Of a DNA stretch of 64,000 bases, positions 1-64,000 are shown piece by piece. The DNA is from Candidatus Bathyarchaeia archaeon (lineage in GTDB: Archaea > Thermoproteota > Bathyarchaeia > Bathyarchaeales > Bathycorpusculaceae). Numbering within the stretch: position 1 is the stretch's first letter; the number at the start of each line of letters is the position of its first letter. The stretch is from positions 1-64,000 of the forward strand of contig JBEKXL010000012.1 of assembly GCA_049512075.1 (NCBI GenBank), given 5' to 3'. Below the pieces are notes generated by a model. That model was not told the DNA's origin. It ran no database searches and saw nothing but the letters and a program-made list of their open reading frames with translations. The position numbers and the translations under genes were made by a program.

Positions 1-2
1 TA

Positions 3-590
3 GTACCCAACAACTTGACCCTGGCTGAACAAGGCTCAGCAACAGATGGCCTCCACGGATTATGGCCAGGACAAGCCGCGGTATCCGGCAACATCCTAGC
101 CGACGCACCCTTCACGCTGTCGCAACTGCAGAGCGACCCTGAAACCACTTTGGTTGGAACAGGCCCATGGAAGTATCGAGTAGGCAGCACAAATGCAGCA
201 TCATTCACCTATGGTGGGGGCATAACTCTTGATGTTTATGATGGCTTTTTCTTGAAGCCTGCGTTTGGTGAATTGGATTTCAGGTATAGATGGCTTAATA
301 CTTCTCCTAGTGCGCAACCTTCAGGTGGATACTACACGATAAGCTTAACTGACCTCGTGATGCTTGCAAACGCTTATGGAACAGTCGGAACACCCCCATC
401 AACAGTTCCTCTCGGAAGTATCCCAGGAACGTGTCAGATTTGGAACCCGGCGTGCAATGTTGCGGGGCCGTCGGGTGTCGTCGGCCTGTCAGACCTAGTC
501 ACGGTCGCTCTGCATTATCACTGGTGCTGGGGGAACTACAGCTACAACGCGCCTTATCCACCCTCTGAAATAGCCAACGGCGGACCATGA
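3..590 (+). CDS. 5'-partial surface protein, ABC peptide-binding (family 5)-like C-terminus with dockerin-like repeats
   Basis: Frame open from the window edge; VGTGPWKY motif; two SLxDLVxxAxxY dockerin-like repeats. Confidence 0.6.
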   Translation, partial: VPNNLTLAEQGSATDGLHGLWPGQAAVSGNILADAPFTLSQLQSDPETTLVGTGPWKYRVGSTNAASFTYGGGITLDVYDGFFLKPAFGELDFRYRWLNTSPSAQPSGGYYTISLTDLVMLANAYGTVGTPPSTVPLGSIPGTCQIWNPACNVAGPSGVVGLSDLVTVALHYHWCWGNYSYNAPYPPSEIANGGP

Positions 591-818
591 ACCCTCCACC
601 TCCAGTGTACGGCCGCTTTCTCCTTGCAAATGAATCAGAATACGATGTTAACGAGGGCAAAGTTGATGGCCTATCAGCCGCGCGCGTTGGACTTGGCCCC
701 GTTTGGGGTTCAATCCCGGCACGTCTGCACGTCGTTTATGATGGAACTCTTTTCTATAGCCAATCATAGAAAAAGTGAAATACTGCGCGCTGTAAATATA
801 ACCTGAATGTGACAGTCT

Positions 819-3014
819 ATGAATAAACGAGTCGCACATTCAATGATTTTGCTGCTTTTTGTTAACATATTGGTTTTAATTTCCAGATCAGCAGTAGCTC
901 AGGGAAGTCAGTCTCATTCAGGCCCATATTTGACGGTTGAGCCTCAAAACATCACGTTTGGTCCTGGACCCGCAGTAGGCCAAGAATTCACGATAACTGT
1001 AATGCTGCATAACGTCACCACCGCCAACGTTCCGGCCGGATTGGCTGGGCTCGAATTTTGGCTTGGTTGGGACTCAACGTTGATTCAGCCTGTAAACTTC
1101 ACTGACATGCTGGGCCAGCCGGGCGGAGTGTTGGCTGGTCCGGAGAGTTCACTGCTCTATATTACGAGTGCAGGCTTCTATCTGGCAGACGGATTCACAA
1201 AGGTAAGTAGCCCTCCGTATTCTAATGCCGCCCAATACGAAGTTGCGGCTGCGTCAACATGTGGGTGCATGGGATGGTGGGGGAATGGTATAGCGGCCGA
1301 GATCACATTTCAGGTGGTCAGTCAACCACCTTCGCCTACTAATTCGACTGTTGGCTTTATCTTCACAGACCTGGCTGACAGAAACACTGGACCTGTTGCC
1401 GTAGATTCTGAAAATGGCTACGTCTCAATTCTACCACAGTCTCCAACATCCGTTTCCTGTTCACCCAACCCTGCTTCCATCTTCCACAACGTTACCTGTA
1501 CGGCCACCGTCTCTAGGGTTAACCCAACGGGCACTATCACTTGGAGCACGAGCAGTGTTGGGGGGAGCTTCAGCCAGTCGGTCTGCACCTTGTCCAATAG
1601 AACCTGTTCTACCACGTACATCGACAACCTCACCGGCTGTGTAACCATCGCGGCGAGCTACAGTGGAGACTCGAACAACACGCCCAGTAGCGGCAGCACC
1701 AGCTTGACGGTCACGTCAAGCGGGCCTCTCTATTACAGCCAAAACTACACGAGCGTTCAAGCCGCAATCAACGCTGCGCCATCCGGAGCGAACGTCATAA
1801 TTGCCCCTGGCTTCTACGGCGAGTCTCTAACAATTAACAAGACGTTGACGATTATAGGTGAAAAAGACCCGCCCGTCTACGGGGGAGGAGCTTCAAGCAT
1901 CTATCTTACGTTGGGGTCTGGAGCGTCGGGCTCGACTGTTACGGGAATCGAGATAACCAACGTGCCCGAGGGCATACTCGTCGATAACGCCAGCAACTGC
2001 AGAATCTACGGCAACATCATGGCTTCCATAGGCAGCAGCGGAATCGTGCTTGAGGGAAACAACGCGACGGACAACATCATATTCGACAACATTTTCCAGG
2101 ACACGCCGACTCCGATCAACCTGACAGCTTCCGCAAGCGGCAACATCATATACGGCAACATAATCACCTCGCAAACCAGCGTGACCCTCAACATTGGAGC
2201 AGATGGAAACGTTGTCTACGGAAACTCCATGTCAGGAAACCAAATCCTATTGAACATGACGAACTCGAACGCCAACATTTTCTACCACAACAACTTCTTG
2301 GCCACCGCCCAATTAACCGTCCTAGCCACTGGAAACAGCACCTGGGACAACGGCTATCCCTCCGGCGGAAACTACTGGAGCGACTATTTGAAGAAACATC
2401 CTAACGCTGCTGAAATCGATAGTTCAGGTATTTGGAATATACCTTACCAAGTCGACAGCAACAACACGGATCATTACCCGCTGCTAAAGCCTTGGACAGT
2501 GGCGTCTGGCCACTGCGTCGCGGTCATCAGTGTCGTGGCGGCAAAGACCGTGATTGCGCAGGGCTTCAACTGCAGCCTAACGGTCTGCGCGGCCGACAAC
2601 GGCGAGTACGCTGAGTCGTTCAGCGTTACCGCGTACGCAAACGCCATGGGCATAGGCTCTCAACAGGTCAGCGGTCTGAATGCATCGTGTGGGATGGTTC
2701 TCAGGTTCGCGTGGAACACTGCGAGCCTCGTCTACGGAAACTACACGGTAAGTGCTTATGCACAGCCTGTTGCAGGCCAAACTGACATGTCAGGCAACGG
2801 CTTCACTTTGGGAACGGTGAAGGTTACGATTCCAGGCGACATCAACGGCGACTTCAAAGTCAGCCTCTCAGACCTGTCGCTACTAGCAAAGGCCTACGGC
2901 ACCACACCGGCCAGTCCAAAGTGGAACCCCAACGCAGACATAAACAGCGACGGCAAAGTCAGCCTATCCGACCTATCCCTACTAGCAAAACACTACGGAC
3001 AACACTATCCATAA
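819..3014 (+). CDS. Secreted modular protein: cohesin-like, Ig-like, NosD/PbH1 beta-helix, CARDB-like, C-terminal dockerin
   Basis: Signal peptide; NxIYGN repeats; WDNGYPSGGNYWSDY; GDINGDFKVSLSDL...NADINSDGKVSLSDL. Confidence 0.8.
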   Translation: MNKRVAHSMILLLFVNILVLISRSAVAQGSQSHSGPYLTVEPQNITFGPGPAVGQEFTITVMLHNVTTANVPAGLAGLEFWLGWDSTLIQPVNFTDMLGQPGGVLAGPESSLLYITSAGFYLADGFTKVSSPPYSNAAQYEVAAASTCGCMGWWGNGIAAEITFQVVSQPPSPTNSTVGFIFTDLADRNTGPVAVDSENGYVSILPQSPTSVSCSPNPASIFHNVTCTATVSRVNPTGTITWSTSSVGGSFSQSVCTLSNRTCSTTYIDNLTGCVTIAASYSGDSNNTPSSGSTSLTVTSSGPLYYSQNYTSVQAAINAAPSGANVIIAPGFYGESLTINKTLTIIGEKDPPVYGGGASSIYLTLGSGASGSTVTGIEITNVPEGILVDNASNCRIYGNIMASIGSSGIVLEGNNATDNIIFDNIFQDTPTPINLTASASGNIIYGNIITSQTSVTLNIGADGNVVYGNSMSGNQILLNMTNSNANIFYHNNFLATAQLTVLATGNSTWDNGYPSGGNYWSDYLKKHPNAAEIDSSGIWNIPYQVDSNNTDHYPLLKPWTVASGHCVAVISVVAAKTVIAQGFNCSLTVCAADNGEYAESFSVTAYANAMGIGSQQVSGLNASCGMVLRFAWNTASLVYGNYTVSAYAQPVAGQTDMSGNGFTLGTVKVTIPGDINGDFKVSLSDLSLLAKAYGTTPASPKWNPNADINSDGKVSLSDLSLLAKHYGQHYP

Positions 3015-3241
3015 TTTCGCTTCTCTGTCTCCTGAAGGGGCCAGAACAGGCAAACCGTAGTCTGTATCAGAAGCGTGGGCTGGCCGTAGAGGAAAGTTCT
3101 GTCGGTCAAAAAAGGGGTTTGCGCGGGAGAAATCTCCATTGCAAGCGATAATACGATTTATGACTTATTACGAGGCATTTATGCGTATTTTCGAACCATC
3201 ATGCGGGGCTCCCACAAATCATAAGAACTGTACGCACGAGA

Positions 3242-4264
3242 GTGTTAGCACGGCGCCTGCGTGTTTTCCGGGTGAAAGGCTTGGTTAAAGATGAACACTG
3301 GATAGGGATAGATCTAGGGGGCACATGGGTAAGGGTTGCCGTTTCGGACAAGAATGGGCACCTCATAGCGAAAACCAGTGAAAAGGTTGACAAGAGTAGT
3401 GCCAAGGCAATAAGTGACCAGATGATCAGACTTACCCGTTTCTTATGTAACAAGCATGGCTTTGGCATCAAATCTCTAAAGGGTGCCGGCATCGCAGCCA
3501 CAGGTCCCCTGGTCCAAGAGGAAGGCGTACTCATCCATCCGACCGCCATGCCATTTGACTACGTGCCCATCACGAAGCCCATCTCGGAGGAACTGGGCAT
3601 ACCATCATGCTTGATCAACGATGCTGCGGGCGCGGCTCTTGGCGAAAAAATGTTTGGCGCTGCGAAAGGACTAGACAACTATGCTTACATAACCATAAGC
3701 ACCGGCATAGGCTGTGGAGCGATTGTCAACGGCACTCTGCTCTTGGGAAAAGATGGCAACGCTCATGAAGTCGGTCACATCGTCATAGACTATGAAGGTC
3801 GGCTTACATGCGGCTGCGGAAAACGCGGCCACTGGGAAGCCTACTGCTCAGGGAGCAACATTCCAAACTTCATCAGAATGAGACTCAAAGACATGCCCAA
3901 AAAAACAGTGGAGGAAAGTATGCTGCTCAGAATGGTAGGAGGAGATTTGTCAAGGTTAAGTGCAATTGACCTGTTCGCCGCTGCAGGAAAGGCCGACAAC
4001 ATATCGACAAGACTGGTTGAGGAGATTGGGGTTTTGAACGCGATAGGCTTTGCGAACGTGATAAACGCTTATGATCCATCACTAATCACTGTTGGCGGGA
4101 CTGTAACGCTGAAGAACAGGGCGATGATTCTGAAACCGATAAGAAAGCACGTGAAAGACTACGTCATAAACAGAATCCCGAAAATAAAGATTACACCTCT
4201 CGGCGACGATGTCGGCCTTTACGGAGCCATTGCCGCCGCTTTGACATATATATCATGGCGTTGA
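3242..4264 (+). CDS. ROK family sugar kinase (glucokinase-like)
   Basis: GIDLGGT, NDA, STGIGCG, EVGH and CGCGKRGHWEAY motifs. Confidence 0.9.
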   Translation: MLARRLRVFRVKGLVKDEHWIGIDLGGTWVRVAVSDKNGHLIAKTSEKVDKSSAKAISDQMIRLTRFLCNKHGFGIKSLKGAGIAATGPLVQEEGVLIHPTAMPFDYVPITKPISEELGIPSCLINDAAGAALGEKMFGAAKGLDNYAYITISTGIGCGAIVNGTLLLGKDGNAHEVGHIVIDYEGRLTCGCGKRGHWEAYCSGSNIPNFIRMRLKDMPKKTVEESMLLRMVGGDLSRLSAIDLFAAAGKADNISTRLVEEIGVLNAIGFANVINAYDPSLITVGGTVTLKNRAMILKPIRKHVKDYVINRIPKIKITPLGDDVGLYGAIAAALTYISWR

Positions 4265-4474
4265 CAGCGCACGACTCTAAGATGAAACTCTACTGCGCGA
4301 GCTGAGAGGGGAGACAATGTCTGTCTTGGAATCTGACTTCGAAGTCAAACCCACGTCTGCCAGTACGCACGCTTGACCAGTAGCGCCTTGGCGATTATGA
4401 TTCGGATGTTGCTTCTGGGCGGAATAGGGAGCATGGCGCAAATATTTAATAGAAATGGCAGCTAACGCAGGTGT

Positions 4475-5146
4475 ATGATGAAGCGTATACTGGTTTTTGC
4501 AGCGCATCCTGACGACGATATCATAGGGTGCGGTGGCAGTCTGGCAAAGCACGTGAAACTGGGAAATCAGGTCTCTGTCTGTTACATGACTTCTGGAGAG
4601 GCTGGCAGTCTGGACCACTCCAAAGAGGAATTATCAAGAATAAGAGAAGAGGAAGCGAAGAACGCCGCTCAGGTAATTGGTTTCCAGGATCTGACCTATC
4701 TGAAAAATCCAGATGGCTATCTGCAATACGATCAGAGCAACTTGAAGAAGCTGGTTGAACTGATCAGAAAGAAGCAACCGAACATGGTTTATGTTCATCA
4801 CCCGTCTGATGGCCATCAGGATCACAGAGCGACTTTCCAGCTCGTGAATGAAGCATTGGCAAGAGCCAGTGTACGCCTATTCCAGGAATACACAGGGACT
4901 CCTTGGCCTACCGAGACCGTCTTGGCCTATGAAGTCTGGACGCCTCTCTTAGACTTCGAGTATGTGGAAGACATTTCGGAATTCATCGACAAGAAAGCCA
5001 CTGCCTTGAGGAAGCATGAGTCACAGATGGAGAATATTCGGTACGATGAAGCCTTCGAAGGCCTCGCCAGATACCGAGGAGCAATGACCGGAAAAGGCAA
5101 GTACTGCGAAGTCTTCAAAGTCACAAAGATATCCAATCTACCTTAG
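4475..5146 (+). CDS. PIG-L/LmbE family deacetylase
   Basis: AHPDDD, TSGE, HQDH and HESQ motifs. Confidence 0.9.
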   Translation: MMKRILVFAAHPDDDIIGCGGSLAKHVKLGNQVSVCYMTSGEAGSLDHSKEELSRIREEEAKNAAQVIGFQDLTYLKNPDGYLQYDQSNLKKLVELIRKKQPNMVYVHHPSDGHQDHRATFQLVNEALARASVRLFQEYTGTPWPTETVLAYEVWTPLLDFEYVEDISEFIDKKATALRKHESQMENIRYDEAFEGLARYRGAMTGKGKYCEVFKVTKISNLP

Positions 5147-5457
5147 CCGCTGTTTCCAGCCACGTCTTGAGTCAGCATAGAGTTTAAGCTGTTGACATGC
5201 AGTGGTTTGATGTTTGGACTCTTGCACGGGAGATAGAACATAATTCCATAATTCTTAAATCTGTTCCTGCGGAAAATACAGCGTCGCGAGAAGGAGAAGG
5301 TTAAGGCTGGAAAGAGGGGAGCGGCAACTAATCTATTCGCAGGACCGTCGATGACCCTCTTCCTCACAACATGGACGCTTCCTTCCGCTTTTGCCTCTGC
5401 AGCGGCACACTTTCCTGCCTGTTTTCTGTTGTTTTTCAGTTTCAGAACGTTTAAATT

Positions 5458-5817
5458 TTGGTTCGCCCTATTATTCTTTGGGAGAAGGGGGTTCCGAACA
5501 ACTCCTTACAAAGGTCTACACTGGTGAGTTTATTGATTGAACCTGAAGGGAACATCAGCAACAACCATCGCGGCAATTTCGACATCATCGCAGACATACT
5601 GGATGCTTCTTACGGCGGGGCTAAGAAGACTAATCTGATGTACCGCTGCAACCTCAGCTTTAAGCAATTGAAGGGCTACTCACGTTTCTTGCTTGGGAAC
5701 GGACTGTTACGCTTGAACGGCCGAACAAACAAATCTGACACTCTGACGTTAGAGGTTACTGAGAAAGGCCGAGAATTCCTGAAAGCCTACAGGGGCTTGA
5801 AAGCCCTTATGAAGTAG
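5458..5817 (+). CDS. Winged-helix transcriptional regulator (archaeal HTH_45-like)
   Basis: DIIADIL...KKTNLMYRCNLSF...TEKG; true start probably about 5533. Confidence 0.8.
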   Translation: MVRPIILWEKGVPNNSLQRSTLVSLLIEPEGNISNNHRGNFDIIADILDASYGGAKKTNLMYRCNLSFKQLKGYSRFLLGNGLLRLNGRTNKSDTLTLEVTEKGREFLKAYRGLKALMK

Positions 5818-6031
5818 CCTCTTTGGCTAGGAATTTTCGGACGGCTTCTTCAATCTTAATCTTGTTTTTAGTTTCATCAATTGCCACGAACTCGTACTCT
5901 TCCAGAAACAGTGCAATTTGCTGGATTTGGTCCTTGTTCAACTTCATTTTCCTTCGAATTCTCTGCAGCGTGTGCCATTCTCCGTCGCTTAGTATCTCCA
6001 GAACTCCCGCAATCTTGAAAGCCATCTGCAA
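5807..6031 (-). CDS. Small winged-helix protein
   Basis: LEILSDGEWH HTH start. Confidence 0.6.
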   Translation of the reverse strand: MQMAFKIAGVLEILSDGEWHTLQRIRRKMKLNKDQIQQIALFLEEYEFVAIDETKNKIKIEEAVRKFLAKEATS

Positions 6032-6209
6032 GTCCAGTAGAAGCTCATTGTTAGAATGCGTTTAAAGCCTTTCTGATGTTATCTTAGAGAAGTCTTTTCT
6101 AGAATATTCTTTCCTATTCATCTCAACTTCGGCATGGGACAAGGATTTCAAGGTCAAAGGCCCTCGAGCTGAAGTCGTCTTCAGCAAAGGCTTTAACGAA
6201 AGCAGTCGT

Positions 6210-7067
6210 ATGCAAGAACGGAGAGCTTTGATGAGACAGTACAATTGGCCGCAGATACTGGTACAGTGCAAGAACAGGATACAAGAGCAAATCGCTCCGC
6301 TGCTTAAGACGCTGGATCAACCTCAGCCAGACTTGGGCATCGGTGCAGGCGGGGATCCGATCAAAAAGATTGACTTGGCAGCTGAAAACGCCATCGTCGG
6401 TACGTTAACAGGGCGAGGGATCTCTTTCACGTTGATAAGCGAGGAATCCGGCGTGCGAGAACACGGGGAGAACCCTCAAGAATGCTACGTGACGGTTGAC
6501 CCCATTGACGGTACGACAAACTTGATGAGGAGACTTCCCTTCTACGCAACCTCAATTGCAGTGTCTGAGAAACCGTTCTTGGAGGATGTACACTCGGCCT
6601 TGGTCGCTGATTTATTCCATGATGTAACGTACACGGCGCAGAGCGGGAAGGGCTCCTGCCGTGGCGATGAACGCATCTCTCCATCTGACAACGTTTCACT
6701 CGAGAACGCCGTAATAGGCATGGACCTGAACAGCTACAAAGTGGATAGGATTGCTCCCAGACTGACAGGTTTGATTAAGAAAACGAAGCACATACGACAT
6801 TTCGGGGCTAACGCGCTGGAACTGTGCTACGTGGCGGACGGGTCAACGGACGCCTTCATCGACATTCGCGGAAAGCTGCGTACCACGGACGTGGCTGCTG
6901 CATGCCTGATTGTAAAAGAGGCGGGTGCAATCCTGACAACGTCGAATGGAAAACCCTTAGGTGCCAAGCTGGATCCGGGGCAGAAGGTCGAGTTCATAGC
7001 CGCTGCCAACGCTGAAATGCACCGGAGAATACTCGATTTGGTCAAGCCTGGAAAGGAAAAAGAATGA
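6210..7067 (+). CDS. suhB: Inositol monophosphatase / FBPase family
   Basis: SEE, DPIDGTTN and DVAAA motifs. Confidence 0.85.
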   Translation: MQERRALMRQYNWPQILVQCKNRIQEQIAPLLKTLDQPQPDLGIGAGGDPIKKIDLAAENAIVGTLTGRGISFTLISEESGVREHGENPQECYVTVDPIDGTTNLMRRLPFYATSIAVSEKPFLEDVHSALVADLFHDVTYTAQSGKGSCRGDERISPSDNVSLENAVIGMDLNSYKVDRIAPRLTGLIKKTKHIRHFGANALELCYVADGSTDAFIDIRGKLRTTDVAAACLIVKEAGAILTTSNGKPLGAKLDPGQKVEFIAAANAEMHRRILDLVKPGKEKE

Positions 7068-7906
7068 TAACGCCTCTGCCGCCGTATCCGGCTGCGCTTC
7101 TGAAATCGCGTGGAACGCGGCTCATGGCCATAGCCGACCTGCATTTAGGGTGGGAGATGTCTCTTTCAGGCAAGGGCATACACGTTCCATCGCAGACGCC
7201 GAAGCTTCTGAAGAAGCTCATCGACCTCATATCTGAATACAGGTCGAATGAAATCCTCGTGTTGGGCGACGTGAAGCACACGATTGCAACGGCGGAGAAG
7301 ATGGAGTGGCGCGACGTCCCCGACTTCTTCAACGCGTTAAGGAACCGTGTGCAACGAATATCCATCATTCGCGGTAACCACGACGGAAATCTTGAGCCGT
7401 TGCTGCCTGAGGGAATAACAGTTCTGCCGGCAACCGGCGTGGCCTTCGATGACGTGGGCTTTTTCCACGGGCACCAGTGGCCTTCGCCAGCCCTTCTGAA
7501 ATGCAAAACACTGGTGATGGGGCACGTTCACCCAGTTGTGGTGTTCCGCGACCCCGCGGGGTTCAGAGTGACCAGGCAGGTTTGGGTGAAAGCAGACTGT
7601 GACGGAAGCAGGCTTTCCAAAGTTCTCCTGCAGAAACACAGGATAAAGGTTGGAACCAGTGCAGAGGAGACTTTCCGTGAACATTACGGGACGAAACCCA
7701 AGACCTCGCAGCTTTTCATAATGCCCTCTTTCAACGATTTCTTAGGAGGCAGGCCGTTGAACGAGAGGAGACCCTCCGGAAGCAAGGCTGAACTGGTGAC
7801 CGGCCCTGTTCTCAGGTCGGAAGCCGTTGACATGAGGGCCGCTGAGGCGTACCTGCTTGACGGAACCTTGCTCGGAACGATTGAACAGCTCAGAGCCTTG
7901 AGCTGA
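7064..7906 (+). CDS. Calcineurin-like metallophosphoesterase
   Basis: DLHLG, GD, GNHD, HGH and GHVHP motifs. Confidence 0.9.
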   Translation: MITPLPPYPAALLKSRGTRLMAIADLHLGWEMSLSGKGIHVPSQTPKLLKKLIDLISEYRSNEILVLGDVKHTIATAEKMEWRDVPDFFNALRNRVQRISIIRGNHDGNLEPLLPEGITVLPATGVAFDDVGFFHGHQWPSPALLKCKTLVMGHVHPVVVFRDPAGFRVTRQVWVKADCDGSRLSKVLLQKHRIKVGTSAEETFREHYGTKPKTSQLFIMPSFNDFLGGRPLNERRPSGSKAELVTGPVLRSEAVDMRAAEAYLLDGTLLGTIEQLRALS

Positions 7907-7958
7907 GCCCTCGTGCGCGCACAACGTTTATAGATAAACGCATTCTTAATTCTAGACA

Positions 7959-8573
7959 ATGGTGATGGACGCTATGTCTTCGGAAGATGATTCTTCAAGG
8001 TGGCATAGGAGTAGACGTTCTCCCTTCTTCAGAAACTGGGGCTTTGATGACGTCGACAAGATTTTCGAAGAGATGGAGAAGATGATGGAAGAAGAGTTCA
8101 AAGACTTCGCCTCGCGGGTTCCGAAAGACTACGTGAAGGAACGCAAGCTGCCAGACGGTTCGACAGCGCGGGAGTTTGGGCCTTTCGTGTACGGCTACAG
8201 CATGGAGGTCGGTCCTGACGGGAAGCCTGAAATCCGCGAGTTTGGAAACGTGAAGCCTAGGAGAAACGGACTTCCCCACGTGCAGGAGGAGCGTGAGCCT
8301 CTGGTGGACATAGTTGAGACGAACGGTGAAATCCAGGTTGTGGCTGAACTGCCGGGGGTTGAGAAGAAGGAGATTAAGCTGAGCGGAACGGAAGACACTC
8401 TTACAATTGTGGTTGACAATCCTCAGCGCAAGTACTTCAAGGAGGTCTCGTTGCCCGGGAAAGTCAGGGTCCGGGAGGCGAGGTCGCAGTACAAGAACGG
8501 CGTTCTGGAAGTCACGTTGCCGAAGGCAAAGGATGGAAAGCCGCCTAGAGGCGAGCCCATAAACATAGAGTAG
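7959..8573 (+). CDS. hsp20: Archaeal small heat shock protein Hsp20
   Basis: GPFVYGYS, EPLVD, ELPGV and YKNGVLEV. Confidence 0.92.
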   Translation: MVMDAMSSEDDSSRWHRSRRSPFFRNWGFDDVDKIFEEMEKMMEEEFKDFASRVPKDYVKERKLPDGSTAREFGPFVYGYSMEVGPDGKPEIREFGNVKPRRNGLPHVQEEREPLVDIVETNGEIQVVAELPGVEKKEIKLSGTEDTLTIVVDNPQRKYFKEVSLPGKVRVREARSQYKNGVLEVTLPKAKDGKPPRGEPINIE

Positions 8574-8598
8574 CCTCGATTTTCAGTGGCGTCGCAGT

Positions 8599-9027
8599 TT
8601 GGGTAGTTCGCCTGTTATGGACCAAGAATCTGAGAATGAACTGCTGGTTACCGTGTGCAAAGAAGCTAAGGCAGAGGGCAAACTGACCGGCAAGGATTTG
8701 ACGAGGCTTTACGAGGTTTTTGGGCAGCGTTTCACGAGGGCTTTTGAGGCCTTGAAGGAGAATCGAGTGAAAAGGTATGTTTTCAGGCCGAGCGGCAAGA
8801 ACGTTTGGATAGTGGTTGGGAAGGAGCGGGATTACCTGATTATGCCTGAGGCTGAGTTCTGCACGTGTGACGATTTCTATTTTCGAGTCGTGGACAAGAA
8901 GGTTCACCTGTGCTATCATCTCATCGCGCAGAAGCTGGCTAAGGCTTTGGGCTGGTATGAGGGCATAGAGGAGCATGACGAGCTTTACGATTCGCTCATG
9001 AACGAGTGGAAAAAAGCTACTGTTTAA
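8599..9027 (+). CDS. SWIM zinc-finger protein
   Basis: CTCDDF...CYH motif. Confidence 0.8.
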   Translation: MGSSPVMDQESENELLVTVCKEAKAEGKLTGKDLTRLYEVFGQRFTRAFEALKENRVKRYVFRPSGKNVWIVVGKERDYLIMPEAEFCTCDDFYFRVVDKKVHLCYHLIAQKLAKALGWYEGIEEHDELYDSLMNEWKKATV

Positions 9028-9067
9028 ATATTCAAACTCTGATAGAGTGTGAAAGGAGGCTGTCCGC

Positions 9068-9187
9068 ATGGTAATAGGAGAATACTTTGTCCTGCTTCAG
9101 TACGTCATGATAGTTGCGACGTTCATAGCACTGGCCTTGATATTCCTGTACGTGTTTTACGGCAAAGAGGAAAAAGAAGAATCCTAA
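9068..9187 (+). CDS. Small 39-aa single-pass membrane protein (below the ORF track cutoff)
   Basis: AGGAGG upstream of the ATG; MVIGEYFVLLQYVMIVATFIALALIFLYVFYGKEEKEES. Confidence 0.6.
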   Translation: MVIGEYFVLLQYVMIVATFIALALIFLYVFYGKEEKEES

Positions 9188-9486
9188 ACCCGCGTGATGC
9201 CTGGCCTTCTGCGCAAAATCAGAAACATTATAACGCTTAGAACTGCTAGAATAATAGCAAACAGAATCAGCCACTGTGCTCTGGGGCCGGCGCCAAAGAC
9301 GATCGGGATTGGGCCGATGAAGATGATTCCTCCGAAGCTGGTTGAGCCGCCCTGGGAAACTATCGCTGCGATTGCGACGAGTATCAGCCCCACGAACATC
9401 GTTGAGAATCCGAGAATGAAAAGTGTAAGGAACTTTCGCGGTGTATTTTCATCGGAGGGTTCGGCTGTTTCACGCATTTGCGCCAC
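9184..9486 (-). CDS. DUF131 membrane protein
   Basis: GGIIFIGPIPIVFG signature. Confidence 0.85.
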   Translation of the reverse strand: MAQMRETAEPSDENTPRKFLTLFILGFSTMFVGLILVAIAAIVSQGGSTSFGGIIFIGPIPIVFGAGPRAQWLILFAIILAVLSVIMFLILRRRPGITRV

Positions 9487-9500
9487 GGCTTTTTCCTCGA

Positions 9501-9764
9501 TTACTTGGACAGGAAATGCAGCATTATGACCAACACTATGAGAAGTGTCGTGAGGACTATTGAGATCAGCAGGGCTGTCTTGAGTGATTATTTGTCTGTG
9601 CCGAAGACTATCGGGATTGGTCCGATTATTATCGCTCCGCCTCCTCTGGCCTTCCCTGCCTTTCTACTTTTTGACAGGAGGAGGAGTGCGGTTGCGACTA
9701 TCATGATTAGCATTTCGGCGAAGGCTAAGGCTGTGCCTAGGCTGTAGAGGGTTTGCGTGTTCAT
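9501..9764 (-). pseudogene. Second DUF131 gene with internal TAA
   Basis: MNTQTLYSLG...GGGAIIIGPIPIVFGTDK*SLKTALLISIVL; stop at 9588-9590 with the frame continuing. Confidence 0.8.
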
Positions 9765-9862
9765 TTTTTGCGGCGGTACTCCTTTTAATGTTTAGAGTCG
9801 CCGGCGGGTCTTAATAAGCTTTATAGCGTGAGTGATTTCACTTTTGCAGTGTTGAAGCAGAG

Positions 9863-11020
9863 ATGTCGTTTGACGAGATAGTTGAGCGCATTCTTTCAAG
9901 TTGCCCCGGGGTTTCGAGGGAATCTGTTCTGGAGAGGCTGGAGGCGGAGAGAAGTAGGGCTGGCGGCCTGATTTCGGATGAGGCTCTTCTGAGGATGATC
10001 GCAGCGGGATTTGGCTGTGAGAATCTGGGCGGTGAGACTGCTGCGCATGTCCTGTTGGTGAGGGACTTGATTCCCGGACTGAATGACATCAGCGTTGTCG
10101 GGCGGGTTGTCGCTGTTTTTTCTCCGCGGGCTTTCAACGGCAACAGGAAAGGGAGGTTTGCAAGCTTGCTCATCGCTGATGGGAGCGGGGTTCTGCGGGT
10201 GGTGTTGTGGAACGACAAGGCGGGTTTGGCAGAGTCTAGCGGGGTGAAGGTTGGCGAGATAGTTCGTTTTCGTCACGGCTACACTCGCGAGGACTTCGGT
10301 GGGAAAGTCGAAGTGCACATTGGAGAGAAGTGCATTGTCGAGGTTAACCCGGCGGACGTGAATTCGAAGGATTATCCTTCGATTGGCAAGTTTACGACGA
10401 AGATTGACGAGCTGTCGAGCGTTCAGAAAAGCAACAAGGTGAACTTGACTGGGACTGTTAAGCGGTTGGGTTCGGTGTCGGAGTTTGAGAGGTCGGATTC
10501 AAGCGTTGGCAAGGTTATGCGGTTCATCTTGTCCGACGGTTCTAGGGAAGTGGCGGTCGTGGTTTGGAACGAGAAGGTTGACGAGATTGAAGGCCTAGTT
10601 AAGGTGGGCGCAGGGTTGCAGGTGGTGAATGGAAAGGTTAAGAAAGCAGCTGGTGGAGGGTTGGAGGTTCACGTTGACTCGGCAACTTATGTTGGCGTTC
10701 AAGCTCTTTCAGAGTTTTCGCCGCTGGCGAGTTTGAAGGAGGGTTTGGGCCAGGTCAACGTTATGGGAGAAGTTGCGACGAGACCGATGGTTAGGGAAGT
10801 GAAAACTTCGAAACAGGAGATTCTGAAGCTGGCTACTTTCGAGTTGAAAGACGAGACGGACAGGATGTGGGTTTCGGCGTGGCGAAACCATGCGGATTCG
10901 GTGAAAGACTTGAATGTTGGCGACAGAATAGTCATCAAAAACGCCTATGTCAAAAAAGGCTTTGGCGACCAGCTTGAACTGTCAACCAGAAACGCAACGT
11001 CCATAGCTAAGGAAACCTGA
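9863..11020 (+). CDS. rpa: Replication protein A (multi OB-fold ssDNA-binding protein)
   Basis: Three OB folds (D-x-S/T-x-x-x-x-V-x-x-W pattern); GGLISDEAL N-terminus. Confidence 0.85.
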   Translation: MSFDEIVERILSSCPGVSRESVLERLEAERSRAGGLISDEALLRMIAAGFGCENLGGETAAHVLLVRDLIPGLNDISVVGRVVAVFSPRAFNGNRKGRFASLLIADGSGVLRVVLWNDKAGLAESSGVKVGEIVRFRHGYTREDFGGKVEVHIGEKCIVEVNPADVNSKDYPSIGKFTTKIDELSSVQKSNKVNLTGTVKRLGSVSEFERSDSSVGKVMRFILSDGSREVAVVVWNEKVDEIEGLVKVGAGLQVVNGKVKKAAGGGLEVHVDSATYVGVQALSEFSPLASLKEGLGQVNVMGEVATRPMVREVKTSKQEILKLATFELKDETDRMWVSAWRNHADSVKDLNVGDRIVIKNAYVKKGFGDQLELSTRNATSIAKET

Positions 11021-11541
11021 AGGGCTGGCCTGAAGGAACAACTGCGAAGTCGTATCCTGGAAAATCACGATGTGCCCATTTTCGGCTTGTGTGCGCTGAC
11101 GTACCCTACCCACCGGTCCACTATATGATCTGAATATGATTGGACAAACATGTGTGTTAGACCAACTGAGATGAGTTTGAGTAGCGCGTCGCGACCAGTC
11201 TTGATGAAAAATACATGCGGCACGAAATAGTGCTATCATTTATGAGAAGGCAGTTGCTATCCACATTACGGAGTTGACTGCGGAAAAGTTCAGCATTCTT
11301 GACTAGACTGCATTAAAGCCAGCGCGCTACTTCTTTGAAAACCTTACGATATGCAACGTTCCATGCAGCCTACTTAGAGAGTTCATGCATATAGTTGTGT
11401 GGCCAAGTGTCAAGGAGGGATAAGCGGAGCAATTCAAGACTTGATGAGAAGAGAAACCCTGAAACAAAAGAAAATAGGCACCATTGCTGATGCAATCAAA
11501 AAGACTTAACGCGCTATTCGTATGGGCTATCCTTTCATGGA

Positions 11542-12042
11542 CTATAACCAACCACATGCATAAAGCTTATCTCTTAATTCCATTACGAACTCGAGGTGAG
11601 TCCTCAGATGCTTCTTAATCCTTTCTACTGTTAGTGCGTCGTTCGTTAGAGACAAATAAACATCTGGTATGTGAGAAGATTCTTCCTTATGCTTTGACAA
11701 CCCTAAGAAATCTGCTAAGTCTGAAGCACGGATAGGTTCTGGCCCGTACTGAAAGAACTCAGCTAGATCTTCTATTTCGAATGCACCATGCTCAAATGGC
11801 AAAGCAATGCCATATTTCAAAGCTCTAATATTACAGAAAGGGATATCGTATGTTTTTATTTTCCATCCAGTTATTCTTATGTTCTTGTGAGATTTTCTTT
11901 TTAGATATGCTTGAAAATCCTTCAATAGTTCCTTTTCATCTTTATTAAAGAAAATATTATCTCCTATTCCAATCATGATTATCCTACTTGAAATAGGACT
12001 GGTTCCTGTTGTTTCGATATCGAATGGGACAGTTTCACTCAT
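11542..12042 (-). CDS. RNase H-like 3'-5' exonuclease domain protein (AT-rich, accessory)
   Basis: FDIETTG, EKELL, TGWKIKTYDIPF, DL. Confidence 0.7.
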   Translation of the reverse strand: MSETVPFDIETTGTSPISSRIIMIGIGDNIFFNKDEKELLKDFQAYLKRKSHKNIRITGWKIKTYDIPFCNIRALKYGIALPFEHGAFEIEDLAEFFQYGPEPIRASDLADFLGLSKHKEESSHIPDVYLSLTNDALTVERIKKHLRTHLEFVMELRDKLYACGWL

Positions 12043-12406
12043 CTTTTCCCAACTCCATTCCTAAACATGTCTTTGCGCATTGCACACAATAATCTGTAAT
12101 CGAACGTCTCTTTTTAGGTTTCACGTTACTATAACATGCTAGACCGAATATGATTCAACATCAAGCGTGCATGCATGTTCCTCAATCCGGTTTTCGAGTG
12201 TGACGGTAGTTGGGTCGCACCGTTTTTTAGACACTGACTTCTCGTATCGCGCATGCTTGGAATTCGAGCCCTTGCTCTTGAGTACTCAATTTCGTGGTTA
12301 TTTCGAGGTTCAATTTTCTTGTGTTTTCTTTCGCGTGGGCGCCACAGGATCTGACATAAGGGAAGCGGTTGCCTAGTAGTTTCGCGCGCGCTAAGCCAGT
12401 GCGCTT

Positions 12407-13015
12407 GTGCGTACTATCTTCCCTAAATGCGCGATAGTTTTAGTACTGATTTCAGCATACAATGATAAGGGTTTCTCAGCATTGCCGCAAAATTCTGGAG
12501 ATTCTGGCTCGATACTCTGGACAGGCAAACCCTGGATACTGCCTAGTGCAGTGACTGGAACCGTACTGATCATTGTGGTCGCCGTCGTGATATCTTGGCT
12601 CGAACTCTCGTATGATATAGCGCACACGATTCCATATCTGCAGAATCCGATTCCGAATACTCAGATTGTGTTGTGGATTGATGTGGTGATTTTCTTGGTT
12701 TGGGTGCTTAGCATGGCGCACCTGCTGCTGATAAGGGCTTCAAACACCTATGTTCTCAGGGATGATAGTTTGGAAATAAGGTTTGGAATCTTGACTTCAA
12801 AATCGACTGTAATCTCTCCTTCAGGTTTTTCAGATTTGGAAGTAATCAGATCGATTTCTAATAGAATCGTGAACTCCGGAGACATGATCATTCGCACTCA
12901 AAGCGAAACCGAAAGCAACCTAAAGATGAAAATGATTTGCAGTCCGATGAAAGTTGCTTCCCAAATAAGGGAAGTCATGGCTAGACCAATAGTTAGGATC
13001 GAAGGGAAAGAATAG
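12407..13015 (+). CDS. Membrane protein with bacterial PH (bPH_2) domain
   Basis: Two TM helices, then YVL...LEIRFGILT...GDMII. Confidence 0.65.
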   Translation: MRTIFPKCAIVLVLISAYNDKGFSALPQNSGDSGSILWTGKPWILPSAVTGTVLIIVVAVVISWLELSYDIAHTIPYLQNPIPNTQIVLWIDVVIFLVWVLSMAHLLLIRASNTYVLRDDSLEIRFGILTSKSTVISPSGFSDLEVIRSISNRIVNSGDMIIRTQSETESNLKMKMICSPMKVASQIREVMARPIVRIEGKE

Positions 13016-13176
13016 CGCGCGCGCGTGACTAGTGCCCGCGAAGAGATATAAGGCTTAGGACCCGTGCTGCAATGTTTACTGGGTTCAAAAGAAATGGGCA
13101 AACGAAGAGGAGCAGCGGAAATATTGATGTTAGCCAAGGCTTGGCTATGGTGTCTTCTGGTTGCGGGCTCGCTGAT

Positions 13177-13324
13177 TGGTGCCGTTCGCCCTGACGGAGG
13201 CTTGCTCCGGCAGTGGGGCGGGATTCGAGCCCGCGACTTCTGGACATTGGGCGCCTTTTAGTGCCCCGTTTGTTGTTCTCCAGATTATGAGTCTGGCGCC
13301 CTGGCCAGGCTAGGCTACCCCGGC
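13177..13324 (-). tRNA. Elongator tRNA-Met(CAT) with two introns (45/46: 13238-13277; 68/69: 13185-13214), CCA encoded
   Basis: Removing both introns gives a 78-nt cloverleaf GCCGGGG...CCAGA-CT-CAT-AA-TCTGG-AGGTC-GCGGG-CTCGAAT-CCCGC-CCCCGGC-ACCA; BHB-type motifs at both junctions. Confidence 0.9.
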
Positions 13325-13405
13325 GTGTGGTTCTTGGCTATTTTGTTTGAGAAGGGTTGATTTAAGGTTATTTATGCAGTTGTCAAGTTAGGCGTGCATG
13401 AATGT

Positions 13406-14137
13406 TCATTCGCCGGAAGTCTTGAGGGCTTGTTTTCTAGTCAGTTTCTCTACGTTGGAGTGTTTTCCGACGTATGCTATTTCTGCCATTTGGACGAAGA
13501 GACCCGTCTCCAAAATTCCGGGCATTGACTTGAGTCTGTGTTCTAGCTCAGCTGGCTTGTGCACGAGTCCAAAGTCTGCGTCTATGATGACGTTTCCGTT
13601 GTCCGTTATGACAGGTCCGACTTTCATTTTTCCTTCTCTTAGGGCAGGTTTTCCGCCCATTTCTTTTATTCTGCGCATTACAAGTGAGGCTGCGAAGGGC
13701 AGTGTTTCTAGGGGCACTGGGTGATTGTTTTCTCCCAGAATCTTGACTTTCTTGGTTTCGTCTGCGATTATTATCAGTTTTTTGGATGCGGAGGCCACGA
13801 TTTTTTCGCGTGCGAGCGCTCCGCCCATGCCTTTGATGAGGTTTAGTTCTGGGTCTATTTGGTCTGCTCCGTCTATTGTCAAATCCAATATAGGCTGTTC
13901 CTCAAGGGTTGTTGCCGGGATCCCGTGCTGGACGGCGAGCATGAAGGCTTGGTATGATGTTGGAACGCCTTGAACGTGCAGTTTTTCTCTTTTCATTCTT
14001 TTTCCGATTTCTTCGATGGCGTAGGCTGCTGTGCTTCCGCTGCCTAGCCCAACTGTGAAGCCATTTTTGACGTGTTTTACGGCTTCTAGGGCGGCGTTTT
14101 TCTTGGCTTTTTCAACCCATTTCTGTTTAGGATTCAA
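13406..14137 (-). CDS. rpiA: Ribose-5-phosphate isomerase A
   Basis: GLGSGST, DGADQ, IKGMGGALAREK and TDNGN. Confidence 0.95.
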   Translation of the reverse strand: MNPKQKWVEKAKKNAALEAVKHVKNGFTVGLGSGSTAAYAIEEIGKRMKREKLHVQGVPTSYQAFMLAVQHGIPATTLEEQPILDLTIDGADQIDPELNLIKGMGGALAREKIVASASKKLIIIADETKKVKILGENNHPVPLETLPFAASLVMRRIKEMGGKPALREGKMKVGPVITDNGNVIIDADFGLVHKPAELEHRLKSMPGILETGLFVQMAEIAYVGKHSNVEKLTRKQALKTSGE

Positions 14138-14828
14138 TTTCCATCTGCCCCAGTTTGTCCAGGACTTTTTCCACTTCGGCTCTGATTTCTTCTATTCGTT
14201 TTTCTGCTTCCGTTCGTGGGCTGGGTTTGGCTGGCGATTGCTTTCTCTTCTTCTTGGCTTTCTCTTCTTCCGTGGGTTTTTCTTCAGAAGCGGGGGTTTC
14301 GGTTGTCGACGCTTTGGGGGCTATTGTTATTTCTTTTATCGATTTGATTTCGGTTTTTGTTCGAAGTTCTTCAATTTTCGAGGTCAGTTCGTCGAATCGT
14401 TCGCTGAACAGTTTCATCAAGTCTTGCTGCATGCTTTCAAGCTCGTGCAAGGCCACCACGGATTCGTCTTTGGAAATGGCGTCTTTCACCGTCATCATTC
14501 GGGACTTATACGTCTGTGCGAGCCTTTCTCTTTCTTCTTCCGTTATTTTGCCTTCCGCGTGCGCTTCATATAGTCGCCTGATCGCGTCGCTTAGAATCTC
14601 CCTCTCCAAATCCAATATTCGGAGTTCTTCTTTGGCGTGTGAAGCTTCCTCGGCAGGGACGCTCTTGCTGACTCTGAACGGGTAACCCCTAAGATCAGCC
14701 TGTAATTCCTCTTCTGCAGTTTTTTTCTCTTTTTTTCCTCGCCTTCGCATGGCAAAAACAACGATTAAACAGGCGATGATCACCCCTACCGTGATTATTG
14801 CAACAGTTAAGGCGTCATCGAATGGCAA
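14127..14828 (-). CDS. Membrane-anchored coiled-coil hypothetical protein
   Basis: N-terminal TM helix, charged heptads, overlaps the rpiA start. Confidence 0.75.
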   Translation of the reverse strand: MPFDDALTVAIITVGVIIACLIVVFAMRRRGKKEKKTAEEELQADLRGYPFRVSKSVPAEEASHAKEELRILDLEREILSDAIRRLYEAHAEGKITEEERERLAQTYKSRMMTVKDAISKDESVVALHELESMQQDLMKLFSERFDELTSKIEELRTKTEIKSIKEITIAPKASTTETPASEEKPTEEEKAKKKRKQSPAKPSPRTEAEKRIEEIRAEVEKVLDKLGQMEIES

Positions 14829-14993
14829 TAACCGCGTCCCTCTTTATCCTCATTGCGCATAATCCATATATAAGTTATCTAAACGCCCGCTTCGCTGAGG
14901 GCATATTGATGCAAAACTTCTTGCCAACGACAAATTGGTTCTCAACAGGACTTTGCAGGAGAAGAATCCTCGTCAGTGCGCGCTTTGCTCGGG

Positions 14994-15254
14994 TCACGGG
15001 ACGAGTATGCCGATGAGTTTGACTCTCTCCAGGTTTTCTTCACCGTGCGGCGCACTTGCCATGTCTTCTGCCAAATCTTTACCCGCTACGTGTTCGCCCT
15101 GATGATCTCCGTCTATCCACAGATAATTGTCCGTAACGTCGTACACCTTGCCCTTGTAGGCAATGTAGGCAGGTCTACCCTCTTTTCCATCATACTGCTT
15201 CAGCTCTTCGAGAGTGAACTTGCGTTGAACGCCCTCCAAGTTGACACCACGCAA
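14994..15254 (-). CDS. Cytochrome b5-like heme/steroid-binding protein
   Basis: FTLEELKQYDG...GKVYDVT...HVAGKDL...APHG. Confidence 0.9.
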   Translation of the reverse strand: MRGVNLEGVQRKFTLEELKQYDGKEGRPAYIAYKGKVYDVTDNYLWIDGDHQGEHVAGKDLAEDMASAPHGEENLERVKLIGILVP

Positions 15255-15317
15255 CTGTGTAGACGAGTTGGGTTATTTGAGGCTTTTGAATGGGGGCATC
15301 AACGCGCGCCTTGTTTC

Positions 15318-16193
15318 CTATTCGATAACAACTGTATACTCGTCTTCGCTTTTTACTCCAAGGCCGAGAGCATTTGCCTGGCGGATTTGAGTGTAGCTCC
15401 ACGGGCTGTCCTTCAATTTGGATCCTTCGAAACTTTCGATGACTCTGATGGATTCAACGTCCATGGCTACTCGGTCCCCCGAAGCAAGGATGACGTCTGC
15501 GTTTCGCACTTCGCCGCTGAAGGGCCCTCCCGTTATGAAGCATTTTCTTCCGTCCATGATTATTAGGTTTGGATGCACTACCAGGTTCAGATCGACGAGT
15601 TTTTGCTTCAGGTGTCTGATGTGAAATTCCATTCTTTCGCTCTTTTTTGTAAACCCAAAGGCCAGCTTCAGGCTGAGGGAGAAGTCGGCGCGGAAATGCG
15701 TCTTCATGCAGCAGGAATAGACTATTTTGTCCGCCCGCATGGCTCGTTCTGCCAAGCTGACGTGTTTTAGGTATTTCCCGCCCACGTTTACTTTGACGTA
15801 TTTTTCTTCGTCGAAAAACGCGATTTCTGCCCCCGTGTCTTTCAGCGCAGAGAGTGCTCCAGCTTGTTCTAGCGTCTTCCGAGTGGCAAGCCCTTGCCAA
15901 GAAGATTCTCCTAGGATGACTTTTCCAGCGCCGTGTTCAAACAGCAACTCTACCATTGCCTTAAGAAATTCAGGGTCGCTTGAAGCGGGCGGAGGATCGG
16001 CACTGTTGTAGTTGGGCTTAAGCAAGACTTGGTCACCTTTGTCGATGACCTTGTTGAACCCGCCAATCATGTCAACGGCCTTAAGAATCTCTGTCTTCAC
16101 GTCTCCAGCAGTCGCAACTTTGCTTAAGAGGACTTTGCCATCCATCGTGAACGGATTACTCGCAACCTTCCCAATTCCTTCATCGGGCGACAT
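15318..16193 (-). CDS. DUF362 family protein
   Basis: VLLKPN, ESS, KTH, LSLK and DRVAMD. Confidence 0.85.
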   Translation of the reverse strand: MSPDEGIGKVASNPFTMDGKVLLSKVATAGDVKTEILKAVDMIGGFNKVIDKGDQVLLKPNYNSADPPPASSDPEFLKAMVELLFEHGAGKVILGESSWQGLATRKTLEQAGALSALKDTGAEIAFFDEEKYVKVNVGGKYLKHVSLAERAMRADKIVYSCCMKTHFRADFSLSLKLAFGFTKKSERMEFHIRHLKQKLVDLNLVVHPNLIIMDGRKCFITGGPFSGEVRNADVILASGDRVAMDVESIRVIESFEGSKLKDSPWSYTQIRQANALGLGVKSEDEYTVVIE

Positions 16194-16467
16194 AGTGAAA
16201 CACCAAACATGGAAATGTACGCAGCGTGAGCTTGCGCTTCGCCAGTCTCAAAGTTTGACAAATTCCTAATAAACACTTGTGACTGCGCCCGAACATCCAC
16301 GTTCGCACGCGAGTCCTGCCCCCCCGACAGATTAAGCACCCAACTGCGGCTTAGCACCTCAAAAATCTCGAAAATGCTTTGAAAGCATGCCCTCAACCTT
16401 TGGCAGGCGCCTAAAACGGACAAAATGGGCAAGCTTGATGATGCTTCTTTATCGAAGGAAGGTTCTG

Positions 16468-16544
16468 TGGAGCCTCGGGCGGGATTTGAACCCGCGACCC
16501 CCGCCTTACCAAGGCGGAGCCCCACCAGGCTAGGCTACCGAGGC
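16468..16544 (-). tRNA. tRNA-Thr(GGT), no intron, CCA encoded
   Basis: GCCTCGG...CCGCC-TT-GGT-AA-GGCGG...GCGGG-TTCAAAT-CCCGC-CCGAGGC-TCCA. Confidence 0.95.
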
Positions 16545-16626
16545 GCAGACTCTCCTTTGAAGAGGACTCTATAAAATTTAGAGTTTTCTATCCAATCGCC
16601 CTGTTCGGGGGGTCTCTCTTCATGCA

Positions 16627-17219
16627 TTATTCATTCTTGGCGATTGATCTTAGAAGATCTTTGGCTACGCTCGCAAAGGTTAGGTATCTATAATGAACCT
16701 CATCGTTTAGATCTATTAGGAAACTATCAACGTCTGAAGGTGTGATGTATGGGAATTCTCTGATTATGTTTCTGTGCTCAGCATAAGATGCGTAGTCCTT
16801 GTAGAGGCAAATCATCACAGCATCCCGGCTTAATCCTAAGCCCCTTTCAAGCAAGAGAATTACGAAATGACTCTGGCTCAAACTCTCTTTTGCGGCCTGT
16901 CTCACGCTTTCGACCCTTTCAGGGGGAGGTCTTTGAGTTTCAAGAAAATGAATGCGCACAGGTTGTACCCCAGTTTCCTGAAATCGGGTATCATCGTGTA
17001 TTCGTTCACAACTCCCTCCCTCTCCAGCCTCTTAATTATTCTGCTCACCGTCGGCTGGGAGACTCCGATGGCCCTGGCTAGTTCTCTGTCGCTTCTTCTG
17101 GAATTGCTTATCAGCTCCGAGATAAGAGCCGCCTCAGTGTCTTTCAGTGGCTCTCTCTCAGCGTTAAAGTCGCGAACAGTTCCTTGCCTGTGACGCTCAC
17201 GCTGCTTATCTCTTTTCAT
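16627..17219 (-). pseudogene. Lrp/AsnC regulator, frameshifted at a C5 run (about 16922-16926)
   Basis: HTH (NSRRSDRELA...SQPTV...PDFRKLGY) lies in one frame and the C-terminal domain in an overlapping frame. Confidence 0.8.
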
Positions 17220-17372
17220 AATCTTTCGCCTTTCTCTGGAACTGCGGTTATTTGATTATACATAAATGATCAAATATAACCCTTAGCATGGTCAAAACCG
17301 GTGTATCATTCTTGGAAGGCTAAACAAATATAAAAGAAGATGCTGATTCAACATTTGAACCCTCCTCACTTC

Positions 17373-17518
17373 GCGGGGGTGTCCGAGTTTGGCCAAAGGA
17401 GACAGGCTTAGGAGAACGCTGCCTAGAATAGAACAAAAGGTTTGTATCGGAATAGGCGCCGTTTTAAGGAACCTGTTGCCGTAGGGCTGCATGGGTTCAA
17501 ACCCCATCCCCCGCACCA
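17373..17518 (+). tRNA. tRNA-Leu(TAG) with canonical 37/38 intron (17413-17470)
   Basis: GCGGGGG acceptor; long variable arm; BHB CTTA-GGA / TAAG-GAA; ACCA end. Confidence 0.93.
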
Positions 17519-17553
17519 CCATGTTGAATTTTGGGGGTTTATCCGGGTGACGT

Positions 17554-17882
17554 TTACCCTTTGCGTTTTCGGAAGATTTTGGCGTTGTCAAAGTCGCAGA
17601 CATACTCGAAGCCTGCTTCCACCAGTGCGCAAGTGTCGACTGTGGTTTTGGCTACTTTTGAGACGTATTCCTGTTCGCCTTTGAAAACCTCCTCTGCCAG
17701 GTGCACGTAAACGAGAGTATTCTTGATGTTTTTGTGGCCTAGGAGCTGCATTACGTGGACGATGTCTTTTGTTCGATGATACTCCAAGGTCGCTTTCCAA
17801 TGTCGCAGTGTCTTGAAGGTTATGTTCCTGAGTCTGGGATTTCCAAGCTTCTGAGCTATGTTTCTTCTTTGTCGCGCGCGCG
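17554..17882 (-). pseudogene. Tyrosine integrase C-terminal remnant, convergent on the tRNA-Leu 3' end
   Basis: TFKTLRHW...LLGHKNIKNTLVY catalytic motifs; N-terminal part absent. Confidence 0.85.
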
Positions 17883-18046
17883 AATCTTCCATACTAGCTC
17901 ATGAAGAGAATTGAGCGCGCGCTAAGGCAGGACGCCGAGAAAACCTGAAGGCTATTTTGTCATTTTAAGTTCCCGAATAATCCAGACTGCATATTTCCAG
18001 CGCGCCTTTCCCAAAGACGGAGAAAATGGAGGTTATGTTGGCTTTG

Positions 18047-18949
18047 TTATGGTTGTTTTGGCGGTGGCGAGGGTGTTCTTCTTCTCGCTAGGAAGATTAG
18101 CACTCCGATGCTCATGATTAGAAAACCCACTGCGAAGATGAGCCAGGCGTATCCCTGCATCGTGAGCAAGTTGCCGCCTCCCTGCAGAATGGACGCGATG
18201 GCGTCTTCAAACGTGGACCATTTTGATGTTTCATTTGACCAAGCCTGCTGTATAGAATCCAACGAGTTCTTGTAGTAGGCCGCGGCCTTGCTGAAGTCTC
18301 CTCGCATATAACTGTCGCTTGCCAGCGTCTTGGCGACGTTCGACTCCTGTAGCAGTTGCCTCGCGTTCGCTGTCAGAAACGGAATGCCGTTGAAATTGCT
18401 GGTCGGGTATGCGTTCACCTGTTGTTCGTACTCATTCGCCGCTGCTTGATCTGTGGAAAACACGGCGAAACCGTTGCCATTCGTAGTCCAACTGGTTATT
18501 ATCCTTTTGGGTCCGGTCGTACTGTTCACGTTCTCCACGTAAATTGTGTAGCCATGCGTCACCAGGTTGGATGCGAACAACGCAGACGGAACCGTGAAGC
18601 TTACCATGAAAACGTGTGACTGAGAACTGGCGATGCCAAACGGATTATCCGGGCTACACTCGCTTGAAGTGTAGTTTACGCCCCAATCGAAACCCACCTT
18701 CACAGCAGAAACGTTCAGCTGACCAACATAATAGTCGTTCGAAACACTTACAACTAGAAACGCCGATGTGTTTTCCTCATATGCTGTAACTAATGAGCCG
18801 TAAAAGCTATCATATTGGTTCCGAACAACTGTAGAGATCCAGTTGTAATTGTTGATCGAAGCTCTTCCTGCCGGTATGTTCAATGCGACAACCAAAACAG
18901 CAGCGCACAAGACGGTGCACATTGTGATTGTTATTTTCATCTTTCTCAC
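18047..18949 (-). CDS. Secreted, C-terminally anchored surface protein
   Basis: Signal peptide, beta-rich domain, C-terminal TM helix and Pro-rich tail. Confidence 0.75.
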   Translation of the reverse strand: MRKMKITITMCTVLCAAVLVVALNIPAGRASINNYNWISTVVRNQYDSFYGSLVTAYEENTSAFLVVSVSNDYYVGQLNVSAVKVGFDWGVNYTSSECSPDNPFGIASSQSHVFMVSFTVPSALFASNLVTHGYTIYVENVNSTTGPKRIITSWTTNGNGFAVFSTDQAAANEYEQQVNAYPTSNFNGIPFLTANARQLLQESNVAKTLASDSYMRGDFSKAAAYYKNSLDSIQQAWSNETSKWSTFEDAIASILQGGGNLLTMQGYAWLIFAVGFLIMSIGVLIFLARRRTPSPPPKQP

Positions 18950-19101
18950 GTTCTATTTGGCTGTGAACGGAATCCAAGTTGTACCTCAAAGTTATTATAA
19001 CTTTCCCAAACGCCTTATACACGCGCTCAACAGAAAAAGCCGCTGTTTCTAGATGCAGACAATGCGGGTTCGTGGGAGTGACGTGTGCCCTGTCAAAGCT
19101 T

Positions 19102-19249
19102 AGCGCGCTAGGCCGTTGCTAAATTCGGACAAAAATGGATTTTAATGGGTCTGAGCTTTTTTCTTGTCAAGTGTCTCGATGTTTTGACGGAAGGATAGTT
19201 GTCGAATAAAATCCATCAAGGTCTCAATTTAGCAACAAGCTGGCGCGCC
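19102..19249. mobile_element. GCGCGC-bounded inverted-repeat element A (MITE-like)
   Basis: Ends aggccgttgctaaattcggacaaaaatggatttta and (reverse complement) agcttgttgctaaattgagaccttgatggatttta; flanks AGCGCGCT and GGCGCGCC. Confidence 0.7.
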
Positions 19250-19706
19250 AATGCCCTCAGGTCTCCCAGACGTGAGAAACCGTCCGCATGCTCGTTTGCT
19301 TCTTCAATGTTTGTCACACACACAGCAACATTACATCTGACCTTACAATTGTGGAGTAGGATGGCTGCTTTGAAGGGCAGACCAGCCTGTTTTCTCCATG
19401 ATTTGTTACAAAGCATCATTACAAATGGCGTTACAACTGAAAAGAGGGGGGGTCGACGACAAGCATCACAAAACAACATCGCATTTGACGTAGATAATGG
19501 AGGGAGCGGTCAACCTTGAAGGATACGGTGCGTTTCTGCTGAAGCAGAGCGCAAATTCATTGGCTCACGTTTTCGGATGTCAGAGCCCCAACAGCGCGCG
19601 CAGGCTCAAAGATGCGCGTGTGCCCCGAACAACCACTAATTTAATATTTAAAAGGAAGAATTCGGTTCTAGAAGATCGAATATTGATTTGAGGAAGCGCG
19701 AACACT

Positions 19707-20972
19707 ATGGAAAAAGAACCCTCTGATATTGACAAAGCCATAACCGAATTGGTCATGACCGACGATTCAGCGCAAAAGAACAAGTTGGCCAAATCCATTT
19801 TTGAAGTTGCTCACAGGGAAGGAATCTACTCGTCCAGCATCTATGAATTCTACATGGCTCGGGGCAGGGGAGAATTCAAAGGTTTCACGGTTCCCGCGAT
19901 AAACCTCCGAAGCATGACCTACGACTTGGCTCGCGCGATATTCAGAGTAGCAGAGAAAAACGGTTCCGGCGCGTTCATCTTTGAGATTGCCAGGTCGGAG
20001 ATGGGCTACACCAATCAACTGCCGACAGAATATTCAAGCGCCGTCCTAGCAGCAGCGATAAAGGAAAGCTACTCTGGCCCGGTATTCATCCAAGGCGACC
20101 ATTTTCAGGCTAACACCGCGAAATACAAGGAAAATCCAGACAAAGAAGTAGAAAGCCTAAAGGCGTTGATCGCCGATGCAATACGCTCAGGTTTCTACAA
20201 TATCGACATCGACTCTTCAACGCTCGTTGACTTATCCAAGCCCGATTTAAAAGAACAACAGCTCCTGAACTACGAAGTCTGTGCAAAACTCACCCAGTTC
20301 ATCCGTAGCATCGAGCCGAAAGGGATTACCGTTTCAGTGGGCGGAGAGATAGGCGAGATTGGGCATCAAAATTCTACGCCGGAAGACCTGCACGCGTTTA
20401 TGGCCGGCCTTGAGGAGAGGCTACCGAACGGATTAGCAGGAATAAGCAAGATTTCAGTTCAGACCGGAACGACTCACGGGGGCGTGGTCCTGCCAGACGG
20501 CTCAGTTGCCCAGGTAAACCTTGACTTTAACACTCTAAAGGTTCTCTCAGAGATTGCCCGCCGAAAATACGGGTTGGCAGGAGCCGTGCAGCACGGAGCA
20601 TCAACCCTGCCTTCTGAGGCATTCCACAAATTCGTTGAATGCGAGACCGCTGAAGTGCACCTAGCCACGGAGTTTCAGAACATGATTTACGAATCAAAAC
20701 ACTTTCCATCATATCTCAAGAAGAGAATCTACGAATGGCTAAAAATCAACGCCGCAAACGAGGCTAAACAGGGCGAAACCGAGGAACAATTCCTATACAA
20801 AACAAGGAAGAAGGCGTTAGGCCCGTTCAAGAAAGAGATCATGGGTCTGCTGCAAAAAACCCGCGACGCGATTGCAGCGGAAGTCGAGAGCAAATTTGAT
20901 TTCCTCTTCAAGCAGCTTAACGCTGTGAACAAAAGGGACTTGGTAGACAAATACACCCGCGCCGTCGTCTAG
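19707..20972 (+). CDS. Class II fructose-bisphosphate aldolase family protein
   Basis: QGDH, GEIGEIG, QTGTTHG and QHGAS. Confidence 0.88.
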   Translation: MEKEPSDIDKAITELVMTDDSAQKNKLAKSIFEVAHREGIYSSSIYEFYMARGRGEFKGFTVPAINLRSMTYDLARAIFRVAEKNGSGAFIFEIARSEMGYTNQLPTEYSSAVLAAAIKESYSGPVFIQGDHFQANTAKYKENPDKEVESLKALIADAIRSGFYNIDIDSSTLVDLSKPDLKEQQLLNYEVCAKLTQFIRSIEPKGITVSVGGEIGEIGHQNSTPEDLHAFMAGLEERLPNGLAGISKISVQTGTTHGGVVLPDGSVAQVNLDFNTLKVLSEIARRKYGLAGAVQHGASTLPSEAFHKFVECETAEVHLATEFQNMIYESKHFPSYLKKRIYEWLKINAANEAKQGETEEQFLYKTRKKALGPFKKEIMGLLQKTRDAIAAEVESKFDFLFKQLNAVNKRDLVDKYTRAVV

Positions 20973-21116
20973 CAACATCCAACGCGCACACCTTCAACAT
21001 GGTTCTTCACGGCGCAGTTTGGTCGAATTCCGAGCCTGCTCAAGTTTATCAGATAAAGCCAACGTTGCCGGGCAAATCTCTAAAAAAGCCTCCTCGGCCA
21101 CCATTAAGGTGATGGG

Positions 21117-21890
21117 TTATCTTTTTCTAAGGAGGACCATGTTTATGTTGCTCAGAGTTTCCGCCTTCTCTAAAGGCTTATCGAGGAACCATGTGCTTTC
21201 ATTTCCTTCCCACCAACCAAGAAACTCGAATCTGTTCTGAAGTTTTATGAGTGCCTTGAATTCTTGTGGAAAGATGAGCTTCAAATCTTCTTCGCTAACT
21301 AACCTCTTCGTCTGTCCCTGGTCATCGACTTCAAGCATGCCCTTTTCTGTGTAAATCTGATTCAGTATATCCTTCCAATAGGTGAATGAATAGGTCGTTT
21401 TAACCGAGACTCCCTCTCTTTCCATAATCCAGCTTTGTTCTGCATTTCTCATCCAATCGACAATCTTGTTCTGAATGAAGTATAAACCCCCTCTTTTCAA
21501 GGAGCAGGCTACAGAATCCAGATGATCGATGAACCGCTCATTAGACTCAACAACCAAAGAACCCATCATAATAAACGCAAAATCCACTTTCTTCGCGAGT
21601 CTAAAGTTGCACATATCCGCTTGTACAGTCTCGATTCTAAGCCCCTCTTCTTTTGCTTTCTCCGAAAGGTATCTCAGCATTTGAGGAGAAGAGTCCAACC
21701 CGACTGCTTCGTATCCTCTCCTTGCAATCTCTCTCAGCTGCACGCTTGGGCCACAGGCAACGTCAAGAAAACGTTTCACCTTTATCTTGCTAAACTCCTT
21801 GATTACAAGGTCGAACGTGTCAACTTGCTTTTTCACGTCAAAGAAACTGAATGCGATCTCGTAATACGCGGGATTCTTGTAGATTTCCAT
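21117..21890 (-). CDS. Class I SAM-dependent methyltransferase
   Basis: LDVACGP, GLD and ADM. Confidence 0.88.
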   Translation of the reverse strand: MEIYKNPAYYEIAFSFFDVKKQVDTFDLVIKEFSKIKVKRFLDVACGPSVQLREIARRGYEAVGLDSSPQMLRYLSEKAKEEGLRIETVQADMCNFRLAKKVDFAFIMMGSLVVESNERFIDHLDSVACSLKRGGLYFIQNKIVDWMRNAEQSWIMEREGVSVKTTYSFTYWKDILNQIYTEKGMLEVDDQGQTKRLVSEEDLKLIFPQEFKALIKLQNRFEFLGWWEGNESTWFLDKPLEKAETLSNINMVLLRKR

Positions 21891-22026
21891 GTCTAGAGCA
21901 TTGCCTCTCTTACCAGATAAGCGTACTTAGACCGAACGTGGAACACTGTGCATGTGCGCTATTCTGAACTGCGCAAATGGCGAGAAAGGTTTAAGGTCAT
22001 CAGAATCGTGTTGGTTTAGTCTAAAA

Positions 22027-22953
22027 GTGACGAATTTGGACTCGAGTCTCATGGGAGAGTCAGCCGCGATTCTCACTTCATGTCTCTGGACGGTTAGCTC
22101 TCTCTTTTTCACGTCGGCTGGCAGAAGGTTTGGCTCGTTCGGTGTCAATGCCTATCGTACGATAATGGCCATAGGGCTTCTGGTTTGCGCGCACGTCGTT
22201 TTGCTGGGCACCCTATTGCCTCTTGCGAGTAGCGGGCAGTGGTTCTGGGTGGGTCTGAGCGGCGTTGTTGGGCTTGGCATCGGCGATTTCGGGTTGTTTG
22301 CCGCGTACGTTACAATCGGTCCGCGACGTACAGTCCTAGTGCAAGCCTCAGCCCCCATATTTGCTTCATTGGCCGCGTACTTCATGCTGGGAGAGCCGCT
22401 CTCGCCACTGGCTATACTTGGAATAGCGGTTACACTGTCCGGCATTATCGTGGTCATACTGGAAAAGGAAGAGAAGTCTGAAGAGAATCTCGCCGCAAAG
22501 AATCGGAAGACTCAAGGAGTGTTCTTCGGTCTGATTTCGGCAATGGGCCAAGGGTTCGGCGTTGTTCTCTCAAAGAAGGGAATGTACCTTGGCGTGAACG
22601 TAGCGATGAATCCGGTGTCCGTGGCCCTGATAAGGATGTTGCTTGCGGGCGTGTTCGTGTGGACATGTGCTGTCTTCGCGGGAAAACTGCCGACATTACA
22701 CCGGGCGGTGAAGGACAAGGAGGGAATCAAGTACACCGCGGCAGGTGCGGTGGTCGGACCCTTCTTGGGCATGACGCTCTCAATGGTCGCTGTGGCCGAC
22801 ACTCAGGCAGGCATTGCTCAAACATTGATGTCCCTGATGCCCGTCATCATCATCCCTGTGATATGGATAATCTACAGAGAAAAGACTAACTGGCGCGGCA
22901 TATTAGGGGCTATCGTAGCCATCATCGGGATTGCCATTCTGTTCTTAACCTGA
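22027..22953 (+). CDS. DMT/EamA family transporter
   Basis: About 10 TM helices, duplicated EamA pattern, GLGIGD. Confidence 0.88.
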   Translation: MTNLDSSLMGESAAILTSCLWTVSSLFFTSAGRRFGSFGVNAYRTIMAIGLLVCAHVVLLGTLLPLASSGQWFWVGLSGVVGLGIGDFGLFAAYVTIGPRRTVLVQASAPIFASLAAYFMLGEPLSPLAILGIAVTLSGIIVVILEKEEKSEENLAAKNRKTQGVFFGLISAMGQGFGVVLSKKGMYLGVNVAMNPVSVALIRMLLAGVFVWTCAVFAGKLPTLHRAVKDKEGIKYTAAGAVVGPFLGMTLSMVAVADTQAGIAQTLMSLMPVIIIPVIWIIYREKTNWRGILGAIVAIIGIAILFLT

Positions 22954-23094
22954 AACCGCAGTCTCGCCTAGCGTGCTCTTATTCGTGTTGGCAAACACAC
23001 TCGCGCGCGCGTTAAATCAAGCTCGTCTAGGGTATTTTTCATTGAGGCGTACGTAGGAAATCATAAATCATCGCAACAACTAAGCCCTAAAAAC

Positions 23095-23718
23095 ATGAAG
23101 CCTACTTCTCAAGCAAGAATTGTTGACATAACCAAGGCTGATGAATACAGGAAATACCTCTACAGGTGTATCGTAGGCCCACCATCAAAACAGTGTAAAA
23201 AAAGAATGGAATATCTGAAAAAGGCCATTCCCAAAGGCTTTCACAAGAAACTTCTCCTCTTGAATGAGCAAGTTGTGGGGCAGATTGAATACTCACCTGC
23301 AATAGTGTCCTATTATCCGATAATTGGCGACAACGTGACAGTGTTGAATTGCATATGGGTCTTGAGGAAGGCGGGAGGCCATGACTTCGGGAAACGGCTT
23401 TTGGAGGACATGATGGCGAGCGAAAAAGAAGCCTCAGGTTTTGCAACTATAGCCTTGGAAAATCATTGGAGTCCATGGTTTAAGAAGGACCAAATGGAAA
23501 AACTGGGCTTCAAACCCCTAGACTGGATCACCGTAACGCACAAGACAAAACGCAGGCAAGCTTTCAAAATACACCTAATGTGGAGGCCAAATGCTAAGAA
23601 CGCAAAACCGCCAACCTGGAACAAGCAAAAAATGTTGGAAGGCATAATCTCCTGCACTGCGCATCCACTCTACCATCCGCGAACGTATGGACCCAAGGAA
23701 ATTCTTCAAAAACAATAA
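23095..23718 (+). CDS. GNAT-family (YoaP-like) acetyltransferase
   Basis: VGQIEYSP, LNCIWV...GHDFGKRLL. Confidence 0.75.
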   Translation: MKPTSQARIVDITKADEYRKYLYRCIVGPPSKQCKKRMEYLKKAIPKGFHKKLLLLNEQVVGQIEYSPAIVSYYPIIGDNVTVLNCIWVLRKAGGHDFGKRLLEDMMASEKEASGFATIALENHWSPWFKKDQMEKLGFKPLDWITVTHKTKRRQAFKIHLMWRPNAKNAKPPTWNKQKMLEGIISCTAHPLYHPRTYGPKEILQKQ

Positions 23719-23735
23719 GGCATAAGACCCGCAGT

Positions 23736-23955
23736 AGCGCGCATGCGCGTCCCTAAAACCGTTAAAAATGGTGTTTATTCCTTTTTCAGGTGGTTTGAGG
23801 ACGGAAAACCCCGACTTCCTGTCGGACCTGCCGGAGCTCCCGTGATCTGCCATCAACAAGGGGGGAGGATTTGTCCCTCAAACAAGCCTCAGACGCAAAC
23901 AGGCAAGAGAAAAACAAAAACCGTTTTACACAGTTCTGGAACACGCTTGTGCGCT
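23736..23955. mobile_element. GCGCGC-bounded inverted-repeat element C (MITE-like, degenerate)
   Basis: Ends tgcgcgtccctaaaaccg and (reverse complement) agcgtgttccagaactg; end regions resemble element B (aaaatgg-tttattc; ggcttgttt...caaatcct). Confidence 0.6.
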
Positions 23956-24037
23956 ACCGCACACTAGACCCAACAGATCACAGCACGCGCCGCTTGTCCA
24001 AAAGTTTATAGCTTGATAATCTCCTGCTGTAGGCAAA

Positions 24038-24934
24038 ATGATGATTCAGGTCTTAGAATTCGCAACTGAACATTTGCCAACTGTCGTCAGATTGTTAAAT
24101 GATGAATACAGGCGCTCGCATGAGTTCGTTCCGTTCGACGAAGAGAGAGTCCTGTCCCAGATTCGAAGACGGGGCATCAGGATTCTTGTGGCAGAAGAGA
24201 ACGGCTCCGTGTTGGGGCTCATCGGAACTCGTCCTGAGGAACGCTCGGAAGAGAACATCTCATGGCTCGCCGTTCGCGAAGGATCTGACCGAAGAACCGT
24301 TGAAAACATGCTCGTAAACGCGGTTGAGAGAAAGGCCCAGGGCGACACTGTAATAACAACGGTTGATGAAGGAAGCTCGAGAATCAACGATTGGATTAAC
24401 CGAGGCTATGACCTGAATCCCGGCTGGCTGCGAATGTCCGCAAGACTCGACCGCCTGAAACCAATACCCAGAATTGCCGAAGGTATCAAGCTTCGAAGCT
24501 TAAGAGTCGGAGAGGAAGGAAAACTCGTCGAAGCAATGAACACTGGGTTCGGTTGGCGAAGACTAGAACTTGGAGCTGTTGAAAGTTGGAAGTTTGAGGA
24601 TCCGCCGTTCAGCGAGGACTGGGTTCAAGTCGCTGAGACTGGCGAAAGGATTGTGTCCGCCGTTGTAGCGAAGCCGGACACGGATTACAATAAGTATCTG
24701 CATCTCAAGCGGGGTTATCTTGGGCCAGCCACCACTCTCCCCGAATTTCGAAACAAGCATCTGGCGTCAGCACTCACGGCTCAAGCCATGAATTTCCTGT
24801 TCGAAAAAGGAATGAACTCAGTCAGACTGGGGACTTCAGAAGAGAACATTTCCTCCATTACTTTGTTGCGCATGTTAGGCTTTCAGGTGGACATTGTCAG
24901 AAAAATCATGCGCAAGAAGCTGAAGAACGGCTGA
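24038..24934 (+). CDS. Tandem GNAT acetyltransferase
   Basis: TLPEFRNKHLASAL and LGF motifs. Confidence 0.85.
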   Translation: MMIQVLEFATEHLPTVVRLLNDEYRRSHEFVPFDEERVLSQIRRRGIRILVAEENGSVLGLIGTRPEERSEENISWLAVREGSDRRTVENMLVNAVERKAQGDTVITTVDEGSSRINDWINRGYDLNPGWLRMSARLDRLKPIPRIAEGIKLRSLRVGEEGKLVEAMNTGFGWRRLELGAVESWKFEDPPFSEDWVQVAETGERIVSAVVAKPDTDYNKYLHLKRGYLGPATTLPEFRNKHLASALTAQAMNFLFEKGMNSVRLGTSEENISSITLLRMLGFQVDIVRKIMRKKLKNG

Positions 24935-25207
24935 GCCAGAGGCAAGTCAGCGCGCGCTGTGTTTGTGGTATTTGCACGTTTGCATGGAAGACGGGTTGCA
25001 TGCTTGGAATCTTCGTATCCGTGCTCGAAACCATCGCTTCAATTAGACTTGAACAATAATAATCATGTTGGCGAAGGGTCGAGCGAAAAAGGTGCGGATT
25101 CTTGCCTTCTGAGGAAGAGACAGAGGTGTGGTGTCAGAGAAGTCTAGGGGGCCTTGAGTTTTTTCGAGCTCCAGCAGCAGTCGTCCTCGTACGAGTCTAC
25201 TGTTTTA

Positions 25208-25317
25208 AACCAGGCGCCATCAGATGGAATCCCAATGCCGACTTAGACGGCAACGGTGTCGTGGGCCTATCAGACTTAGATATACTGGCACAGCACTACA
25301 GACGGTACTGGCCGTAA
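25208..25317 (+). pseudogene. Orphan dockerin C-terminal fragment
   Basis: KPGAIRWNPNADLDGNGVVGLSDLDILAQHY followed by a T-rich terminator; no parent ORF. Confidence 0.75.
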
Positions 25318-25492
25318 CCCTTTTTTCTTTTTTAGTGCGCGCATATCATTGTAGCGGCTAATCCTCTTCTCCTCACATTCTCTGAGACGTAGATTTCTCC
25401 AATTCCTTTTGGAATGATTTTTCTTCCATCAAGTCGTTAGGGCGTGGGCTACCTGAAAAACATATTACAACAGGTGGACACTACTCTACAAC

Positions 25493-26290
25493 ATGAGAGA
25501 CTGGATAAACAAGCTGTTCATTGACCGGTCCGATCTTTTCTTGAAGATTATGAACCAGAGATGGGCCAAGACCGAGCAGCTTGTCAACGGAATCGTGAAA
25601 GTGCTTGACAATTTCGGGATCAAGTCGGGCAAAGTGCTCGACTTATGCTGTGGAAACGGTCGAACTTCCATCTACATGGCCAAGAAGGGCTTCAGATCTG
25701 TCGGAGTCGACATATCAAAAGCCTTTCTAGACGACGCCAGAAGAAAAGCGAGAGAGCACAGGGTTTCAGGCCTTGTCACTTTTCTGGAGGGCGATGTGAG
25801 AAAATTGAAAGAAGTCGTTGGACCTAATTCAAAGCCTTTCAATGTAGTCGTCAACGTCTGGACCTCTATTGGGTTCTATCGGGAAAAAGATGATCTAAAC
25901 ATTTTCAGACAGGCTCGGCAGCTTTCGAGGGAAGGCGCAATCTTGTTCATAGCTGAAACCGCCCATACTGAATATCTTTCGCTCAAGTTTACTCCCAATT
26001 CTTACGCCGAGCTGGACGACATTGTAATGTTGGAGAACAGGAAGTATGACCCAATAACAGCGCAAGCCAATACTTCCTGGACCTTCTACAAAAGACGCGG
26101 CGAAAACTTGGAATTCATAGACAAAGCCGAAATCATGCATCACGTCTACAGCCTAAGTGAGCTGTGCTCTCTTCTAAAAAGAGCCGGCTGGGAAACCCTG
26201 GCATCCTATGGGAATCTGTCAACACTACAACCAATGAGCCCCCTAACGAGCATGAACATGGTTGCAAAAGCCGTTGATTCAGATACCTAA
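25493..26290 (+). CDS. Class I SAM-dependent methyltransferase
   Basis: VLDLCCGNGR, GVDIS and WTSIGF. Confidence 0.9.
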   Translation: MRDWINKLFIDRSDLFLKIMNQRWAKTEQLVNGIVKVLDNFGIKSGKVLDLCCGNGRTSIYMAKKGFRSVGVDISKAFLDDARRKAREHRVSGLVTFLEGDVRKLKEVVGPNSKPFNVVVNVWTSIGFYREKDDLNIFRQARQLSREGAILFIAETAHTEYLSLKFTPNSYAELDDIVMLENRKYDPITAQANTSWTFYKRRGENLEFIDKAEIMHHVYSLSELCSLLKRAGWETLASYGNLSTLQPMSPLTSMNMVAKAVDSDT

Positions 26291-26366
26291 CGCGCATACA
26301 CGCAGGACTAATATCCGAAAAAAAGACCGTGGGCGCTGGCAAAAAGCGCGCGAGTAAGAAAGGCGG

Positions 26367-27338
26367 TTGGAAATGTTCTTCGACGATATGGCCTGTTCCC
26401 TGAAATTGAGGCTCAAAGCGCTTCCTCCGTATGATTTTGCGCTCACAGTCCACGGACCCGCCGGGTGGCCGCTGTCAACACCCTTCGAAATATTCGAGAA
26501 AGGCGTGCTATGGACTGCCATGAGGACACCTACTGGAAAACTGTTCGGGCTGAAATTGAGGTCTGTTGGAACAGTCGAGAAACCAGAGATATTTTGCAAG
26601 ATATACTCCCACCGGGAGCTCGGGACAAGCGAAAGAAGAGAGCTGTTGAAAACTGTAGCATGGATGCTGAATCTTGGAGAGGACATTAGAGAATTCTATG
26701 CACTTGCCGAGCGTGACACACTTGTCAAAGTCTTGGTGAAAGATCTATATGGAATGAGAAACACGAAACAGCCTGACATCTTCCAGCGTCTCATCTTGGC
26801 AGTAACCTTGCAGATGGCTCCCATAACGAGAAGCAATCAGATGATGAACTCGCTGATAAACGAGTAAGGCGACAGAGTCAGCTTCGATGGAAAGGACATC
26901 TCGTACTGGCCCTCCGCGGAAAGGATAGCAAATGTTGAAGTCGAAGAGCTTGAGCAGAAGTGCAAGCTTGGTTACAGGGCAAAATTTCTCAAAGACATAG
27001 CGGAAACTCTACGAGCGGGTTTTCCATCGCTTCAGGAACTTGAAGAAGTGTCGGCTCAGGAGGCAAAAGCCAAGCTCATGGAGCTGAACGGGATAGGAGA
27101 GTACTCCACAGACATTGTACTGCCTCATTCTGGGTTCGCCCTAGACGTCTGGAGCGCAAAAATATTCAGCGCGCTCCTTCTTAGAAGAAAGGCAGAATCG
27201 CCACGCACCCTCATTCCGAAGCTCAAGAAGATGGCGGAGGACCGATGGGGCCGGTGGAGAGGCTATGTCTTCATCTACGTGCTGCACGATCTGGGCAATT
27301 TGTCACGTAGGTTCAATCTAAACCTGACCCAGATGTGA
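26367..27338 (+). pseudogene. AlkA/OGG-like HhH-GPD DNA glycosylase with internal TAA at 26865-26867
   Basis: The frame continues past the stop: GDRVSFDG...WPS...KLGYRAK...GIGEYS...DVW. Confidence 0.85.
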
Positions 27339-27457
27339 ACACGCCCTCAATCTACGAGGTTTGTCTTCTCTAAGCATGATAAATTACTTAACGGCGGCTG
27401 AGTAATATACTTGAGGTTTCACAGAGACACTTGGAACCAGCACTGGAGAGATGTTCG

Positions 27458-28231
27458 ATGAAGAATAATCCGGTTATTCAAACGATGCTTGATCACCGGT
27501 CGATCCGAAAATACACAGACCAGACGCCCACAGACGAGACAGTTGAGACAATCGTGAGAGCAGGCCAGCAGGCTCCCTTCGCGTCGCAGTACTACAGTGT
27601 CCTGCTCTCGAGGAACAGAAAAAGAAACCCCTTCAAAGCCCCCCTCTTGTTCACGATATGTGTTGACTCCCACAAGTTTGAGCAGATAATGGCAAAAAGA
27701 GGCTGGAAACTGGTCACAAACGATCTTACACTGCTGTTTTTCGGAATTCAAGACGCTGCCTACATGGCAGAAAACATGGTCGCGGCAGCGAGAAGCTTGG
27801 GGCTTGGAAGCTGTTTCCTCGGCAGCGCAATGTTCCGAGGGGACAAAATCGCAGAAGAATATCAGCTTCCTAAGAGAGTGTTCCCACTCGTACAGTTGGC
27901 TATGGGCTACGCCGCAGAAGACCCGCCCCCCCGACCCAGATACCCAATGGAGTTCACGATGTTCGAGGACAAATACCCCGACTTGAACGCTAAGATGATT
28001 TCGAAAGCAATGAAACAGATGGACGACGGTTACCTGGCTCAGGACTATTATCGCAAAGCAAAAGCCAAGATACCGCTTGAGGGGGAAAGAAAAGAAACCT
28101 TCACTTATGACAACTACAGCTGGACCGAACACATATGCAGAAAATGGGGACAATGGTATCCTGACCCGGAAGAACTGCTGAACCAGCTTGAAAAACGCGG
28201 ATTCAACATCATCAACAAGAAAACAAAATAG
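27458..28231 (+). CDS. Nitroreductase family protein (NfsA-like)
   Basis: HRSIRKY and ARSLGLGSCFLG. Confidence 0.9.
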   Translation: MKNNPVIQTMLDHRSIRKYTDQTPTDETVETIVRAGQQAPFASQYYSVLLSRNRKRNPFKAPLLFTICVDSHKFEQIMAKRGWKLVTNDLTLLFFGIQDAAYMAENMVAAARSLGLGSCFLGSAMFRGDKIAEEYQLPKRVFPLVQLAMGYAAEDPPPRPRYPMEFTMFEDKYPDLNAKMISKAMKQMDDGYLAQDYYRKAKAKIPLEGERKETFTYDNYSWTEHICRKWGQWYPDPEELLNQLEKRGFNIINKKTK

Positions 28232-28311
28232 CGACTTCCGTTCAGCGCGTTCACTGATTGAACGGAATTCTTAAGAAGTCTAAAACTCAAGAGTCTGCTG
28301 GGTTGGCCTTC

Positions 28312-28866
28312 ATGGAAGTTGATGAGGCTATAAAGGGAAGACGGAGCGTACGCAAGTATTCAGACAACCCCGTGCCCCTGCAGATTGTTCGTGAAGTACT
28401 GGAAGCAGGGACGTGGGCGCCATCAGCCAAGAATGGCCAGCAATGGCGATTCACAGTACTCACTGGTTCCTCCAAGAAAGAATTGACCACACTTTTCCGT
28501 CATGAACTCGAAAGGCTCTCGACAAAGATTGGCATGGCGCGGATGGGATCTTCATTCAACTCCTGCCGCATAATGGAAGAGGCACCTGTCCTAATCATGG
28601 TTTGGGACTCCAACGAGGCTAAACAGCTAGAAGAGTCTTCGTTGCAGAGCGTGGCCGCCGCAATTCAAAACATGCTCCTCAAAGCCTACGGCATGGGTTT
28701 GGGCTCACTGTGGATATGCGACATCTACTACGCAACAAAGACACTCACGAAGCATCTCCGCAAACACTGGAAGCTGGTGGCCGCAGTGACCCTCGGATGG
28801 CCGGCGGAAACTCCACAACCGAAACCCAGAAAGCCCGTTGATGAGCTATCAGAGTTTCTCAGCTGA
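28312..28866 (+). CDS. Nitroreductase family protein
   Basis: RRSVRKY, APSAKNGQQW and QNMLLKAYGMGLGSLW. Confidence 0.9.
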   Translation: MEVDEAIKGRRSVRKYSDNPVPLQIVREVLEAGTWAPSAKNGQQWRFTVLTGSSKKELTTLFRHELERLSTKIGMARMGSSFNSCRIMEEAPVLIMVWDSNEAKQLEESSLQSVAAAIQNMLLKAYGMGLGSLWICDIYYATKTLTKHLRKHWKLVAAVTLGWPAETPQPKPRKPVDELSEFLS

Positions 28867-28945
28867 TACACTTTCTCGCGTTGAATATCCCTAGCTTCTT
28901 GAAAGGGTAAGAATGGAATTCTCCGCGCTATTTCTAACGTGCCTC

Positions 28946-30736
28946 TTAGGAGGGTGGTGGCGGAGGAGGAGGGGCTGTTCTGATTTCAGGCGGCTGTGGG
29001 GCGGGTTTTTGTTCGAGCTCTGGTGCGCTTTCCATTATGAATCCAGCTGCTATTCTGATTACAGCCGCTGCCAGAAACAGGTATGCTCCGATTCCGAAGC
29101 CCCAGTTAACTGTGGTCGTGCCGATTATGTCAAACTGTGCGCTGGTTGTTCCGGAGACAGGGTTTCCAGCGATGGCGTTAACCATCGTGTTCAATTTGGG
29201 TGGCATTGTTTGGCCTGGAACGAGTGCGGAAGCCCATGGGAGGAAGCTCGGCAGCTGCGTTATGAATATGAAGATGAGGATGAAGGGCAGGAGCGATGTG
29301 ATTGCTCCAAGCATGAATTTTCTTCCGATGTTCTTCCCGCTTTTTACTCCGATCACGTCGAGCACTAGGAGAACTATGCCGACTGCGATGAGTATGGCGA
29401 ACGGTATCTGCATGAAGAATAGGCTGCTGTAGCCGGATGCGGAGTCACCGCCGGGGCCCGTGAACAGGTTGACATGCATTCCGTTGATGCCGTCTATAGT
29501 CATCAAGGTGACGCCGCCCTGCTTTGCTAACGGGCCTATGTTGGATGAGGCGGTTATCGTGTACCACGGTAGGAAAAGTGCTACCACCATGATCAGAATC
29601 GCCACGATCCCAACTGCTAGTCCAATGCTGCCGCGGCCTTTCAAGAATTTCTTCACAAGCAAGCCGCCCTTCCTGTGCAGCCTCACGATCCCCACGATTT
29701 TCCATGAGGCTCTGATTACAACATAAATGACGAACAGCAGCAGAAAATTGGCAACCAGCCAGGCGAGGATAAAATAGGTGCCGCCCACCGAAAATGTGGA
29801 GCTGAGGTACGATTCAGAGTCTGCCCATCTGACTCCGTTCTGATTCTGAACCGGACCGAGAGGGCCGGCTCTTCCTAAAGCCACATCTTCCTCTGTTCCC
29901 CAATAGCCCCAGCGCCCGTTGAAACCCAGCCAGCTCGGCGGGTTGTTCACGTCTATGATGACAAGTTGCATGTCGTTAGGCATGATTGTGATGCCGTTGC
30001 TGCCCACGATGTCGTTTTCGATTCCTATTTTGCCCTGATAAGGTCTGAAATAGTTGGCGTGAGAGCCCTGAGCTACGTAGACCACCGGGTGGTTGTCCGT
30101 TTTCTCCACGTCTCCCCACGCAGCGTTCTCGCCTGCTCCGTGCTGCGAGTACAACGCTTTCACCGGTGTTCCTGAACTGTCAAGGAAGATTTCTACGACT
30201 TCAATGTCGCCTTGATGATCATTCAAGGGTCCATTGTTGTATGCGTAGAACAGCCAATACTGAATCACTGTTGACGTGCCGCTGTTGAGGATGTGAACGT
30301 AAGCGTAATACTCAATACTGCCGGCTTTTGAAGCGTAATCAGCGGCTATGGCGTCCAACGTGCCCAGCTTGTTGTCCAGAAACAGGTCGGTCCCAGTGTA
30401 CGTGCCCAGAGTGTCGGTGGTCGGTGCAGCGTCGACAGTCGCGTTGGACCCGTCTGAAAATCGCTGCTTCAGAACCGAGCTGCCTATGATATAGTCCACC
30501 GATGTTGGATAGAACTTTTCGCCCTGCGTGAAATGAAGAACGGGCGCGAACGTAGAAGCCTGCTGTTCCGGTGTCTGCGCGTTCACAGAGGATCCTGGAG
30601 ACAGGCAAATCATTAGGATGATGGAAAGGAGCAGGCCGAGCAGAAACAAGCGGGATGAAGAAAGCGTCCTCGACCTTGCCTTGACGGTTTTTTCTGGCAA
30701 TGTCATACGCATCGCTCCATAATTTAGCGGACTCAC
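28946..30736 (-). CDS. Vps62-related membrane-anchored protein
   Basis: FAPVLHF, QYWLFYAYN, HQGDIE, SQH, GSHANY and GRWG; C-terminal TM helices. Confidence 0.75.
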   Translation of the reverse strand: MSPLNYGAMRMTLPEKTVKARSRTLSSSRLFLLGLLLSIILMICLSPGSSVNAQTPEQQASTFAPVLHFTQGEKFYPTSVDYIIGSSVLKQRFSDGSNATVDAAPTTDTLGTYTGTDLFLDNKLGTLDAIAADYASKAGSIEYYAYVHILNSGTSTVIQYWLFYAYNNGPLNDHQGDIEVVEIFLDSSGTPVKALYSQHGAGENAAWGDVEKTDNHPVVYVAQGSHANYFRPYQGKIGIENDIVGSNGITIMPNDMQLVIIDVNNPPSWLGFNGRWGYWGTEEDVALGRAGPLGPVQNQNGVRWADSESYLSSTFSVGGTYFILAWLVANFLLLFVIYVVIRASWKIVGIVRLHRKGGLLVKKFLKGRGSIGLAVGIVAILIMVVALFLPWYTITASSNIGPLAKQGGVTLMTIDGINGMHVNLFTGPGGDSASGYSSLFFMQIPFAILIAVGIVLLVLDVIGVKSGKNIGRKFMLGAITSLLPFILIFIFITQLPSFLPWASALVPGQTMPPKLNTMVNAIAGNPVSGTTSAQFDIIGTTTVNWGFGIGAYLFLAAAVIRIAAGFIMESAPELEQKPAPQPPEIRTAPPPPPPPS

Positions 30737-30995
30737 AATATAAGATTTGCAATGTCTATTTCAGCTTTCAACTTTTTGTCGCCGTCTATTTCAAGTCCTG
30801 AATGATCCTGCTGGGACAAGGCGCCTTACTGTTTAAGGCATAGTTTTCTTGAATGAGAAAAAACAGAGGATGTTTATTGTTTAGGCTGGTGTGGGCAAGA
30901 GCGCGCGCTCGTGTCAAGGTCACGCGTGCGGGCAAGTGTTGATTGCGCATGCCAGGATGGAACGAAGAAAGGTTAGGGCTGGCTCATTCGATTCT

Positions 30996-31433
30996 TTAGG
31001 TTGCAGGGCCATGGGTTGTCCATTTTGGAACGCGCGCGTCTGGAACGCAATCAACCTTGGAAAGATAAGGCTTGATGTCGACGATTGGCGAACCCTTTGC
31101 AGCGTCAAGTCCCTTTACTGTTAAGACGCACTCTTCAATCTTCATCAGTTCCACCACACACAGTCCTATCGGATTCGGACGTGAGGGGCTTCTGCATGCG
31201 AACACTCCTGTCTCAACTTTTACCGCGTGTTTTTTCGGAAAAACCAGCAGAGTTTTCCTCTCCTTCTCACTGTCGCGCAGATGCATCCAGTAAAGAGTGA
31301 TCAGGTGGGAAAAACCCGTTATCTCTTTCAGCCCAGCGCAGAACTCTGGAAAAATGTGCACCTCAGCCTCTTGTTCACCAGCTTTCATGACGGTTCCGAT
31401 GAAGTAGACCTCTCCCTTAACGCTCATTCTCAT
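30996..31433 (-). CDS. tsaA: tRNA m6t6A37 methyltransferase TrmO/TsaA
   Basis: [16 protein letters not shown] and VDIKPY. Confidence 0.88.
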
Positions 31434-31595
31434 GTCTCCAACCCGAGCATGCGCCAATCTGCAATTCGGGGTCTGGCGCATATAAGAGATCTGATTAGAA
31501 AGTTAAAGGCAACGCGGGCGGTCTCCCTTCCCAGAAGAAGTGATTTCAGAAAGAGTGAAATGCGATTTCACCGAATAAGTCTTTGTTGCGGTCGT

Positions 31596-31943
31596 ATGAT
31601 AAGGATAAAGCGGGTTTACGATCAGGCATCGAAGGAAGATGGGTTCCGAATTCTCGTGGATAGACTGTGGCCTAGAGGGCTGTCCAAAGGCAAAGCCAAG
31701 GTTGACCTGTGGTTAAAAGAGGTCGCTCCAAGTGATGATTTGCGAAAGTGGTTCTCTCACGACCCGATGAAATGGCAAGGATTCGCAAAGCAATATGAAA
31801 ACGAATTGAAAGACAAGCAAGAACTGCTGCGTGAAATCAAACAAGCGGAGAAAGAAAAGGGAACAGTCACGATTCTGTATTCAGCAAGAGACGAAGAACA
31901 CAACCAAGCAGTTGCGCTGGTCGCTTTTCTCCAAAAAACATAG
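31596..31943 (+). CDS. DUF488 (YeaO-like) protein
   Basis: IKRVY...DRLWPRG...[10 protein letters not shown]. Confidence 0.9.
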
Positions 31944-32065
31944 ACTGCACCGCAGGCTCTGGCCTCAAGCGCCGTTTGGAGCTTAAAGCCGCGCCAAACT
32001 GAACAGAACAGACCGTCTATCAGAGTCGAGTTTGAACTTTCATGCCTATGAGGTTCTGCGGAACA

Positions 32066-32464
32066 CTACATGCAACTTAAAGAATTGTTTGTGTAGCACA
32101 GCTCGCACGTTTCAATGTTAATCGTCGGATCAAATGCCCTGTGTAGTTCACACAGTAAGCCCTTTGCTCTTATTGTCCTGCAGATTTCACAGTATTTAGG
32201 AATCAAGTCTCGGCGCGAGAGCTTGTTTTCGGCCAATGCTACTGCGACGTTGCGAACCAGGTTTCCGATGCCCTCATCGTTTTCCAAGTTGATGGCTATG
32301 CCGCGTATCTTCCTGCAGTAGAGGCTTATGGCCGGCTGGCTGACTCGAAGCATCTCGGCAACTTTCGTCTGTTTCAACCGGTATTTTGCCATGAGCTCTT
32401 TGGCCAGCATGGCACGTACCACGGGTAGAACGCATTTCACTGCAACTTCGCACGGTACAGACAT
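32066..32464 (-). CDS. Archaeal HTH transcriptional regulator, divergent from fprA
   Basis: PCEVAVKCVLP...SQPAISLY; Cys/His-rich C-terminus. Confidence 0.8.
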   Translation of the reverse strand: MSVPCEVAVKCVLPVVRAMLAKELMAKYRLKQTKVAEMLRVSQPAISLYCRKIRGIAINLENDEGIGNLVRNVAVALAENKLSRRDLIPKYCEICRTIRAKGLLCELHRAFDPTINIETCELCYTNNSLSCM

Positions 32465-32546
32465 TAATGAGACTTCCGCTTTACTGTTGTCGAAAGACAT
32501 AAATATAGTTTATTACAATCGTAATACAAAATTGAAGGTGCAAAAC

Positions 32547-33734
32547 ATGAACTGGCGAAACATTGCCGAAATCTCAAAAAACGTTTACTGGGTAGGCTCT
32601 AGAGACTGGAATCGTAGACTCTTTGACGCGTTAATCCCACTTCCAAGGGGAACAACTTACAACGCTTACCTTGTAATAGGGGAAGACAAGAAGGCCCTCA
32701 TCGACACGGTGAACCCGGGCTTTGAAAAGGAATTGGAGGAAAAAATCAGGAAAGTCACCGACACAGCCGATCTGGATTATGTTGTAATGAACCATGCTGA
32801 GCCTGACCATGCAGGTTCAATCCCGTACATCATGTCGATAAACAGCAAAGCCAAACTGGTAGCCACCAGCAAAGGCGCCAAGATGGCGCAAACCTTCTAC
32901 AAAGTTCCTGAAAACAGGATAAAAGCCGTCGCTGACGGAGAAACTATCGACTTAGGCGGCAAAACGCTTCGATTCATCGAGGCTCCAATGCTCCACTGGC
33001 CCGAAACAATGTTCACCTATGTCCCAGAAAACAAGACCCTGTTTCCATGCGACTTCTTCGGCTCACACGTCGCTGAAGGACTGTACGATGACGAGGTGGA
33101 CGACCTGCTTGTTTTTGCCCAGAAATACTTCGGCGAGATAATGATGCCTTTCAGGTTCAATGCACAGAAAGGAATGGAAAAGATAAAGGACCTACAGATT
33201 GAAACCATAGCTCCCAGCCATGGACCAATACACAGAAACCCAGAACGCATCCTTCAAGCTTACAGGAAATGGTCAAGCGGTGAAACCAGGCAGAAGGCAA
33301 TCATAGTTTACGCAACCATGTGGAACAGCACGGAGAAGATGATTCGAACAATCGCAGACGTCTTGGCCTCTGAAGGCATCGAAATCGTACGGCACAACTT
33401 GACCACGGCCGACATAGGGGAAGTAGCAAAGGACCTAGTCGACTCAAGAGCCATAGTCTTAGGTACCCCCACGGTTCTGGGCGGTGCTCACCCAATAGCA
33501 ATGTACGCCGCATATCTGGTTAAAGCTCTGAAACCACCGACAAAATACGCGGTGGTCCTCAGCTCATACGGATGGGCAGGAGGGGCGATAAAGCACGTCC
33601 AGGAAACGCTCGGACCGACCAAAATGGAAATCGTCGGAGCACTGGAAATCAACGGTCCGCCCACCGAGAGCGATATCGACAAGATAGTGGAGTTCGGCAA
33701 GGCCCTCGCAAAGAAGATCAAGGCAGAAAATTAA
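32547..33734 (+). CDS. fprA: Flavodiiron protein (FprA, A-type flavoprotein)
   Basis: HAEPDH, HWPE, PSHG and a flavodoxin domain. Confidence 0.93.
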   Translation: MNWRNIAEISKNVYWVGSRDWNRRLFDALIPLPRGTTYNAYLVIGEDKKALIDTVNPGFEKELEEKIRKVTDTADLDYVVMNHAEPDHAGSIPYIMSINSKAKLVATSKGAKMAQTFYKVPENRIKAVADGETIDLGGKTLRFIEAPMLHWPETMFTYVPENKTLFPCDFFGSHVAEGLYDDEVDDLLVFAQKYFGEIMMPFRFNAQKGMEKIKDLQIETIAPSHGPIHRNPERILQAYRKWSSGETRQKAIIVYATMWNSTEKMIRTIADVLASEGIEIVRHNLTTADIGEVAKDLVDSRAIVLGTPTVLGGAHPIAMYAAYLVKALKPPTKYAVVLSSYGWAGGAIKHVQETLGPTKMEIVGALEINGPPTESDIDKIVEFGKALAKKIKAEN

Positions 33735-33793
33735 CCGTAAATCCCAAACTTTTATCACCTAGAAATCTATGATTTCTGCCGTTAGGAAGGCGC

Positions 33794-35026
33794 GTGAAAA
33801 TGGCGAAGGAGAATGCAAACAAGAAGAAGATGTTAAAAGAAGTAATCAAGGAGTTACACGGTGGAGCGTCGCCCACGGAAGTTAAGGAAAAATTCAAGGA
33901 AGTCTTGAAGGGCACGAAACCCGAGGATATTGCCCAGATAGAGCAGGAACTTGTAAAGGAAGGAATGCCGAGAGAAGAGCTTCAAAGGCTCTGCGATGTT
34001 CATCTGGCCGTCTTCGGCGAGCAAGTTCAAGATCAAGAACTGCACATTCCCGCGGGCCATCCCATCAACATACTTATTGAGGAACACAGGGTCATGCTGG
34101 AAAAGGCTGAAAGGCTGGAAACTCTCGTGAAAATGCTTGAGGAAGCATGTGACTCTGTATACGTTGGCGACGCCTTGACAGAACTGCAGACCTTAGTGAA
34201 GGATTTTCAGGACTCAGAGAAGCATTACCTGCGGGAAGAAAACGTGCTTTTCCCAACCATGGAAAAGCACGGAGTCACCGAGCCTCCAGCGATAATGTGG
34301 ATGGAACACAACCGAATAAGGGAGATAAAGAAGAAACTCTACGACCTGGTTGAAAAATGGAACACAATGCCCTACTCCGACTTCAAAACACGGCTAAGCC
34401 AGGATGCCGGGCCCTTGTGCAGTGTTCTTCCAGATCACTTTTTCAAAGAAAACAACATACTGTTCCCCACAGCACTCCAACTTGTCACGGAGAAAGAGTG
34501 GGAAGACATTCGGAAAGAATTCGACGAGATCGGATATCCCAGTTTTACGCCCGCGAATGTCTTGGCGGCCTTCCACGCTGCAGAATCGGCACCCAAAACG
34601 GCCGAACCGTCCGCAAAAGCGTGGCAATTTGAAACTGGAAGCCTCTCAAAAGAGGAGGCTGAGGCCATTCTCGACACGTTGCCTGTGGACATATCCTTCA
34701 TCGACAAGGATGACCGTGTGAAATACTTCAACAAGGCTGAAAAGAGAATATTCGTGAGGACCAAAGCGGTCATCGGCAGAAGCGTGCAGTTGTGTCACCC
34801 TCAGAAGAGCATCCACATAGTCAACAAAATCGTCGAGGCCTTGACAACAGGCGAAAAAGACAAGGCGGAATTCTGGATCACTATGAACAACCGCCTAGTC
34901 CACATACGGTACTTCGCGGTGAGAGACAAGAACGGAAAGTATTTGGGAACCATGGAAGTCACGCAGGATCTGACTGACCTAAAGAAGATTGAAGGAGAAA
35001 GAAGGCTTCTGGACTGGAAAGAATAG
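33794..35026 (+). CDS. DUF438-hemerythrin-PAS domain protein
   Basis: LCDVH, HYLREENVLFP and CHPQKS. Confidence 0.88.
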   Translation: MKMAKENANKKKMLKEVIKELHGGASPTEVKEKFKEVLKGTKPEDIAQIEQELVKEGMPREELQRLCDVHLAVFGEQVQDQELHIPAGHPINILIEEHRVMLEKAERLETLVKMLEEACDSVYVGDALTELQTLVKDFQDSEKHYLREENVLFPTMEKHGVTEPPAIMWMEHNRIREIKKKLYDLVEKWNTMPYSDFKTRLSQDAGPLCSVLPDHFFKENNILFPTALQLVTEKEWEDIRKEFDEIGYPSFTPANVLAAFHAAESAPKTAEPSAKAWQFETGSLSKEEAEAILDTLPVDISFIDKDDRVKYFNKAEKRIFVRTKAVIGRSVQLCHPQKSIHIVNKIVEALTTGEKDKAEFWITMNNRLVHIRYFAVRDKNGKYLGTMEVTQDLTDLKKIEGERRLLDWKE

Positions 35027-35185
35027 ACTCAGTTCAACAGTTTCTCGTGGGCGCCGACATTAAAGCGAAAAGATATAGATGAATGAGACCCTAAAATAAA
35101 GGCTGCAAAGGATAGGAAAGGTTTTTAGTATAGTTGTCATATGAGAGACTGCAAATAGTTAGGATATACTGTGAGGATGAACTGA

Positions 35186-35914
35186 ATGTCAATGTTTGCA
35201 GCACCAGGTGCTTACGACCGTGCTATAACTGTTTTTTCACCGGATGGGCGGCTTTTTCAAGTTGAATATGCAATGGAACTTGTCAACCGCGGAGCCACAA
35301 TCCTTGCGATACGATGCTCAGAGGGAGTGGTTCTTGGAGCTGAAGAAACCGTTGATCCACTGGAAGAAACGGAGTATTCATGGAAAATCTTTCGAATAGA
35401 CGATCATGTTGGAGCAGCCATTGTTGGTTTAAGCTCGGACGCGCGCATACTCATAGATCAGGCGCGAGTCATGGCGCAGTCTAACAAGCTAACGTATGAT
35501 GAACCGATCGATGTTGAAGTCGTGACTAAGAGAATATGCGACATAAAGCAGCTTTACACACAACACGCGGGTGTAAGACCCTTCGGCGTGTCAATGGTGT
35601 TTGCCGGAGTGGACAAAACTGGAAACCGCGTGTTCGGAACCCACCCTAGCGGAACCTACAGGGGCTACAAGGCCAGAGCGGAAGGCGCAGGAAGAGAAAC
35701 GGTGTTCAACATCCTGAAAGAGGAGTACAAGGAGGAGATGGGCCTCAAAGAAACCACGAGGCTCACGGTGAAATGTTTGGCCAAAGCCTTGGAAGCGAGA
35801 CAACTGCCGACGAGAATCAAAGTAGCAGTGGTGTCCTCAGAAACCAAAAAACTGGAAATGCTGAGCGAAGAGAAAATTGAGGGTATCCTGAAAGAGCCGG
35901 GCGCGGGCAAGTGA
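35186..35914 (+). CDS. psmA: Proteasome alpha subunit
   Basis: YDRAITVFSPDGRLFQVEYA and RPFGVS. Confidence 0.97.
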   Translation: MSMFAAPGAYDRAITVFSPDGRLFQVEYAMELVNRGATILAIRCSEGVVLGAEETVDPLEETEYSWKIFRIDDHVGAAIVGLSSDARILIDQARVMAQSNKLTYDEPIDVEVVTKRICDIKQLYTQHAGVRPFGVSMVFAGVDKTGNRVFGTHPSGTYRGYKARAEGAGRETVFNILKEEYKEEMGLKETTRLTVKCLAKALEARQLPTRIKVAVVSSETKKLEMLSEEKIEGILKEPGAGK

Positions 35915-35921
35915 CACGCTG

Positions 35922-36611
35922 ATGAGTGATAAGTACACCGTTGCGCGTATTACAAAGGACAACGAACACTTTGAAGTGCTTGTAAAACCTCAAAAAGCCC
36001 TAGATTTTCGAATGGGAAAAATAGCGGCAATAACCGAAGTTTTAGCGGCTGAAACGATATTTTCTGACGCTAACAAAGGCACGAAACCTTCGGAAGAAAA
36101 CCTGCGCAAGGCTTTCGGCACTACGGATTCGCTGAAAATAGCTGAGACCATACTCACAAAGGGAACGTTGCAGGTGACCACCGAACAACGCAGGAAAATG
36201 ATTGAAGACAAGAGAAAACAGATAGTGGATTTCATATCAAGGCAGAGCGTTGACCCCCGAACCAACCTTCCGCATCCGCCGACGCGAATAGAAAACGCTA
36301 TGGAACAAGTTCGCTACTCGATAGACCCGTTCAAGCCTGTGGAAGAACAGGCTAAAGAAATAATCAAGCTTCTACGGACGATTCTGCCACTCAAAATGGA
36401 ACAGGTAACCGTAGGCGTCACCATACCCGCGGAGCATTCGGCAAAGGCCTACGGAACAATCAAGGGATTCGGAACGATAAAACGTGAAGAATGGCGCGCA
36501 AACGGTTCATGGTACGGAGTCCTAGAAATGCCGGCAGGAGTCTACGCCCCATTCCTAGATAAACTCGGAGAAATAACCAAGGGGACCGGAGAAGCAAAGA
36601 TTAACCCCTGA
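35922..36611 (+). CDS. Ribosome maturation factor SBDS
   Basis: FEVLV and DPRTNLPHPPTRIENA; conserved operon position. Confidence 0.95.
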   Translation: MSDKYTVARITKDNEHFEVLVKPQKALDFRMGKIAAITEVLAAETIFSDANKGTKPSEENLRKAFGTTDSLKIAETILTKGTLQVTTEQRRKMIEDKRKQIVDFISRQSVDPRTNLPHPPTRIENAMEQVRYSIDPFKPVEEQAKEIIKLLRTILPLKMEQVTVGVTIPAEHSAKAYGTIKGFGTIKREEWRANGSWYGVLEMPAGVYAPFLDKLGEITKGTGEAKINP

Positions 36612-36647
36612 CAAGAAAATCTGTATGAATAGAAAAGGAGTGATTTT

Positions 36648-37358
36648 ATGCCAATATTTTTGGAAAGAAGACAGCTTGTGACGCCTGGCGACTTAATCGC
36701 AGAAGGCGATTACATAGCTGGAGAAAACACGTACATGGAAAACAACAAGATTTACGCTTCAAGAGTTGGAATCGTCGAGTATGAAACAAAAAAAATGGAT
36801 GTCGTCGCCCTGAAGTCCTTTTACGTTCCGAGGATGGAAGACATCGTCATAGGAACTATCACGGAAGTTGGATTCAGCGGGTGGACGGTGGACATCAACT
36901 CGCCCTACCCCGCTCTTCTCAGGGCGTCAGACGTACTGAGCAGACCCTTCAGACCGCAAAAAGACGACCTGTCCCCGGTTCTTGACGTAGGGGATTTGGT
37001 GGTGGCCAAGATAGTCTCTTACGACAGGACGCACGACCCACAGTTGACGGTGGCAGAACCTGGGCTCGGAAAGATAACACGCGGACAGATACTAAAGGTC
37101 ACGCCGACGAAAATCCCCCGCGTGATAGGCAGAAAAGGCTCGATGATATCCACGATAAAACAGGAGACAGGTTGCAACATTATCCTAGGTGTCAACGGAG
37201 TCGTGCTAATCACTGGAAAGACTCTTGAAGACGAACAGTTGGCGATGATGGCGATTCTGAAAATAGAAGAAGAATCCCACACAAGTGGTCTCACGGATCG
37301 CATAACCAAGATGCTTAAAGAAGCAAAAACTGGAAAGGAGGAAAAGAAAAATGAATGA
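36648..37358 (+). CDS. rrp4: Exosome RNA-binding subunit Rrp4
   Basis: S1 plus KH domains ([10 protein letters not shown]); SHTSGLTD. Confidence 0.95.
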
Positions 37359-38100
37359 TAAACCTGAAAAGTTAATCGATAAAAAAGGCCTGAGACTGGA
37401 CGGGAGAAAGCTCGATGAGTTAAGGCCGGTGAAGCTTCAAGTAGGCGTGATCTCAAACGCAGACGGTTCAGCATACATTGAACATGGAAAAAACAAGATT
37501 CTGGTCGGTGTGTACGGGCCGAGGGAAGTGCATCCCAAGCACTTGGCCCTTCCGGATCGAGCGGTTGTTAAGTGCCGTTACCACATGGCACCGTTCTCAG
37601 TTCAGGAGCGCAAGTCACCTGCGCCGTCAAGAAGAGAAATCGAACTCTCGAAAGTGATAAGGGAATCGCTTGAACCCGCCATTTTCATGGAATATTACCC
37701 GCGCACGATGATAGACATATTCATTGAAGTGTTACAGGCCGATGGTGGAACAAGATGCGCGAGCATCACAGCAGCCGCTCTGGCTTTGGCAGACTCGGGC
37801 ATTCCGATGCGAGACCTAGTCGTCGCATGCGCGGCGGGCAAAGTGGAGGACAAAATCGTGCTGGACTTAATGGACACCGAAGACAAGGTGGGTTCGGCTG
37901 ACGTTCCCGTGGCTCTGATGCCCAACCTGAACGCCGTCACGTTGCTGCAGATGGATGGAACACTTTCAACCGACGAGTTCGAAAGCGCGGTGAACTTGGC
38001 TCTTGAAGGGTGCAAACAAATCTATGCACTTCAGAAAGAAGCGTTAAGAATCAAGTACGTGAACGTTAAAGAAGAAAACAAGGAGGAGGCTGAAGAATAA
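37351..38100 (+). CDS. rrp41: Exosome exonuclease Rrp41
   Basis: RLDGR, ADGSA and QADGGTR. Confidence 0.96.
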
Positions 38101-38891
38101 TGGCAGCAGTAATAACCAAAGTGAAACAGAAGCAGATTGCGCAGTTGATAGACAACGGAAAACGCTTGGACGGCAGAGAATTGACAGAATATCGCGAAAT
38201 AAAAATCGAACAGGGCATAATTGAAAAAGCTGAGGGGTCAGCAAGGGTGCTTCTTGGAAAAACCGAGGTCGTCGTGGGAGTAAAAATCGAGACGGGAGAG
38301 CCGTTCTCGGATACGCCGAACGAGGGCGTCTTAACGGTAAACGTAGAGCTTGTACCGCTAGCTTCGCCGGGCTTTGAACCAGGACCCCCCGACGAGAGTT
38401 CGATAGAGCTCGCGAGAATAGTTGACAGGGGAATTAGAGAGTCCAAAGCTATCGATACGGGGAAACTCTGCGTCGTACCCGGAAAGAAGGTGTTCGTTGT
38501 CTTCGTTGATGTCTACGTGCTGAATCATGATGGAAATTTGATAGACGCCTCAGCACTGGCCGCAATGGCTGCACTGCTTAACGCGAAAATGGGCAAGTAC
38601 GAAGTCGAGGACGGAGAAGTGAAGATGAAATCAGGCTACGAGCCGCTTCCACTAAGGAAACACCCCATAACGGTCACCTGCGCCAAAATAAGCGACAAAC
38701 TCGTCGTCGACCCCTGGCTGGAAGAAGAGCAAGTTATGGATGCCCGAATCTCAATAGCATTCGACGACGACGAAAACATATGTGCCATACAAAAAGGCGG
38801 AAGCGGGTACTTTGAACCAAAACAAGTATTCGAAGCGGCAAGAGTAGCTAAAGAAAAATCTAGGGAACTGCGAAAGAAACTGAACTGGTGA
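38100..38891 (+). CDS. rrp42: Exosome subunit Rrp42
   Basis: KAEGSA, EPGPP, RGIRES and DGNLIDA. Confidence 0.96.
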   Translation: MAAVITKVKQKQIAQLIDNGKRLDGRELTEYREIKIEQGIIEKAEGSARVLLGKTEVVVGVKIETGEPFSDTPNEGVLTVNVELVPLASPGFEPGPPDESSIELARIVDRGIRESKAIDTGKLCVVPGKKVFVVFVDVYVLNHDGNLIDASALAAMAALLNAKMGKYEVEDGEVKMKSGYEPLPLRKHPITVTCAKISDKLVVDPWLEEEQVMDARISIAFDDDENICAIQKGGSGYFEPKQVFEAARVAKEKSRELRKKLNW

Positions 38892-38898
38892 AAACGCG

Positions 38899-39201
38899 AT
38901 GGGGAACAGAACCAAAAAAGTCGGGCCCACTCGCGGACTGGGTCCCCGCTACGGTTCGACAGTCAGAAAACGCTACATGAAGGTAATGATAGAGATGAAG
39001 AAACCCCACAAATGTCCACAATGCGGTTTCTCAAGAGTAAAAAGAGAAAGCGTCGGAATCTGGAAATGCAGAAAATGCGGTTTCACATACACTGGCGGAG
39101 CCTACACGCCCATTACAAAGCTCGGAATAGTGGCAAAACGCTCAGCCAAGGGCACACCGGCAGAAGAAACATTACAGACAGCGGAAGAAGAAAGCGCCTA
39201 G
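38899..39201 (+). CDS. rpl37ae: Ribosomal protein L37ae (eL43)
   Basis: GPRYG, CPQC, GIWKCRKC and GGAY. Confidence 0.95.
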   Translation: MGNRTKKVGPTRGLGPRYGSTVRKRYMKVMIEMKKPHKCPQCGFSRVKRESVGIWKCRKCGFTYTGGAYTPITKLGIVAKRSAKGTPAEETLQTAEEESA

Positions 39202-39269
39202 GCCTCCCCTCTCTTGCCAAATTCAAACGCGGAACCTGAGCTTTCGAACGGTTTTCTGGAAATGCCTGA

Positions 39270-39548
39270 ATGAAAGCGAGAGCAACTGTGCGCCTGAAGT
39301 TACCCTCAGAGAAAAAGTTGCAGACGATTCTCAGATCCTTAGAACCAGAGGTTAACAGTCCAACCGGGCGTGCGTGGGCAAGTTTAGCGAAGAAAGGCGA
39401 TTACCTGACTTTGAAGATTGAAGCCAAAGACACGGTTGCGTTGCGTGCCGCACTAAATGCCTATCTAAGATGGATAAATTCGATTCTAAACGTGTTTCAG
39501 ACACTTGAAAGAGAAGAAGGGCGTTCAGTCTTGAAATCAGAGATTTGA
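39270..39548 (+). CDS. pcc1: KEOPS subunit Pcc1
   Basis: SLEPE and DTVALRAALNAYLRW. Confidence 0.9.
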   Translation: MKARATVRLKLPSEKKLQTILRSLEPEVNSPTGRAWASLAKKGDYLTLKIEAKDTVALRAALNAYLRWINSILNVFQTLEREEGRSVLKSEI

Positions 39549-39782
39549 CTCAGATTCCGGCGAGAGTTCTCCTCCAACTATCATGCTTTCATTCCTTGAG
39601 AGAACCTCGATTTTTCCAGCTGAACACGCCGCTAGTCATGTATCCTAATGAAACAACTAGCGACCTGCTATTTTCAAAGCAGAAATAACCAGCAACAGAG
39701 AAGTGAGGCGCAACGGCTTGAGTTGAGAGCCTCCGGACAATTTGAGAAAATGTTAAAATGTCGGATGAATTGCCGATTAATT

Positions 39783-39946
39783 TGCGCGCATGCCTGTTCC
39801 TAAATTCATTCGCGAGCTGGTTTTTGTTATAGGCTCGCTTGGTTCGTGGATGACCGTGTGACTATTGATGCGAGAATTATCGTCTGTAGGACATGGACCA
39901 ACTCGTCACGCCCAAAAAAGGGAATTTAGGAACACGCTAGCGCGCT
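39783..39946. mobile_element. GCGCGC-bounded inverted-repeat element D (MITE-like)
   Basis: gcgcgc-a-tgcctgttcctaaattc ... (reverse complement) gcgcgc-t-agcgtgttcctaaattc. Confidence 0.75.
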
Positions 39947-39950
39947 ACTT

Positions 39951-39990
39951 GTCTGGGGGTAAAGTCTACTCCCAAACCCAAACCAAATCC
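39951..39990. repeat. GGGGTAAAGT repeat, inverted relative to copies at 41434-41456 and 43762-43800
   Basis: gtctgggggtaaagtctactccc vs reverse complement gtttgggggtaaagttttatccc (19/23). Confidence 0.6.
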
Positions 39991-40228
39991 AACCTGACGC
40001 CGTGCCTTATGGAAGTAAAGTGCGTTATTGAGAGGCAATATATGCGGTTCAGCACATAGTTCTTGATCTCTGCAAAAGAGGCGATATTGCGGAATTCAAG
40101 GCATAATAGGGTAGGTATATAGGTAGTATCGGAATCGAGTATACGTTCTGCAGCGTTAACTTATAAAGGCTCGTTTGAGCAACTAGAAGCATACATCAGA
40201 TATGAAATGGGCAGGGTAGTCATATGGC

Positions 40229-41428
40229 ATGAAGACCGACTCAAGCTCTGACGGGTCTCGGCGCAACAGGCTGTTTCTGCCAGCATTGGCTGCTGCCAGC
40301 TTTGCTTCAGGCCCGATTACGGTCTTGGGAGCCCTTCTCCTAATTGACATAGGCAACACGTTTGGTACGTCAGTTAGTATTACAGGTCAGATTTACACGT
40401 TATATTCTATTGCTGCAGTCATCTTTGCGTTGCTGACAGGGGTCTTAAGTATTAAATTCAAGCATAGGTCGTTGCTCCTCGTAGGCTTGTTTTTGATGGC
40501 GATCTCGGCTGCAGGTTGTTTCTTAGCTCTGGATTTCGTCACGTTGCTTGCATTCTATTCTTTGAGTGGAGCTGGATACGCCATTGTCAACCCTATGGCG
40601 TTCACCTTAGTTGGAGAGCATTTTCCTTTGGAAAAGAGGGCAAATGCGATTGGGTTGATTGTTGCGGGCGGGGCGCTGGTGTACGTCATAGGGGCTCCGG
40701 TGATTGCGGTGATGTCAGGCTACAGAGGCTGGCGTTTTCCCTTTCTGGGTTTTGTCCTGCCGATTCTGCTTATAGGTCTGCTATTGGCTTTTCTCGGTCT
40801 TCCGTCTACTTCGAACAAACGTCAAGTGCCATCAGAGGCGAAAGCTAATCCGAGTCCTAAGGCGTTTTTCCTGAACAAATCTGTTGCTGCTTGCCTGATT
40901 GGCGACACCCTTCGTGCCGCAGCTTTTGTTGCAATCATGCTTTACGCAACGTCATTCTTCAGACAGCGATTCTTGGTTCCTACAGATTCTGCCTCCCTTA
41001 TACTGTTGGGTGGAGCATTGTCCTACGTCGTAGGCAGCTTGACCACTAGTCGGTTCGTAAATAGGATGGGAAGAAAGTCTTCAGCTGTTCTTACTGCCTT
41101 GTTATCAGGAACATTCACCGTTTCGTTTGTTTTCGTCCCCAACGTCTGGATTTCTTTAATACTAATGTTGATTGCCAGTTGGTTCTTCGGCATGGTTGCT
41201 TCATCAGCTAACAGTCTGATTCTTGAGCAGATTCCAGAGCTGAAGGGTACTTTGATGTCGATTGATACTGCGGTACTGAATGCTGGTTCAGCCTTTGGAA
41301 CTACTGCAGGAGGAATGGCTTTACTATATTTTGGCTATGAAGGTCTGGGCAGTGTTCTGGGAACTGTAGGCATTGTTGCTGCATTGGTTTTCTATCTACT
41401 CGCAAAAGATCCAACCAAGCCGCCATAG
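40229..41428 (+). CDS. MFS transporter
   Basis: About 12 TM helices; PLEKRANAIG, GWR and NRMGRK motifs. Confidence 0.9.
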   Translation: MKTDSSSDGSRRNRLFLPALAAASFASGPITVLGALLLIDIGNTFGTSVSITGQIYTLYSIAAVIFALLTGVLSIKFKHRSLLLVGLFLMAISAAGCFLALDFVTLLAFYSLSGAGYAIVNPMAFTLVGEHFPLEKRANAIGLIVAGGALVYVIGAPVIAVMSGYRGWRFPFLGFVLPILLIGLLLAFLGLPSTSNKRQVPSEAKANPSPKAFFLNKSVAACLIGDTLRAAAFVAIMLYATSFFRQRFLVPTDSASLILLGGALSYVVGSLTTSRFVNRMGRKSSAVLTALLSGTFTVSFVFVPNVWISLILMLIASWFFGMVASSANSLILEQIPELKGTLMSIDTAVLNAGSAFGTTAGGMALLYFGYEGLGSVLGTVGIVAALVFYLLAKDPTKPP

Positions 41429-41542
41429 TTTACGGGATAAAACTTTACCCCCAAACCCAAACATATTTTTATTACGACGACGCGACGACGAACGCATAGT
41501 TTACGGACGCATAGTTTATCGTAAAATGATACAGACCGATTT

Positions 41543-41704
41543 TCATTTACATATTAATGGTTTTGTGGTTTCTACTGTCAATTTTCCATTGGGCTTTTCC
41601 TTCATTGCATTTTTGTAGAAGCCACATTCCAGATGATTTCTGTCATTGCAGTTGATTCCTGTTATTTTGCACCTGTCAAATAAGGGACATTTAGGCTGAG
41701 TCAT
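41543..41704 (-). CDS. Small Cys-rich hypothetical protein (53 aa)
   Basis: MTQPKCPLFDRCKITGINCNDRNHLECGFY...; purine-rich upstream sequence. Confidence 0.45.
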   Translation of the reverse strand: MTQPKCPLFDRCKITGINCNDRNHLECGFYKNAMKEKPNGKLTVETTKPLICK

Positions 41705-41862
41705 TTGTTCTTCCTTTTCTTAAAGGTCTTAACTAACCGTTCTTTTTCAAAATCATAAATAAAACCCTTGTTAATCCAGTCTCCCGTTTCCCAATCATAA
41801 TTATATTTGTCTCTGGCACGCGCTAGAACTCAGAAAACTATCACGCAGTTAAAAAAGGGGAA

Positions 41863-42170
41863 CTATTTAAGTTCTACAACTAAGAGGTCTACGTCAGTTT
41901 TCCCTGGGTTCTCGGCTTCGTGAGATTGGGCTTTAAGGAAGATTGCCTGACCAGTCTTCAGGTCTAATACCTCTGTTTTCCTGAAGATGTCAGTTTTAGT
42001 TTGCCACCTTTGAGAACATATACGACATGGTCTGGATGGCTGTGCATTACTGTTTTGTCGTTTGGTTTGAACAGAACCTGAAGTACACGCACGCGGTCGT
42101 TTTCCATTATGGACTTAGAGACGTTTTCCGCCTTCGTTTCCTCATTCCTTCTTAGACTCTCCGCTTGCAT
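41863..42170 (-). pseudogene. Cupin protein, frameshifted at an A run (about 41976-41979)
   Basis: ENDRVRVL...MHSHPDHVVYVL, continuing in another frame as EVLDLKTGQAIF...HEAEN...LVVELK. Confidence 0.8.
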
Positions 42171-42673
42171 ATTTAAGAATATGTGACCGTAACCACACAG
42201 CAAAAACGCGTTAAAATTCTGTAAGCTGGAAAAGCCACGACAGATAAGTTTACAGTATCGACTTGACAGAACCCCTATAAGAAACAATGGACATAGATAG
42301 ACTCGGTAAGAAGATGCCAAAGAAAAGAGCACACGCAGGACTCAAGAAGAAGAAACATAAAGAAGCATAATCAACGCGCACGCGCCAATAGAATAAGAAC
42401 AATATCGCCTCCAATACCCGACTTGTTATAGGGTGAACCATCACCCGAAAAGAGACCAGAACCTAAAATGAAATGAGGGAAGATGGTAGCTTTACTCACT
42501 AGGGAGAAAAGGGGAGAAGAGAGAAAAACTTACCACCATTTCCCTCAGTCAATTTCGACTATACACATGTTGGTTACTTTTAAGTTTTTCTTCGATTTTT
42601 TGAATCGTGCGCGCTAGCCCAGATGGAAAAAGTTTAATTAAATGCAATAGTCTAAACTCCCCCACAGACAAAT

Positions 42674-43195
42674 ATGAACAGCGTCGTTATTCTCTGTGGA
42701 GGAAATAGTTGTGGAAAAACAACTACTCTGAAAGGCTTTTTCAAAGTGAAAGGTAACCACAGTCCAGAATCCTACATTGAAAGGAAACTTGATGGTAGGA
42801 GAATATGTGCTGTCAGTTTTAGTTCTCCTCAAGAACAGGAACCGTTCTGCGAGGTCAGACTTGTCAACGATAACATCAAGAATCGAATAATAGAGTGCGA
42901 GAAGAATACTAATGGCGAACCATACATTTTGATTATCCCTTTCACGATGAGCGGGAGTAGAAAGAAAAGAAAGAAAATCAACGAGGACTGCATTCTCAAA
43001 CCCATTGAAAAATTGAGGGAAAAGTTCAAAGTCTTTGTTATTTACCTAAGGAAAACCAATGCTCGGAACCTCGAAGATAAAGATGCTTTGATGAAACGGA
43101 TTGCATTGAAAATGGTCGAAACCACAAAAGATGATTATGATAAGTCAGCAGAGTTAGAGAAGTACCTTAAGGGAGTAGTCATAGAATCACATTGA
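42674..43195 (+). CDS. Small P-loop NTPase-like hypothetical protein
   Basis: GGNSCGKTT Walker A; AT-rich. Confidence 0.6.
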   Translation: MNSVVILCGGNSCGKTTTLKGFFKVKGNHSPESYIERKLDGRRICAVSFSSPQEQEPFCEVRLVNDNIKNRIIECEKNTNGEPYILIIPFTMSGSRKKRKKINEDCILKPIEKLREKFKVFVIYLRKTNARNLEDKDALMKRIALKMVETTKDDYDKSAELEKYLKGVVIESH

Positions 43196-43906
43196 TTGTC
43201 TACATCCAACGACAGTTAACAAGGAAACAATCCCATGAGAGCGCGCGCCTTACGGAACCGCGAGCGCGATGGGAAGCTGTGGTACAATAGGCATCATTTC
43301 TGCTTCATTGCTTCTTTCTTCTTTTTTTCTTCTTTCATCCTTTCTCTCTTTCTTTTAGTTGTCATCGCGTCACGTTCTATTTACCATATATCTCTAACAA
43401 TTTCGTATACTTGTTGTAAAGAATATCTATTTCTATGTTTCCTTGCTAATTTTCCTATTTCACGCGCCCTTACGGAACCCGCGCGCGTCTATAGCAGCAT
43501 AAAGTAGTCCGTCCTTGGATAGCGAGCTTTAACTCAACGGTTTCTCATAAGACTTAGCTGGTGAAAGTCGAAATAATCATGGTGCCTATGATGATAATCA
43601 CGTCAGTATGAAGGGATTTAAGTTTGGTCCTTTTTTCCCAAGATGATTTGACATTAAATTGATTCTGAGGCGCCACAACACCATCTTCTAAAGTAGGCTC
43701 ACAATGAGCTTGCAGAGCAACTGAAAGAAGAGAAAAAACTCGGTGAAGGAATAAAGAGAAATTTGGTTTGGTTTGGATAAAACTTTACCCCCCCCAAACC
43801 CTGCCGAAGCAGCAAAGAAAAACAGAGGCCCAGCAAAATCTGCCAAACCGCTTTATATCTTCATCTCTTCAACCTTTAGCTAGCTAGGGGGCAAAACTGT
43901 CGGTGA

Positions 43907-44053
43907 TTAAAAAGCCTTCAGAGCCTTCATTTGATTAGATAACTTGAGTTTAACACAGTTAGTGCAAACCGCGACAAATACCTTCTCATTAGGAAAACCC
44001 ACTGCATACGACACTATTTCTGCTCCACACTTGGGGCACTTCACTTGCGACAT
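43907..44053 (-). CDS. Small zinc-ribbon protein (48 aa)
   Basis: CPKC...CTNC; GAGG upstream of the ATG. Confidence 0.6.
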   Translation of the reverse strand: MSQVKCPKCGAEIVSYAVGFPNEKVFVAVCTNCVKLKLSNQMKALKAF

Positions 44054-44235
44054 TCTTCTACCTCAGCTATCCGACTGATCAATCAAATTGAAACAGACAC
44101 TTAAACGGTATTTCAAGCAGCAGAATATTACCAAAAAAGTGCGCGCGCAAACCCAAGTTTTGATTTTTCGGCAGTTCGTCATCAAAAATGTTAATTAATG
44201 GCCCAGCTTATTGCAGTGCAGATGGAAGGATAGGC

Positions 44236-44604
44236 GTGAGCGACGAGATTTCGCAGCTTCCGCAGCCAGTTCAAGAACGTTTACTCAGGCTTCAACAGCT
44301 CCAACAAACGCTTCAATCAATTCTTGGGCAGAAACAACAGGTGGAGCTTGAGGCAACCGAGATTGATCAAGCCTTGAATGAACTGCAAAAAATGACTGAC
44401 GACGCGGTGATATACAAGGCCGCAGGTACCTTGTTGATGAGGTCTGAACGGGCGAAAGTGATCACTGAATTAACTGATAGAAAGGACCTGCTGAACACAC
44501 GAGCCACGATTCTCGTAAAACAAGAAGAGCGTTTACGCGGTCAACTAAAAGACGTGCAGACAAAGCTTCAACAAGACCTGAACCCAGTTTCTCCTCCTTC
44601 CTAG
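44236..44604 (+). CDS. pfdB: Prefoldin beta subunit
   Basis: LQQLQQ...QKQQ...ALNEL...IYKAAG. Confidence 0.93.
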   Translation: MSDEISQLPQPVQERLLRLQQLQQTLQSILGQKQQVELEATEIDQALNELQKMTDDAVIYKAAGTLLMRSERAKVITELTDRKDLLNTRATILVKQEERLRGQLKDVQTKLQQDLNPVSPPS

Positions 44605-44621
44605 CAAATTGCCGCTTCTAA

Positions 44622-44933
44622 GTGAGGTTTATGGAAGCGCTGGGAATACCAGAGTTAACCACTGAGCAGATTGAGGAGCTGTGTCTGATCGCGGAGAAAG
44701 CGGCCAGAGAACACGTTCTGTCAAAAGTCCCTTCGAAAAAGATAGAAACACTAGACATTAGCGCCGAAGCAGAGGGTACAAGACCTGTAGCGTTGAGGAT
44801 TGACGTGGCCGTCACGTTGTCTCCTTCAATGAAAAGCTTCGACGTGAAGAAACTCGTGGACGAAGCTGTTAGAGAAGCGTTTATTTCTGCTGAAAAACAC
44901 TTGAGGGAAATAGCGTGTCATTCACAGAAATAA
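44622..44933 (+). CDS. DUF3194 family protein
   Basis: GIPELTTEQIEELC; usual neighbour of pfdB. Confidence 0.75.
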   Translation: MRFMEALGIPELTTEQIEELCLIAEKAAREHVLSKVPSKKIETLDISAEAEGTRPVALRIDVAVTLSPSMKSFDVKKLVDEAVREAFISAEKHLREIACHSQK

Positions 44934-45913
44934 TCAACCTTTTGGACGCGGTTGACGCCAAGTTTGTTGTTCTGCTGTGCCACCATAATGCCGATCCAGA
45001 CGCAATCTGTTCGGCGTATGCCCTTTCAAGCTTGCTAAGACAGTCACGACCACAAATGATTGTTGAGGTTGGGGCTGCACATGGGATAAGTCGACTTTCA
45101 AAGCATCTCCTCGAACATTTGCCAGTAGAAGTGAAAACACAACCGAGTGTAGAGAAAGCACAGGCGATAGTGTTGCTCGACACGAACACTGTCCAGCAGT
45201 TGGACGATTTGGCTGATAGAGTTATGAATTCGAAGGCTCCACTCATCGTTGTTGATCATCACATCGTTCACCCCGAAACCAAGCAGCTGGCGAAGATTTC
45301 TATAACCGATGAGGCGGCATCATCCACGTGCGAGATCGTGTACGACTTCTACAGGCAAACGGGAATAAAACCTGGCGGAAACGAGGCCAAGGCCCTGTTC
45401 TTAGGCATAGCTTTTGACACGCGGCATTTTATCTTAGCCAACTCGTCCACGTTGAAAAACATCGTGGGACTCATCGATGCCGGCGTGAACGCCCAAGAGG
45501 CACTCTCACTGCTCTCGTTGCCCATGGATTTCTCCGAGCGCGTGGCGAGGCTTAAAGCTTCTAGGAGAACCAAACTCTTCAAGGTCGGAGAATGGATAAT
45601 CGCTTTGTCACACGTCAGTGCCTACGAGGCTTCAGCCGCGCGGGCGATGGTAGAGCTGGGGGCCCACGTTGCTGCCGTAGCCGGGGAGAGAGATGGAAAC
45701 TTGGAAATTAGCCTGCGCAGTTCAATTGACTTCTACAAGAAAACGGATGTTCACCTCGGAAAAGACGTGGCGAAGCCGTTGGGCGAATACCTTCACGGTA
45801 TGGGCGGAGGACACGCCACAGCAGCGGGAGTCAACGGGAAAGGCGACATAGAAATCGGGCTCAAACGTTGCCTGTGGCTTTTGAAGGAAAAACTGGGTAA
45901 CCATAATTATTAG
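44915..45913 (+). CDS. DHH family phosphoesterase (NrnA-like)
   Basis: HHNADPDA, DHH, DT, SLRS and GGGHATAAG. Confidence 0.92.
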   Translation: MSFTEIINLLDAVDAKFVVLLCHHNADPDAICSAYALSSLLRQSRPQMIVEVGAAHGISRLSKHLLEHLPVEVKTQPSVEKAQAIVLLDTNTVQQLDDLADRVMNSKAPLIVVDHHIVHPETKQLAKISITDEAASSTCEIVYDFYRQTGIKPGGNEAKALFLGIAFDTRHFILANSSTLKNIVGLIDAGVNAQEALSLLSLPMDFSERVARLKASRRTKLFKVGEWIIALSHVSAYEASAARAMVELGAHVAAVAGERDGNLEISLRSSIDFYKKTDVHLGKDVAKPLGEYLHGMGGGHATAAGVNGKGDIEIGLKRCLWLLKEKLGNHNY

Positions 45914-45967
45914 GCCGCAAGTAACTGGTACGCGCGCGAAAAGGCTTTCCTGAGAGTCTTACAAAGC

Positions 45968-46094
45968 GGTGCCGACGGGAAAGTACCTGGCCCCGCCCAC
46001 CAATGGCGGGCCCTTTCGGGCAATCGCCGCGCGGCCTTGGTTTTCCTCAGATTTTCTCCTCGCCCCGGGCCGCGTTTTGGCGAAGCGGAAGGGC
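45968..46094. ncRNA. Candidate GC-rich structured RNA (long hairpin)
   Basis: Nested pairings GCCCTTTCG/CGGAAGGGC, TCGCC/GGCGA and GCGCGGCC/GGCCGCGT. Confidence 0.4.
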
Positions 46095-46098
46095 TTAT

Positions 46099-46403
46099 AG
46101 CGCGCTGCCTTGTCCCGAAATTGGTGTAAAGTGGTCATAATTCTTGTTTTCGGGTTTAGGGGCAGTTTTGAGGCACATATGTGTTTTTAGCCCTTCTGTG
46201 TGCCTTGACTTTCAAGATGGGCTAAGTGTAGCCTCAACGGCTTATGGGAATAACTACTTCCATCCGGCTTTGATGGAACCCCCTGATTTGCCGGCTTTCA
46301 GCGCGGTCAGGATTTGCCTATGAAACAAGCCCAAATCAAGCTGCAATAGACAAAAGAAGAATAAAAACCATTTTAGACCATTTTAGGGACAAGCCAGCGC
46401 GCT
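46099..46403. mobile_element. GCGCGC-bounded inverted-repeat element B (MITE-like)
   Basis: 31/37 inverted identity: tagcgcgctgccttgtcccgaaattggtgtaaagtgg vs cagcgcgctggcttgtccctaaaatggtctaaaatgg; AGCGCGCT on both sides. Confidence 0.78.
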
Positions 46404-46487
46404 GGACCTAGAACCTTCTTCTGTAGCTGATAATGCAGAGAATTAATTACCCAAAAGAGTACAATTATAGTGAAAGGAAGAGTGTAA

Positions 46488-48584
46488 ATGAAGAAGCTAG
46501 TTTCTGGAATGATGTTTACGTTGCTTGTGCTTGGCACGTTAACTTTAACTCTTAACGTTCAGCCTGCAATATCTTCGCCTGCAACAATCACGGTTCCCGA
46601 CGATTACGCGACGATACAGGCTGCAATAAACGCAGCCAATGCTGGAGACACAATATACGTACGCAATGGAATCTATCCAGAGCACATAGAAGTCAACAAA
46701 ACCGTCACGTTAATAGGCGAAAGCAACCAGAACACCATCATAGAAGCCCACACAGTAGACAGTTTTCACATTGGCGTTCACATTGGCGCCAGCAACACTA
46801 TAGTTGAAAACTTTAGAATCGTCCCGCCTAATTCAACTGACTTTAAGGAAATTCCAACCCTTGTCTTCATCGATGGACGCACAACTCCTTGCTCTAACGG
46901 CACAATAAGAAACTGTGTCTTCGTATTCGCAACCGATGTGGAAGCAGGTGCAGACGCGATAGACATCTATAGCTCCGCAAACAACACCGTCACTGGCAAC
47001 CTGATAACCATTGCAGACAAGACTGACGCTGGAATAGCAGTGCTGGTAGGCTCTGCTGGCAACCTAATAGACAACAACACTATAACGGGAGGTTGGGAAG
47101 GCATCACCATAGACTTCGCCGACAACAACATTCTGTCAAACAACTACATCACCGACCAAACTCCTTTGTCCCAGCCCGGTTTTCCGCTCTCGTCTGGTGC
47201 AGTGTACTTAAGTGTGACTTCTGGCGACACAATCAAAGGAAACACACTCGTAAACAACACCATCGCCATAAACCCCGACAACAAAGTAGACAACTGCCTC
47301 ATCTACAACAACAACTTCATCAATAACACCCAGCAAGCACTCGTCGGAAACACCGTGACGCGCATAGCCTGGGACAACGGCTACCCTTCTGGCGGAAACT
47401 ACTGGAGTGGCTATAGCGGCATAGATTCATACAGTGGTCCTAATCAGAACGTCCCAGGCAGCGATAAGATAGGCGACCAACCATACATTATTGATGCAAA
47501 CAACACAGACCATTATCCACTTATGTTACCATACGGTGCACGCGCGCCTTATTTTAGCGTTGAAACTCAGAACGTGACGATGGGTCCAGGGCCGGCAGTC
47601 GGGCAATACTTTACGATAACTGTAAAGCTCCACAACATCACATCAGATAATGTTCCATATGGTCTTGCCGGTGTTGCGGTTGGTTTACAGTGGAATAACA
47701 CTCTCATAGAACCAACGGCGTTCGATGACAGAATAGGGCAACCGGGCGGAGTGCTCGTGGGCTCTGTGATCTACGGCCTAACGCCTGGTTTCTATAATAA
47801 ATCGGGCAATCGTATCTCTTCACCGCCATACACTAATGCCACGAATTTCGGAGTTCTGGCCGCATCGACAGCTGGTGGATGGTGGGGCAATGGCACAGTT
47901 GCCGTGATTACCTTTAAAGTTGTATATCAACCCATCCTACCGGAGCCATCGGCCTCCTGTGGCCTAAGCTTTGTACCGGGCACGGGTGCAGGTGACACAG
48001 ATCTCGCTGAGTATACCGGCTCTAACGCGCAAGAAGTGGGTTTTGACGTGGAAAACGGTAGCTACACAATTCTGCCGTACGCGCCCAATGATACTTCACC
48101 GCCCATAACGACCCTGACGATTGGTGAGCCAAAATACGTAGATCCCGTGTCTAACGTCACCTACGTCACTCAATACACTCCTTTCACTTTGGAAGCCTAT
48201 GATAATGAGTCGGGAGTTTCATACACTGCCTATCACATATACAATTCTACGTATGATGGCGGCTGGCAGAACTACACGACACCATTCGTTCTTGGCCCAT
48301 TGAAAGATGGAACTTATACTATCGAGTTTTACAGTGTAGACAACGCTGGGAATGTGGAAGCCACAAATTCAGTGAACGTCACGTTACACTGGCTCTATGG
48401 AGACGTCAATCATGACGGAAGAGTGAGCCTAAGTGACCTTGCACTCGTCGCTACAGCTTATCGCTCACGCCCAGGCGATCCCAACTGGAACCAATACGCA
48501 GACCTCGCCCCACCGTGGGGCATCATAAGCCTGACCGACCTCGTCACAGTAGCAGTTCACTACGGCCAAACCTTCCATCCGTAA
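46488..48584 (+). CDS. Secreted modular protein: NosD/PbH1, cohesin-like, Ig-like, dockerin
   Basis: Signal peptide; VPDDYATIQAAI; WDNGYPSGGNYW; GPGPAVGQ cohesin-like module; YSVDNAGNVE; GDVNHDGRVSLSDL. Confidence 0.82.
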   Translation: MKKLVSGMMFTLLVLGTLTLTLNVQPAISSPATITVPDDYATIQAAINAANAGDTIYVRNGIYPEHIEVNKTVTLIGESNQNTIIEAHTVDSFHIGVHIGASNTIVENFRIVPPNSTDFKEIPTLVFIDGRTTPCSNGTIRNCVFVFATDVEAGADAIDIYSSANNTVTGNLITIADKTDAGIAVLVGSAGNLIDNNTITGGWEGITIDFADNNILSNNYITDQTPLSQPGFPLSSGAVYLSVTSGDTIKGNTLVNNTIAINPDNKVDNCLIYNNNFINNTQQALVGNTVTRIAWDNGYPSGGNYWSGYSGIDSYSGPNQNVPGSDKIGDQPYIIDANNTDHYPLMLPYGARAPYFSVETQNVTMGPGPAVGQYFTITVKLHNITSDNVPYGLAGVAVGLQWNNTLIEPTAFDDRIGQPGGVLVGSVIYGLTPGFYNKSGNRISSPPYTNATNFGVLAASTAGGWWGNGTVAVITFKVVYQPILPEPSASCGLSFVPGTGAGDTDLAEYTGSNAQEVGFDVENGSYTILPYAPNDTSPPITTLTIGEPKYVDPVSNVTYVTQYTPFTLEAYDNESGVSYTAYHIYNSTYDGGWQNYTTPFVLGPLKDGTYTIEFYSVDNAGNVEATNSVNVTLHWLYGDVNHDGRVSLSDLALVATAYRSRPGDPNWNQYADLAPPWGIISLTDLVTVAVHYGQTFHP

Positions 48585-48633
48585 AAACCGCGCGCGCCTA
48601 TACACCTACAGCTATCCATACCGCTCGCGCTAG

Positions 48634-48717
48634 TACGCTGATCTCGACAGAAACGAACGAGTAAGCCTAACGGATCTGGTCACGCTAGCAATACACTATG
48701 GACAACAAAGCCTATAA
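48634..48717 (+). pseudogene. Orphan dockerin half-repeat
   Basis: YADLDRNERVSLTDLVTLAIHYGQQSL*. Confidence 0.7.
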
Positions 48718-48845
48718 CCCCATTCTTGTCATCTGTGAAGTTGCAAGGTTCTGGTACCTCTTCGTCTGTTCTGAAGTGCTGTTTCTTTTCGTCTGCTGGC
48801 TTGCGCGACAGGAACAAGAAAACGAGTAGACCTTTCTTTAGGGTT

Positions 48846-49561
48846 CTGTAAACTCTCCGTTTGGTTTATCTCCCTGTAAACTTTCGTTTGGTGGTTCTGA
48901 TACTGTAAACTTATCTGTCATGGCTTGATTTTTACTGTTGTTTGAATCTAGTTCTCAGCATGTGCTTCATCTAGCGAAACTTCAGTAACTCCTGAATCTT
49001 TTTGAACTTAAGCATGCGTACTGCAACTGCGACAGAAGTGAAGAGGGTGAGAATCATCAATATGGTCTGGAATGCAACTGGAGCTGTCGAGAAGAACAGG
49101 TCTAGAAGAGACAGGAGTGCCAAGATAAACGCAATCGGGAGAGCTGCAAATAACGCCAGAGCGAATACCATTAATTTGAGGGTATCAGAAGCCGACTGAT
49201 GCGCAAAGTAACAGGCTATTGTTCCAAATAGAATCATTGCTGGAATTTCGACAATGAGAAAAAAGCTTGGCGCAAGCACTATTATAGCGGTCAGTATTTT
49301 TCCAGCATTCATGAGACCCACTATGTGAAACGGCGGCACGTCCCCGACCATGAAGAACTGATAGTACAGAAGAAAAACAGCGAGCATGAAAAAGACTTCT
49401 GCAATTCCACCGACAACCCACACTTTTTCTTGCCTTGTTAAATCACTGAATCTTCTGCGACCTTCACTCATAATTTCACCTTACGGAACCCAAGTATATT
49501 AGCGCACTCATTGTTCAGTTAAGCGACAAGTAACCAGATAGTGTAAACTTATCTGTCATGG
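48846..49561. repeat. CTGTAAACT tandem copies and a 20-bp direct repeat flanking a membrane ORF
   Basis: CTGTAAACT at 48846, 48874 and 48903; TGTAAACTTATCTGTCATGG at 48904 and 49542. Confidence 0.7.
48971..49471 (-). CDS. Hypothetical membrane protein
   Basis: About 4 TM helices; GGTGA upstream of the ATG. Confidence 0.65.
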   Translation of the reverse strand: MSEGRRRFSDLTRQEKVWVVGGIAEVFFMLAVFLLYYQFFMVGDVPPFHIVGLMNAGKILTAIIVLAPSFFLIVEIPAMILFGTIACYFAHQSASDTLKLMVFALALFAALPIAFILALLSLLDLFFSTAPVAFQTILMILTLFTSVAVAVRMLKFKKIQELLKFR

Positions 49562-49595
49562 TTTAGCATTTTAGATTTTTCTTTTGCGAGCCCAC

Positions 49596-49802
49596 ATGAG
49601 TTATCGGAAAAAACGGTCTAAGCCTTGACTTGTCGTTAGAAAACAAGGCAACAAACCTGTCAAAGTCGTAGCTGGAAAGCGTTTTCGCTTGAAAAAGCGA
49701 GCCCAAAAAGAAGCGAATAGTCTAAACAAAAATTACAAGGGTAGCGGAATCAGGTTTGTCGTAAGGAAAGAGGGCGGGAATAGGAAGCGTTGGTGGTCAT
49801 AG
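49596..49802 (+). pseudogene. Small basic protein with internal TGA (49626-49628)
   Basis: MSYRKKRSKP*LVVRKQGNKPVKVVAGKRFRLKKRAQKEAN...RKRWWS. Confidence 0.45.
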
Positions 49803-49809
49803 TAGACAG

Positions 49810-50913
49810 CTAGTCTTTGTGGATGCTTGCGTTTTGTATCAAAGTTTTCCACTTATTTTCTCCTTCCACTTTTATTCCGCAAGCCTCACTAGGAGTCTTA
49901 CCTTCGAGTCCTTCGTGAGCCCTGATATAGTTGTGAAAAAGCTGATACCCTGCAAGAATCGGTGTTTCTTTCGTCTTTAAGCCTCTCATGGTTTTCTCTC
50001 GGTCTCGGATTTCTCCGTTCATGCGTTCCATTTTGTTATTGTTCCTGTCACCTTGAAGCCTAATGTGCCGCGTGTGTTGAGCTTGAGGAAAAACGTCCAT
50101 GCATCCAGCAGAGTAGGTCATGAGTCCGTCAGTTATGAGATTCTTGGGTTGTTTTCCCATCAGGTATTTAGCTTTGGAGAATAATGCTCGTACATCGTGT
50201 CTGTCTTTTGTTTCTGCTACTTCTTGAGCAATCCAGAACCGTGTTTCATCATCCATTAGGGCAAAGAGGTATTTTGTGTCTCCCTTTATTTTCACCCATA
50301 ATTCGTCTGCTCTCCATGTGTTGCTTACGTTTGGAACAATGTTTTCAACGTAGTCTTGCATCAGCTTGACGTACTTCTTAATCCACATAAAAACGGTTTT
50401 ATGACAGACTTCTACGCCTAATAGTTTTAGCGATTTCTGAGTGTTCCTCAACGACTCTCCTGAGAAGTACAACTGCATAGCGGAAGTGATTGCTTGAGGG
50501 TTATGCTTCATTCGTTCAAAACCGATATTGATAGTAAAGTAATGATGACAGTCTCGGCAATAGAACTTCTGGATAGCTCCAGCCTTGTTCTTTCGTATTC
50601 CATCTTTCTTTAAATTGACAGAACCGCAATATTGACAGTTCTGAACATTCACTTCTTGGATAACTCGGTTAATTTGAACTTCTTTTCTTATTTGGCTTGA
50701 AAATTCAACCGCAAAAATATGCTTACATTTCACATGGCGATACTTGTTGTCTGGACACTCGCAAACCCATTCACCGCAAACCTTGGTAACGCAATATTCA
50801 CCATTTCCAGACTGAGATTTCACGGTGTAAGCTAATTCGTCAACTCTCTGTATTTGGTTGGAGAGTTTTGCGATTGCTTCTCCGCGTTCTTCTCTTGTTG
50901 TTATGGTTGCCAT
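49810..50913 (-). CDS. IS6-family (IS240-like DDE) transposase with SWIM and Zn-ribbon N-terminus
   Basis: CECPD...CKH; CQYC...CRDC; WRADE, ITDGL and NNKMERMN. Confidence 0.88.
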   Translation of the reverse strand: MATITTREERGEAIAKLSNQIQRVDELAYTVKSQSGNGEYCVTKVCGEWVCECPDNKYRHVKCKHIFAVEFSSQIRKEVQINRVIQEVNVQNCQYCGSVNLKKDGIRKNKAGAIQKFYCRDCHHYFTINIGFERMKHNPQAITSAMQLYFSGESLRNTQKSLKLLGVEVCHKTVFMWIKKYVKLMQDYVENIVPNVSNTWRADELWVKIKGDTKYLFALMDDETRFWIAQEVAETKDRHDVRALFSKAKYLMGKQPKNLITDGLMTYSAGCMDVFPQAQHTRHIRLQGDRNNNKMERMNGEIRDREKTMRGLKTKETPILAGYQLFHNYIRAHEGLEGKTPSEACGIKVEGENKWKTLIQNASIHKD

Positions 50914-50928
50914 GTTACTACACCACTA

Positions 50929-50974
50929 CTTTGTAGTATATGCAATAACTACTATAAAAGCGTTACTACAAAAG
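50929..50974. promoter_or_regulatory. Divergent promoter region with an inverted repeat (candidate RHH operator)
   Basis: TTTGTAGTA...TACTACAAA between the transposase and the RHH gene. Confidence 0.4.
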
Positions 50975-51018
50975 TTATATATACTATAAACACAACATTA
51001 GCTATAGGTGCAAGATGT

Positions 51019-51180
51019 ATGCCAATAGAAGAAAAGAAGCAATTGGTAACTTCCTTAAGGATCAACCCAGAAATCTGGAAACAAGCCAAAGTGGAAGCAA
51101 TACAACATGACATAACCTTGACTCAATTAGTGGAAGAGGCGATAAACTGTTGGATAAAGGAAAAGACGAAGAAAAAGTGA
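51019..51180 (+). CDS. Ribbon-helix-helix (CopG-like) protein
   Basis: VTSLRINPEIWKQAKVEAI...LTQLVEEAI. Confidence 0.75.
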   Translation: MPIEEKKQLVTSLRINPEIWKQAKVEAIQHDITLTQLVEEAINCWIKEKTKKK

Positions 51181-51647
51181 AAGACGACAAGGAAGAAGTG
51201 ATAAAGCGTCTCTTTGGTAAAGACAACCCGACAATTGATGAAGTACGCGCATTCTCAAGAAACTTGTGCCAAAACACGATACAAACATTTGATGATGCGC
51301 TTAAATCTAGATGGATTAGGAAGGACAAGAGGGCAAATCTGACAATGTTTAGAGCTATCTTACAAATGCAGGCAACTGACAGCGACATCATTTACCAGAT
51401 ACTAGATCAAATAGATGAGTTAAGAAAGACCGTTATTTATCTTGGGAAAAAGGCAGAATCAACTCAAGGAAAAACACAAGAACTCACAGAAGCACTATCT
51501 AAACTGAAGCATTCTACCGAAACAACACTTGCGGCCTCTTATGCGGTTGTCCAACGCTTAGACCAATTAATGAAAAGTGACGATGCCAATAACCAACAGA
51601 ACAAACCTCAAAAAAGTAAAGATACCAGTGGAGATTACCGTGTCTGA
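51150..51647 (+). CDS. Hypothetical helical protein (transposon passenger)
   Basis: ORF overlaps the RHH gene; AT-rich. Confidence 0.6.
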   Translation: MDKGKDEEKVKDDKEEVIKRLFGKDNPTIDEVRAFSRNLCQNTIQTFDDALKSRWIRKDKRANLTMFRAILQMQATDSDIIYQILDQIDELRKTVIYLGKKAESTQGKTQELTEALSKLKHSTETTLAASYAVVQRLDQLMKSDDANNQQNKPQKSKDTSGDYRV

Positions 51648-51933
51648 CCTAACACCAACAATTCAAGCTCTCCAAGAACTTCAAAAAATGCATCAGCTTA
51701 ATTTAGAGTTAATGGAGCAACTAAGCGTTTTTGCAGAATGGGTAATAAACAATCATGTGAGTATCCCGAACAAAGACAAACTCGAATCTCTGCTTCATAA
51801 GACACAAGCATTGATGAATGAACTCTATTCCACTCATTCAACAAAAATTTTACAGTATCAAAAGCTAGCAGACGAAAAGAAACACCTATTCAGAACAGAC
51901 GAAGAGGAACCAGTACCAGTTGCAAGACCCTAA
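51577..51933 (+). CDS. Hypothetical coiled-coil protein (transposon passenger)
   Basis: ORF overlaps the previous gene; probable GTG start near 51640. Confidence 0.55.
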   Translation: MTMPITNRTNLKKVKIPVEITVSDLTPTIQALQELQKMHQLNLELMEQLSVFAEWVINNHVSIPNKDKLESLLHKTQALMNELYSTHSTKILQYQKLADEKKHLFRTDEEEPVPVARP

Positions 51934-51998
51934 CCATAATTAGGTAGTTACTCTTAAATGAGCGGACAGCCCGCTTCAAGTAGGCAGGCATTGTTTGC

Positions 51999-52850
51999 AT
52001 GGCAATAATTGAAGCGAAAAATCTAACGTATACCTATCCGGGCGGGACGAAGCAATCAATCAGTGACGTTTCCTTGCGGATGGAGAAGGGTGAATTCGTC
52101 CTAGTCACAGGCCCAAGCGGATGCGGAAAAACAACTCTCTGCCGATGTTTCAACGGGTTGATTCCCCATTTTTATCAGGGTGAAATGAAGGGTGAACTAA
52201 CTGTCGCGGGGCTGAAGGTCAGCGAACACCCAACATACGAGCTGGCGCAACATGTGGGCCTAGTTTTTCAAAATCCAGAGAATCAGCTTTTCGCTTTATC
52301 TGTTGAAAAAGACGTTGCGTTCGGGCTTGAAAACTTGGGAGTTTCAAGAGAAGAGATGCGTAAAAGTGTTGACTGGGCACTCCAGCTTACTAGTATCGAC
52401 GATCTGAGGGAAAGAGCGCCTCATGAACTCTCGGGTGGACAACAGCAACGCGTGGCCATAGCCTCAGTCCTGGCGATGAAGCCGCAAGTGATTGTTCTGG
52501 ATGAACCGACTTCTTTCCTTGACCCACTGACGGCAAGAAGAATATTCGAAGTGATTCACGATTTGAACCGAAACCTCGGAATCACTGTCGTACTCGTCGA
52601 GCACAGGCTCGATTTGACAGCCAAGTACGCGGATCACATAATCGTGATGGATCAAGGAAAGGTTCTCTTGGACGGCGATCCTCACGAGATTTTGAGATCT
52701 GAAGAAGCCCGCCTCGTCGGCGTCGGAATTCCAAAGGCAACGAGGCTTTACCAGATGCTCCTGAAGGACGGAGCAAAACTCCGCAACATTGTTCCCCTGT
52801 CTTCCGACGAAATGGCAGACTTGCTTAAGGAGGCTTTAGAAGGCCGATGA
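51999..52850 (+). CDS. ecfA1: ECF transporter ATPase
   Basis: GPSGCGKT, FQNPENQ, LSGGQQQR and LDEP. Confidence 0.9.
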   Translation: MAIIEAKNLTYTYPGGTKQSISDVSLRMEKGEFVLVTGPSGCGKTTLCRCFNGLIPHFYQGEMKGELTVAGLKVSEHPTYELAQHVGLVFQNPENQLFALSVEKDVAFGLENLGVSREEMRKSVDWALQLTSIDDLRERAPHELSGGQQQRVAIASVLAMKPQVIVLDEPTSFLDPLTARRIFEVIHDLNRNLGITVVLVEHRLDLTAKYADHIIVMDQGKVLLDGDPHEILRSEEARLVGVGIPKATRLYQMLLKDGAKLRNIVPLSSDEMADLLKEALEGR

Positions 52851-53671
52851 TAGAGGTCAAAGACGTCTATTTCAAGTATCCAAACGACGTGGAAGCGCTG
52901 AAGGGAATACGCTTGACCGTCAAAGAAGGCGAGTTCGTAGCCATAATGGGGCAGAATGGAGCTGGAAAGACAACACTGGTAAAACATTTCAACGGCCTGC
53001 TCAAGCCAACCGCAGGACAAGTGTTCGTAGACGGAGTCAACACGACAAAGGCCAGTGTGGCAACCCTTTCCAGAAACGTTGGGTTCGTCTTTCAAAACCC
53101 CGACAATCAACTGTTCAGCGAAACAGTAGAGGAAGAAATAGCGTTTGCCCTGAAAAACTTCAATTTCAGTGAGGAAATAATAGAAAAAAGAATAACCTGG
53201 GCCCTGAACCTCTTGGGGTTAACTCAGTACAGAAAGACATCTCCATTCTTGCTCAGCGGAGGAGAAAGAAAGCGTGTGGCCTTGGCTTCAGTGCTGGCGT
53301 GGGATCCGGCGATGCTGATACTGGACGAACCGACCATAGGACAAGATTATGAACAAAAAGAAAAACTCCGACAGTTCATCGTGCAGATGAATACTCAGAA
53401 AAAAACCGTCATCATCGTAACGCACGACGTCGAGTTCGTGGCTGAATGCAACCCAAGAGTTATGTTGATGCGTGAAGGAAAAATCATCGCCGACGGCGAG
53501 GCAAGAACGATCCTCACAGACCAGGACACTCTGGCGCAGGCATCGATTGTGCCCCCACAGATAGCCCAGATATTCCTGCAGCTCCACGACCTGAAAGTTC
53601 GCGAGGACATCATCGACATCTACGAGGCGCAGAAAATCCTGCTAGAGATGCTGGAGAAACGCGACAAATGA
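52847..53671 (+). CDS. ecfA2: ECF transporter ATPase
   Basis: GQNGAGKT, FQNPDNQ and LSGGERKR. Confidence 0.9.
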   Translation: MIEVKDVYFKYPNDVEALKGIRLTVKEGEFVAIMGQNGAGKTTLVKHFNGLLKPTAGQVFVDGVNTTKASVATLSRNVGFVFQNPDNQLFSETVEEEIAFALKNFNFSEEIIEKRITWALNLLGLTQYRKTSPFLLSGGERKRVALASVLAWDPAMLILDEPTIGQDYEQKEKLRQFIVQMNTQKKTVIIVTHDVEFVAECNPRVMLMREGKIIADGEARTILTDQDTLAQASIVPPQIAQIFLQLHDLKVREDIIDIYEAQKILLEMLEKRDK

Positions 53672-54462
53672 GTGTTTTCCAAGGACTCAAGTTTCGCAAA
53701 GTCTACTCGCCCATACACAACCTAGATCCGAGGATAAAGTTCGTTTATGTGTGTGTGATATTTGGGGTTGCAATCATCTTCGGGGAACTTCTGCCCTTGA
53801 TAGCGCTTTTCCTCTTCCAAATTCCGTTTGTCCTTTTGGCCGGCGTCAAACGTGAATGGCTTCGTTCAATGCGCGGGGCAGCATTTCTCGCTACTATAAT
53901 CTTCCTGACGAATTTGGTCTTCAACTTTTTCGGCAACGGCTACACCCTCACACCTAGAGTGCTGGAAACGGCTGCAGCTTTGACCCTGCGCTTCGTCGTA
54001 CTCGTGGAATCGTTCTCCATTTTCTTTCTCACAACTTCGCCAGATCACTTGGGTCTCGCCATGGAACAGACACGAGTGCCATACGAGTTCGTTTTTGCCT
54101 TCACGACAGCAGTTCGTTTTGTCCCAGTCTTGGCAGAGGAAGCTGAAACAATCATGGACGCCCAAAAGGCAAGGGGATTGGAACTTGAAAAAGGAAACTT
54201 CCTGAAAAGGATCAGAAACTACATTCCAATTCTTATCCCATTGATTGTGAGCGCGATTCGCAGAAGCCTAGAACTAGCTGAAGCCATGGAGTCACGTGCT
54301 TGGGGAGCCACAAAAAAACGCACCAACCTGTACGTGCTGAGGATGCACAGAGGCGATGCCGTCATGATGGCCGTCACACTCGGAGTGCTGGCCTCAGCGA
54401 TTTACGTTCGATTATTCGTTCCCATTCCCTCATTAAGCAGCTTCTTAGCACGTTTTTTCTGA
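53668..54462 (+). CDS. ecfT: ECF transporter T component
   Basis: LDPR, AQKARG and AMESRA. Confidence 0.92.
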   Translation: MSVFQGLKFRKVYSPIHNLDPRIKFVYVCVIFGVAIIFGELLPLIALFLFQIPFVLLAGVKREWLRSMRGAAFLATIIFLTNLVFNFFGNGYTLTPRVLETAAALTLRFVVLVESFSIFFLTTSPDHLGLAMEQTRVPYEFVFAFTTAVRFVPVLAEEAETIMDAQKARGLELEKGNFLKRIRNYIPILIPLIVSAIRRSLELAEAMESRAWGATKKRTNLYVLRMHRGDAVMMAVTLGVLASAIYVRLFVPIPSLSSFLARFF

Positions 54463-54478
54463 ACCACAAGCTTTTAAA

Positions 54479-55120
54479 TTGGACGCTCACGTAAAGCGTC
54501 CGTCGTGGAAATCTAAGCGGTTGAAATGGCTGAACGCCGCGGCAGACGAAATTGTTGAGTGCATAAAGAGTTCCATCAAAGCACTCGACATGGAACAAGT
54601 CGAACGACTCATCAAACTCACGCTTGAAGCGAAAGAAAAGAAGATATTCACTGTCGGAATGGGAAGTAGCGGGTACGTCGCCAGAGCCTTTGCTTTGCGC
54701 CTGATGAATCTAGGCTTCAACGTTTACTTCTTGGGCGAAACCATAACCCCCGCAGCAGGAAAAGGAGACCTACTTATAGCCATCTCGGGCACGGGAATCA
54801 CAAAGATGGTGCTGACCGCGAGCACGGCCGCTAAGGAAATCGGCTCCAATGTCGTGGCAATCACCTCTTTCCCAGAATCTGCTCTGGGACGGCTCGCAGA
54901 CTTCGTAGTCACGGTTAAGGGAAGGACAAAAGCGGGTATGCCTGTAGAAAAAGACTACTTGGCTAGGCAAATTATCGGCGAACGCGAACCACTTACTCCG
55001 CTTGGGAGCATCTTCGAGAACAGCTGCATGGTTTTTCTGGACAGTTTAGTTGTCGAACTAATGCATCGAATGGGACGAACTGAAGCAGACTTGAAGCGCA
55101 GACATGCAACAATAGAATAG
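54479..55120 (+). CDS. hxlB: 6-phospho-3-hexuloisomerase (SIS domain)
   Basis: FALRLMNLG, GETITPA, ISGTG, PLGSIFE and RHATIE. Confidence 0.88.
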   Translation: MDAHVKRPSWKSKRLKWLNAAADEIVECIKSSIKALDMEQVERLIKLTLEAKEKKIFTVGMGSSGYVARAFALRLMNLGFNVYFLGETITPAAGKGDLLIAISGTGITKMVLTASTAAKEIGSNVVAITSFPESALGRLADFVVTVKGRTKAGMPVEKDYLARQIIGEREPLTPLGSIFENSCMVFLDSLVVELMHRMGRTEADLKRRHATIE

Positions 55121-55313
55121 GACAACGAGGATGGCAAAATCGCCTGAGAGAAGCAGCATTGACCCTTAAAGGATGTTGGAGGTTGGTTTTTTCTAGGTTT
55201 CGCTTGCGTTAAGTGTGCTAATGATTGGTTATGCATATGGCTTATTAAGACTCGCTACACAATATATATCAAAAGTCACCATCCGGTCTAAACCCGACAG
55301 GGTAGTTCTAAAG

Positions 55314-56873
55314 ATGAAAGAATCAGCATCAAAAGTCTCTACTGAAGAAAAAACAACGGTAGAAATCACGCTAAAAGAGGAGACTAAGAGACCTACTGCT
55401 TTCAGAGAAGCCTACCCTATACAGGAACCTTACGTCTATGCGGCCATAATCAAAGACCCAGATACCCAGAAAATCCGCTACGAGGTCATAGAACCGACTC
55501 TTCAGAAAGAGGAAGAGGAGCAATTAAGAGAAGTGAAGGCTTTCCTGATTGAGGAAGTTGACGTAAACTTCAGGGAAATTGAGACTAAGGAGAAAGCAGA
55601 AAACTATCTGAGAGAACAGACGAAGAAAACAATTAGAAAACACCGAATAAAGGTTCCGCCGGAAGCCATTGACAAACTCACGTACTACGTAATAAGAGAC
55701 TTCATAGGCTACGGAAGAATAGATCCGCTGATGAAAGATCACCTCATCGAAGACATATCCGCCGATGGAGTGAACATTCCAATCTACGTCTGGCACAGAA
55801 TGTACGAGTCTTTGCCCACGAACGTGATATTCAAAGAAGAGGCGGAACTTGACTCCTTTACAATACGCATGGCGTATCTGTCTGGGAAAAACATTTCAAT
55901 AGCATCTCCGATTCTGGATGCATCACTTCCGGATGGAAGTCGTGTTCAGCTCACTTATGGAAATGAAATCACGCGCAGAGGTTCAACCTTCACGATTCGA
56001 CGTTTTAGGGTTGACCCGTTGACTATCTCCGATTTGATTGCATTCAAAACCATTTCTTCAGAATTGGCCGCGTACTTGTGGTATGTCGTGGAGAACCGGG
56101 CGTCAGTGTTAGTAGCCGGGGGTGTAGCCTCTGGAAAAACGACGATGCTGAACTGTTTGTCGATGTTCATAAAGCCCGAGATGAAAGTAGTCAGTGTAGA
56201 AGACACTCAAGAGCTTAACCTGCCGCATGAAAACTGGATACCTTCGGTCGTGCGGCTGGGCTTCGGTCATGAAGACAAGAAGGGGGGAGCAATAACGCTC
56301 TTCGATCTGTTGAAAGCCGCAGTGAGACAGAGGCCTGACTACATCATCGTTGGTGAGGTCCGCGGTGAAGAAGCCTATACGCTGTTCCAGGCCATGGCAA
56401 CAGGCCACTTGGGAATGTGCACGATGCACGCAGAATCGGTTGAGGCTGCTATAAATCGATTGGAATCCGCGCCGATGAATATTCCGAAGCCGCTTATAGC
56501 GATGACAAACGTGATAATGGTCATGGCACGAACGGAAATTGACGGCAAACCCGCGAGGAGGGTAAACAACGCAACAGAGGTTCTGGGACTTGATCCAAGG
56601 TCAAGAGACATAGCAACTGACGAGGTTTTCCACTGGAACCCAAAATTCGACAGATTCTCCTGCTCAAACCATAGCCTCCTCTTGGAGAAACAGATGAAGA
56701 AATTGGAAATCGATGAGGAGGCAGTAAAACGCGAGCTAAATCGAAGACAGACGGTTTTGGACTGGATGACTGGGAAAGGCATCCGTCGATACACAGAAGT
56801 TGCAACCGTGATTCGCGAATACTACGCCAATCCAGATAGGATTTTCCAAAAAGCTAGGGTCGGACTGAAGTGA
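55314..56873 (+). CDS. Type IV pilus/archaellum-family secretion ATPase
   Basis: GGVASGKTT, EDTQEL, RQRPDYIIVGEVRG and TGH. Confidence 0.93.
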   Translation: MKESASKVSTEEKTTVEITLKEETKRPTAFREAYPIQEPYVYAAIIKDPDTQKIRYEVIEPTLQKEEEEQLREVKAFLIEEVDVNFREIETKEKAENYLREQTKKTIRKHRIKVPPEAIDKLTYYVIRDFIGYGRIDPLMKDHLIEDISADGVNIPIYVWHRMYESLPTNVIFKEEAELDSFTIRMAYLSGKNISIASPILDASLPDGSRVQLTYGNEITRRGSTFTIRRFRVDPLTISDLIAFKTISSELAAYLWYVVENRASVLVAGGVASGKTTMLNCLSMFIKPEMKVVSVEDTQELNLPHENWIPSVVRLGFGHEDKKGGAITLFDLLKAAVRQRPDYIIVGEVRGEEAYTLFQAMATGHLGMCTMHAESVEAAINRLESAPMNIPKPLIAMTNVIMVMARTEIDGKPARRVNNATEVLGLDPRSRDIATDEVFHWNPKFDRFSCSNHSLLLEKQMKKLEIDEEAVKRELNRRQTVLDWMTGKGIRRYTEVATVIREYYANPDRIFQKARVGLK

Positions 56874-57877
56874 AAAACGGCAAACCTCTCGAAAAAATCA
56901 GAGCATTCTATACCCGTCTAGGAACAAGACTCAAACTCTCTTTCAGGAAGTCAACCAAGGCCAAACTCGAAGTGTCCCAGAAGAAGCTCAGGTTGTCGTT
57001 GGAAAGTCCACAATCCATAGCTTACAACCTCATCGGAAACAGAACGGCATGGGTTCTACCTCTGTTCAAAGATTTGGACGTGAAATTGCACAAGTCAGGG
57101 CTTAAAGTCAACTTCAAGGCGTATGTCAGTCTGACAATTTTCGCTACGGCATTGGTTTGCGCTGCTACCTTGGCGCTGATACCCTGCCTGTTATTTCTAG
57201 TTTTCAATTTGCCACTCTTACCAGCGGTCTTGTTTGGTGTTGGTGGAAGCCTCTTCGCTATTGCGTTTTCGACTCTAGCATTCTACGTTTATCCGATTTA
57301 TCGCGCAGACACACTCAAAAGAGAGTTGGAAGACGAGTTGCCGTTCACGACAGGTTACATGGCGATCCTGGCGAGTGCCGGCGTTTCTCCAGAAAAGATG
57401 TTCTACTCTCTGTCAAATCTTAATGTTCCGCTAGCTGTGACCGCTGAGGCAAAGGATATTATAAGGGACGTAAACCTTTTCGGTTCGGACATAATTTCCG
57501 CTCTTGAAGAAACGTCGAAGCGGACTCCTTCTCAGAGATTCCGTGAAACGATAGAAGGGCTCATCACAACAATCCATTCGGGAGGCAACTTGGCGGCTTA
57601 TCTTCGAGAAAAATCCAAGGAATACATGAGGCTGAAGAGAATAAGCCTGAAGAAGTATTCAGACAATCTGTCGATGTTGTCAGAGGTTTACGTGACCCTG
57701 CTGTTGACGGGTCCACTATTCTTGGTGATAATGCTTGTCGTCATGGCGATGCTTGGCGGAGGGGGTTTTGGTATACTAAGCCCGGATCTCATGTTAGAAT
57801 TGCTCACATACGTAGGAATCCCCTTGGGCGCCATAGCCTTCCTGGTAATATTGGACACGGTGTCGCCTAAATGGTGA
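56870..57877 (+). CDS. TadC/GspF-family pilus platform protein
   Basis: ELPF...LASAG...D-I-ISAL...SGG and TM helices. Confidence 0.88.
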   Translation: MKNGKPLEKIRAFYTRLGTRLKLSFRKSTKAKLEVSQKKLRLSLESPQSIAYNLIGNRTAWVLPLFKDLDVKLHKSGLKVNFKAYVSLTIFATALVCAATLALIPCLLFLVFNLPLLPAVLFGVGGSLFAIAFSTLAFYVYPIYRADTLKRELEDELPFTTGYMAILASAGVSPEKMFYSLSNLNVPLAVTAEAKDIIRDVNLFGSDIISALEETSKRTPSQRFRETIEGLITTIHSGGNLAAYLREKSKEYMRLKRISLKKYSDNLSMLSEVYVTLLLTGPLFLVIMLVVMAMLGGGGFGILSPDLMLELLTYVGIPLGAIAFLVILDTVSPKW

Positions 57878-57881
57878 TGGA

Positions 57882-58697
57882 ATGCCAAGAATCGATGAAA
57901 GGCTGAAGAAGACCACGTGGATCGTCTCAATCATGCTAGCAGGGGCCATAATGTCTTATGGGCTTCTCAGGTTTTGGTCGACAGACACGTTCGACGACTT
58001 CGTGTTCTTCGCGGTAGTAGTGTCTGTTTTTCCGTTGTCAATGTTGAACTATTTAGATTATAAGTGGAGGAAAGCCATTGATGAACACTTGCCTGATCTC
58101 TTCAGAAGCATTGTGCAGGCTCAAGAGACGGGAATGACTCTGCCTCAAGCCATAGAACAGGCGTCCAAGAGAAACTACGGGCCTCTCACCGAAGAACTGA
58201 AGAAGATGACGGCGCAGATTTCTTGGGGAATGAGCTTTGAAGAGAGTCTCTTGAGTTTGGGGAAGCGAGTGAACACCGTGTTGATGCAAAGGACCGTGCC
58301 CATGATTATCGAGGCAAGCCGGTCAGGAGGACGAGTTGAAAAGGTGTTTGATCCAATGGGGAAGTTCATACAGACGACACTCCTTCTTGACAAGGAACGC
58401 CGAACTCAATCGAGACCGTACATTGCAATAATCTATGTGGCCTTCTTCGTTTTTCTTTTCACCATAGTGCTACTTTTCCGATCGTTTTTTGCAAACATGC
58501 AGGGTCTGTCGATGTTTGCAACTGCGGGGATGCCGCCGAGTACACTTGAGCGAATATTTTCTCACATGACTTCAATTCAGGCTTTCTTTGGGGGTCTCGT
58601 GGCGGGAAAAATGGGAGATGGTACGATAGGAGCCGGATTGAAGCACAGCCTGATCCTAATGGTGTGCGGTTATGTAGCCCTGAAACTCTTCCTTTGA
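57882..58697 (+). CDS. TadC/GspF-family pilus platform protein
   Basis: LPDLFR, GMTL, YGPL, SWG and GLKH. Confidence 0.88.
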   Translation: MPRIDERLKKTTWIVSIMLAGAIMSYGLLRFWSTDTFDDFVFFAVVVSVFPLSMLNYLDYKWRKAIDEHLPDLFRSIVQAQETGMTLPQAIEQASKRNYGPLTEELKKMTAQISWGMSFEESLLSLGKRVNTVLMQRTVPMIIEASRSGGRVEKVFDPMGKFIQTTLLLDKERRTQSRPYIAIIYVAFFVFLFTIVLLFRSFFANMQGLSMFATAGMPPSTLERIFSHMTSIQAFFGGLVAGKMGDGTIGAGLKHSLILMVCGYVALKLFL

Positions 58698-58706
58698 GGT
58701 GACAAA

Positions 58707-59126
58707 ATGGTCAGAAAGTTCAAGAAATTCGTCCGTGATAAGAGGGCCATAACTCCAGTTCTCAGCAACCTGCTGCTGACTGTCGTGGCCGTCGCGGCCA
58801 TGGCACTTGCCACTACAACCACCTACGTCATAACGACCAACCTTCGAGAAACAATGGGCGAGCGTGTCATCATAGAAGACTTGTGGTTCAACAATTCGAC
58901 GGGAAACATTGATGTCTACCTTCGAAATGTCGGCCAAGCTGTCATCCAAATCTCTAATGTATACGTGAACCACACTTCCCAGTATTTTCCAACACCTTTC
59001 AGACTCGAAATAGGACAGCACAAGTGGCTCAACATTTCAGATACCTGGGTTTCAGGCAGCATATACTACGTAGATATTGTCACGACGAGAGGAACGCATG
59101 TTGGAGAATACTTCACAGCGCCATAA
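58707..59126 (+). CDS. Archaeal type IV pilin
   Basis: Class III signal peptide KRA/ITPVLSNLLL; RNVG; TTRG. Confidence 0.85.
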   Translation: MVRKFKKFVRDKRAITPVLSNLLLTVVAVAAMALATTTTYVITTNLRETMGERVIIEDLWFNNSTGNIDVYLRNVGQAVIQISNVYVNHTSQYFPTPFRLEIGQHKWLNISDTWVSGSIYYVDIVTTRGTHVGEYFTAP

Positions 59127-59240
59127 GTGCCCACATGTGTCATGTTTGCAAGGTAGCAGACGCTTCAACGACATTGAAATTGTTGCGGAATAAGAAATGC
59201 AAAAGTGCCTGCCGTCCGACTGGCATGACCGCCTCGTCTC

Positions 59241-60227
59241 TCACTTTGTTTTTGTGATTTTTTCCTTCAAACTATCTATTGCTTCTTTTTGGTTCTTACC
59301 TTCAATTGCCTGAATATTGTACAATTCTGCCATTTTCTTTGCGTTGTCATTTAGCTTGGGAATTGCAATGAGATAGGCCGCGTTGGGCGATACATCAAAT
59401 ATCTTTGCGAACAGTGCGATTACGGGCTGCTCTGACACGACGTTGTCGGTTGACGTGGCCAGATCAATCACTGTTACGCTTTTTGTGTTTTCTTTTCTTG
59501 AGGCAACTATGTCGAACATGTGATTCGCCCCTGACTTCCCCTTCAAGTACGCAGGGCTCTTAACTTCAAACCCGTTTTCTGCAAAGAACTCGCTTATGGG
59601 TGGAATCAAAACCCAGCCTTCAGCGGCTTCTCTTCTGGCTTCTTCTTTGAGAGCATATCTGTAAACGTCTTTGATTGCTGCGTCCTCAAATGTGAATTCT
59701 TTGTGGCAGTCTCTGCAGAATAGTTTGACCACAGGGATGTCGAAGCTCTTGCTGCAGTCCTTGCAGGTGCACCATGTTCCGGCCCGTCTGTAATCAACGT
59801 CGGGTTTTCTCAGTTCATCGTGGCATTTCTGGCAGATGAGCTTGTCACCTTTGTGGAAGTTTTCTTCCACGTCCATGTACCCGCATTTGACGTGTTCGAT
59901 CAAGGAACTCTTTTTTATGTTGAATGATTTGCAGTATGGGCAGCAATAGTGTATAGAAATGCCTGCGGAATTGCATTTAGGGCAAAAGATGACTTCGTCA
60001 TGAAGCTCTCTTGTCAGTATTCCCGCTTCGTAGAGTTTGTCCAAGAATGCTTCAGCCTTTGAGGGGTCTCCCACGATGGTTTCAACGGTTTCGTATCGAT
60101 ATCCGCGTTTGGGGGCGTAGACGGGCTCAATTTCGTTGAGTTCACCGCTTAAGAATTTGCTCAAAAACACTTGCGTGTTTCGATCTTTGTAGAGTTCTAG
60201 CCGTTCTGCTTTGCCCGTCGTTTCATT
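59241..60227 (-). CDS. TackOD1-like multi-Zn-finger protein with restriction-endonuclease-like C-terminus
   Basis: CPKC, CPYC, EHVKCG, CQKC, CKDC and CRDC; GKSGANHMFDI; start codon uncertain. Confidence 0.75.
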   Translation of the reverse strand, partial: NETTGKAERLELYKDRNTQVFLSKFLSGELNEIEPVYAPKRGYRYETVETIVGDPSKAEAFLDKLYEAGILTRELHDEVIFCPKCNSAGISIHYCCPYCKSFNIKKSSLIEHVKCGYMDVEENFHKGDKLICQKCHDELRKPDVDYRRAGTWCTCKDCSKSFDIPVVKLFCRDCHKEFTFEDAAIKDVYRYALKEEARREAAEGWVLIPPISEFFAENGFEVKSPAYLKGKSGANHMFDIVASRKENTKSVTVIDLATSTDNVVSEQPVIALFAKIFDVSPNAAYLIAIPKLNDNAKKMAELYNIQAIEGKNQKEAIDSLKEKITKTK

Positions 60228-60514
60228 TCACTCCAGGACCAACATGGTTCTGATCGTTCGAAGATCTCTTAACACTTCCTCTTCAAACCGTTTAAACATT
60301 TCCAGAGAACCAGTTTATTTCTGCCCGTGCGTGTCCTCATTCCTTCGTTGAATTCCCGCTGGCTTTCTCATCGGGATTGCTTTAATGGGCTTCGTGGCTT
60401 CTTTTGATGCTGCGAAAAGAATTAGGGTCGCACGGAAGTCTTCAACGTTACCCTTTTTAATGAGAACCTTAATATTTCCAGCACATATTCAAATTAACAG
60501 CAGCAAAACTCACG

Positions 60515-61354
60515 GTGAAATGTTTGACGTCTCAATCCGCCCCAAGACATACGGTGATTCACTGGAACACGTTGAAGGGTTCAATTGCAGTAATCGTATT
60601 CTTGGCTGTGGCAGTGTTAGCTGAAATTCTCGTGGTTTTGTATGCCATGGATTTGGGCGTCAAAGACGTAGGTGAATTGACAACCAGCTGGCCAGTGACG
60701 ATCACCATCAGTCCATTGTTTCACCTGGTTCCAATTGCTGTTATTATTACGCTTTCGTTCGCCTGGATCTACCTGACAAAGAAGCTTTCAGTGAGACCGG
60801 TACAGCCGATAGGAAGAGCTGCGATGAGGCAACCAACTTCCAAAAAAAGTCAACCTGCGAAGAGTTCGGTTGAAAAGACAGAGCCAACTCCGCCAAGGGT
60901 CAAAGGTTTTTCCTACATCTGGCAAAAAATATACTCTGCCAGAGCAACTATCAAGAGCGCCTTAATCATATTCCTAGCTTTTGCGATTCTGGTGCTTGTA
61001 GTATCGCAGCTGGCCTATCCAGGAGTTATCTATCAGACCATTACGAGTTCGTACCAAAGCCATTCTTCAGTGTATGACTTTGTGGTATCAGTCGCCAATT
61101 CTTTAAGTGGCTTTGCCCGCGCCGTATCACCCATCGGTTGGATCGCTACAGCAATACACAATGGCCTTGTAGCAATCTCTCCTGGCGTTAGGGCCGTCGG
61201 TTTGGCCTTCGGCAGTTTGATCGCGCCGTTGGCGAACCTGGATCATGCTGGTAAGTACTTGGCCTTCCAGAATGCTGCAGCTTGGATTTCAGTTCTTCTG
61301 GTTCTTTTGTACGGGCAGTATGCGCGTAGAAGCTATCGGTACAGGAAGAAGTAG
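60515..61354 (+). CDS. Hypothetical membrane protein
   Basis: Several TM helices; SPLFHLVP and YLAFQN. Confidence 0.7.
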   Translation: MKCLTSQSAPRHTVIHWNTLKGSIAVIVFLAVAVLAEILVVLYAMDLGVKDVGELTTSWPVTITISPLFHLVPIAVIITLSFAWIYLTKKLSVRPVQPIGRAAMRQPTSKKSQPAKSSVEKTEPTPPRVKGFSYIWQKIYSARATIKSALIIFLAFAILVLVVSQLAYPGVIYQTITSSYQSHSSVYDFVVSVANSLSGFARAVSPIGWIATAIHNGLVAISPGVRAVGLAFGSLIAPLANLDHAGKYLAFQNAAAWISVLLVLLYGQYARRSYRYRKK

Positions 61355-61372
61355 AAGAATAAAGGGATTTCA

Positions 61373-62239
61373 ATGGCTGACCACCCCAGGTTCGGTCCGG
61401 CTGGGGTTCCTCCATCATTCAGATTCATGAAGGCGGCCTTGGCAGATGTCCCGAGACTTTTGCAGGAAGAGGGTCTTGACGCCTTTGAATATGAGGCTGT
61501 GCGTTGGGGGAAGAAACCGCAAATAAAGAAAGAGGACGCCGAGGAGCTAGGCTTGGCGGCCAAAGAAAACGATGTGTGGCTCAGCCTGCACGGTTCATAT
61601 TTCATAAACTTTTGTGGCACTAAGCAAATTGTTGAAGCAAGCAAGCAACGACTCATCGCATGCGTCACCGCGGCCAAATGGATGAACGCTTATGTCGTCG
61701 TTTTTCATCCAGGATTCTACGGTGAAAACTCTGCCAAACAAGCCTTCGATATGTGCCTTAAGGCTTTGCAGGAGACAGTTGAAACCATCCAGTCGCTAGG
61801 AATCCGTGACGTTAAGATTGGTCCCGAAACGATGGGTCGGCTTTTTCAACTTGGAAGTTTGGATGAGGTAATGAGACTGTGCGAGATGGTTGAACAAACG
61901 CAGTTGGTGATTGATTGGTCGCATTTGCACGCTAGAGACCAGGGACGGTTTCGCACGGTTGATGATTTTAGGCGGGTTGTGGAAAAAGTGGAAATCAGGC
62001 TTGGAACAGAAGTGGTTGAGAACATGCACTGCCACTTTACGAAAATCGAATTTACCAGCAAAGGCGAGAAACGTCACCACACGCTGGAGGAAACGCGTTA
62101 TGGGCCGGAATTTGAGATGCTGGCGAAGGTCATATCTGAATTCAGGCTGAAACCCGTTATCATTAGCGAAAGCCCAATCCTAGACATAGACGCGTCAAAA
62201 ATGCGTGACATACTCCAAAAGGATTGGAGTAAGAGCTGA
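61373..62239 (+). CDS. nfo: Endonuclease IV-type AP endonuclease (TIM barrel)
   Basis: FGPAG, HGSYFIN, HPG, PETMG, DWSHLHAR, GEKRH and ISESP. Confidence 0.85.
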   Translation: MADHPRFGPAGVPPSFRFMKAALADVPRLLQEEGLDAFEYEAVRWGKKPQIKKEDAEELGLAAKENDVWLSLHGSYFINFCGTKQIVEASKQRLIACVTAAKWMNAYVVVFHPGFYGENSAKQAFDMCLKALQETVETIQSLGIRDVKIGPETMGRLFQLGSLDEVMRLCEMVEQTQLVIDWSHLHARDQGRFRTVDDFRRVVEKVEIRLGTEVVENMHCHFTKIEFTSKGEKRHHTLEETRYGPEFEMLAKVISEFRLKPVIISESPILDIDASKMRDILQKDWSKS

Positions 62240-62304
62240 ATTAACGAGCTCGTTGCGATACGTTTTTCTATCAAATCCTCCAGTGCTGTCTAGGGGTACA
62301 TGTC

Positions 62305-63540
62305 TTGGTGCGACTCAAAGGTTTCCAGAAACTAACGTCAGTCGATAATGCTTTGGAGAAGTTTTTTGCAGCCGTCGAGTTCAAGCAGCCAAAAACACTT
62401 GCTGTTCCACTAAATTGCGCTTTGAACCGTGTTCTAGGCGAAAATGTCGTCGCAAAAGTGGACGTGCCAAGATTTAACAGGTCGGCAGTTGACGGGTATG
62501 CTGTTAACGCTGGACAAACCGTCGGAGCAACGCAGTTCAAACCCAAGGTCTTCCAACTCACCAACACTAGTCGAACAGACGTCGGAAGGGCAAAGCAGGT
62601 CTGGACGGGAAACCCGATTCCTGAAGGTGCAGACGCGGTGGTCATGCTCGAAGACACCAAGCCAGTAAAAGACAGAGTCGATGTTTGGAGTCAAGTAACG
62701 CCCGGCGAGAATGTTTCCAAAAAGGGCGAGGACATTCGAAAAGGAGATGTTGCAGCAGAGGTCGGGACTCGTTTGAAGCCGCAGCATCTGGGGCTAATAG
62801 CTGCTTTAGGGATGAGCAAAGTCAAAGTGTTTGATAAGCCCAAAATCGCCGTTCTAGCCACTGGAAACGAACTCGTAGAGTTAGGGAACAGACTTGAAGG
62901 AAGCCAGATTTTCGATACAAACAAGCTTGTCCTCTCCGCTCTGTGCAGCGACTTGGGCGCAGAACCTTTGGATATGGGCATCGCAAGGGACGATGTTGAT
63001 GAGATTTCTGAAAGGCTGAGAATCGGACTCGAAAAGTCAGACGTAATAATAACTTCCGGGGGGACAAGTGTCGGAGGGTCAGACTTCGTTCCAGACGCTG
63101 TCAACAGGGTTGCAAAACCAGGCGTGATTGTTCATGGTGTGGCTATGCGTCCGGCTATGCCCACGGCTCTCGCTGCAGCCAACGGGAAGCCGATATTGAT
63201 TCTTCCCGGCAACCCGGTTGCGGCGATAATAGGGTTTGAAGTGTTCGCAAGACCCTTAATATGCAGAATGCTTGGGATGAAACGAGTAGAACCTAGACTC
63301 ACGGTGGAAGCCAAGATGACCAGAGGAATTGCTACAGCTCTTGGGAGAAGGAATTTTGTTCGGGTGCGCGTTTTCCGACATGATGATGAGCTACTTGCGG
63401 AGCCTATCAGCGCTCGGGGCTCAGGCATGATATCAACGATGACAAAAGCTAACGGCTTCGTTATCGTTCCTGAAAACCGAGAAGGCCTAGAGGAAAAAGA
63501 GCCGGTTTCAGTCCAATTGTTCGACATCGTGGAAGGCTGA
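62305..63540 (+). CDS. moeA: Molybdopterin molybdotransferase MoeA
   Basis: RSAVDGYAV, TGNEL, SGGTSVG and LPGNP. Confidence 0.93.
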   Translation: MVRLKGFQKLTSVDNALEKFFAAVEFKQPKTLAVPLNCALNRVLGENVVAKVDVPRFNRSAVDGYAVNAGQTVGATQFKPKVFQLTNTSRTDVGRAKQVWTGNPIPEGADAVVMLEDTKPVKDRVDVWSQVTPGENVSKKGEDIRKGDVAAEVGTRLKPQHLGLIAALGMSKVKVFDKPKIAVLATGNELVELGNRLEGSQIFDTNKLVLSALCSDLGAEPLDMGIARDDVDEISERLRIGLEKSDVIITSGGTSVGGSDFVPDAVNRVAKPGVIVHGVAMRPAMPTALAAANGKPILILPGNPVAAIIGFEVFARPLICRMLGMKRVEPRLTVEAKMTRGIATALGRRNFVRVRVFRHDDELLAEPISARGSGMISTMTKANGFVIVPENREGLEEKEPVSVQLFDIVEG

Positions 63541-63546
63541 GGAGAA

Positions 63547-64000
63547 ATGTTCAGGAAACTGTTGACTTTTGATGAAGCGAAAAAGGTTATCGAAAGCCAG
63601 TTTAAGGCCAAGCCATTAGGCGTCGAAGAGATTTCTCTCCTAGGCTCCAGCAGTCGCGTTCTTGCCGAAAACATAACTGCCGACATGGACATTCCTCCTT
63701 TCAATAGATCCACGGTTGATGGATACGCTGTCAGAGCAGAAGATACGTTTGGCGCGGAGGAGAACAGGCCAGTTGTGCTACACGTTTCTGGGACGGTGAA
63801 CATTGGAGAACTTCCCGAGACGACTGTCAGAAAAGGCGAAGCCGCTGAAATTGTGACTGGGGCACCCATACCGGAGGGTGCAGACGCGGTTGTCATGATG
63901 GAATACACAAGTCGGAAGGGTGATGAGGTTACGGTTTTTAGCGCTGCGGCAAAGAACGAGAACATCATGAAAGCTGGCTCCGATATCAAGAAAGGCGAAA
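63547..64000 (+). CDS. moeA: Second MoeA paralogue (3'-partial)
   Basis: MFRKLLTFDEA...PPFNRSTVDGYAVRAEDT...TGAPIPEGADAVVM. Confidence 0.9.
   Translation, partial: MFRKLLTFDEAKKVIESQFKAKPLGVEEISLLGSSSRVLAENITADMDIPPFNRSTVDGYAVRAEDTFGAEENRPVVLHVSGTVNIGELPETTVRKGEAAEIVTGAPIPEGADAVVMMEYTSRKGDEVTVFSAAAKNENIMKAGSDIKKGE

Follow-up and report, generated by a model that had tools for sequence, protein, structure and literature searches.

Intergenic alternating C/G runs in a peat-soil archaeon most likely mark sites of DNA insertion, loss or swapping

The window (the whole stretch of 64,000 nucleotides analysed) belongs to a 2.7-Mb thaumarchaeal genome (G000), and contains genes, insertion elements and 39 alternating C/G runs of 6 to 11 nt. 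A run was defined as a maximal alternating C/G stretch of at least 6 nt, and coding and non-coding classes were taken from our own ad hoc gene caller. Thirty runs are intergenic, one lies across a stop codon (13015) and eight are coding. All 30 positions which an earlier note on this DNA had named are indeed alternating C/G runs of 6-11 nt, each of them intergenic or at a stop-codon edge. Nine runs were missing from its list (19932, 22187, 27169, 31031, 35440, 36494, 45637, 46028 and 47541), and eight of these are coding. No run was found in the window beyond position 48597, in agreement with the run-free block reported between 52 and 64 kb.

Runs, elements and variable segments of the window (G001 to G004, compared genomes; X5, compared strain).
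Feature	Position	Context
Solo run CGCGCGCG	679..686	Intergenic
Solo run GCGCGC	785..790	Intergenic
Solo run GCGCGC	7915..7920	9 nt past stop codon; same in G002, decayed in G004 and G001
Solo run GCGCGC	11322..11327	Substituted in G002
Solo 9-nt run	12383..12391	Within 789-bp window-specific segment with ORF 12407-13015
11-nt run	13015..13025	Across stop codon of ORF 12407-13015; exactly at end of G002 homology
Solo run GCGCGC	14978..14983	GCGCTC in G002
Solo run	15303..15309	9 nt past stop of minus-strand gene 15318-16193
Solo run (CG)5	17873..17882	In window-specific segment 17519-19494
Solo run (GC)4	17915..17922	32 nt from run 17873..17882
Solo run GCGCGC	18000..18005	
146-bp MITE	19103..19248	GCGCGC tips 19103-19108 and 19243-19248; variant inverted-repeat core CCGTTGCTAAATT
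Solo run (GC)4	19594..19601	Decayed through substitutions in G002
CGCGCG	19932..19937	In aldolase gene; probably chance
GCGCGC	22187..22192	In EamA transporter gene; probably chance
(CG)5 junction scar	23002..23011	Alone where G002 holds 902 bp with 272-codon ORF
MITE	23737..23943	Intact GCGCGC tip at 23737, far end degraded; empty site in G002 is bare GCGCGC
Solo run (GC)4	24950..24957	16 nt past stop codon; end of G004 homology
2,265-bp segment	25004..27268	Methyltransferase gene 25493-26290 and neighbours; GCGCGCG instead in X5
Solo run GCGCGC	25337..25342	In 399-bp stretch unlike G002
Solo run GCGCGCG	26346..26352	Substituted in G002
GCGCGC	27169..27174	In weakly scored ORF 27048-27338
(GC)4	30901..30908	Exactly at homology end; G002 carries 2,433 bp with two long ORFs
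CGCGCGCG	31031..31038	In TrmO-like gene
Run	35440..35446	In proteasome alpha gene; probably chance
Run	36494..36499	In SBDS gene; probably chance
4.4-kb island	39757..44184	Missing in G003 and G004; 10-bp direct repeat AAAATGTTAA at flanks
162-bp MITE	39784..39945	GCGCGC tips; 9-11 near-identical genomic copies
Solo run GCGCGC	42609..42614	Upstream of ORF 42674-43195
Solo run (GC)4	43241..43248	Followed by CTTACGGAACC
Solo run (CG)4	43480..43487	CTTACGGAACC just before
Solo run (GC)4	44141..44148	Start of G002 homology block
CGCGCG	45637..45642	In DHH gene; probably chance
6-kb insertion relative to G002	45910..51930	Flanked by 12-bp direct repeat TAACCATAATTA
Solo run (CG)4	45931..45938	
Solo run CGCGCG	46028..46033	
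303-bp MITE	46100..46402	GCGCGC tips, inverted repeat GCGCGC-TGSC-TTGTCCC
Run	47541..47547	In NosD-like gene
Solo 9-nt run	48589..48597	5 nt past stop codon of gene 46488-48584

The 4.4-kb island has imperfect terminal inverted repeats of a second transposon family, and runs lie inside it at 27 nt (39784) and 36 nt (44148) from its ends. The 6-kb insertion contains the runs at 45931, 46028 and 48589, the MITE at 46100, the NosD-like gene and an IS6-type (DDE_Tnp_IS240) transposase gene. The two ORFs that G002 carries opposite the run at 30901 were identified, by eye only, as an NfeD-like protease and a stomatin-like protein.

GCGCGC occurs 48 times in the window; 100 dinucleotide-preserving shuffles gave 14.99 ± 4.15, with a maximum of 26. 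In the 14,420 bp of non-coding DNA in the window there are 31 runs, where 300 first-order Markov simulations yielded 5.18 ± 2.21 and at most 13. Genome-wide, GCGCGCGC is the most frequent octamer, and 1,019 runs are non-coding, 407 coding and 19 straddling (1.67 per kb of non-coding versus 0.19 per kb of coding DNA). Non-coding DNA contains 1,508 GCGCGC (Markov models of order 1, 2 and 3 predict 114, 280 and 694) and 576 GCGCGCGC (6.4, 24.7 and 112 expected), an excess of 13 to 90 times. The over-representation, for which a Markov-corrected count had been proposed as a check, thus survives dinucleotide and higher-order correction and is not refuted. Coding DNA showed no enrichment (347 GCGCGC observed genome-wide, 410 expected at order 1); therefore the run at 19932 is probably due to chance. 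These counts confirm the GCGCGC-type runs between genes as genuine and very strongly over-represented.

Non-coding runs of 6, 7, 8, 9, 10, 11 and 12 nt number 368, 133, 251, 165, 97, 2 and 1, respectively, stopping sharply at 10 nt, while the lengths of coding runs fall monotonically. Among non-coding runs, G-first even forms prevail (273, 224 and 82 versus 95, 27 and 15 C-first). Contig ends of the genome do not coincide with runs. Slippage of 2 nt also alters run length, as seen in the comparison with strain X5, in which the run at 13015..13025 is 2 nt shorter; by itself, such slippage would not yield a hard stop at 10 nt.

A genus-specific IS5/IS1182-like insertion sequence and its MITEs also end in GCGCGC, which forms the tip of their terminal inverted repeats. 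A run adjoins the inverted-repeat core TGTYCC.AAAWT at 127 genomic ends; it is exactly GCGCGC at 92 of them, and 63 of the 127 have TA on the outer side. The genome contains 38 paired elements of 111-1,089 bp. The 1.1-kb autonomous member (G000:C32:7469-8577) encodes a DDE_Tnp_1 and DUF772 transposase (PF01609, 6e-17), with IS1182 as its best NCBIfam match. GCGCGC-N4-TGTYCC also terminates the G001, G003 and G004 copies, as well as a G002 paralogue with a transposase of just 41% identity. Roughly a tenth of the runs still belong to an element end, leaving some 910 non-coding solo runs. These are mainly A(GC)3-5T and share a TA flank bias with the element ends (26% and 22% for solo runs, against a 5.2% background).

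This trait is limited to one genus, within which genomes contain 168-646 GCGCGCGC; other genomes contain 0-30, except G018 (227, control 209) and G024 (53, control 26). Transposases of at least 70% identity were found in G000, G001, G003 and G004, and G002 has only paralogues (41-45% identity). Outside the genus, relatives just 30-42% identical occur in 4 of 26 genomes. A complete operon for Ku/LigD end joining, comprising LigD Prim-Pol, Ku, and ligase with phosphoesterase, is also encoded in the host genome. Densities are highest in the three genomes bearing this operon, at about 186-237 GCGCGCGC per Mb versus 112-115. Neither Ku nor LigD Prim-Pol was found in G001 and G003 (77% and 93% complete), where run density is about half. 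G010 has the same operon, yet only 7 GCGCGCGC and no (GC)5.

Synteny was compared with a 95%-identical sister genome. A run in either genome lay within 3 nt of 109 of 305 block ends, against 4-14 of 305 when positions were shifted by 75-300 nt; a first sample had given 51 of 150, against 1-6 in controls. By comparison, 2.4% of random non-coding positions are within 3 nt of a run. Runs thus meet breakpoints at about ten times the control rate, and independence of the two, which would have spoken against the earlier note, was not borne out. Its claim that runs bracket single accessory genes gained statistical support: runs were present in both flanking spacers of 29 of 158 strain-specific genes (those absent from the syntenic position of the sister genome) versus 22 of 482 shared genes (odds ratio 4.7, Fisher p 3e-7; adjacent genes are not independent observations).

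Aligned alleles differ in their runs. Two filled/empty pairs were found: a G002 MITE with GCGCGC on each side faces a bare (GC)5 in G000, and the second pair is that of the window MITE at 23737. Both could in principle also be read as insertion into a pre-existing run. At two other insertions, one end of which carries a run or MITE tip, the empty site is free of runs. Four whole-run indels of 8-11 nt lie within otherwise aligned DNA; long runs are gained or lost as whole units, not through point changes. In six alleles a bare run stands in place of 144-1,312 bp. One of these cuts out the interior of a helicase-like gene (GKT and DEAH motifs, by eye) and is therefore the derived state. A seventh case is the 2,265-bp deletion in strain X5 (about 99.5% identical), where the joint with its flanks reads T(GC)5T; since G002 retains 25445-28233, this deletion is also derived. 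Runs are newly created, not merely reused. Five of the seven scars are C-first (CG)n, despite the genome-wide G-first excess, and one arose within about 0.4% divergence. At the seven sites the segment-keeping allele has no MITE or IS at either breakpoint; thus a scar would take at least two steps, insertion with deletion and then element loss. Both MITEs in the 20 kb compared are also covered by strain X5 contigs, which gives no hint of very rapid turnover. In some inserted segments both ends carry a run but inverted repeats are lacking.

The runs might instead be the preferred palindromic target of the IS1182-like family, duplicated or split on insertion, with solo runs as unused or restored targets. 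Excerpts of PMC5678879 describe IS1272 (IS1182 family) as entering inverted-repeat or palindromic targets without target duplications, propose a model which includes a route duplicating the whole palindrome at both IS ends, and cite a review according to which some IS1182 members target palindromes. Consistent with this, the empty site holds a run in both filled/empty pairs, and G000 and G002 have different inserts at the same place (window 25046-25445 and 39698-39923). However, targeting alone makes no new runs, and runs appear opposite unrelated sister sequence, even inside a gene. It also leaves the 13- to 90-fold excess unexplained and does not account for the two run-free empty sites, for the exact 6-nt length at most element ends when solo runs span 6-10 nt, or for a GCGCGC tip kept between 41%-identical transposases while the next 4 nt vary. 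We therefore consider this explanation unlikely. A more doubtful one is that the runs are filler added by host Ku/LigD at double-strand-break joints independently of IS, for example by reiterative or untemplated LigD Prim-Pol synthesis, such that deletion, insertion and transposon-flank joints receive a self-complementary GC tract. The seven element-free deletion joints, the run-ended inserts lacking inverted repeats, the complete operon and the high densities in operon-bearing genomes agree with it. The near absence of runs in G010, the hundreds of runs in G001 and G003, and a constant 6-nt GCGCGC with a conserved inverted repeat at IS/MITE ends, unlike variable filler, do not. We know of no polymerase that adds alternating GC in vivo.

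Two further explanations appear very improbable. Like HIP1, described in excerpts of PMC4390886 and PMC5861425 as a hyper-abundant short palindrome restricted to cyanobacteria, the runs are hyper-abundant, palindromic and limited to a single lineage. They could then reflect methylation with biased repair, or a function in Z-DNA formation, termination or regulation, and the host genome does have N4/N6-type methyltransferase genes (7 PF01555 and 5 PF02384 matches, specificity not assigned). The earlier note had drawn this analogy and proposed a methyltransferase search; neither C5 cytosine (PF00145) nor Dam-type (PF02086) enzymes were found in the 99.76%-complete genome, and with the unenriched coding DNA and long runs arising whole, the analogy is not supported. 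Moreover, run densities are similar in divergent, tandem and convergent spacers (1.38, 1.79 and 2.02 per kb), no distance to the stop codon is favoured and the 50 nt before starts are avoided, which argues against terminators and promoters. Palindromy reaches just 1 nt past the run, so there is no stem-loop, and 47 of 82 G000 runs are unchanged in G002, about the level of neutral decay at 5-8% divergence. It is just as hard to credit that the runs are crossover sites of site-specific or microhomology-driven cassette exchange, moving genes between runs, any two of which could recombine because a palindrome is both a direct and an inverted repeat. Bracketed strain-specific genes, runs at 36% of block ends, and two-run segments whose sister-genome counterpart is a lone run or AGCGCT would fit. 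Against it, no recombinase could be tied to the runs, replaced segments mostly show a run at one junction only or in one genome only, and deletion scars occur at places whose ancestral allele offered no runs for recombination.

Of the two readings in the earlier note, a dispersed recombination or insertion site and footprints of an element family, the second fits best, given the IS/MITE tips, the breakpoints and the gene brackets. We thus lean, with moderate confidence, towards runs being the GCGCGC tips of IS5/IS1182-like and MITE inverted repeats, and solo runs being scars of lost elements. Several observations were counted against the scar origin: only 177 of 2,890 run flanks fall in any repeat family; run-ended inserts without inverted repeats exist; G001 and G003 have runs with no Ku/LigD Prim-Pol found; most bare-run scars are C-first; MITEs are shared with X5; and a two-step origin must fit within about 0.4% divergence. 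The excision event was never caught in the act.

According to the scar origin, the roughly 910 solo runs would be left behind when an element is lost and its two tips, palindromes complementary to each other, rejoin with an overlap of 6, 4 or 2 nt. The product would be A(GC)3T, A(GC)4T or A(GC)5T, with longer forms hardly ever arising. The joining may proceed through the Ku/LigD operon, microhomology or slippage. Scars would be kept only where harmless, which would place them between genes, away from the last 50 nt or so before genes, and at no fixed distance from stop codons. Because the element family would cause or accompany deletions, insertions and segment replacements, scars would lie at the edges of variable segments and accessory genes; the order of events would be insertion, sometimes with deletion, then element loss. 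IS moves coupled to large deletions without target duplications, including an IS5/IS1182 case, have been seen directly, according to excerpts of bioRxiv 10.1101/2024.06.02.596822. Altogether, the runs most likely mark sites where DNA was inserted, lost or swapped in the genome of this peat-soil archaeon.

The window contains 39 maximal runs of alternating C and G, 6 to 11 nt long, none of them beyond position 48597. The 30 run positions listed in the earlier note were all correct, and nine further runs exist. Its description of the runs as enriched and mostly intergenic also stands. GCGCGC occurs 48 times in the window, compared to 15.0 ± 4.2 times in dinucleotide-preserving shuffles, and 30 runs are intergenic, one lies over a stop codon and eight are coding. 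Non-coding DNA of the window (14.4 kb) holds 31 runs, against 5.2 ± 2.2 in simulations. Coding and non-coding classes are based throughout on an ad hoc dicodon caller, which gave 2,579 genes and 77.6% coding DNA for the genome. The gene content of the window (proteasome, exosome, SBDS, prefoldin and a TackOD1 domain, plus an intron-bearing tRNA) suggests a thaumarchaeon; Rfam detected two tRNAs only. A search for amoA gave no match, and the control genomes gave none either. This stretch is also present in metagenome sequencing runs from peat, wetland and freshwater.

The same bias was found in the whole assembly (2.73 Mb in 86 contigs, 47.5% G+C, with the window on contig 12). GCGCGC ranks first among all hexamers by maximal-order Markov ratio, the commonest octamer is GCGCGCGC (646 copies) and the commonest 12-mer AGCGCGCGCGCT (50 copies). 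There are 1,019 non-coding runs (1.67/kb), 407 coding runs (0.19/kb) and 19 straddling a boundary. Relative to first-order expectation, non-coding DNA contains 13 times as many GCGCGC and 90 times as many GCGCGCGC, and GCGCGC shows no excess in coding DNA genome-wide (347 observed, 410 expected). Among 31 related genomes, GCGCGCGC was counted 168 to 646 times in the five of this genus and 0 to 30 times in the others, apart from two genomes outside the genus: G018 (227, with 209 for the reversed-pattern control) and G024 (53, control 26).

The position of the runs was then compared between spacer types. Their density is 2.02/kb in convergent, 1.79/kb in tandem and 1.38/kb in divergent spacers. 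The distribution of distances from the upstream stop codon is flat, and runs are scarce in short divergent spacers and within 50 nt upstream of start codons. No larger hairpin was found around them: complementarity reaches 0.39-0.46 at ±1 and stays at background level (0.22-0.27) over ±2 to ±12. An intrinsic terminator or promoter was rejected because runs occur in all three spacer types at no fixed distance to stop codons, and a REP-like stem-loop repeat because palindromy stops 1 nt outside the run. Thus, the runs look tolerated in spare DNA.

Clustering of run flanks placed only 177 of 2,890 in repeat families. The inverted-repeat core of the main family, TGTYCC.AAAWT, adjoins a run at 127 ends. 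Of these, 92 have exactly GCGCGC as the run and 63 have TA as the outer flank, with no clear target duplication on individual insertion sequence (IS) copies. Pairing of the ends gave 38 elements of 111 to 1,089 bp, with size classes of 142, 163-165, 192 and 283-284 bp. The family includes MITEs, that is, short, multi-copy elements sharing inverted repeats with an autonomous element. A 1.1-kb member on contig C32 carries a 291-codon frame for a DDE_Tnp_1-type transposase (PF01609, 6e-17; PF05598 or DUF772, 5.6e-6), and an intact 348-aa transposase ORF is found on contig C39. The best NCBIfam match is IS1182, at 77.6 bits for a cut-off of 270, followed by IS5_4 at 50.6 bits for a cut-off of 140. 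As these equivalog cut-offs are not reached, the transposase is a distant IS5/IS1182 member or forms a separate group.

Coordinates of MITEs in the window and of the Ku/LigD operon
Feature	Location	Content
MITE	window 19103-19248	
MITE	window 23737-23943	
MITE	window 39784-39945	
MITE	window 46100-46402	
Ku/LigD operon	G000:C16:5124-8191 (this genome, outside the window)	LigD Prim-Pol (C16:5124-5966), Ku, then ligase with 3'-phosphoesterase

Ends of the form GCGCGC-TGSC-TTGTCCC.AAATT bound the transposase gene on both sides in this genome (G000), in its congeners G001 and G003 and in a paralogue of the sister genome G002. The shorter pattern GCGCGC-N4-TGTYCC is present at both ends even of this 41%-identical paralogue; at the locus of a fourth congener, G004, one end was found. 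Transposases of at least 70% identity occur in G000, G001, G003 and G004, G002 having only paralogues of 41-45% identity. Outside the genus, relatives share only 30-42% identity and occur in 4 of 26 other genomes. A homologue search returned 1,943 metagenome proteins, named merely "transposase" with no IS family name.

Non-coding runs comprise 102 on element tips and 910 solo runs away from element ends. Their lengths are distributed in steps (6 nt, 368; 7 nt, 133; 8 nt, 251; 9 nt, 165; 10 nt, 97; 11 nt, 2; 12 nt, 1), and counts of coding runs decay smoothly with length. The dominant non-coding form is G-first, of even length and flanked by A...T, and TA flanks are five times more frequent at solo runs than in the background, as for element ends. 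We considered whether the 10-nt limit might be an assembly artefact. Contig ends are other IS repeats and do not fall at runs; therefore the sharp stop is not an assembly effect. Two GCGCGC tips rejoined with an overlap of 6, 4 or 2 nt would give exactly 6, 8 or 10 nt. That the runs are tied in some way to the IS/MITE family seems to us likely; the more specific reading, that they are its tips and the scars of its tips, is one we favour by a small degree.

Sister genome G002 is 93-97% identical to the window and collinear with it over positions 3148-41451 and from 43782 to beyond the window end. A run lies exactly at the junction, in either genome, at eight of the first ten breaks. In a first breakpoint sample, 51 of 150 block ends were close to a run, compared to 1-6 for shifted positions, and 2.4% of random non-coding positions are equally close. 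The full count, covering 847 kb of G002, gave 109 of 305 block ends within 3 nt of a run (shifted positions, 4-14). Thus, breakpoints are not independent of the runs, in line with the earlier proposal that these mark module boundaries. Among MITEs with a flank found in G002, 1 of 13 has both flanks conserved, and that site is occupied by another element there; MITEs sit at the edges of variable DNA.

Thirty-nine simple indels were distinguished between the two genomes. In 13, a run stands at the junction or forms the entire short allele, and 11 others have direct repeats of 8-19 bp with no run at the junction, like ordinary IS or integrative elements. At indel #2, a G002 MITE flanked by 6+6 nt corresponds to a bare (GC)5 in G000, and at #20 G002 has a bare GCGCGC in the place of the window MITE at 23737; both pairs fit an excision footprint, though in principle they may also be insertions into an existing run. 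Empty sites #22 and #30 have no run. Six alleles (#11, 17, 18, 21, 25 and 27) have a bare run in place of 144-1,312 bp. At #11, the missing 776 bp are the interior of a helicase-like gene (G000:C13:23643-24850; GKT and DEAH motifs, read by eye), sealed by (CG)4, and the G002 copy is frameshifted and split over several frames. As this segment was lost from inside a gene, the run allele must be derived. Runs inside aligned blocks are unchanged in 47 cases and differ in length in about 8; 19-26 more, mostly 6-mers, are altered by substitutions, and four, 8-11 nt long, are present or absent as clean whole units.

The contigs of metagenome run X5, at about 0.4% divergence from the window, show a more recent event. 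One of them (depth 42.5) passes from 25003 to 27269, skipping 2,265 bp with GCGCGCG between, so that the joint with its flanks reads T(GC)5T. Since G002 retains most of the skipped segment, X5 has undergone a recent deletion that was sealed by a run. At 13015, X5 has a run shorter by 2 nt than that of the window, indicating that slippage occurs too. Two other joints, 14174-18277 and 30274-30507, were left out for short sides or low depth.

The bracketing of accessory genes by runs, noticed earlier from the sequence, is more frequent than for shared genes: it was found for 29 of 158 genes missing syntenically in G002 vs 22 of 482 shared genes. Non-coding run density is 2.30/kb in G000-specific DNA vs 1.05/kb in aligned DNA. 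A search of G003 and G004 around the MITE at 39784 showed that the entire segment 39757-44184 is a 4.4-kb insertion relative to both. Runs lie just inside both of its ends, its direct repeat of 10 bp is AAAATGTTAA, and its terminal repeats are imperfect and resemble GATGRAAYTGCCGAWTAATT. Its ends are those of a second transposon family, here with an MFS transporter gene. Ends of this type also bound a 2,975-bp insertion on G000:C18 (#6).

Other variable segments were recorded. A 12-bp direct repeat, TAACCATAATTA, flanks positions 45910-51930, a 6-kb insertion with respect to G002 that carries a MITE along with genes for a NosD-like beta-helix protein and an IS6-type (DDE_Tnp_IS240) transposase. 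At 819-3014 and 46488-48584 the window encodes large secreted proteins of the NosD/beta-helix type, one of which has a dockerin domain; this is unusual for an archaeon. Several contig ends of the assembly lie in related repeats. The intron-bearing tRNA at 13215-13320 was detected by Rfam and not by ARAGORN, and G002 has a 2.65-kb insertion at its end. A tRNA-like 3' end (17460-17518; …GGGTTCAAACCCC…CACCA) lies at 17518, the left border of a variable region of 2 kb in the window and 16 kb in G002. A separate repeat family, which has the core TTGTAATGTCAGATGTAAT and some 25-30 copies in G000, shows no relation to the GC runs; in G003, a 326-bp insert with a variant of this core adjoins the site of window run 7915. 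Genes resembling the TATA-box-binding protein are multi-copy, at G000:C1:104458-105533 and 13 other places (by eye from translation), with 14 nucleotide matches of 80-87% identity; one copy is inserted beside a run with respect to G002.

Repair functions were identified in adjacent ORFs of G000, with matches to PF21686 (3.8e-83), PF02735 (1.3e-40), PF01068 (2.7e-37) and PF13298 (1.5e-41). As in bacterial-type non-homologous end joining (NHEJ), LigD Prim-Pol, Ku, an ATP-dependent ligase and 3'-phosphoesterase stand side by side in a complete operon; this system is known from a few archaea, among them Methanocella. Another LigD_N match is at C11:3898-4200. Of the 31 related genomes searched, four carry the operon (G000, G002, G004 and G010, the last from outside the genus); it was not found in G001 (77% complete), in G003 (93% complete) or in the remaining relatives. 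In G010 the operon is accompanied by only 7 GCGCGCGC and by no close transposase; the IS is present in G001 and G003, where runs are about half as dense. In this small sample of kindred genomes, the runs thus follow the IS and not the repair genes, and the tie between the operon and the runs is circumstantial. The (GC)5:(GC)4 ratio, tried as an end-joining test, was 0.13-0.15 with the operon and 0.08-0.11 without it, too weak a difference in genomes so few and closely related.

The main rival explanation is that the runs are palindromic targets of the IS/MITE family. Indeed, insertion into inverted repeats is reported for an IS1182-family member in the available part of PMC5678879, but targets cannot create new runs, yet new runs were observed. 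Alternatively, the runs might be repair filler at break joints; seven deletion scars without an element, of which five are C-first, agree with this, and we nevertheless regard it as improbable. About equally doubtful is a scheme in which end joining in this genus adds self-complementary (GC)n de novo at breaks, giving cohesive ends, and the GCGCGC tips of the IS evolved to exploit this, sealing their own excision sites. Were it true, the genome would contain a readable record of double-strand breaks with their deletions and insertions, every run being the dated scar left by one repaired break of the chromosome.

Two further readings are very unlikely in our view: a cassette recombination site, and a methylation-driven motif like HIP1 of cyanobacteria. 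HIP1 (GCGATCGC) is likewise a lineage-specific palindromic octamer and the commonest word of its genome. However, HIP1 is abundant within genes, whereas coding DNA here has no run enrichment, and neither a C5 (PF00145) nor a Dam-type (PF02086) methyltransferase was found in G000; the analogy drawn in the earlier note is therefore not supported. Candidate methyltransferase genes of PF01555 and PF02384 are present, including a strong N4/N6 DNA methyltransferase match (PF01555, 7e-49) at G000:C53:207-857 on a 2.3-kb contig. HIP1 itself is recognised by two orphan methyltransferases, according to the accessible text of PMC4390886 and PMC5861425.

REP sequences are 20-40-nt imperfect stem-loops, and REP/BIME are linked to RAYT transposases. 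The runs resemble them in being very many short intergenic palindromic repeats tied to a transposase family, and differ in the extent of palindromy and in a transposase that is a DDE enzyme. DDE_Tnp_1 with N-terminal DUF772, terminal inverted repeats and MITEs sharing them recall IS1182/IS5-type elements such as IS1272, a family linked to palindromes and deletions in the portions available of PMC5678879 and bioRxiv 10.1101/2024.06.02.596822. Unlike these, the score here is far under the cut-off and the tip is itself palindromic over its 6 nt; the same portions do not describe solo tip-like remnants in the hundreds. In eukaryotes, excision of Tc1/mariner and Stowaway MITEs leaves short element-end sequences, often with TA flanks (PMC4561436, as far as its available text goes). 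Common TA flanks are a shared feature, as element-end remnants at empty sites would be; the archaeal host, the IS5/IS1182-like transposase and a perfect palindrome of quantised length are not. Literature searches, supplements aside, gave no description of these runs and none pairing GCGCGC with Nitrososphaera, and the available text of PMC6563490, on integrated elements of Thaumarchaeota, does not mention "MITE" or "GCGC".

Altogether, if the runs are tips and scars of tips, about 1,000 eukaryote-style transposon scars would be present in one archaeon, so numerous that their sequence is the commonest octamer of the genome, and they would mark a third of the structural differences among close relatives. 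Archaea would then offer a natural setting where a DDE transposon encounters Ku/LigD end joining. Caution would also be called for, as "iterated palindromes" can be mobile-element debris and not methylation or regulatory signals. Finally, past events of insertion, loss and replacement in an uncultured peat archaeon could be traced by a simple sequence tag.

Follow-up and report, generated by a model that had tools for sequence, protein, structure and literature searches.

A probable BHB intron in the 3′ acceptor strand of an elongator-type tRNA-Met gene of Bathyarchaeia and its predicted trailer-assisted fold

The strict BHB motif (hBHBh′) consists of two 3-nt bulges on opposite strands with a 4-bp helix between them. 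The positions of archaeal tRNA introns are given as 20/21 to 59/60 in the relevant passages of Yoshihisa (2014, PMC4090602), in which 3/4 is called "an extreme case" and 45/46 is on the position list. The insert described here, that is, the second of two in a tRNA-Met gene of a Candidatus Bathyarchaeia archaeon, resembles the non-canonical BHB introns of Thermoproteales and other Thermoproteota: it is short, its BHB is formed partly from exon sequence, the gene has more than one intron, and the genome encodes a predicted two-subunit endonuclease of the crenarchaeal type. On the modeled structure, it differs from the known archaeal BHB introns in its 3′ acceptor position (68/69, unlike every intron listed in these passages, 3/4 included), in its cost to the T-arm, as the BHB is built at the T-stem’s expense, and in needing, according to the computed folds, a conserved trailer helix that lies outside the mature tRNA. 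Unlike the transposing introns of Thermoproteales, it has no sibling copy elsewhere in the genome.

In the split tRNA genes of Nanoarchaeum equitans and others, and in permuted tRNA genes, a leader or trailer outside the mature tRNA also pairs to build or stabilize the BHB that is cut, according to the passages of PMC4090602 used here. The tRNA-Met gene differs from these in being a single colinear transcript, in having a trailer that would pair with the mature T-arm instead of another leader, and in that the endonuclease would not remove this trailer. A split or permuted gene is ruled out, since all three exons are colinear within 148 nt. In Cyanidioschyzon merolae and in closely set archaeal introns, the order of splicing is set by which BHB can form (PMC3728597 and PMC8450103, in the sections compared), and a similar logic is proposed for the tRNA-Met gene; unlike C. 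merolae, the proposed order is between splicing and 3′-end maturation and not between two introns. The introns of C. merolae lie in the D, variable, and T regions, with no acceptor-stem intron among the 42 listed in the compared part of Soma (2013, PMC3728597).

No literature naming an archaeal intron at 68/69 or a trailer-assisted BHB was found among the papers compared, and a prior listing in a figure or database is possible. In detail, neither is named in the portions consulted of Yoshihisa (2014), Fujishima and Kanai (2014), Chan (2011), Kanai (2015), Soma (2013), Popow (2012), Fujishima (2008), Sugahara (2012), a 2026 preprint on Asgard tRNA introns, and the tRNAscan-SE 2.0 paper. The words "acceptor," "noncanonical intron," and "Bathyarchae" had no match in a word search of the tRNAscan-SE 2.0 supplement.

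The window, that is, the whole stretch of 64,000 nt that was analyzed, carries the tRNA-Met gene on its minus strand. Its anatomy, the empty sites in related genomes, the covariation, the enzyme genes, and the co-occurrence and energetic effect of the trailer were all computed. The features of the gene are as follows.

13177..13324, minus strand: tRNA-Met(CAU) gene, 148 nt, with genomically encoded CCA (from the sequence, and from ARAGORN after removal of the inserts by script)
13278..13324, minus strand: exon 1, tRNA positions 1-45 (5′ acceptor strand, D-arm, anticodon arm with CAT, A44 and G45)
13238..13277, minus strand: intron 1, 40 nt, at 45/46 in the variable region, with a relaxed BHB (boundaries from the sequence and a script check)
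13215..13237, minus strand: exon 2, positions 46-68 (3′ part of the variable loop, T-arm, C66-C68)
13226..13234, minus strand: 5′ strand of the T-arm and first loop bases (GCGGGCTCG), partner of the T-stem 3′ strand in the mature tRNA and of the trailer in the precursor fold proposed below
13185..13214, minus strand: intron 2, 30 nt, at 68/69 (between C68 and C69)
13213..13205 with 13199..13191, minus strand: inner stem of intron 2, with its loop at 13204..13200
13190..13187, minus strand: central-helix strand GGCG of intron 2, which starts with A (i1) and ends with AA (13186..13185)
13177..13184, minus strand: exon 3, positions 69-76 (CGGC, A73, CCA)
13163..13171, minus strand: 3′-trailer element CGAGCCCGC, exactly complementary to G49-G57 (13234..13226) in the 5′ strand of the T-arm

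The 5′ acceptor strand is GCCGGGG (13324..13318), the anticodon arm CCAGA-CTCATAA-TCTGG with anticodon CAT, and the T-arm GCGGG-CTCGAAT-CCCGC. The 3′ strand of the T-stem, CCCGC (13222..13218), is followed by CCC (13217..13215), and CGGC-A-CCA (13184..13177) comes directly after the 30-nt insert, all on the minus strand. The variable region spans 45 nt in place of the expected 5-nt loop, and intron 1 shows a central helix CTGG/CCAG, bulges AGA and AAG, and an inner helix ACA/TGT without an outer helix. With both inserts taken out, the mature tRNA folds in silico as a cloverleaf of −37.2 kcal/mol. An insert at 45/46 is also seen in the orthologues of nearly all relatives fetched across the order, and the orthologue L029 has an uninterrupted variable loop (AGGTC). 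Ordinary chromosomal genes flank the tRNA-Met gene (for ribose-5-phosphate isomerase, an OB-fold RPA-like protein, an RNase H-like protein, and DUF362), and neither an integrase nor a mobile element adjoins it in the window. An uninterrupted tRNA-Thr(GGT) is located 3 kb away (window 16468-16544, minus strand, 62.8 bits), and thus intron-free and heavily interrupted tRNA genes coexist in this genome.

The pairings that the earlier note had proposed for a strict BHB at 13185..13214 are all present base for base. The outer helix has 2 bp (C61C62/G70G71) and, after an internal loop, is extended by the 9-bp helix of the trailer. The central helix has 4 bp, between C63-G64-C65-C66 (13220..13217) and the intron strand GGCG (13190..13187). 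Two 3-nt bulges, C67 C68 A and A A C69, lie on opposite strands, and the inner helix (3 bp + 5 bp) is the stem CTG.CGGAG/CTCCG.CAG around a 5-nt loop. Cuts after the second base of each bulge excise exactly 13214..13185, and the resulting 3′ strand is the one found uninterrupted in related genomes; the restoration of the acceptor strand by such cuts, claimed beforehand from this DNA only, therefore has a natural counterpart in the empty-site alleles of 24 out of 30 related loci. The insert thus shows every element of the strict hBHBh′ motif, that is, 3-nt bulges, a 4-bp helix, flanking helices, and a cloverleaf restored on excision. When the insert was shuffled 200,000 times, an in-register combination of a 4-bp central and a 3-bp inner helix arose by chance in 74 cases. 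In the unconstrained minimum-energy fold, the central helix has 5 bp, with C67 paired to intron G24 and a register that is one base off for cutting; the strict 4-bp BHB is 0.7 kcal/mol less stable than this fold.

The insert at 68/69 is a real feature and almost certainly a spliced intron of the known archaeal BHB kind, as its anatomy, the empty sites, the covariation, the status of the gene as the sole one of its type, and the EndA and RtcB genes all indicate. The fuller proposal, which we hold to be very probable, is that the 30 nt of 13214..13185 form a protein-spliced intron of the sole elongator-type tRNA-Met(CAU), with a trailer-assisted fold and with splicing as the first step of maturation.

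Standard tRNA finders had been expected to see a truncated gene, and this was borne out with both programs used. The Rfam tRNA model matches only 13320..13215 (model positions 5-66 of 71, 36.1 bits), with the match ending exactly at C68, and ARAGORN does not report the gene either in the window or in the unspliced 148 nt. With only the 30 nt removed, ARAGORN gives a wrong call. With both inserts cut out by coordinate in a script, it called tRNA-Met(cat) in all 30 such trial sequences (31 of the 32 sequences in the trial set gave some call), the gene being 78 nt long once both inserts are removed. According to PMC8450103, tRNAscan-SE 2.0 lengthens its candidates by 60 nt so that introns close to either end are also found. 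Annotation based on Rfam and ARAGORN truncates or misses genes with a 68/69 intron, so that genomes of Bathyarchaeia will seem to be without elongator tRNA-Met or tRNA-Asp unless intron-aware tools are used.

In a DNA search, the tRNA-Met gene was found in 35 of 41 related genomes, and 30 loci were read. The exons are nearly identical across the order. The 30-nt insert is present in five of these loci. One is that of the own genome, three come from the four other genomes of the genus, and the fifth is from a different family within the order. The site is empty in 24, among them the fourth same-genus genome, with CCCGC-CCCC-GGCA unbroken; the remaining locus is cut by a contig end. Because of these empty sites, the boundaries of the insert are defined independently of any folding rule. 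In a BLAST search of 401 genomes sampled across the class, most of the best matches listed (152 more lie beyond those) end at C68, that is, at an empty site or unrelated sequence, and among the same listed matches the similarity continues into the insert in at least four genomes other than the own one, among them those with the loci L101, L102, and L104 described below. When both introns were compared with the whole genome by BLAST, only the locus itself and chance matches of 10-14 nt were returned; recent transposition of an intron within the genome was rejected, as no paralogous copies were found in this way. Orthologous tRNA-Met genes also carry inserts at other places: L011 has one within its T-loop, and L029 and L030 are interrupted in the anticodon stem or loop. 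In the orthologue L021, unrelated sequence takes the place of the 5′ part.

A pattern scan (T-arm, CCCC, gap, GGCG, two free bases, CGGCA) covered one genome per species (12 loci) and metagenome contigs (56 loci). Together with the five orthologous loci this gave 73 rows, and in 65 of them an insert lies at the same place and is always 30 nt long. The remaining eight rows are bacterial-type tRNAs that matched downstream by chance. The archaeal matches are placed in Bathyarchaeia by their record titles. All 65 copies keep the strict motif, the 3′ side of which is partly fixed by the search pattern.

The compensatory changes in homologues that the earlier note had suggested looking for are present. 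Over 40 distinct sequences, 97.0% of the cells are standard pairs, and in eight of the nine pairs of the inner stem both partners have changed (57 cells). The observed score was not reached in any of 500 shuffles, and slid partners pair at 34-48%. As the search pattern prescribed the central and outer helices, these hardly vary in most of the sequences, and the evidence for their covariation comes from two tRNA-Met sequences and the tRNA-Asp set described below. In these two, L101 and L102, the T-stem ends in T instead of C and the intron carries GACG instead of GGCG, so that C65:G becomes U65:A. The central helix therefore occurs in three versions that co-vary between exon and intron: the usual CGCC/GGCG, CGTC/GACG in L101 and L102, and CGGC/GCCG in tRNA-Asp genes with a CCCGG T-stem. 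RNAalifold on an alignment of 52 sequences, in which the trailer columns are partly misaligned, returned the T-arm and the intron hairpin, and neither the BHB nor the trailer helix.

A covariance model built from 52 sequences matches only the tRNA-Met gene in its own genome, and gives a match at E ≤ 0.01 in 32 of 151 genomes of the class. Of 29 new loci found with this model, 17 have the strict motif at 68/69 according to a script test, and 16 of these end in GGGCG-CCA, in the context of a GTC anticodon, with inserts of 21-33 nt. This end and this context identify the 16 loci as tRNA-Asp genes. L104, from the BLAST search across the class, is likewise a tRNA-Asp(GUC) gene, its insert at 68/69 being 28 nt long, and strict-BHB loci of the same kind are spread over many families of Bathyarchaeia (L104, L107-L115, L117-L121, L124, and L126). 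When the 3′ strand of the T-stem is CCCGG, the intron strand is GCCG, and when it is CCCGC, the intron strand is GGCG. The trailers of the tRNA-Asp genes are complementary to the T-arm of each gene itself, which differs from that of tRNA-Met. The 68/69 intron is thus widespread in the tRNA-Met and tRNA-Asp genes of Bathyarchaeia.

In eight of the tRNA-Asp loci (L110, L112-L115, L117, L118, and L124), the 5′ acceptor strand also looks interrupted. Read by eye, it consists of GCCCA, about 20 nt, and then GGTAGTATAG, which would place the insert at 4/5 or 5/6. A possible central helix for these 5′-strand inserts, likewise judged by eye, would draw on bases of the 5′ leader.

The trailer element CGAGCCCGC starts six bases after CCA, and A13161 and C13160 are also able to pair, with U47 and G46, respectively. 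The minimum-energy fold of 13240..13150 is one long hairpin (−35.3 kcal/mol, z −3.1, with one of 200 shuffles as good). It runs from the trailer helix through an internal loop with C72-A76 and the outer helix of 2 bp to the central helix with its bulges, and on to the inner stem. The same hairpin is found in the computed fold of the whole precursor, and without the trailer the T-arm forms instead. For the sequence up to A76, the forced strict BHB has −16.4 kcal/mol versus −21.1 kcal/mol of the forced T-arm, and with the trailer the respective values are −34.6 and −26.0 kcal/mol.

The same comparison was made for 67 distinct loci with a strict 68/69 motif. None of them favors the BHB when the trailer is absent, 60 do so when the native 27 nt are attached, and the other seven are not switched by a trailer of this length. 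The mean difference between BHB and T-arm is +5.2 kcal/mol without the trailer, −4.3 kcal/mol with the native one, and +3.5 kcal/mol with shuffled trailers. Within 30 nt after A73, 39 of 49 distinct intron-bearing loci have a run of seven or more consecutive pairs with the T-arm 5′ strand, versus three of 24 intron-less ones, a set made up of 23 orthologues and L089, a bacterial-type tRNA that is not an orthologue. Among shuffled trailers, 45 of 980 have such a run. As the intron-bearing loci are kin, these trailer counts overstate their independence. The offset of the run is constant in the intron-bearing loci, and the element sits 4-8 nt after CCA across divergent lineages. The changes in the trailer helix are almost all one-sided, from G-C to G-U. 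Splicing ahead of acceptor-stem formation and end maturation, as had been suggested for this gene, gains computed support here: the BHB is favored only with the 3′ trailer attached, and its use of the T-stem 3′ strand together with its need for the trailer is consistent with splicing before the ends are matured.

The genome is 99.76% complete in 86 contigs, with 37 Rfam tRNA matches and 44 ARAGORN calls, many of the latter being mis-typed because of introns. Scans for CAT anticodon arms and T-arms revealed three CAU tRNAs. Besides the present gene there is an initiator (contig C1:200381-200480), with A1..U72 and a GGG/CCC anticodon stem, and an Ile-like tRNA (contig C3:65193-65290) which shares 17 of its first 20 bases with tRNA-Ile(GAU) and is, by this resemblance, a putative tRNA-Ile2. 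Another intact elongator tRNA-Met, which would have weakened the case for splicing, was looked for in the genome with Rfam, ARAGORN, and the anticodon-arm and T-arm scans, and no second elongator-type gene was found.

Two ORFs of the genome, in the regions of C2:114021-114278 and C15:23615-23869, have tRNA_int_endo domains (PF01974/PF02778). The one of 185 aa aligns end to end with PDB entries 2cv8_A (E 6e-42) and 3p1z_B (2e-37); its Tyr/His/Lys positions, which we take to be the catalytic ones, are occupied, and the loop between the N- and C-domains is aligned free of gaps. The other (195 aa) shares 30% identity with it, carries Thr in place of the His, and matches beta-subunit models weakly. 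Judged from their sequences, the two fit a predicted two-subunit enzyme with one alpha-like subunit. This type is linked to broad site specificity in the portion of the literature consulted. An RtcB ligase is also encoded in the genome. A search for RNA data gave 24 runs, each with at most 0.12 of the sampled words. In four of these runs, the contigs cover exon 1 or the T-arm only and continue into the sequence of relatives, where they show another variable intron or an empty site and no joint.

Could the gene be a decaying pseudogene, or a copy damaged by an insertion that is never removed? The four RNA runs, which yielded only contigs of relatives, contain no spliced RNA, and both Rfam and ARAGORN fail on the gene, as a decayed copy would lead one to expect. 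We nevertheless regard this explanation as extremely improbable, given that no other elongator-type tRNA-Met was found in a nearly complete genome, that the exons are so well conserved across the order, and that the length of 30 nt is constant in 65 copies which also show compensatory changes. Just as improbable is a removal of the insert without a BHB endonuclease, through end-processing nucleases and repair or with the 3′ piece supplied otherwise. The parts of the gene are in colinear order, every copy retains the 3-nt bulges and the spacing of 4 bp, and the co-variation of the central helix between exon and intron only makes sense for BHB recognition.

A more serious alternative accepts that the intron is spliced but denies the trailer complement any role in presenting the splice sites. 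The complement would then have come along with the intron as a passenger, by inheritance or transfer, and might be a scar left when the intron-bearing 3′ end arose or was moved. Intron and trailer do appear and vanish together, and the intron-less same-genus genome differs from the first base after CCA onward, which fits the replacement of the whole 3′ end. The mostly one-sided G-C to G-U changes of the trailer helix point the same way, as does L101, where the full gene adjoins a segment of about 10 kb that ends in a partial, intron-less 3′ copy. Against a passenger stand the tRNA-Asp genes with other T-arms, the trailers of which match their own T-arm, the fixed place of the element 4-8 nt after CCA in divergent lineages, and the energetics, as the BHB fold is disfavored without the trailer in all 67 loci. 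Taken together, we consider a passenger trailer unlikely, and a trailer that assists the fold remains the preferred reading.

According to the trailer-assisted proposal, the 3′ domain of the primary transcript would fold as one long hairpin and not as T-arm plus acceptor stem. The trailer CGAGCCCGC would pair with G49-G57 of the T-arm 5′ strand, and the T-stem 3′ strand and C66 would thereby be freed to pair with the intron’s GGCG in the 4-bp central helix. C61C62/G70G71 would serve as the outer helix, C67-C68-A and A-A-C69 as the bulges, and the intron hairpin as the inner helix. From the computed results we infer the actual cleavage and ligation, the processing order, and the trailer’s role: the two-subunit crenarchaeal-type endonuclease would cut after the second base of each bulge, RtcB would join C68 to C69, and until splicing is complete the acceptor stem of 7 bp and the T-arm could not form, nor could the ends mature. 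As acceptor stem and T-arm would form only after ligation, splicing would precede 3′-end processing.

If splicing is confirmed, the positions of tRNA introns extend into the 3′ acceptor strand, the part that is read by end-processing enzymes, CCA handling, and synthetases. The gene would also be a natural case of competition between a splice-site structure and the T-arm in which a trailer helix tips the balance, and the order of splicing and end maturation in archaea would become testable with one transcript and two recombinant proteins. A wider reading is offered tentatively: it is possible that Bathyarchaeia have a class-wide, previously undescribed precursor design of acceptor-stem introns with a splice structure that needs the attached flanks. 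The introns would be those at 68/69 in tRNA-Met and tRNA-Asp, possibly also those in the 5′ strand of some tRNA-Asp. The 3′ trailer would pair with the T-arm, and perhaps the 5′ leader would pair for the 5′-strand inserts. Splicing would be the obligatory first step that licenses folding of the T-arm, cleavage by RNase P and RNase Z, and use of the CCA.

The intron interrupts the 3′ end of the gene, which is the usual target of integrating elements, and it may therefore be gained, lost, or selected via integration. At L101 (G393:C114:39000-52000), the complete tRNA-Met gene has three inserts, and a partial 3′ copy without the 68/69 insert comes about 10 kb after it. The ORF adjoining the gene matches Archaeal phage integrase weakly (23 bits, below the cut-off), and the locus is probably an integrated element at the tRNA-Met gene. 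In the own genome (G000), a tRNA-Gln(TTG) at contig C11:14336-14488 has an insert directly after the 5′ acceptor strand. The T-arm and 3′ end of tRNA-Gln recur six more times, in contig C6 (three places), C29, C39, and at C1:235281, and of these copies four (two in C6, and those in C29 and C39) are preceded by a conserved G-rich palindromic segment. These scattered 3′-end copies look like remnants of attachment sites.

The trailer of the tRNA-Met gene also contains an 8-bp palindrome, TAGCCAAG..CTTGGCTA (window 13131-13147, minus strand), which gave a spurious miRNA match. The octamer TAGCCAAG occurs in the 5′ leader as well (13333-13340, minus strand), so that leader and trailer could pair with each other; it is conserved in the closest relatives only.

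What the first reader, a model, noticed from the sequence alone, without database searches (positions are those of the whole stretch)
19102..46403. Family of GCGCGC-capped inverted-repeat elements with conserved ends and variable interiors
Seen: four non-coding elements, A 19102-19249, C 23736-23955, D 39783-39946 and B 46099-46403 (132-289 bp between the caps). Their eight ends, read inward, fit roughly GCGCGC-N-NGCNTGTYCCTAAAWT (aggccgttgctaaatt, agcttgttgctaaatt, tgcctgttcctaaatt, agcgtgttcctaaatt, gccttgtcccgaaatt, ggcttgtccctaaaat, tgcgcgtccctaaaac, agcgtgttccagaact); one cap is degenerate (GCGCAC). B and C share further subterminal similarity. Possible lone ends occur at about 16405, 23990 and 30812. 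No transposase with these ends is in the window. Inference: either MITEs of an IS family that targets and duplicates NGCGCGCN (ends loosely like IS5/IS903 GGCTTTGTTG), or hairpin recombination sites in which GCGCGC is part of the repeat, as element C suggests. Their excision could leave the lone (CG)n runs.
Basis: partly seen in the sequence, partly recalled or inferred. Interest (0 to 1): 0.85.

Follow-up and report, generated by a model that had tools for sequence, protein, structure and literature searches.

The report
GCGCGC-capped archaeal transposon relics (MITEs)
The four elements are small, non-autonomous transposons of an uncultivated archaeon, moved by an IS5-like transposase encoded elsewhere in the genome and always sitting between two GCGCGC motifs; an ordinary kind of mobile DNA with an unusual, strictly conserved junction.

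Summary
All four elements exist: A 19103-19248, C 23737-23954, D 39784-39945, B 46100-46402. The end pattern hits the window 7 times against 0.14 expected.

They belong to a large family. In the window's 2.7-Mb genome, a cap-free profile of the inverted repeat finds 110 ends, and 95 sit directly behind an exact GCGCGC.

Outside the window there are ~1.1-kb insertion sequences with the same ends. They encode a DDE transposase (PF01609 + DUF772, YREK motif), below every NCBIfam IS cut-off. The family occurs in all 4 congeners searched and in many Bathyarchaeia.
- D is a deletion derivative of such an IS.
- A, B and C derive from a ~480-bp capped element that carries only a winged-helix gene.

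Two points remain open:
- Whether GCGCGC is a duplicated target or the true terminus. A 6-bp or NGCGCGCN duplication is not supported.
- Why about 1,400 mostly intergenic (GC)3-5 runs exist, some lying at strain-specific indel junctions.

This is a new variant of a known kind, of moderate interest.

The parts
19103..19248 (.). Element A: 146-bp MITE with GTTGC-type ends (GCGCGC-TAGGCCGTTGCTAAATT / GCGCGC-CAGCTTGTTGCTAAATT)
   Evidence: Sequence. Arms 45 nt, 76% complementary. Termini are 92-96% identical to those of the 1122-bp IS at G000 C15:7518-8639. The interior is 74% identical over 97 nt to the decayed winged-helix element at C8:32260-32722. It is the only full-length copy in the genome.
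23737..23954 (.). Element C: 218-bp old, decayed MITE. Left end GCGCGC-ATGCGCGTCCCTAAAAC, right end GCGCAC-AAGCGTGTTCCAGAACT read inward
   Evidence: Sequence. It is 75% identical over ~200 nt to C1:203137-203505 and has weak similarity to the winged-helix element. It is absent at the orthologous site of congener G002, which reads GCGCGC-CT-GTGCGC there.
39784..39945 (.). Element D: 162-bp young MITE with GTTCC-type ends (GCGCGC-ATGCCTGTTCCTAAATT / GCGCGC-TAGCGTGTTCCTAAATT)
   Evidence: Sequence. Six copies covering at least 80% of its length, 95.7-99.4% identical, lie in the genome, and 6 near-full copies lie at other places in G002. Its two ends match the two ends of the 1077-bp GTTCC-type IS at G002:C1:34476-35552.
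46100..46402 (.). Element B: 303-bp MITE with GTCCC-type ends (GCGCGC-TGCCTTGTCCCGAAATT / GCGCGC-TGGCTTGTCCCTAAAAT); a decayed winged-helix-gene element
   Evidence: Sequence. Arms 52 nt, 83% complementary. It is 76% identical over 205 nt to the ORF region of the winged-helix element at C35:464-944, and 92% over 78 nt to the end of C2:161410-161891. Its termini are 100% identical over 21-23 nt to IS C32:7469-8577. Seven copies at 69-85% identity.
23987..24010 (+). Decayed lone end of GTCCC type with a degenerate cap (GCGCC-GCTTGTCCAAAAGT)
   Evidence: Read directly. It was not found by the pattern or regex searches.
30812..30826 (-). Decayed lone right-end fragment (GGGACAAGGCGCC)
   Evidence: Read directly. 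It resembles ...GGGACAAGGCA-GCGCGC of the GTCCC-type right ends.
24950..24957 (.). (GC)4 run at a strain-variable junction
   Evidence: Contigs of runs X7 and X8 join 24957 to 25385 with GC between. They therefore carry (GC)5 and lack 427 bp.

Best explanation
The four elements are non-autonomous transposable elements (MITEs) of one insertion-sequence family of Bathyarchaeia. The autonomous members are ~1.08-1.3-kb IS. They encode a single ~335-aa DDE transposase of the IS4/IS5/IS1182 type. Their ~17-20-bp terminal inverted repeats fall into three core types: GTCCC, GTTGC and GTTCC. D is an internal-deletion derivative of a GTTCC-type IS. A, B and C are decayed derivatives of a second, ~480-bp element. 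That element has the same termini but carries only a ~125-aa winged-helix protein with four conserved C-terminal cysteines. None of the four encodes a transposase, so they must be moved in trans; this step is inferred. Every end of every member abuts GCGCGC. The most likely reading is that the transposase inserts into a short GC-alternating palindrome, preferably TA-GCGCGC-TA. Such palindromes abound in this genome's intergenic DNA. Insertion would duplicate an inner, even-length part of the palindrome (4 bp or less), so that each junction again reads GCGCGC. This is inferred, at about 55%, and the periodic palindrome hides the exact cut. Shown: the family, its transposase, the cap association, its spread across genomes, and the derivation of the four elements. 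Inferred: trans-mobilisation, the target reading, and any role of the winged-helix protein.
For: The ends are real and non-random: 7 window hits against 0.14 expected.

Whole genome:
- A regex allowing up to 3 substitutions gives 180 hits and 48 pairs.
- A cap-free 24-nt IR profile gives 110 hits at E<=1, 95 with exact GCGCGC directly upstream, and 135 hits at E<=10, 107 with the cap.
- A core-anchored regex gives the cap in 83 of 110 hits.

Full-length IS lie at C39:6540-7652, C32:7469-8577, C15:7518-8639 and C77.
- Their ORFs hit PF01609 (46-86 bits) and PF05598 above cut-off.
- The alignment has invariant D131, nearly invariant D218, and an invariant Y271-x2-R274-x3-E278-x6-K285.

Spread:
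- The end pattern hits all 4 congeners searched (26, 3, 31 and 28 hits; reversed control 0).
- It hits 31 of 151 sampled class genomes, with G000 highest at 107.
- The transposase is found in 37 of those 151, and 1943 database proteins match at E<=1e-10.
- Of 80 relatives' loci, 70 show a pair of IR cores. 41 have exact caps at both ends, 11 have one exact and one single-substitution cap, and 1 has two single-substitution caps.
- Transposases only 37-46% identical, in another family (G111, G105), have the same caps with diverged repeats.

The winged-helix element sits inside capped repeats in G135, G111, G124 and G148; in G093 it has the same repeats with degenerate caps.

For the target reading:
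- Caps are present at orthologous sites that lack the element.
- Two sites are occupied by different family members in G000 and G002.
- The outer flank shows a TA preference (T 57 of 110, A 59 of 110), and free flanks of lone (GC)3-5 runs share it (17-31% against a 4.3% genome TA frequency).
- There is no repeat outside the caps.
- Single-substitution cap variants sit at positions 1-4 (9, 2, 3, 1) and never at 5-6, and none is mirrored at the other end. By my hand chi-square against uniform, p is about 3e-4.
Against: No clean empty site with a single GCGCGC was found.
- Two systematic flank tests against 245 kb and then 645 kb of the closest genome gave 0 usable pairs.
- Contigs of 4 metagenome runs showed no empty allele of C or D.
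- The element-free sites that were found are untidy. G002 at site C has two caps 2 nt apart and lacks 18 nt of flank. A metagenome contig at site D reads GGTCGC-AT.

Adjacent elements sharing or abutting caps are almost absent: 0 among 370 profile-detected ends, plus one weak case. If any GCGCGC were a target, more would be expected.

(GC)n stretches also occur where the compared genome has none, which a strict target model does not explain:
- +GCGCGCGC and +AGCGAGCGCGC in G002;
- GCGCGCG at a 2265-bp deletion junction in run X4.

The GTTCC-type transposase that should move D is seen in G000 only as fragments. Transposition itself was not observed.
Confidence: 0.8

Rival explanations
1. GCGCGC is the true terminus of the elements, carried along with them, and not a duplicated target. 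Insertion makes no visible duplication, as reported for IS1272 of the IS1182 family, which replaces inverted-repeat targets. Lone (GC)3-5 runs are what excision leaves behind: self-complementary end remnants annealed in register.
For: - The cap is invariant while the adjacent 5-6 nt of the repeat diverge between clades, as in bipartite IS ends.
- Inner cap positions never vary in 15 single-substitution variants.
- No duplication lies outside the caps.
- Adjacent elements are almost absent.
- (GC)n stretches occur where the compared genome has none, and at a deletion junction.
- Run lengths stop sharply at 10 nt: (GC)3 451, (GC)4 250, (GC)5 90, (GC)6 2.
- The genome encodes Ku (140.7 bits).
- IS1272 inserts into inverted repeats without duplications (PMC5678879; abstract and section 22 read).
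Against: - Element-free sites keep whole caps, in one case both caps plus 2 nt. That is the classical pattern of a flanking duplication plus a few element bases.
- The same sites are reused by different members, which fits a sequence-specific target.
- In this sample 9 of the 18 genomes richest in GCGCGCGC have no transposase match. G080 has 472 TAGCGCGC against 49 for the reversed control, with no repeats beside the runs.
- Cap pairs 1-3 nt apart are no commoner than wider spacings.
Confidence: 0.3
2. The (GC)n runs are made by a host process independent of this IS, for example a repair scar or a functional intergenic signal, and the IS merely homes to them.
For: - Runs are abundant in class genomes with no transposase match.
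- GCGCGC is 10 times denser outside long ORFs (2.23 against 0.226 per kb), whereas five of seven other G+C-rich hexamer palindromes are not denser outside ORFs and GCATGC and GCTAGC are 1.5-1.8 times denser.
- Runs are enriched just after stop codons: 186 within 40 nt of a stop against 60 within 40 nt of a start, on crude ORF calls.
- 23 of 31 runs inside well-aligned G000/G002 blocks are conserved.
Against: - Run abundance is patchy even within the window's own family: G000 646 against 0-28 in 19 of its 20 sampled relatives (95 in G094). That pattern looks more like a mobile-element trait.
- The transposase is commoner in run-rich genomes: 9 of 18 against 28 of 133 (relatives are not independent).
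- Ku presence tracks runs only weakly: 7 of 18 against 27 of 133.
Confidence: 0.35
3. The elements are hairpin recombination sites (integron-attC-like, or REP/RAYT-like) or structured RNA genes, not transposons.
For: Each element can fold as a long imperfect hairpin (arms). The caps are palindromic.
Against: - The ends are shared with IS that encode DDE transposases.
- Interiors are unrelated between subfamilies and carry decayed ORF remnants.
- There is no Rfam match in the window at gathering thresholds except 2 tRNAs, and none in three family loci at E<=0.01.
- Recombinases were not searched for.
Confidence: 0.03

Closest known systems
IS5 family and IS1182 family insertion sequences (DDE_Tnp_1 transposases with the DUF772 N-terminal domain)
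   Same: They share the domain pair PF05598 + PF01609, the YREK signature, a single transposase ORF and short terminal inverted repeats with a ...TGTYCC..AAA-like core. The best NCBIfam partial matches are IS1182 and IS5_4.
   Different: All NCBIfam IS equivalog scores fall below cut-off: IS1182 77-143 bits against 270, IS5_4 50-104 against 140. The element and its protein are smaller than IS1182 members (size recalled). A constant GCGCGC at both junctions is not a feature I know for either family (recalled), and literature searches gave nothing. ISfinder could not be queried.
Prokaryotic MITEs (for example Neisseria Correia elements and Sulfolobus SM MITEs; recalled)
   Same: They are short (146-303 bp), have terminal inverted repeats shared with an autonomous IS, lack a transposase, occur in many copies, lie between genes, and include a young homogeneous subfamily (D).
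   Different: Three of the four derive not from the transposase-bearing IS but from a separate ~480-bp element that carries a winged-helix gene.
IS1272 (IS1182 family) of Staphylococcus aureus, PMC5678879 (abstract and section 22 read)
   Same: It is a related transposase type. New insertions went into inverted-repeat (palindromic) targets downstream of genes, without target duplications.
   Different: IS1272's targets were 22-30-bp inverted repeats of varied sequence that were replaced. Here the junction is one fixed hexamer that persists on both sides.
PIF/Harbinger transposons of eukaryotes (recalled)
   Same: They have an IS5-related DDE transposase plus a separate small DNA-binding protein, a short palindromic target, and MITE derivatives with subterminal repeats.
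   Different: Here the DNA-binding gene sits on its own element, not beside the transposase. It is a winged helix, not Myb-like.
IS that home to host intergenic palindromes (REP/BIME-targeting IS1397 and ISKpn1; recalled)
   Same: Insertion is confined to an abundant intergenic palindromic motif, which spares genes.
   Different: The motif here is only a 6-10-nt GC-alternating run, and its origin (host or element) is unresolved.

Membership tests
MITE (non-autonomous derivative of an IS) | Short element with terminal inverted repeats and no transposase gene | tested here: met
   The elements are 146-303 bp. Arms are 29-52 nt for A, D and B; C's repeat is visible by eye only. There is no transposase match on the window's contig.
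MITE (non-autonomous derivative of an IS) | Termini shared with an autonomous IS in the same or a related genome | tested here: met
   B matches IS C32/C39, A matches IS C15, and D matches the IS at G002:C1:34476-35552.
MITE (non-autonomous derivative of an IS) | Multiple dispersed copies with presence/absence differences between genomes | tested here: met
   D has 6 copies at 95.7-99.4% identity and B has 7. C is absent at the orthologous G002 site. G002's D-type copies lie at other places.
MITE (non-autonomous derivative of an IS) | Target-site duplication flanking each copy | tested here: inconclusive
   There is no repeat outside the caps. The caps may contain a 2-4-bp duplication, but the periodic palindrome hides it.
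IS5 family | DDE_Tnp_1 transposase with a DDE triad and the YREK signature | tested here: met
   PF01609 scores 46-86 bits against a cut-off of 23. Y271, R274, E278 and K285 are invariant, D131 is invariant and D218 nearly invariant.
IS5 family | Score at or above the NCBIfam IS5 equivalog cut-offs | tested here: not met
   IS5_4 scores 50-104 bits against 140. IS5_1, IS5_2 and IS5_3 are also below cut-off.
IS1182 family | Score at or above the NCBIfam IS1182 equivalog cut-off, with a full-length match | tested here: not met
   Scores are 77-143 bits against 270, as two partial stretches of a 488-position model.
IS1182 family | Insertion into palindromic or inverted-repeat targets with absent or variable duplication | tested here: inconclusive
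   A palindromic junction is always present. Neither the mode of insertion nor the duplication length could be read.
PIF/Harbinger-like two-component system | A second, DNA-binding protein is required for transposition | not testable with these tools
   A winged-helix protein on a sister element is conserved in 12 of 151 genomes. Its fold is confirmed (pLDDT 70; PadR/ArsR/MarR matches at E 3e-4).
Hairpin recombination sites (attC / REP-RAYT) | Association with an integrase or HUH enzyme rather than a DDE transposase | not tested
   No recombinase search was made. Cognate DDE transposases were found.

The most novel reading that the evidence does not exclude
This archaeon runs a eukaryote-style cut-and-paste cycle. 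The IS5-like elements excise, the break is rejoined (the genome has Ku), and the two self-complementary GCGCGC caps anneal in register to leave (GC)3-5 scars. On this reading, the ~1,400 mostly intergenic GC-alternating runs, with their sharp 10-nt ceiling, record past insertions and mark the junctions of strain-specific indels. The separately mobile winged-helix protein would be a Harbinger-like second component, or a hyperparasite, that binds the subterminal AAAATGG repeats of the small elements.
Probability: 0.2. Interest if true: 0.8.

Novelty: new variant of a known kind. Interest (0 to 1): 0.5.

Why it matters
Mobile DNA of Bathyarchaeia, an abundant uncultivated archaeal class, is almost undescribed. 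My literature searches found nothing on it.

This family shows three unusual features:
- a DDE transposon whose every junction is one fixed hexamer palindrome, conserved across transposases down to 37% identity;
- a widespread mobile element that carries nothing but a small winged-helix gene, and that is the parent of most of the MITEs here;
- a genome in which GC-alternating runs are ten times denser outside long ORFs than inside them, and sit at junctions of strain-level insertions and deletions.

If the runs prove to be excision or repair scars, they would be a readable record of transposon traffic and end-joining in an archaeon. If they are a host signal, the family is a compact example of safe-site homing. 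In practice, these repeats break assemblies: many ends lie at contig ends. They should be masked when annotating such MAGs.

Tried and rejected
- Flank-based search for empty or filled sites between G000 and G002: 0 usable pairs in 245 kb and in 645 kb. The intergenic DNA next to the elements is not conserved between the two species.
- Metagenome contigs of 4 runs laid on 23001-43000: no contig bridges C or D without the element, and assemblies break at D.
- One pattern scan of metagenome contigs for an empty D site gave a single, diverged contig with an ambiguous junction.
- Outgroup polarity of the +GCGCGCGC indel: G004's spacer is too diverged, and it has a GCGCGC ~75 nt away. G001 and G003 gave no usable match.
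- TA as a 2-bp duplication: rejected, because the two flanks are independent.
- Excess of cap-N(1-3)-cap footprints: none. There are 3-13 per spacing across 1-30 nt.
- Ku as the explanation of run abundance: only a weak association.
- Cap-length bookkeeping (6, 8 or 10 nt) cannot separate the models. All give the same sums (my reasoning).
- Rfam: nothing beyond 2 tRNAs in the window, and nothing in three family loci.
- PDB sequence search with the transposase profile: 0 matches.
- The two membrane ORFs inside or beside capped segments (C2:331-1242 and C4:42351-43070) are unrelated to each other and have no Pfam match. They may be host genes caught between ends rather than passengers.

Full report
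**Observation**

The four elements are in the sequence as described. Each is bounded by GCGCGC. One cap of C reads GCGCAC inward.
- The pattern GCGCGCNNNNNNGTYSCNRAAW (up to 1 mismatch) hits the window 7 times. Dinucleotide-preserving shuffles give 0.14 on average, and 0 of 100 shuffles reach 7.
- Inverted arms extend well beyond the first 23 nt in A (45 nt), B (52 nt) and D (29 nt). C is too decayed for the repeat finder.
- All four lie between long ORFs.
- Of the suggested lone ends, 23987-24010 and 30812-30826 look like decayed ends. The one near 16405 is weak.

**The family in the genome**

The window is contig C12 of an 86-contig, 2.73-Mb assembly with 47.5% G+C.
- A regex for cap plus repeat, allowing up to 3 substitutions, gives 180 hits that form 48 pairs. 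Many unpaired hits lie at contig ends.
- To test the cap independently, I built a profile of the 24 nt behind the cap from 80 ends and searched without the cap. At E<=1 there are 110 hits, 95 with an exact GCGCGC immediately upstream. At E<=10 the figures are 135 and 107.
- A core-anchored regex gives the cap in 83 of 110 hits, and shows T at -8 (57 of 110) and A at -7 (59 of 110) outside the cap.

**Autonomous partners**

Capped elements of 1109-1122 bp at C39, C32 and C15, and the whole 1121-bp contig C77, carry one long ORF.
- The ORFs hit PF01609 (DDE_Tnp_1) and PF05598 (DUF772) above cut-off.
- In NCBIfam the best matches are IS1182 (77-143 bits, cut-off 270) and IS5_4 (50-104 bits, cut-off 140). 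No IS equivalog is reached.
- A 14-sequence alignment has invariant D131, nearly invariant D218, and an invariant Y-x2-R-x3-E-x6-K. From my own knowledge, that is the YREK signature of IS4/IS5-type transposases.
- No solved structure matches by sequence.
- tblastn finds no copy on the window's contig.
- A third IS type, with GTTCC ends, is seen whole in the congener G002 (C1:34476-35552, 1077 bp, frameshifted ORF). In G000 it survives only as fragments.

**A second parent element**

Capped elements of ~480 bp (C35:464-944, C2:161410-161891, and decayed C8:32260-32722) carry a 127-147-aa ORF.
- Its Pfam hits are sub-threshold, all to winged-helix families.
- An AlphaFold model (pLDDT 70) matches PadR/ArsR/MarR-type winged-helix regulators (Foldseek E 3e-4, TM 0.6).
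- Nine homologues share four invariant C-terminal cysteines.
- Homologues occur in 12 of 151 sampled class genomes.
- In G135, G111, G124 and G148 they lie between GCGCGC caps, inverted repeats and subterminal AAAATGG-type repeats. In G093 the repeats are the same but the caps are degenerate.

**What the four window elements are**
- D matches both ends of the GTTCC-type IS (70 nt and 30 nt). It has six copies at 95.7-99.4% identity, so it is a young deletion derivative.
- B aligns over 205 nt (76%) with the winged-helix ORF region and shares its termini with IS C32.
- C is an older relative, 75% identical to C1:203137.
- A has the termini of IS C15 and an interior related to the decayed winged-helix element.

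**Distribution**
- The end pattern hits all 4 congeners searched (26, 3, 31 and 28 hits; reversed control 0).
- It hits 31 of 151 class genomes, with G000 by far the richest at 107.
- The transposase matches in 37 of those 151.
- 1943 proteins in the large protein database match at E<=1e-10. Those that carry a name are called only 'transposase' or 'hypothetical'.
- The scan of species genomes kept the 80 best of 138 confirmed loci. Nearly all of their record titles read Candidatus Bathyarchaeia or Bathyarchaeota.
- In 70 of these 80 loci two repeat cores lie 950-1400 bp apart. 41 have exact GCGCGC at both ends, 11 have one exact and one single-substitution cap, 1 has two variants, and 17 are mis-paired or truncated.
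- Transposases only 37-46% identical, in another family (G111 with 16 copies, G105 with 4), have diverged repeats (AGGGTTGTCCCGATATT) but the same caps and TA outside them.

**What the cap is**

There is no direct repeat outside the caps. Among 40 paired elements TA flanks both sides in 12, one side in 19 and neither in 9. Independent flanks at p of about 0.54 would give exactly this, so TA is a preference and not a duplication.

A 6-bp duplication predicts that a variant at cap position 1 on one side is mirrored at position 6 on the other. Among 15 single-substitution caps the positions are 9, 2, 3, 1, 0, 0, and none is mirrored. So the outermost base behaves like flank and the inner bases like a constrained part of the end.

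Every even-length window of an alternating GC string is its own reverse complement. A duplication of 2 or 4 bp inside the cap therefore cannot be told from none.

*Evidence that the motif belongs to the site:*
- At C4:14726 and C4:43139 the congener lacks the element but has the cap at the same flank.
- At site D, G002 has a different family member's end at the same cap.
- At C12:67458, G000 has the cap plus 7 nt of a repeat where G002 has a whole MITE.
- At site C, G002 reads GCGCGC-CT-GTGCGC. That is both caps with 2 nt between them, the shape of a classical excision footprint.

*Evidence against a simple target model:*
- Neighbouring elements that share or abut a cap are almost absent (0 among 370 ends).
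- One metagenome contig at site D reads TTT-GGTCGC-AT-TACTTG.
- GC-alternating stretches occur where the compared genome has none (next section).

I therefore favour insertion into a GC-alternating palindrome with a short internal duplication, at about 55%. The rival, that the cap is the true terminus with IS1272-like palindrome targeting, stays at about 30%. For IS1272 I read the abstract and section 22 of PMC5678879.

**The (GC)n background**
- GCGCGC occurs 1873 times against 492 expected from base composition.
- It is 10 times denser outside long ORFs (2.23 against 0.226 per kb). Of seven other G+C-rich palindromic hexamers, five are not denser there, and GCATGC and GCTAGC are 1.5-1.8 times denser.
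- There are 1445 alternating runs of at least 6 nt. Lengths are 6: 669, 7: 195, 8: 284, 9: 186, 10: 105, 11 or more: 6.
- They lie preferentially just after stop codons (crude ORF calls).
- Free flanks of (GC)3, (GC)4 and (GC)5 are TA in 17%, 27% and 31% of cases, against a genome TA frequency of 4.3%.
- Only about a tenth of the runs adjoin a recognisable end.

*Strain comparisons:*
- A contig of run X4 joins 25003 to 27269 with GCGCGCG between, although neither border has such a run in G000. Part of the missing segment is present in G002, so the X4 state is most simply a deletion.
- Contigs of X7 and X8 replace 427 bp after the (GC)4 at 24950-24957 by GC.
- In G000/G002 alignments, (GC)4-5 runs sit at several replaced segments.
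- Two indels consist only of GC-alternating sequence. Their polarity could not be fixed.

*Class sample:*
- G000 has the most GCGCGCGC (646).
- Of the 18 genomes with 90 or more, 9 have a transposase match. Of the other 133 genomes, 28 do.
- The family-f35 genome G080 has 601 GCGCGCGC and 472 TAGCGCGC (reversed control 49). It has no transposase match and no repeats beside the runs.
- G000 encodes Ku, but Ku tracks run abundance only weakly.

The origin of the runs therefore stays open. They could be a host signal, a repair scar or a transposon footprint.

**Comparison with what is known**

The elements work like IS5/IS1182-type IS and their MITEs.
- Membership of the MITE class is met on three of four features. 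The duplication is unreadable.
- Membership of the curated IS5 or IS1182 families is not met by NCBIfam scores.

The fixed hexamer junction and the winged-helix-only element are not features I know, and none of my searches found them. The searches were:
- Bathyarchaeota + insertion sequence + transposase: 4 papers, none on this subject;
- IS1182 + target site duplication + palindromic: 3 papers;
- MITE + archaea + GCGCGC;
- GCGCGC + insertion sequence + target site: 3 papers, none relevant by title or abstract;
- excision footprint + archaea + insertion sequence: 1 review.

ISfinder could not be consulted, so a curated entry may exist.

It agrees in kind, and I did not test it.

**Verdict**

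This is a new variant of a known kind, with two open and testable oddities: the nature of the cap and the origin of the (GC)n runs. Interest 0.5.

Noticed in passing
window 25004-27268: A 6.6-kb contig of metagenome run X4 (depth 42) lacks these 2265 bp and has GCGCGCG in their place. Neither border carries a GC run in the window, and part of the segment is present in congener G002.
   Followed up: partly
window 24958-25384: Contigs of runs X7 and X8 lack these 427 bp and read (GC)5 where the window has (GC)4. The missing piece holds another GCGCGC at 25337-25342.
   Followed up: partly
G000 C16:6054-6590 (L216): There is a Ku homologue (PF02735, 140.7 bits, over cut-off). Ku is found in 34 of 151 sampled class genomes. 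From my own knowledge, end-joining genes are uncommon in archaea.
   Followed up: partly
G000 C14:40592-40883 and C19:673-964 (L159): A 292-bp insert with its own short inverted ends sits inside two GTTCC-type MITEs, splitting the subterminal AAAATG|GT repeat. The two copies are 99% identical. There is no Rfam match.
   Followed up: partly
G000 C2:331-1242 (L004) and C4:42351-43070 (L160): Capped ends of GTCCC type enclose or adjoin ORFs of 233 and 239 aa that look membrane-spanning, have no Pfam match and are unrelated to each other. They could be passenger genes or host genes caught between solo ends.
   Followed up: partly
window 13215-13320: A tRNA match of 106 nt with a low score (36 bits) covers model positions 5-66, probably an intron-containing archaeal tRNA.
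   Followed up: no
G002 contig C1 vs G000 (C14:3494, C30:7968, C30:13482, C18:34891, C18:20616): There are five insertions of 0.7-5.6 kb, each present in one genome only, with overlaps of 3, 8, 9, 10 and 5 bp at the joint and no GC run. These look like other mobile elements with ordinary target duplications.
   Followed up: no
window 43782 vs G002:C2:3512-3673 (L026): G002 has a D-type MITE exactly where homology with the window begins. The window has neither the MITE nor a GCGCGC there, and the left flanks are unrelated, so this is a rearrangement breakpoint at a MITE.
   Followed up: partly
L215 about 333-525: The metagenome contig that lacks element D carries an unrelated insert of ~190 nt a few bases further on, flanked by TGGGG on both sides.
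   Followed up: no
G000 C12:67013-67080 (beyond the window): G000 has 68 bp inside an otherwise 98-99% identical block that G002 lacks (L032 1123/1124).
   Followed up: no
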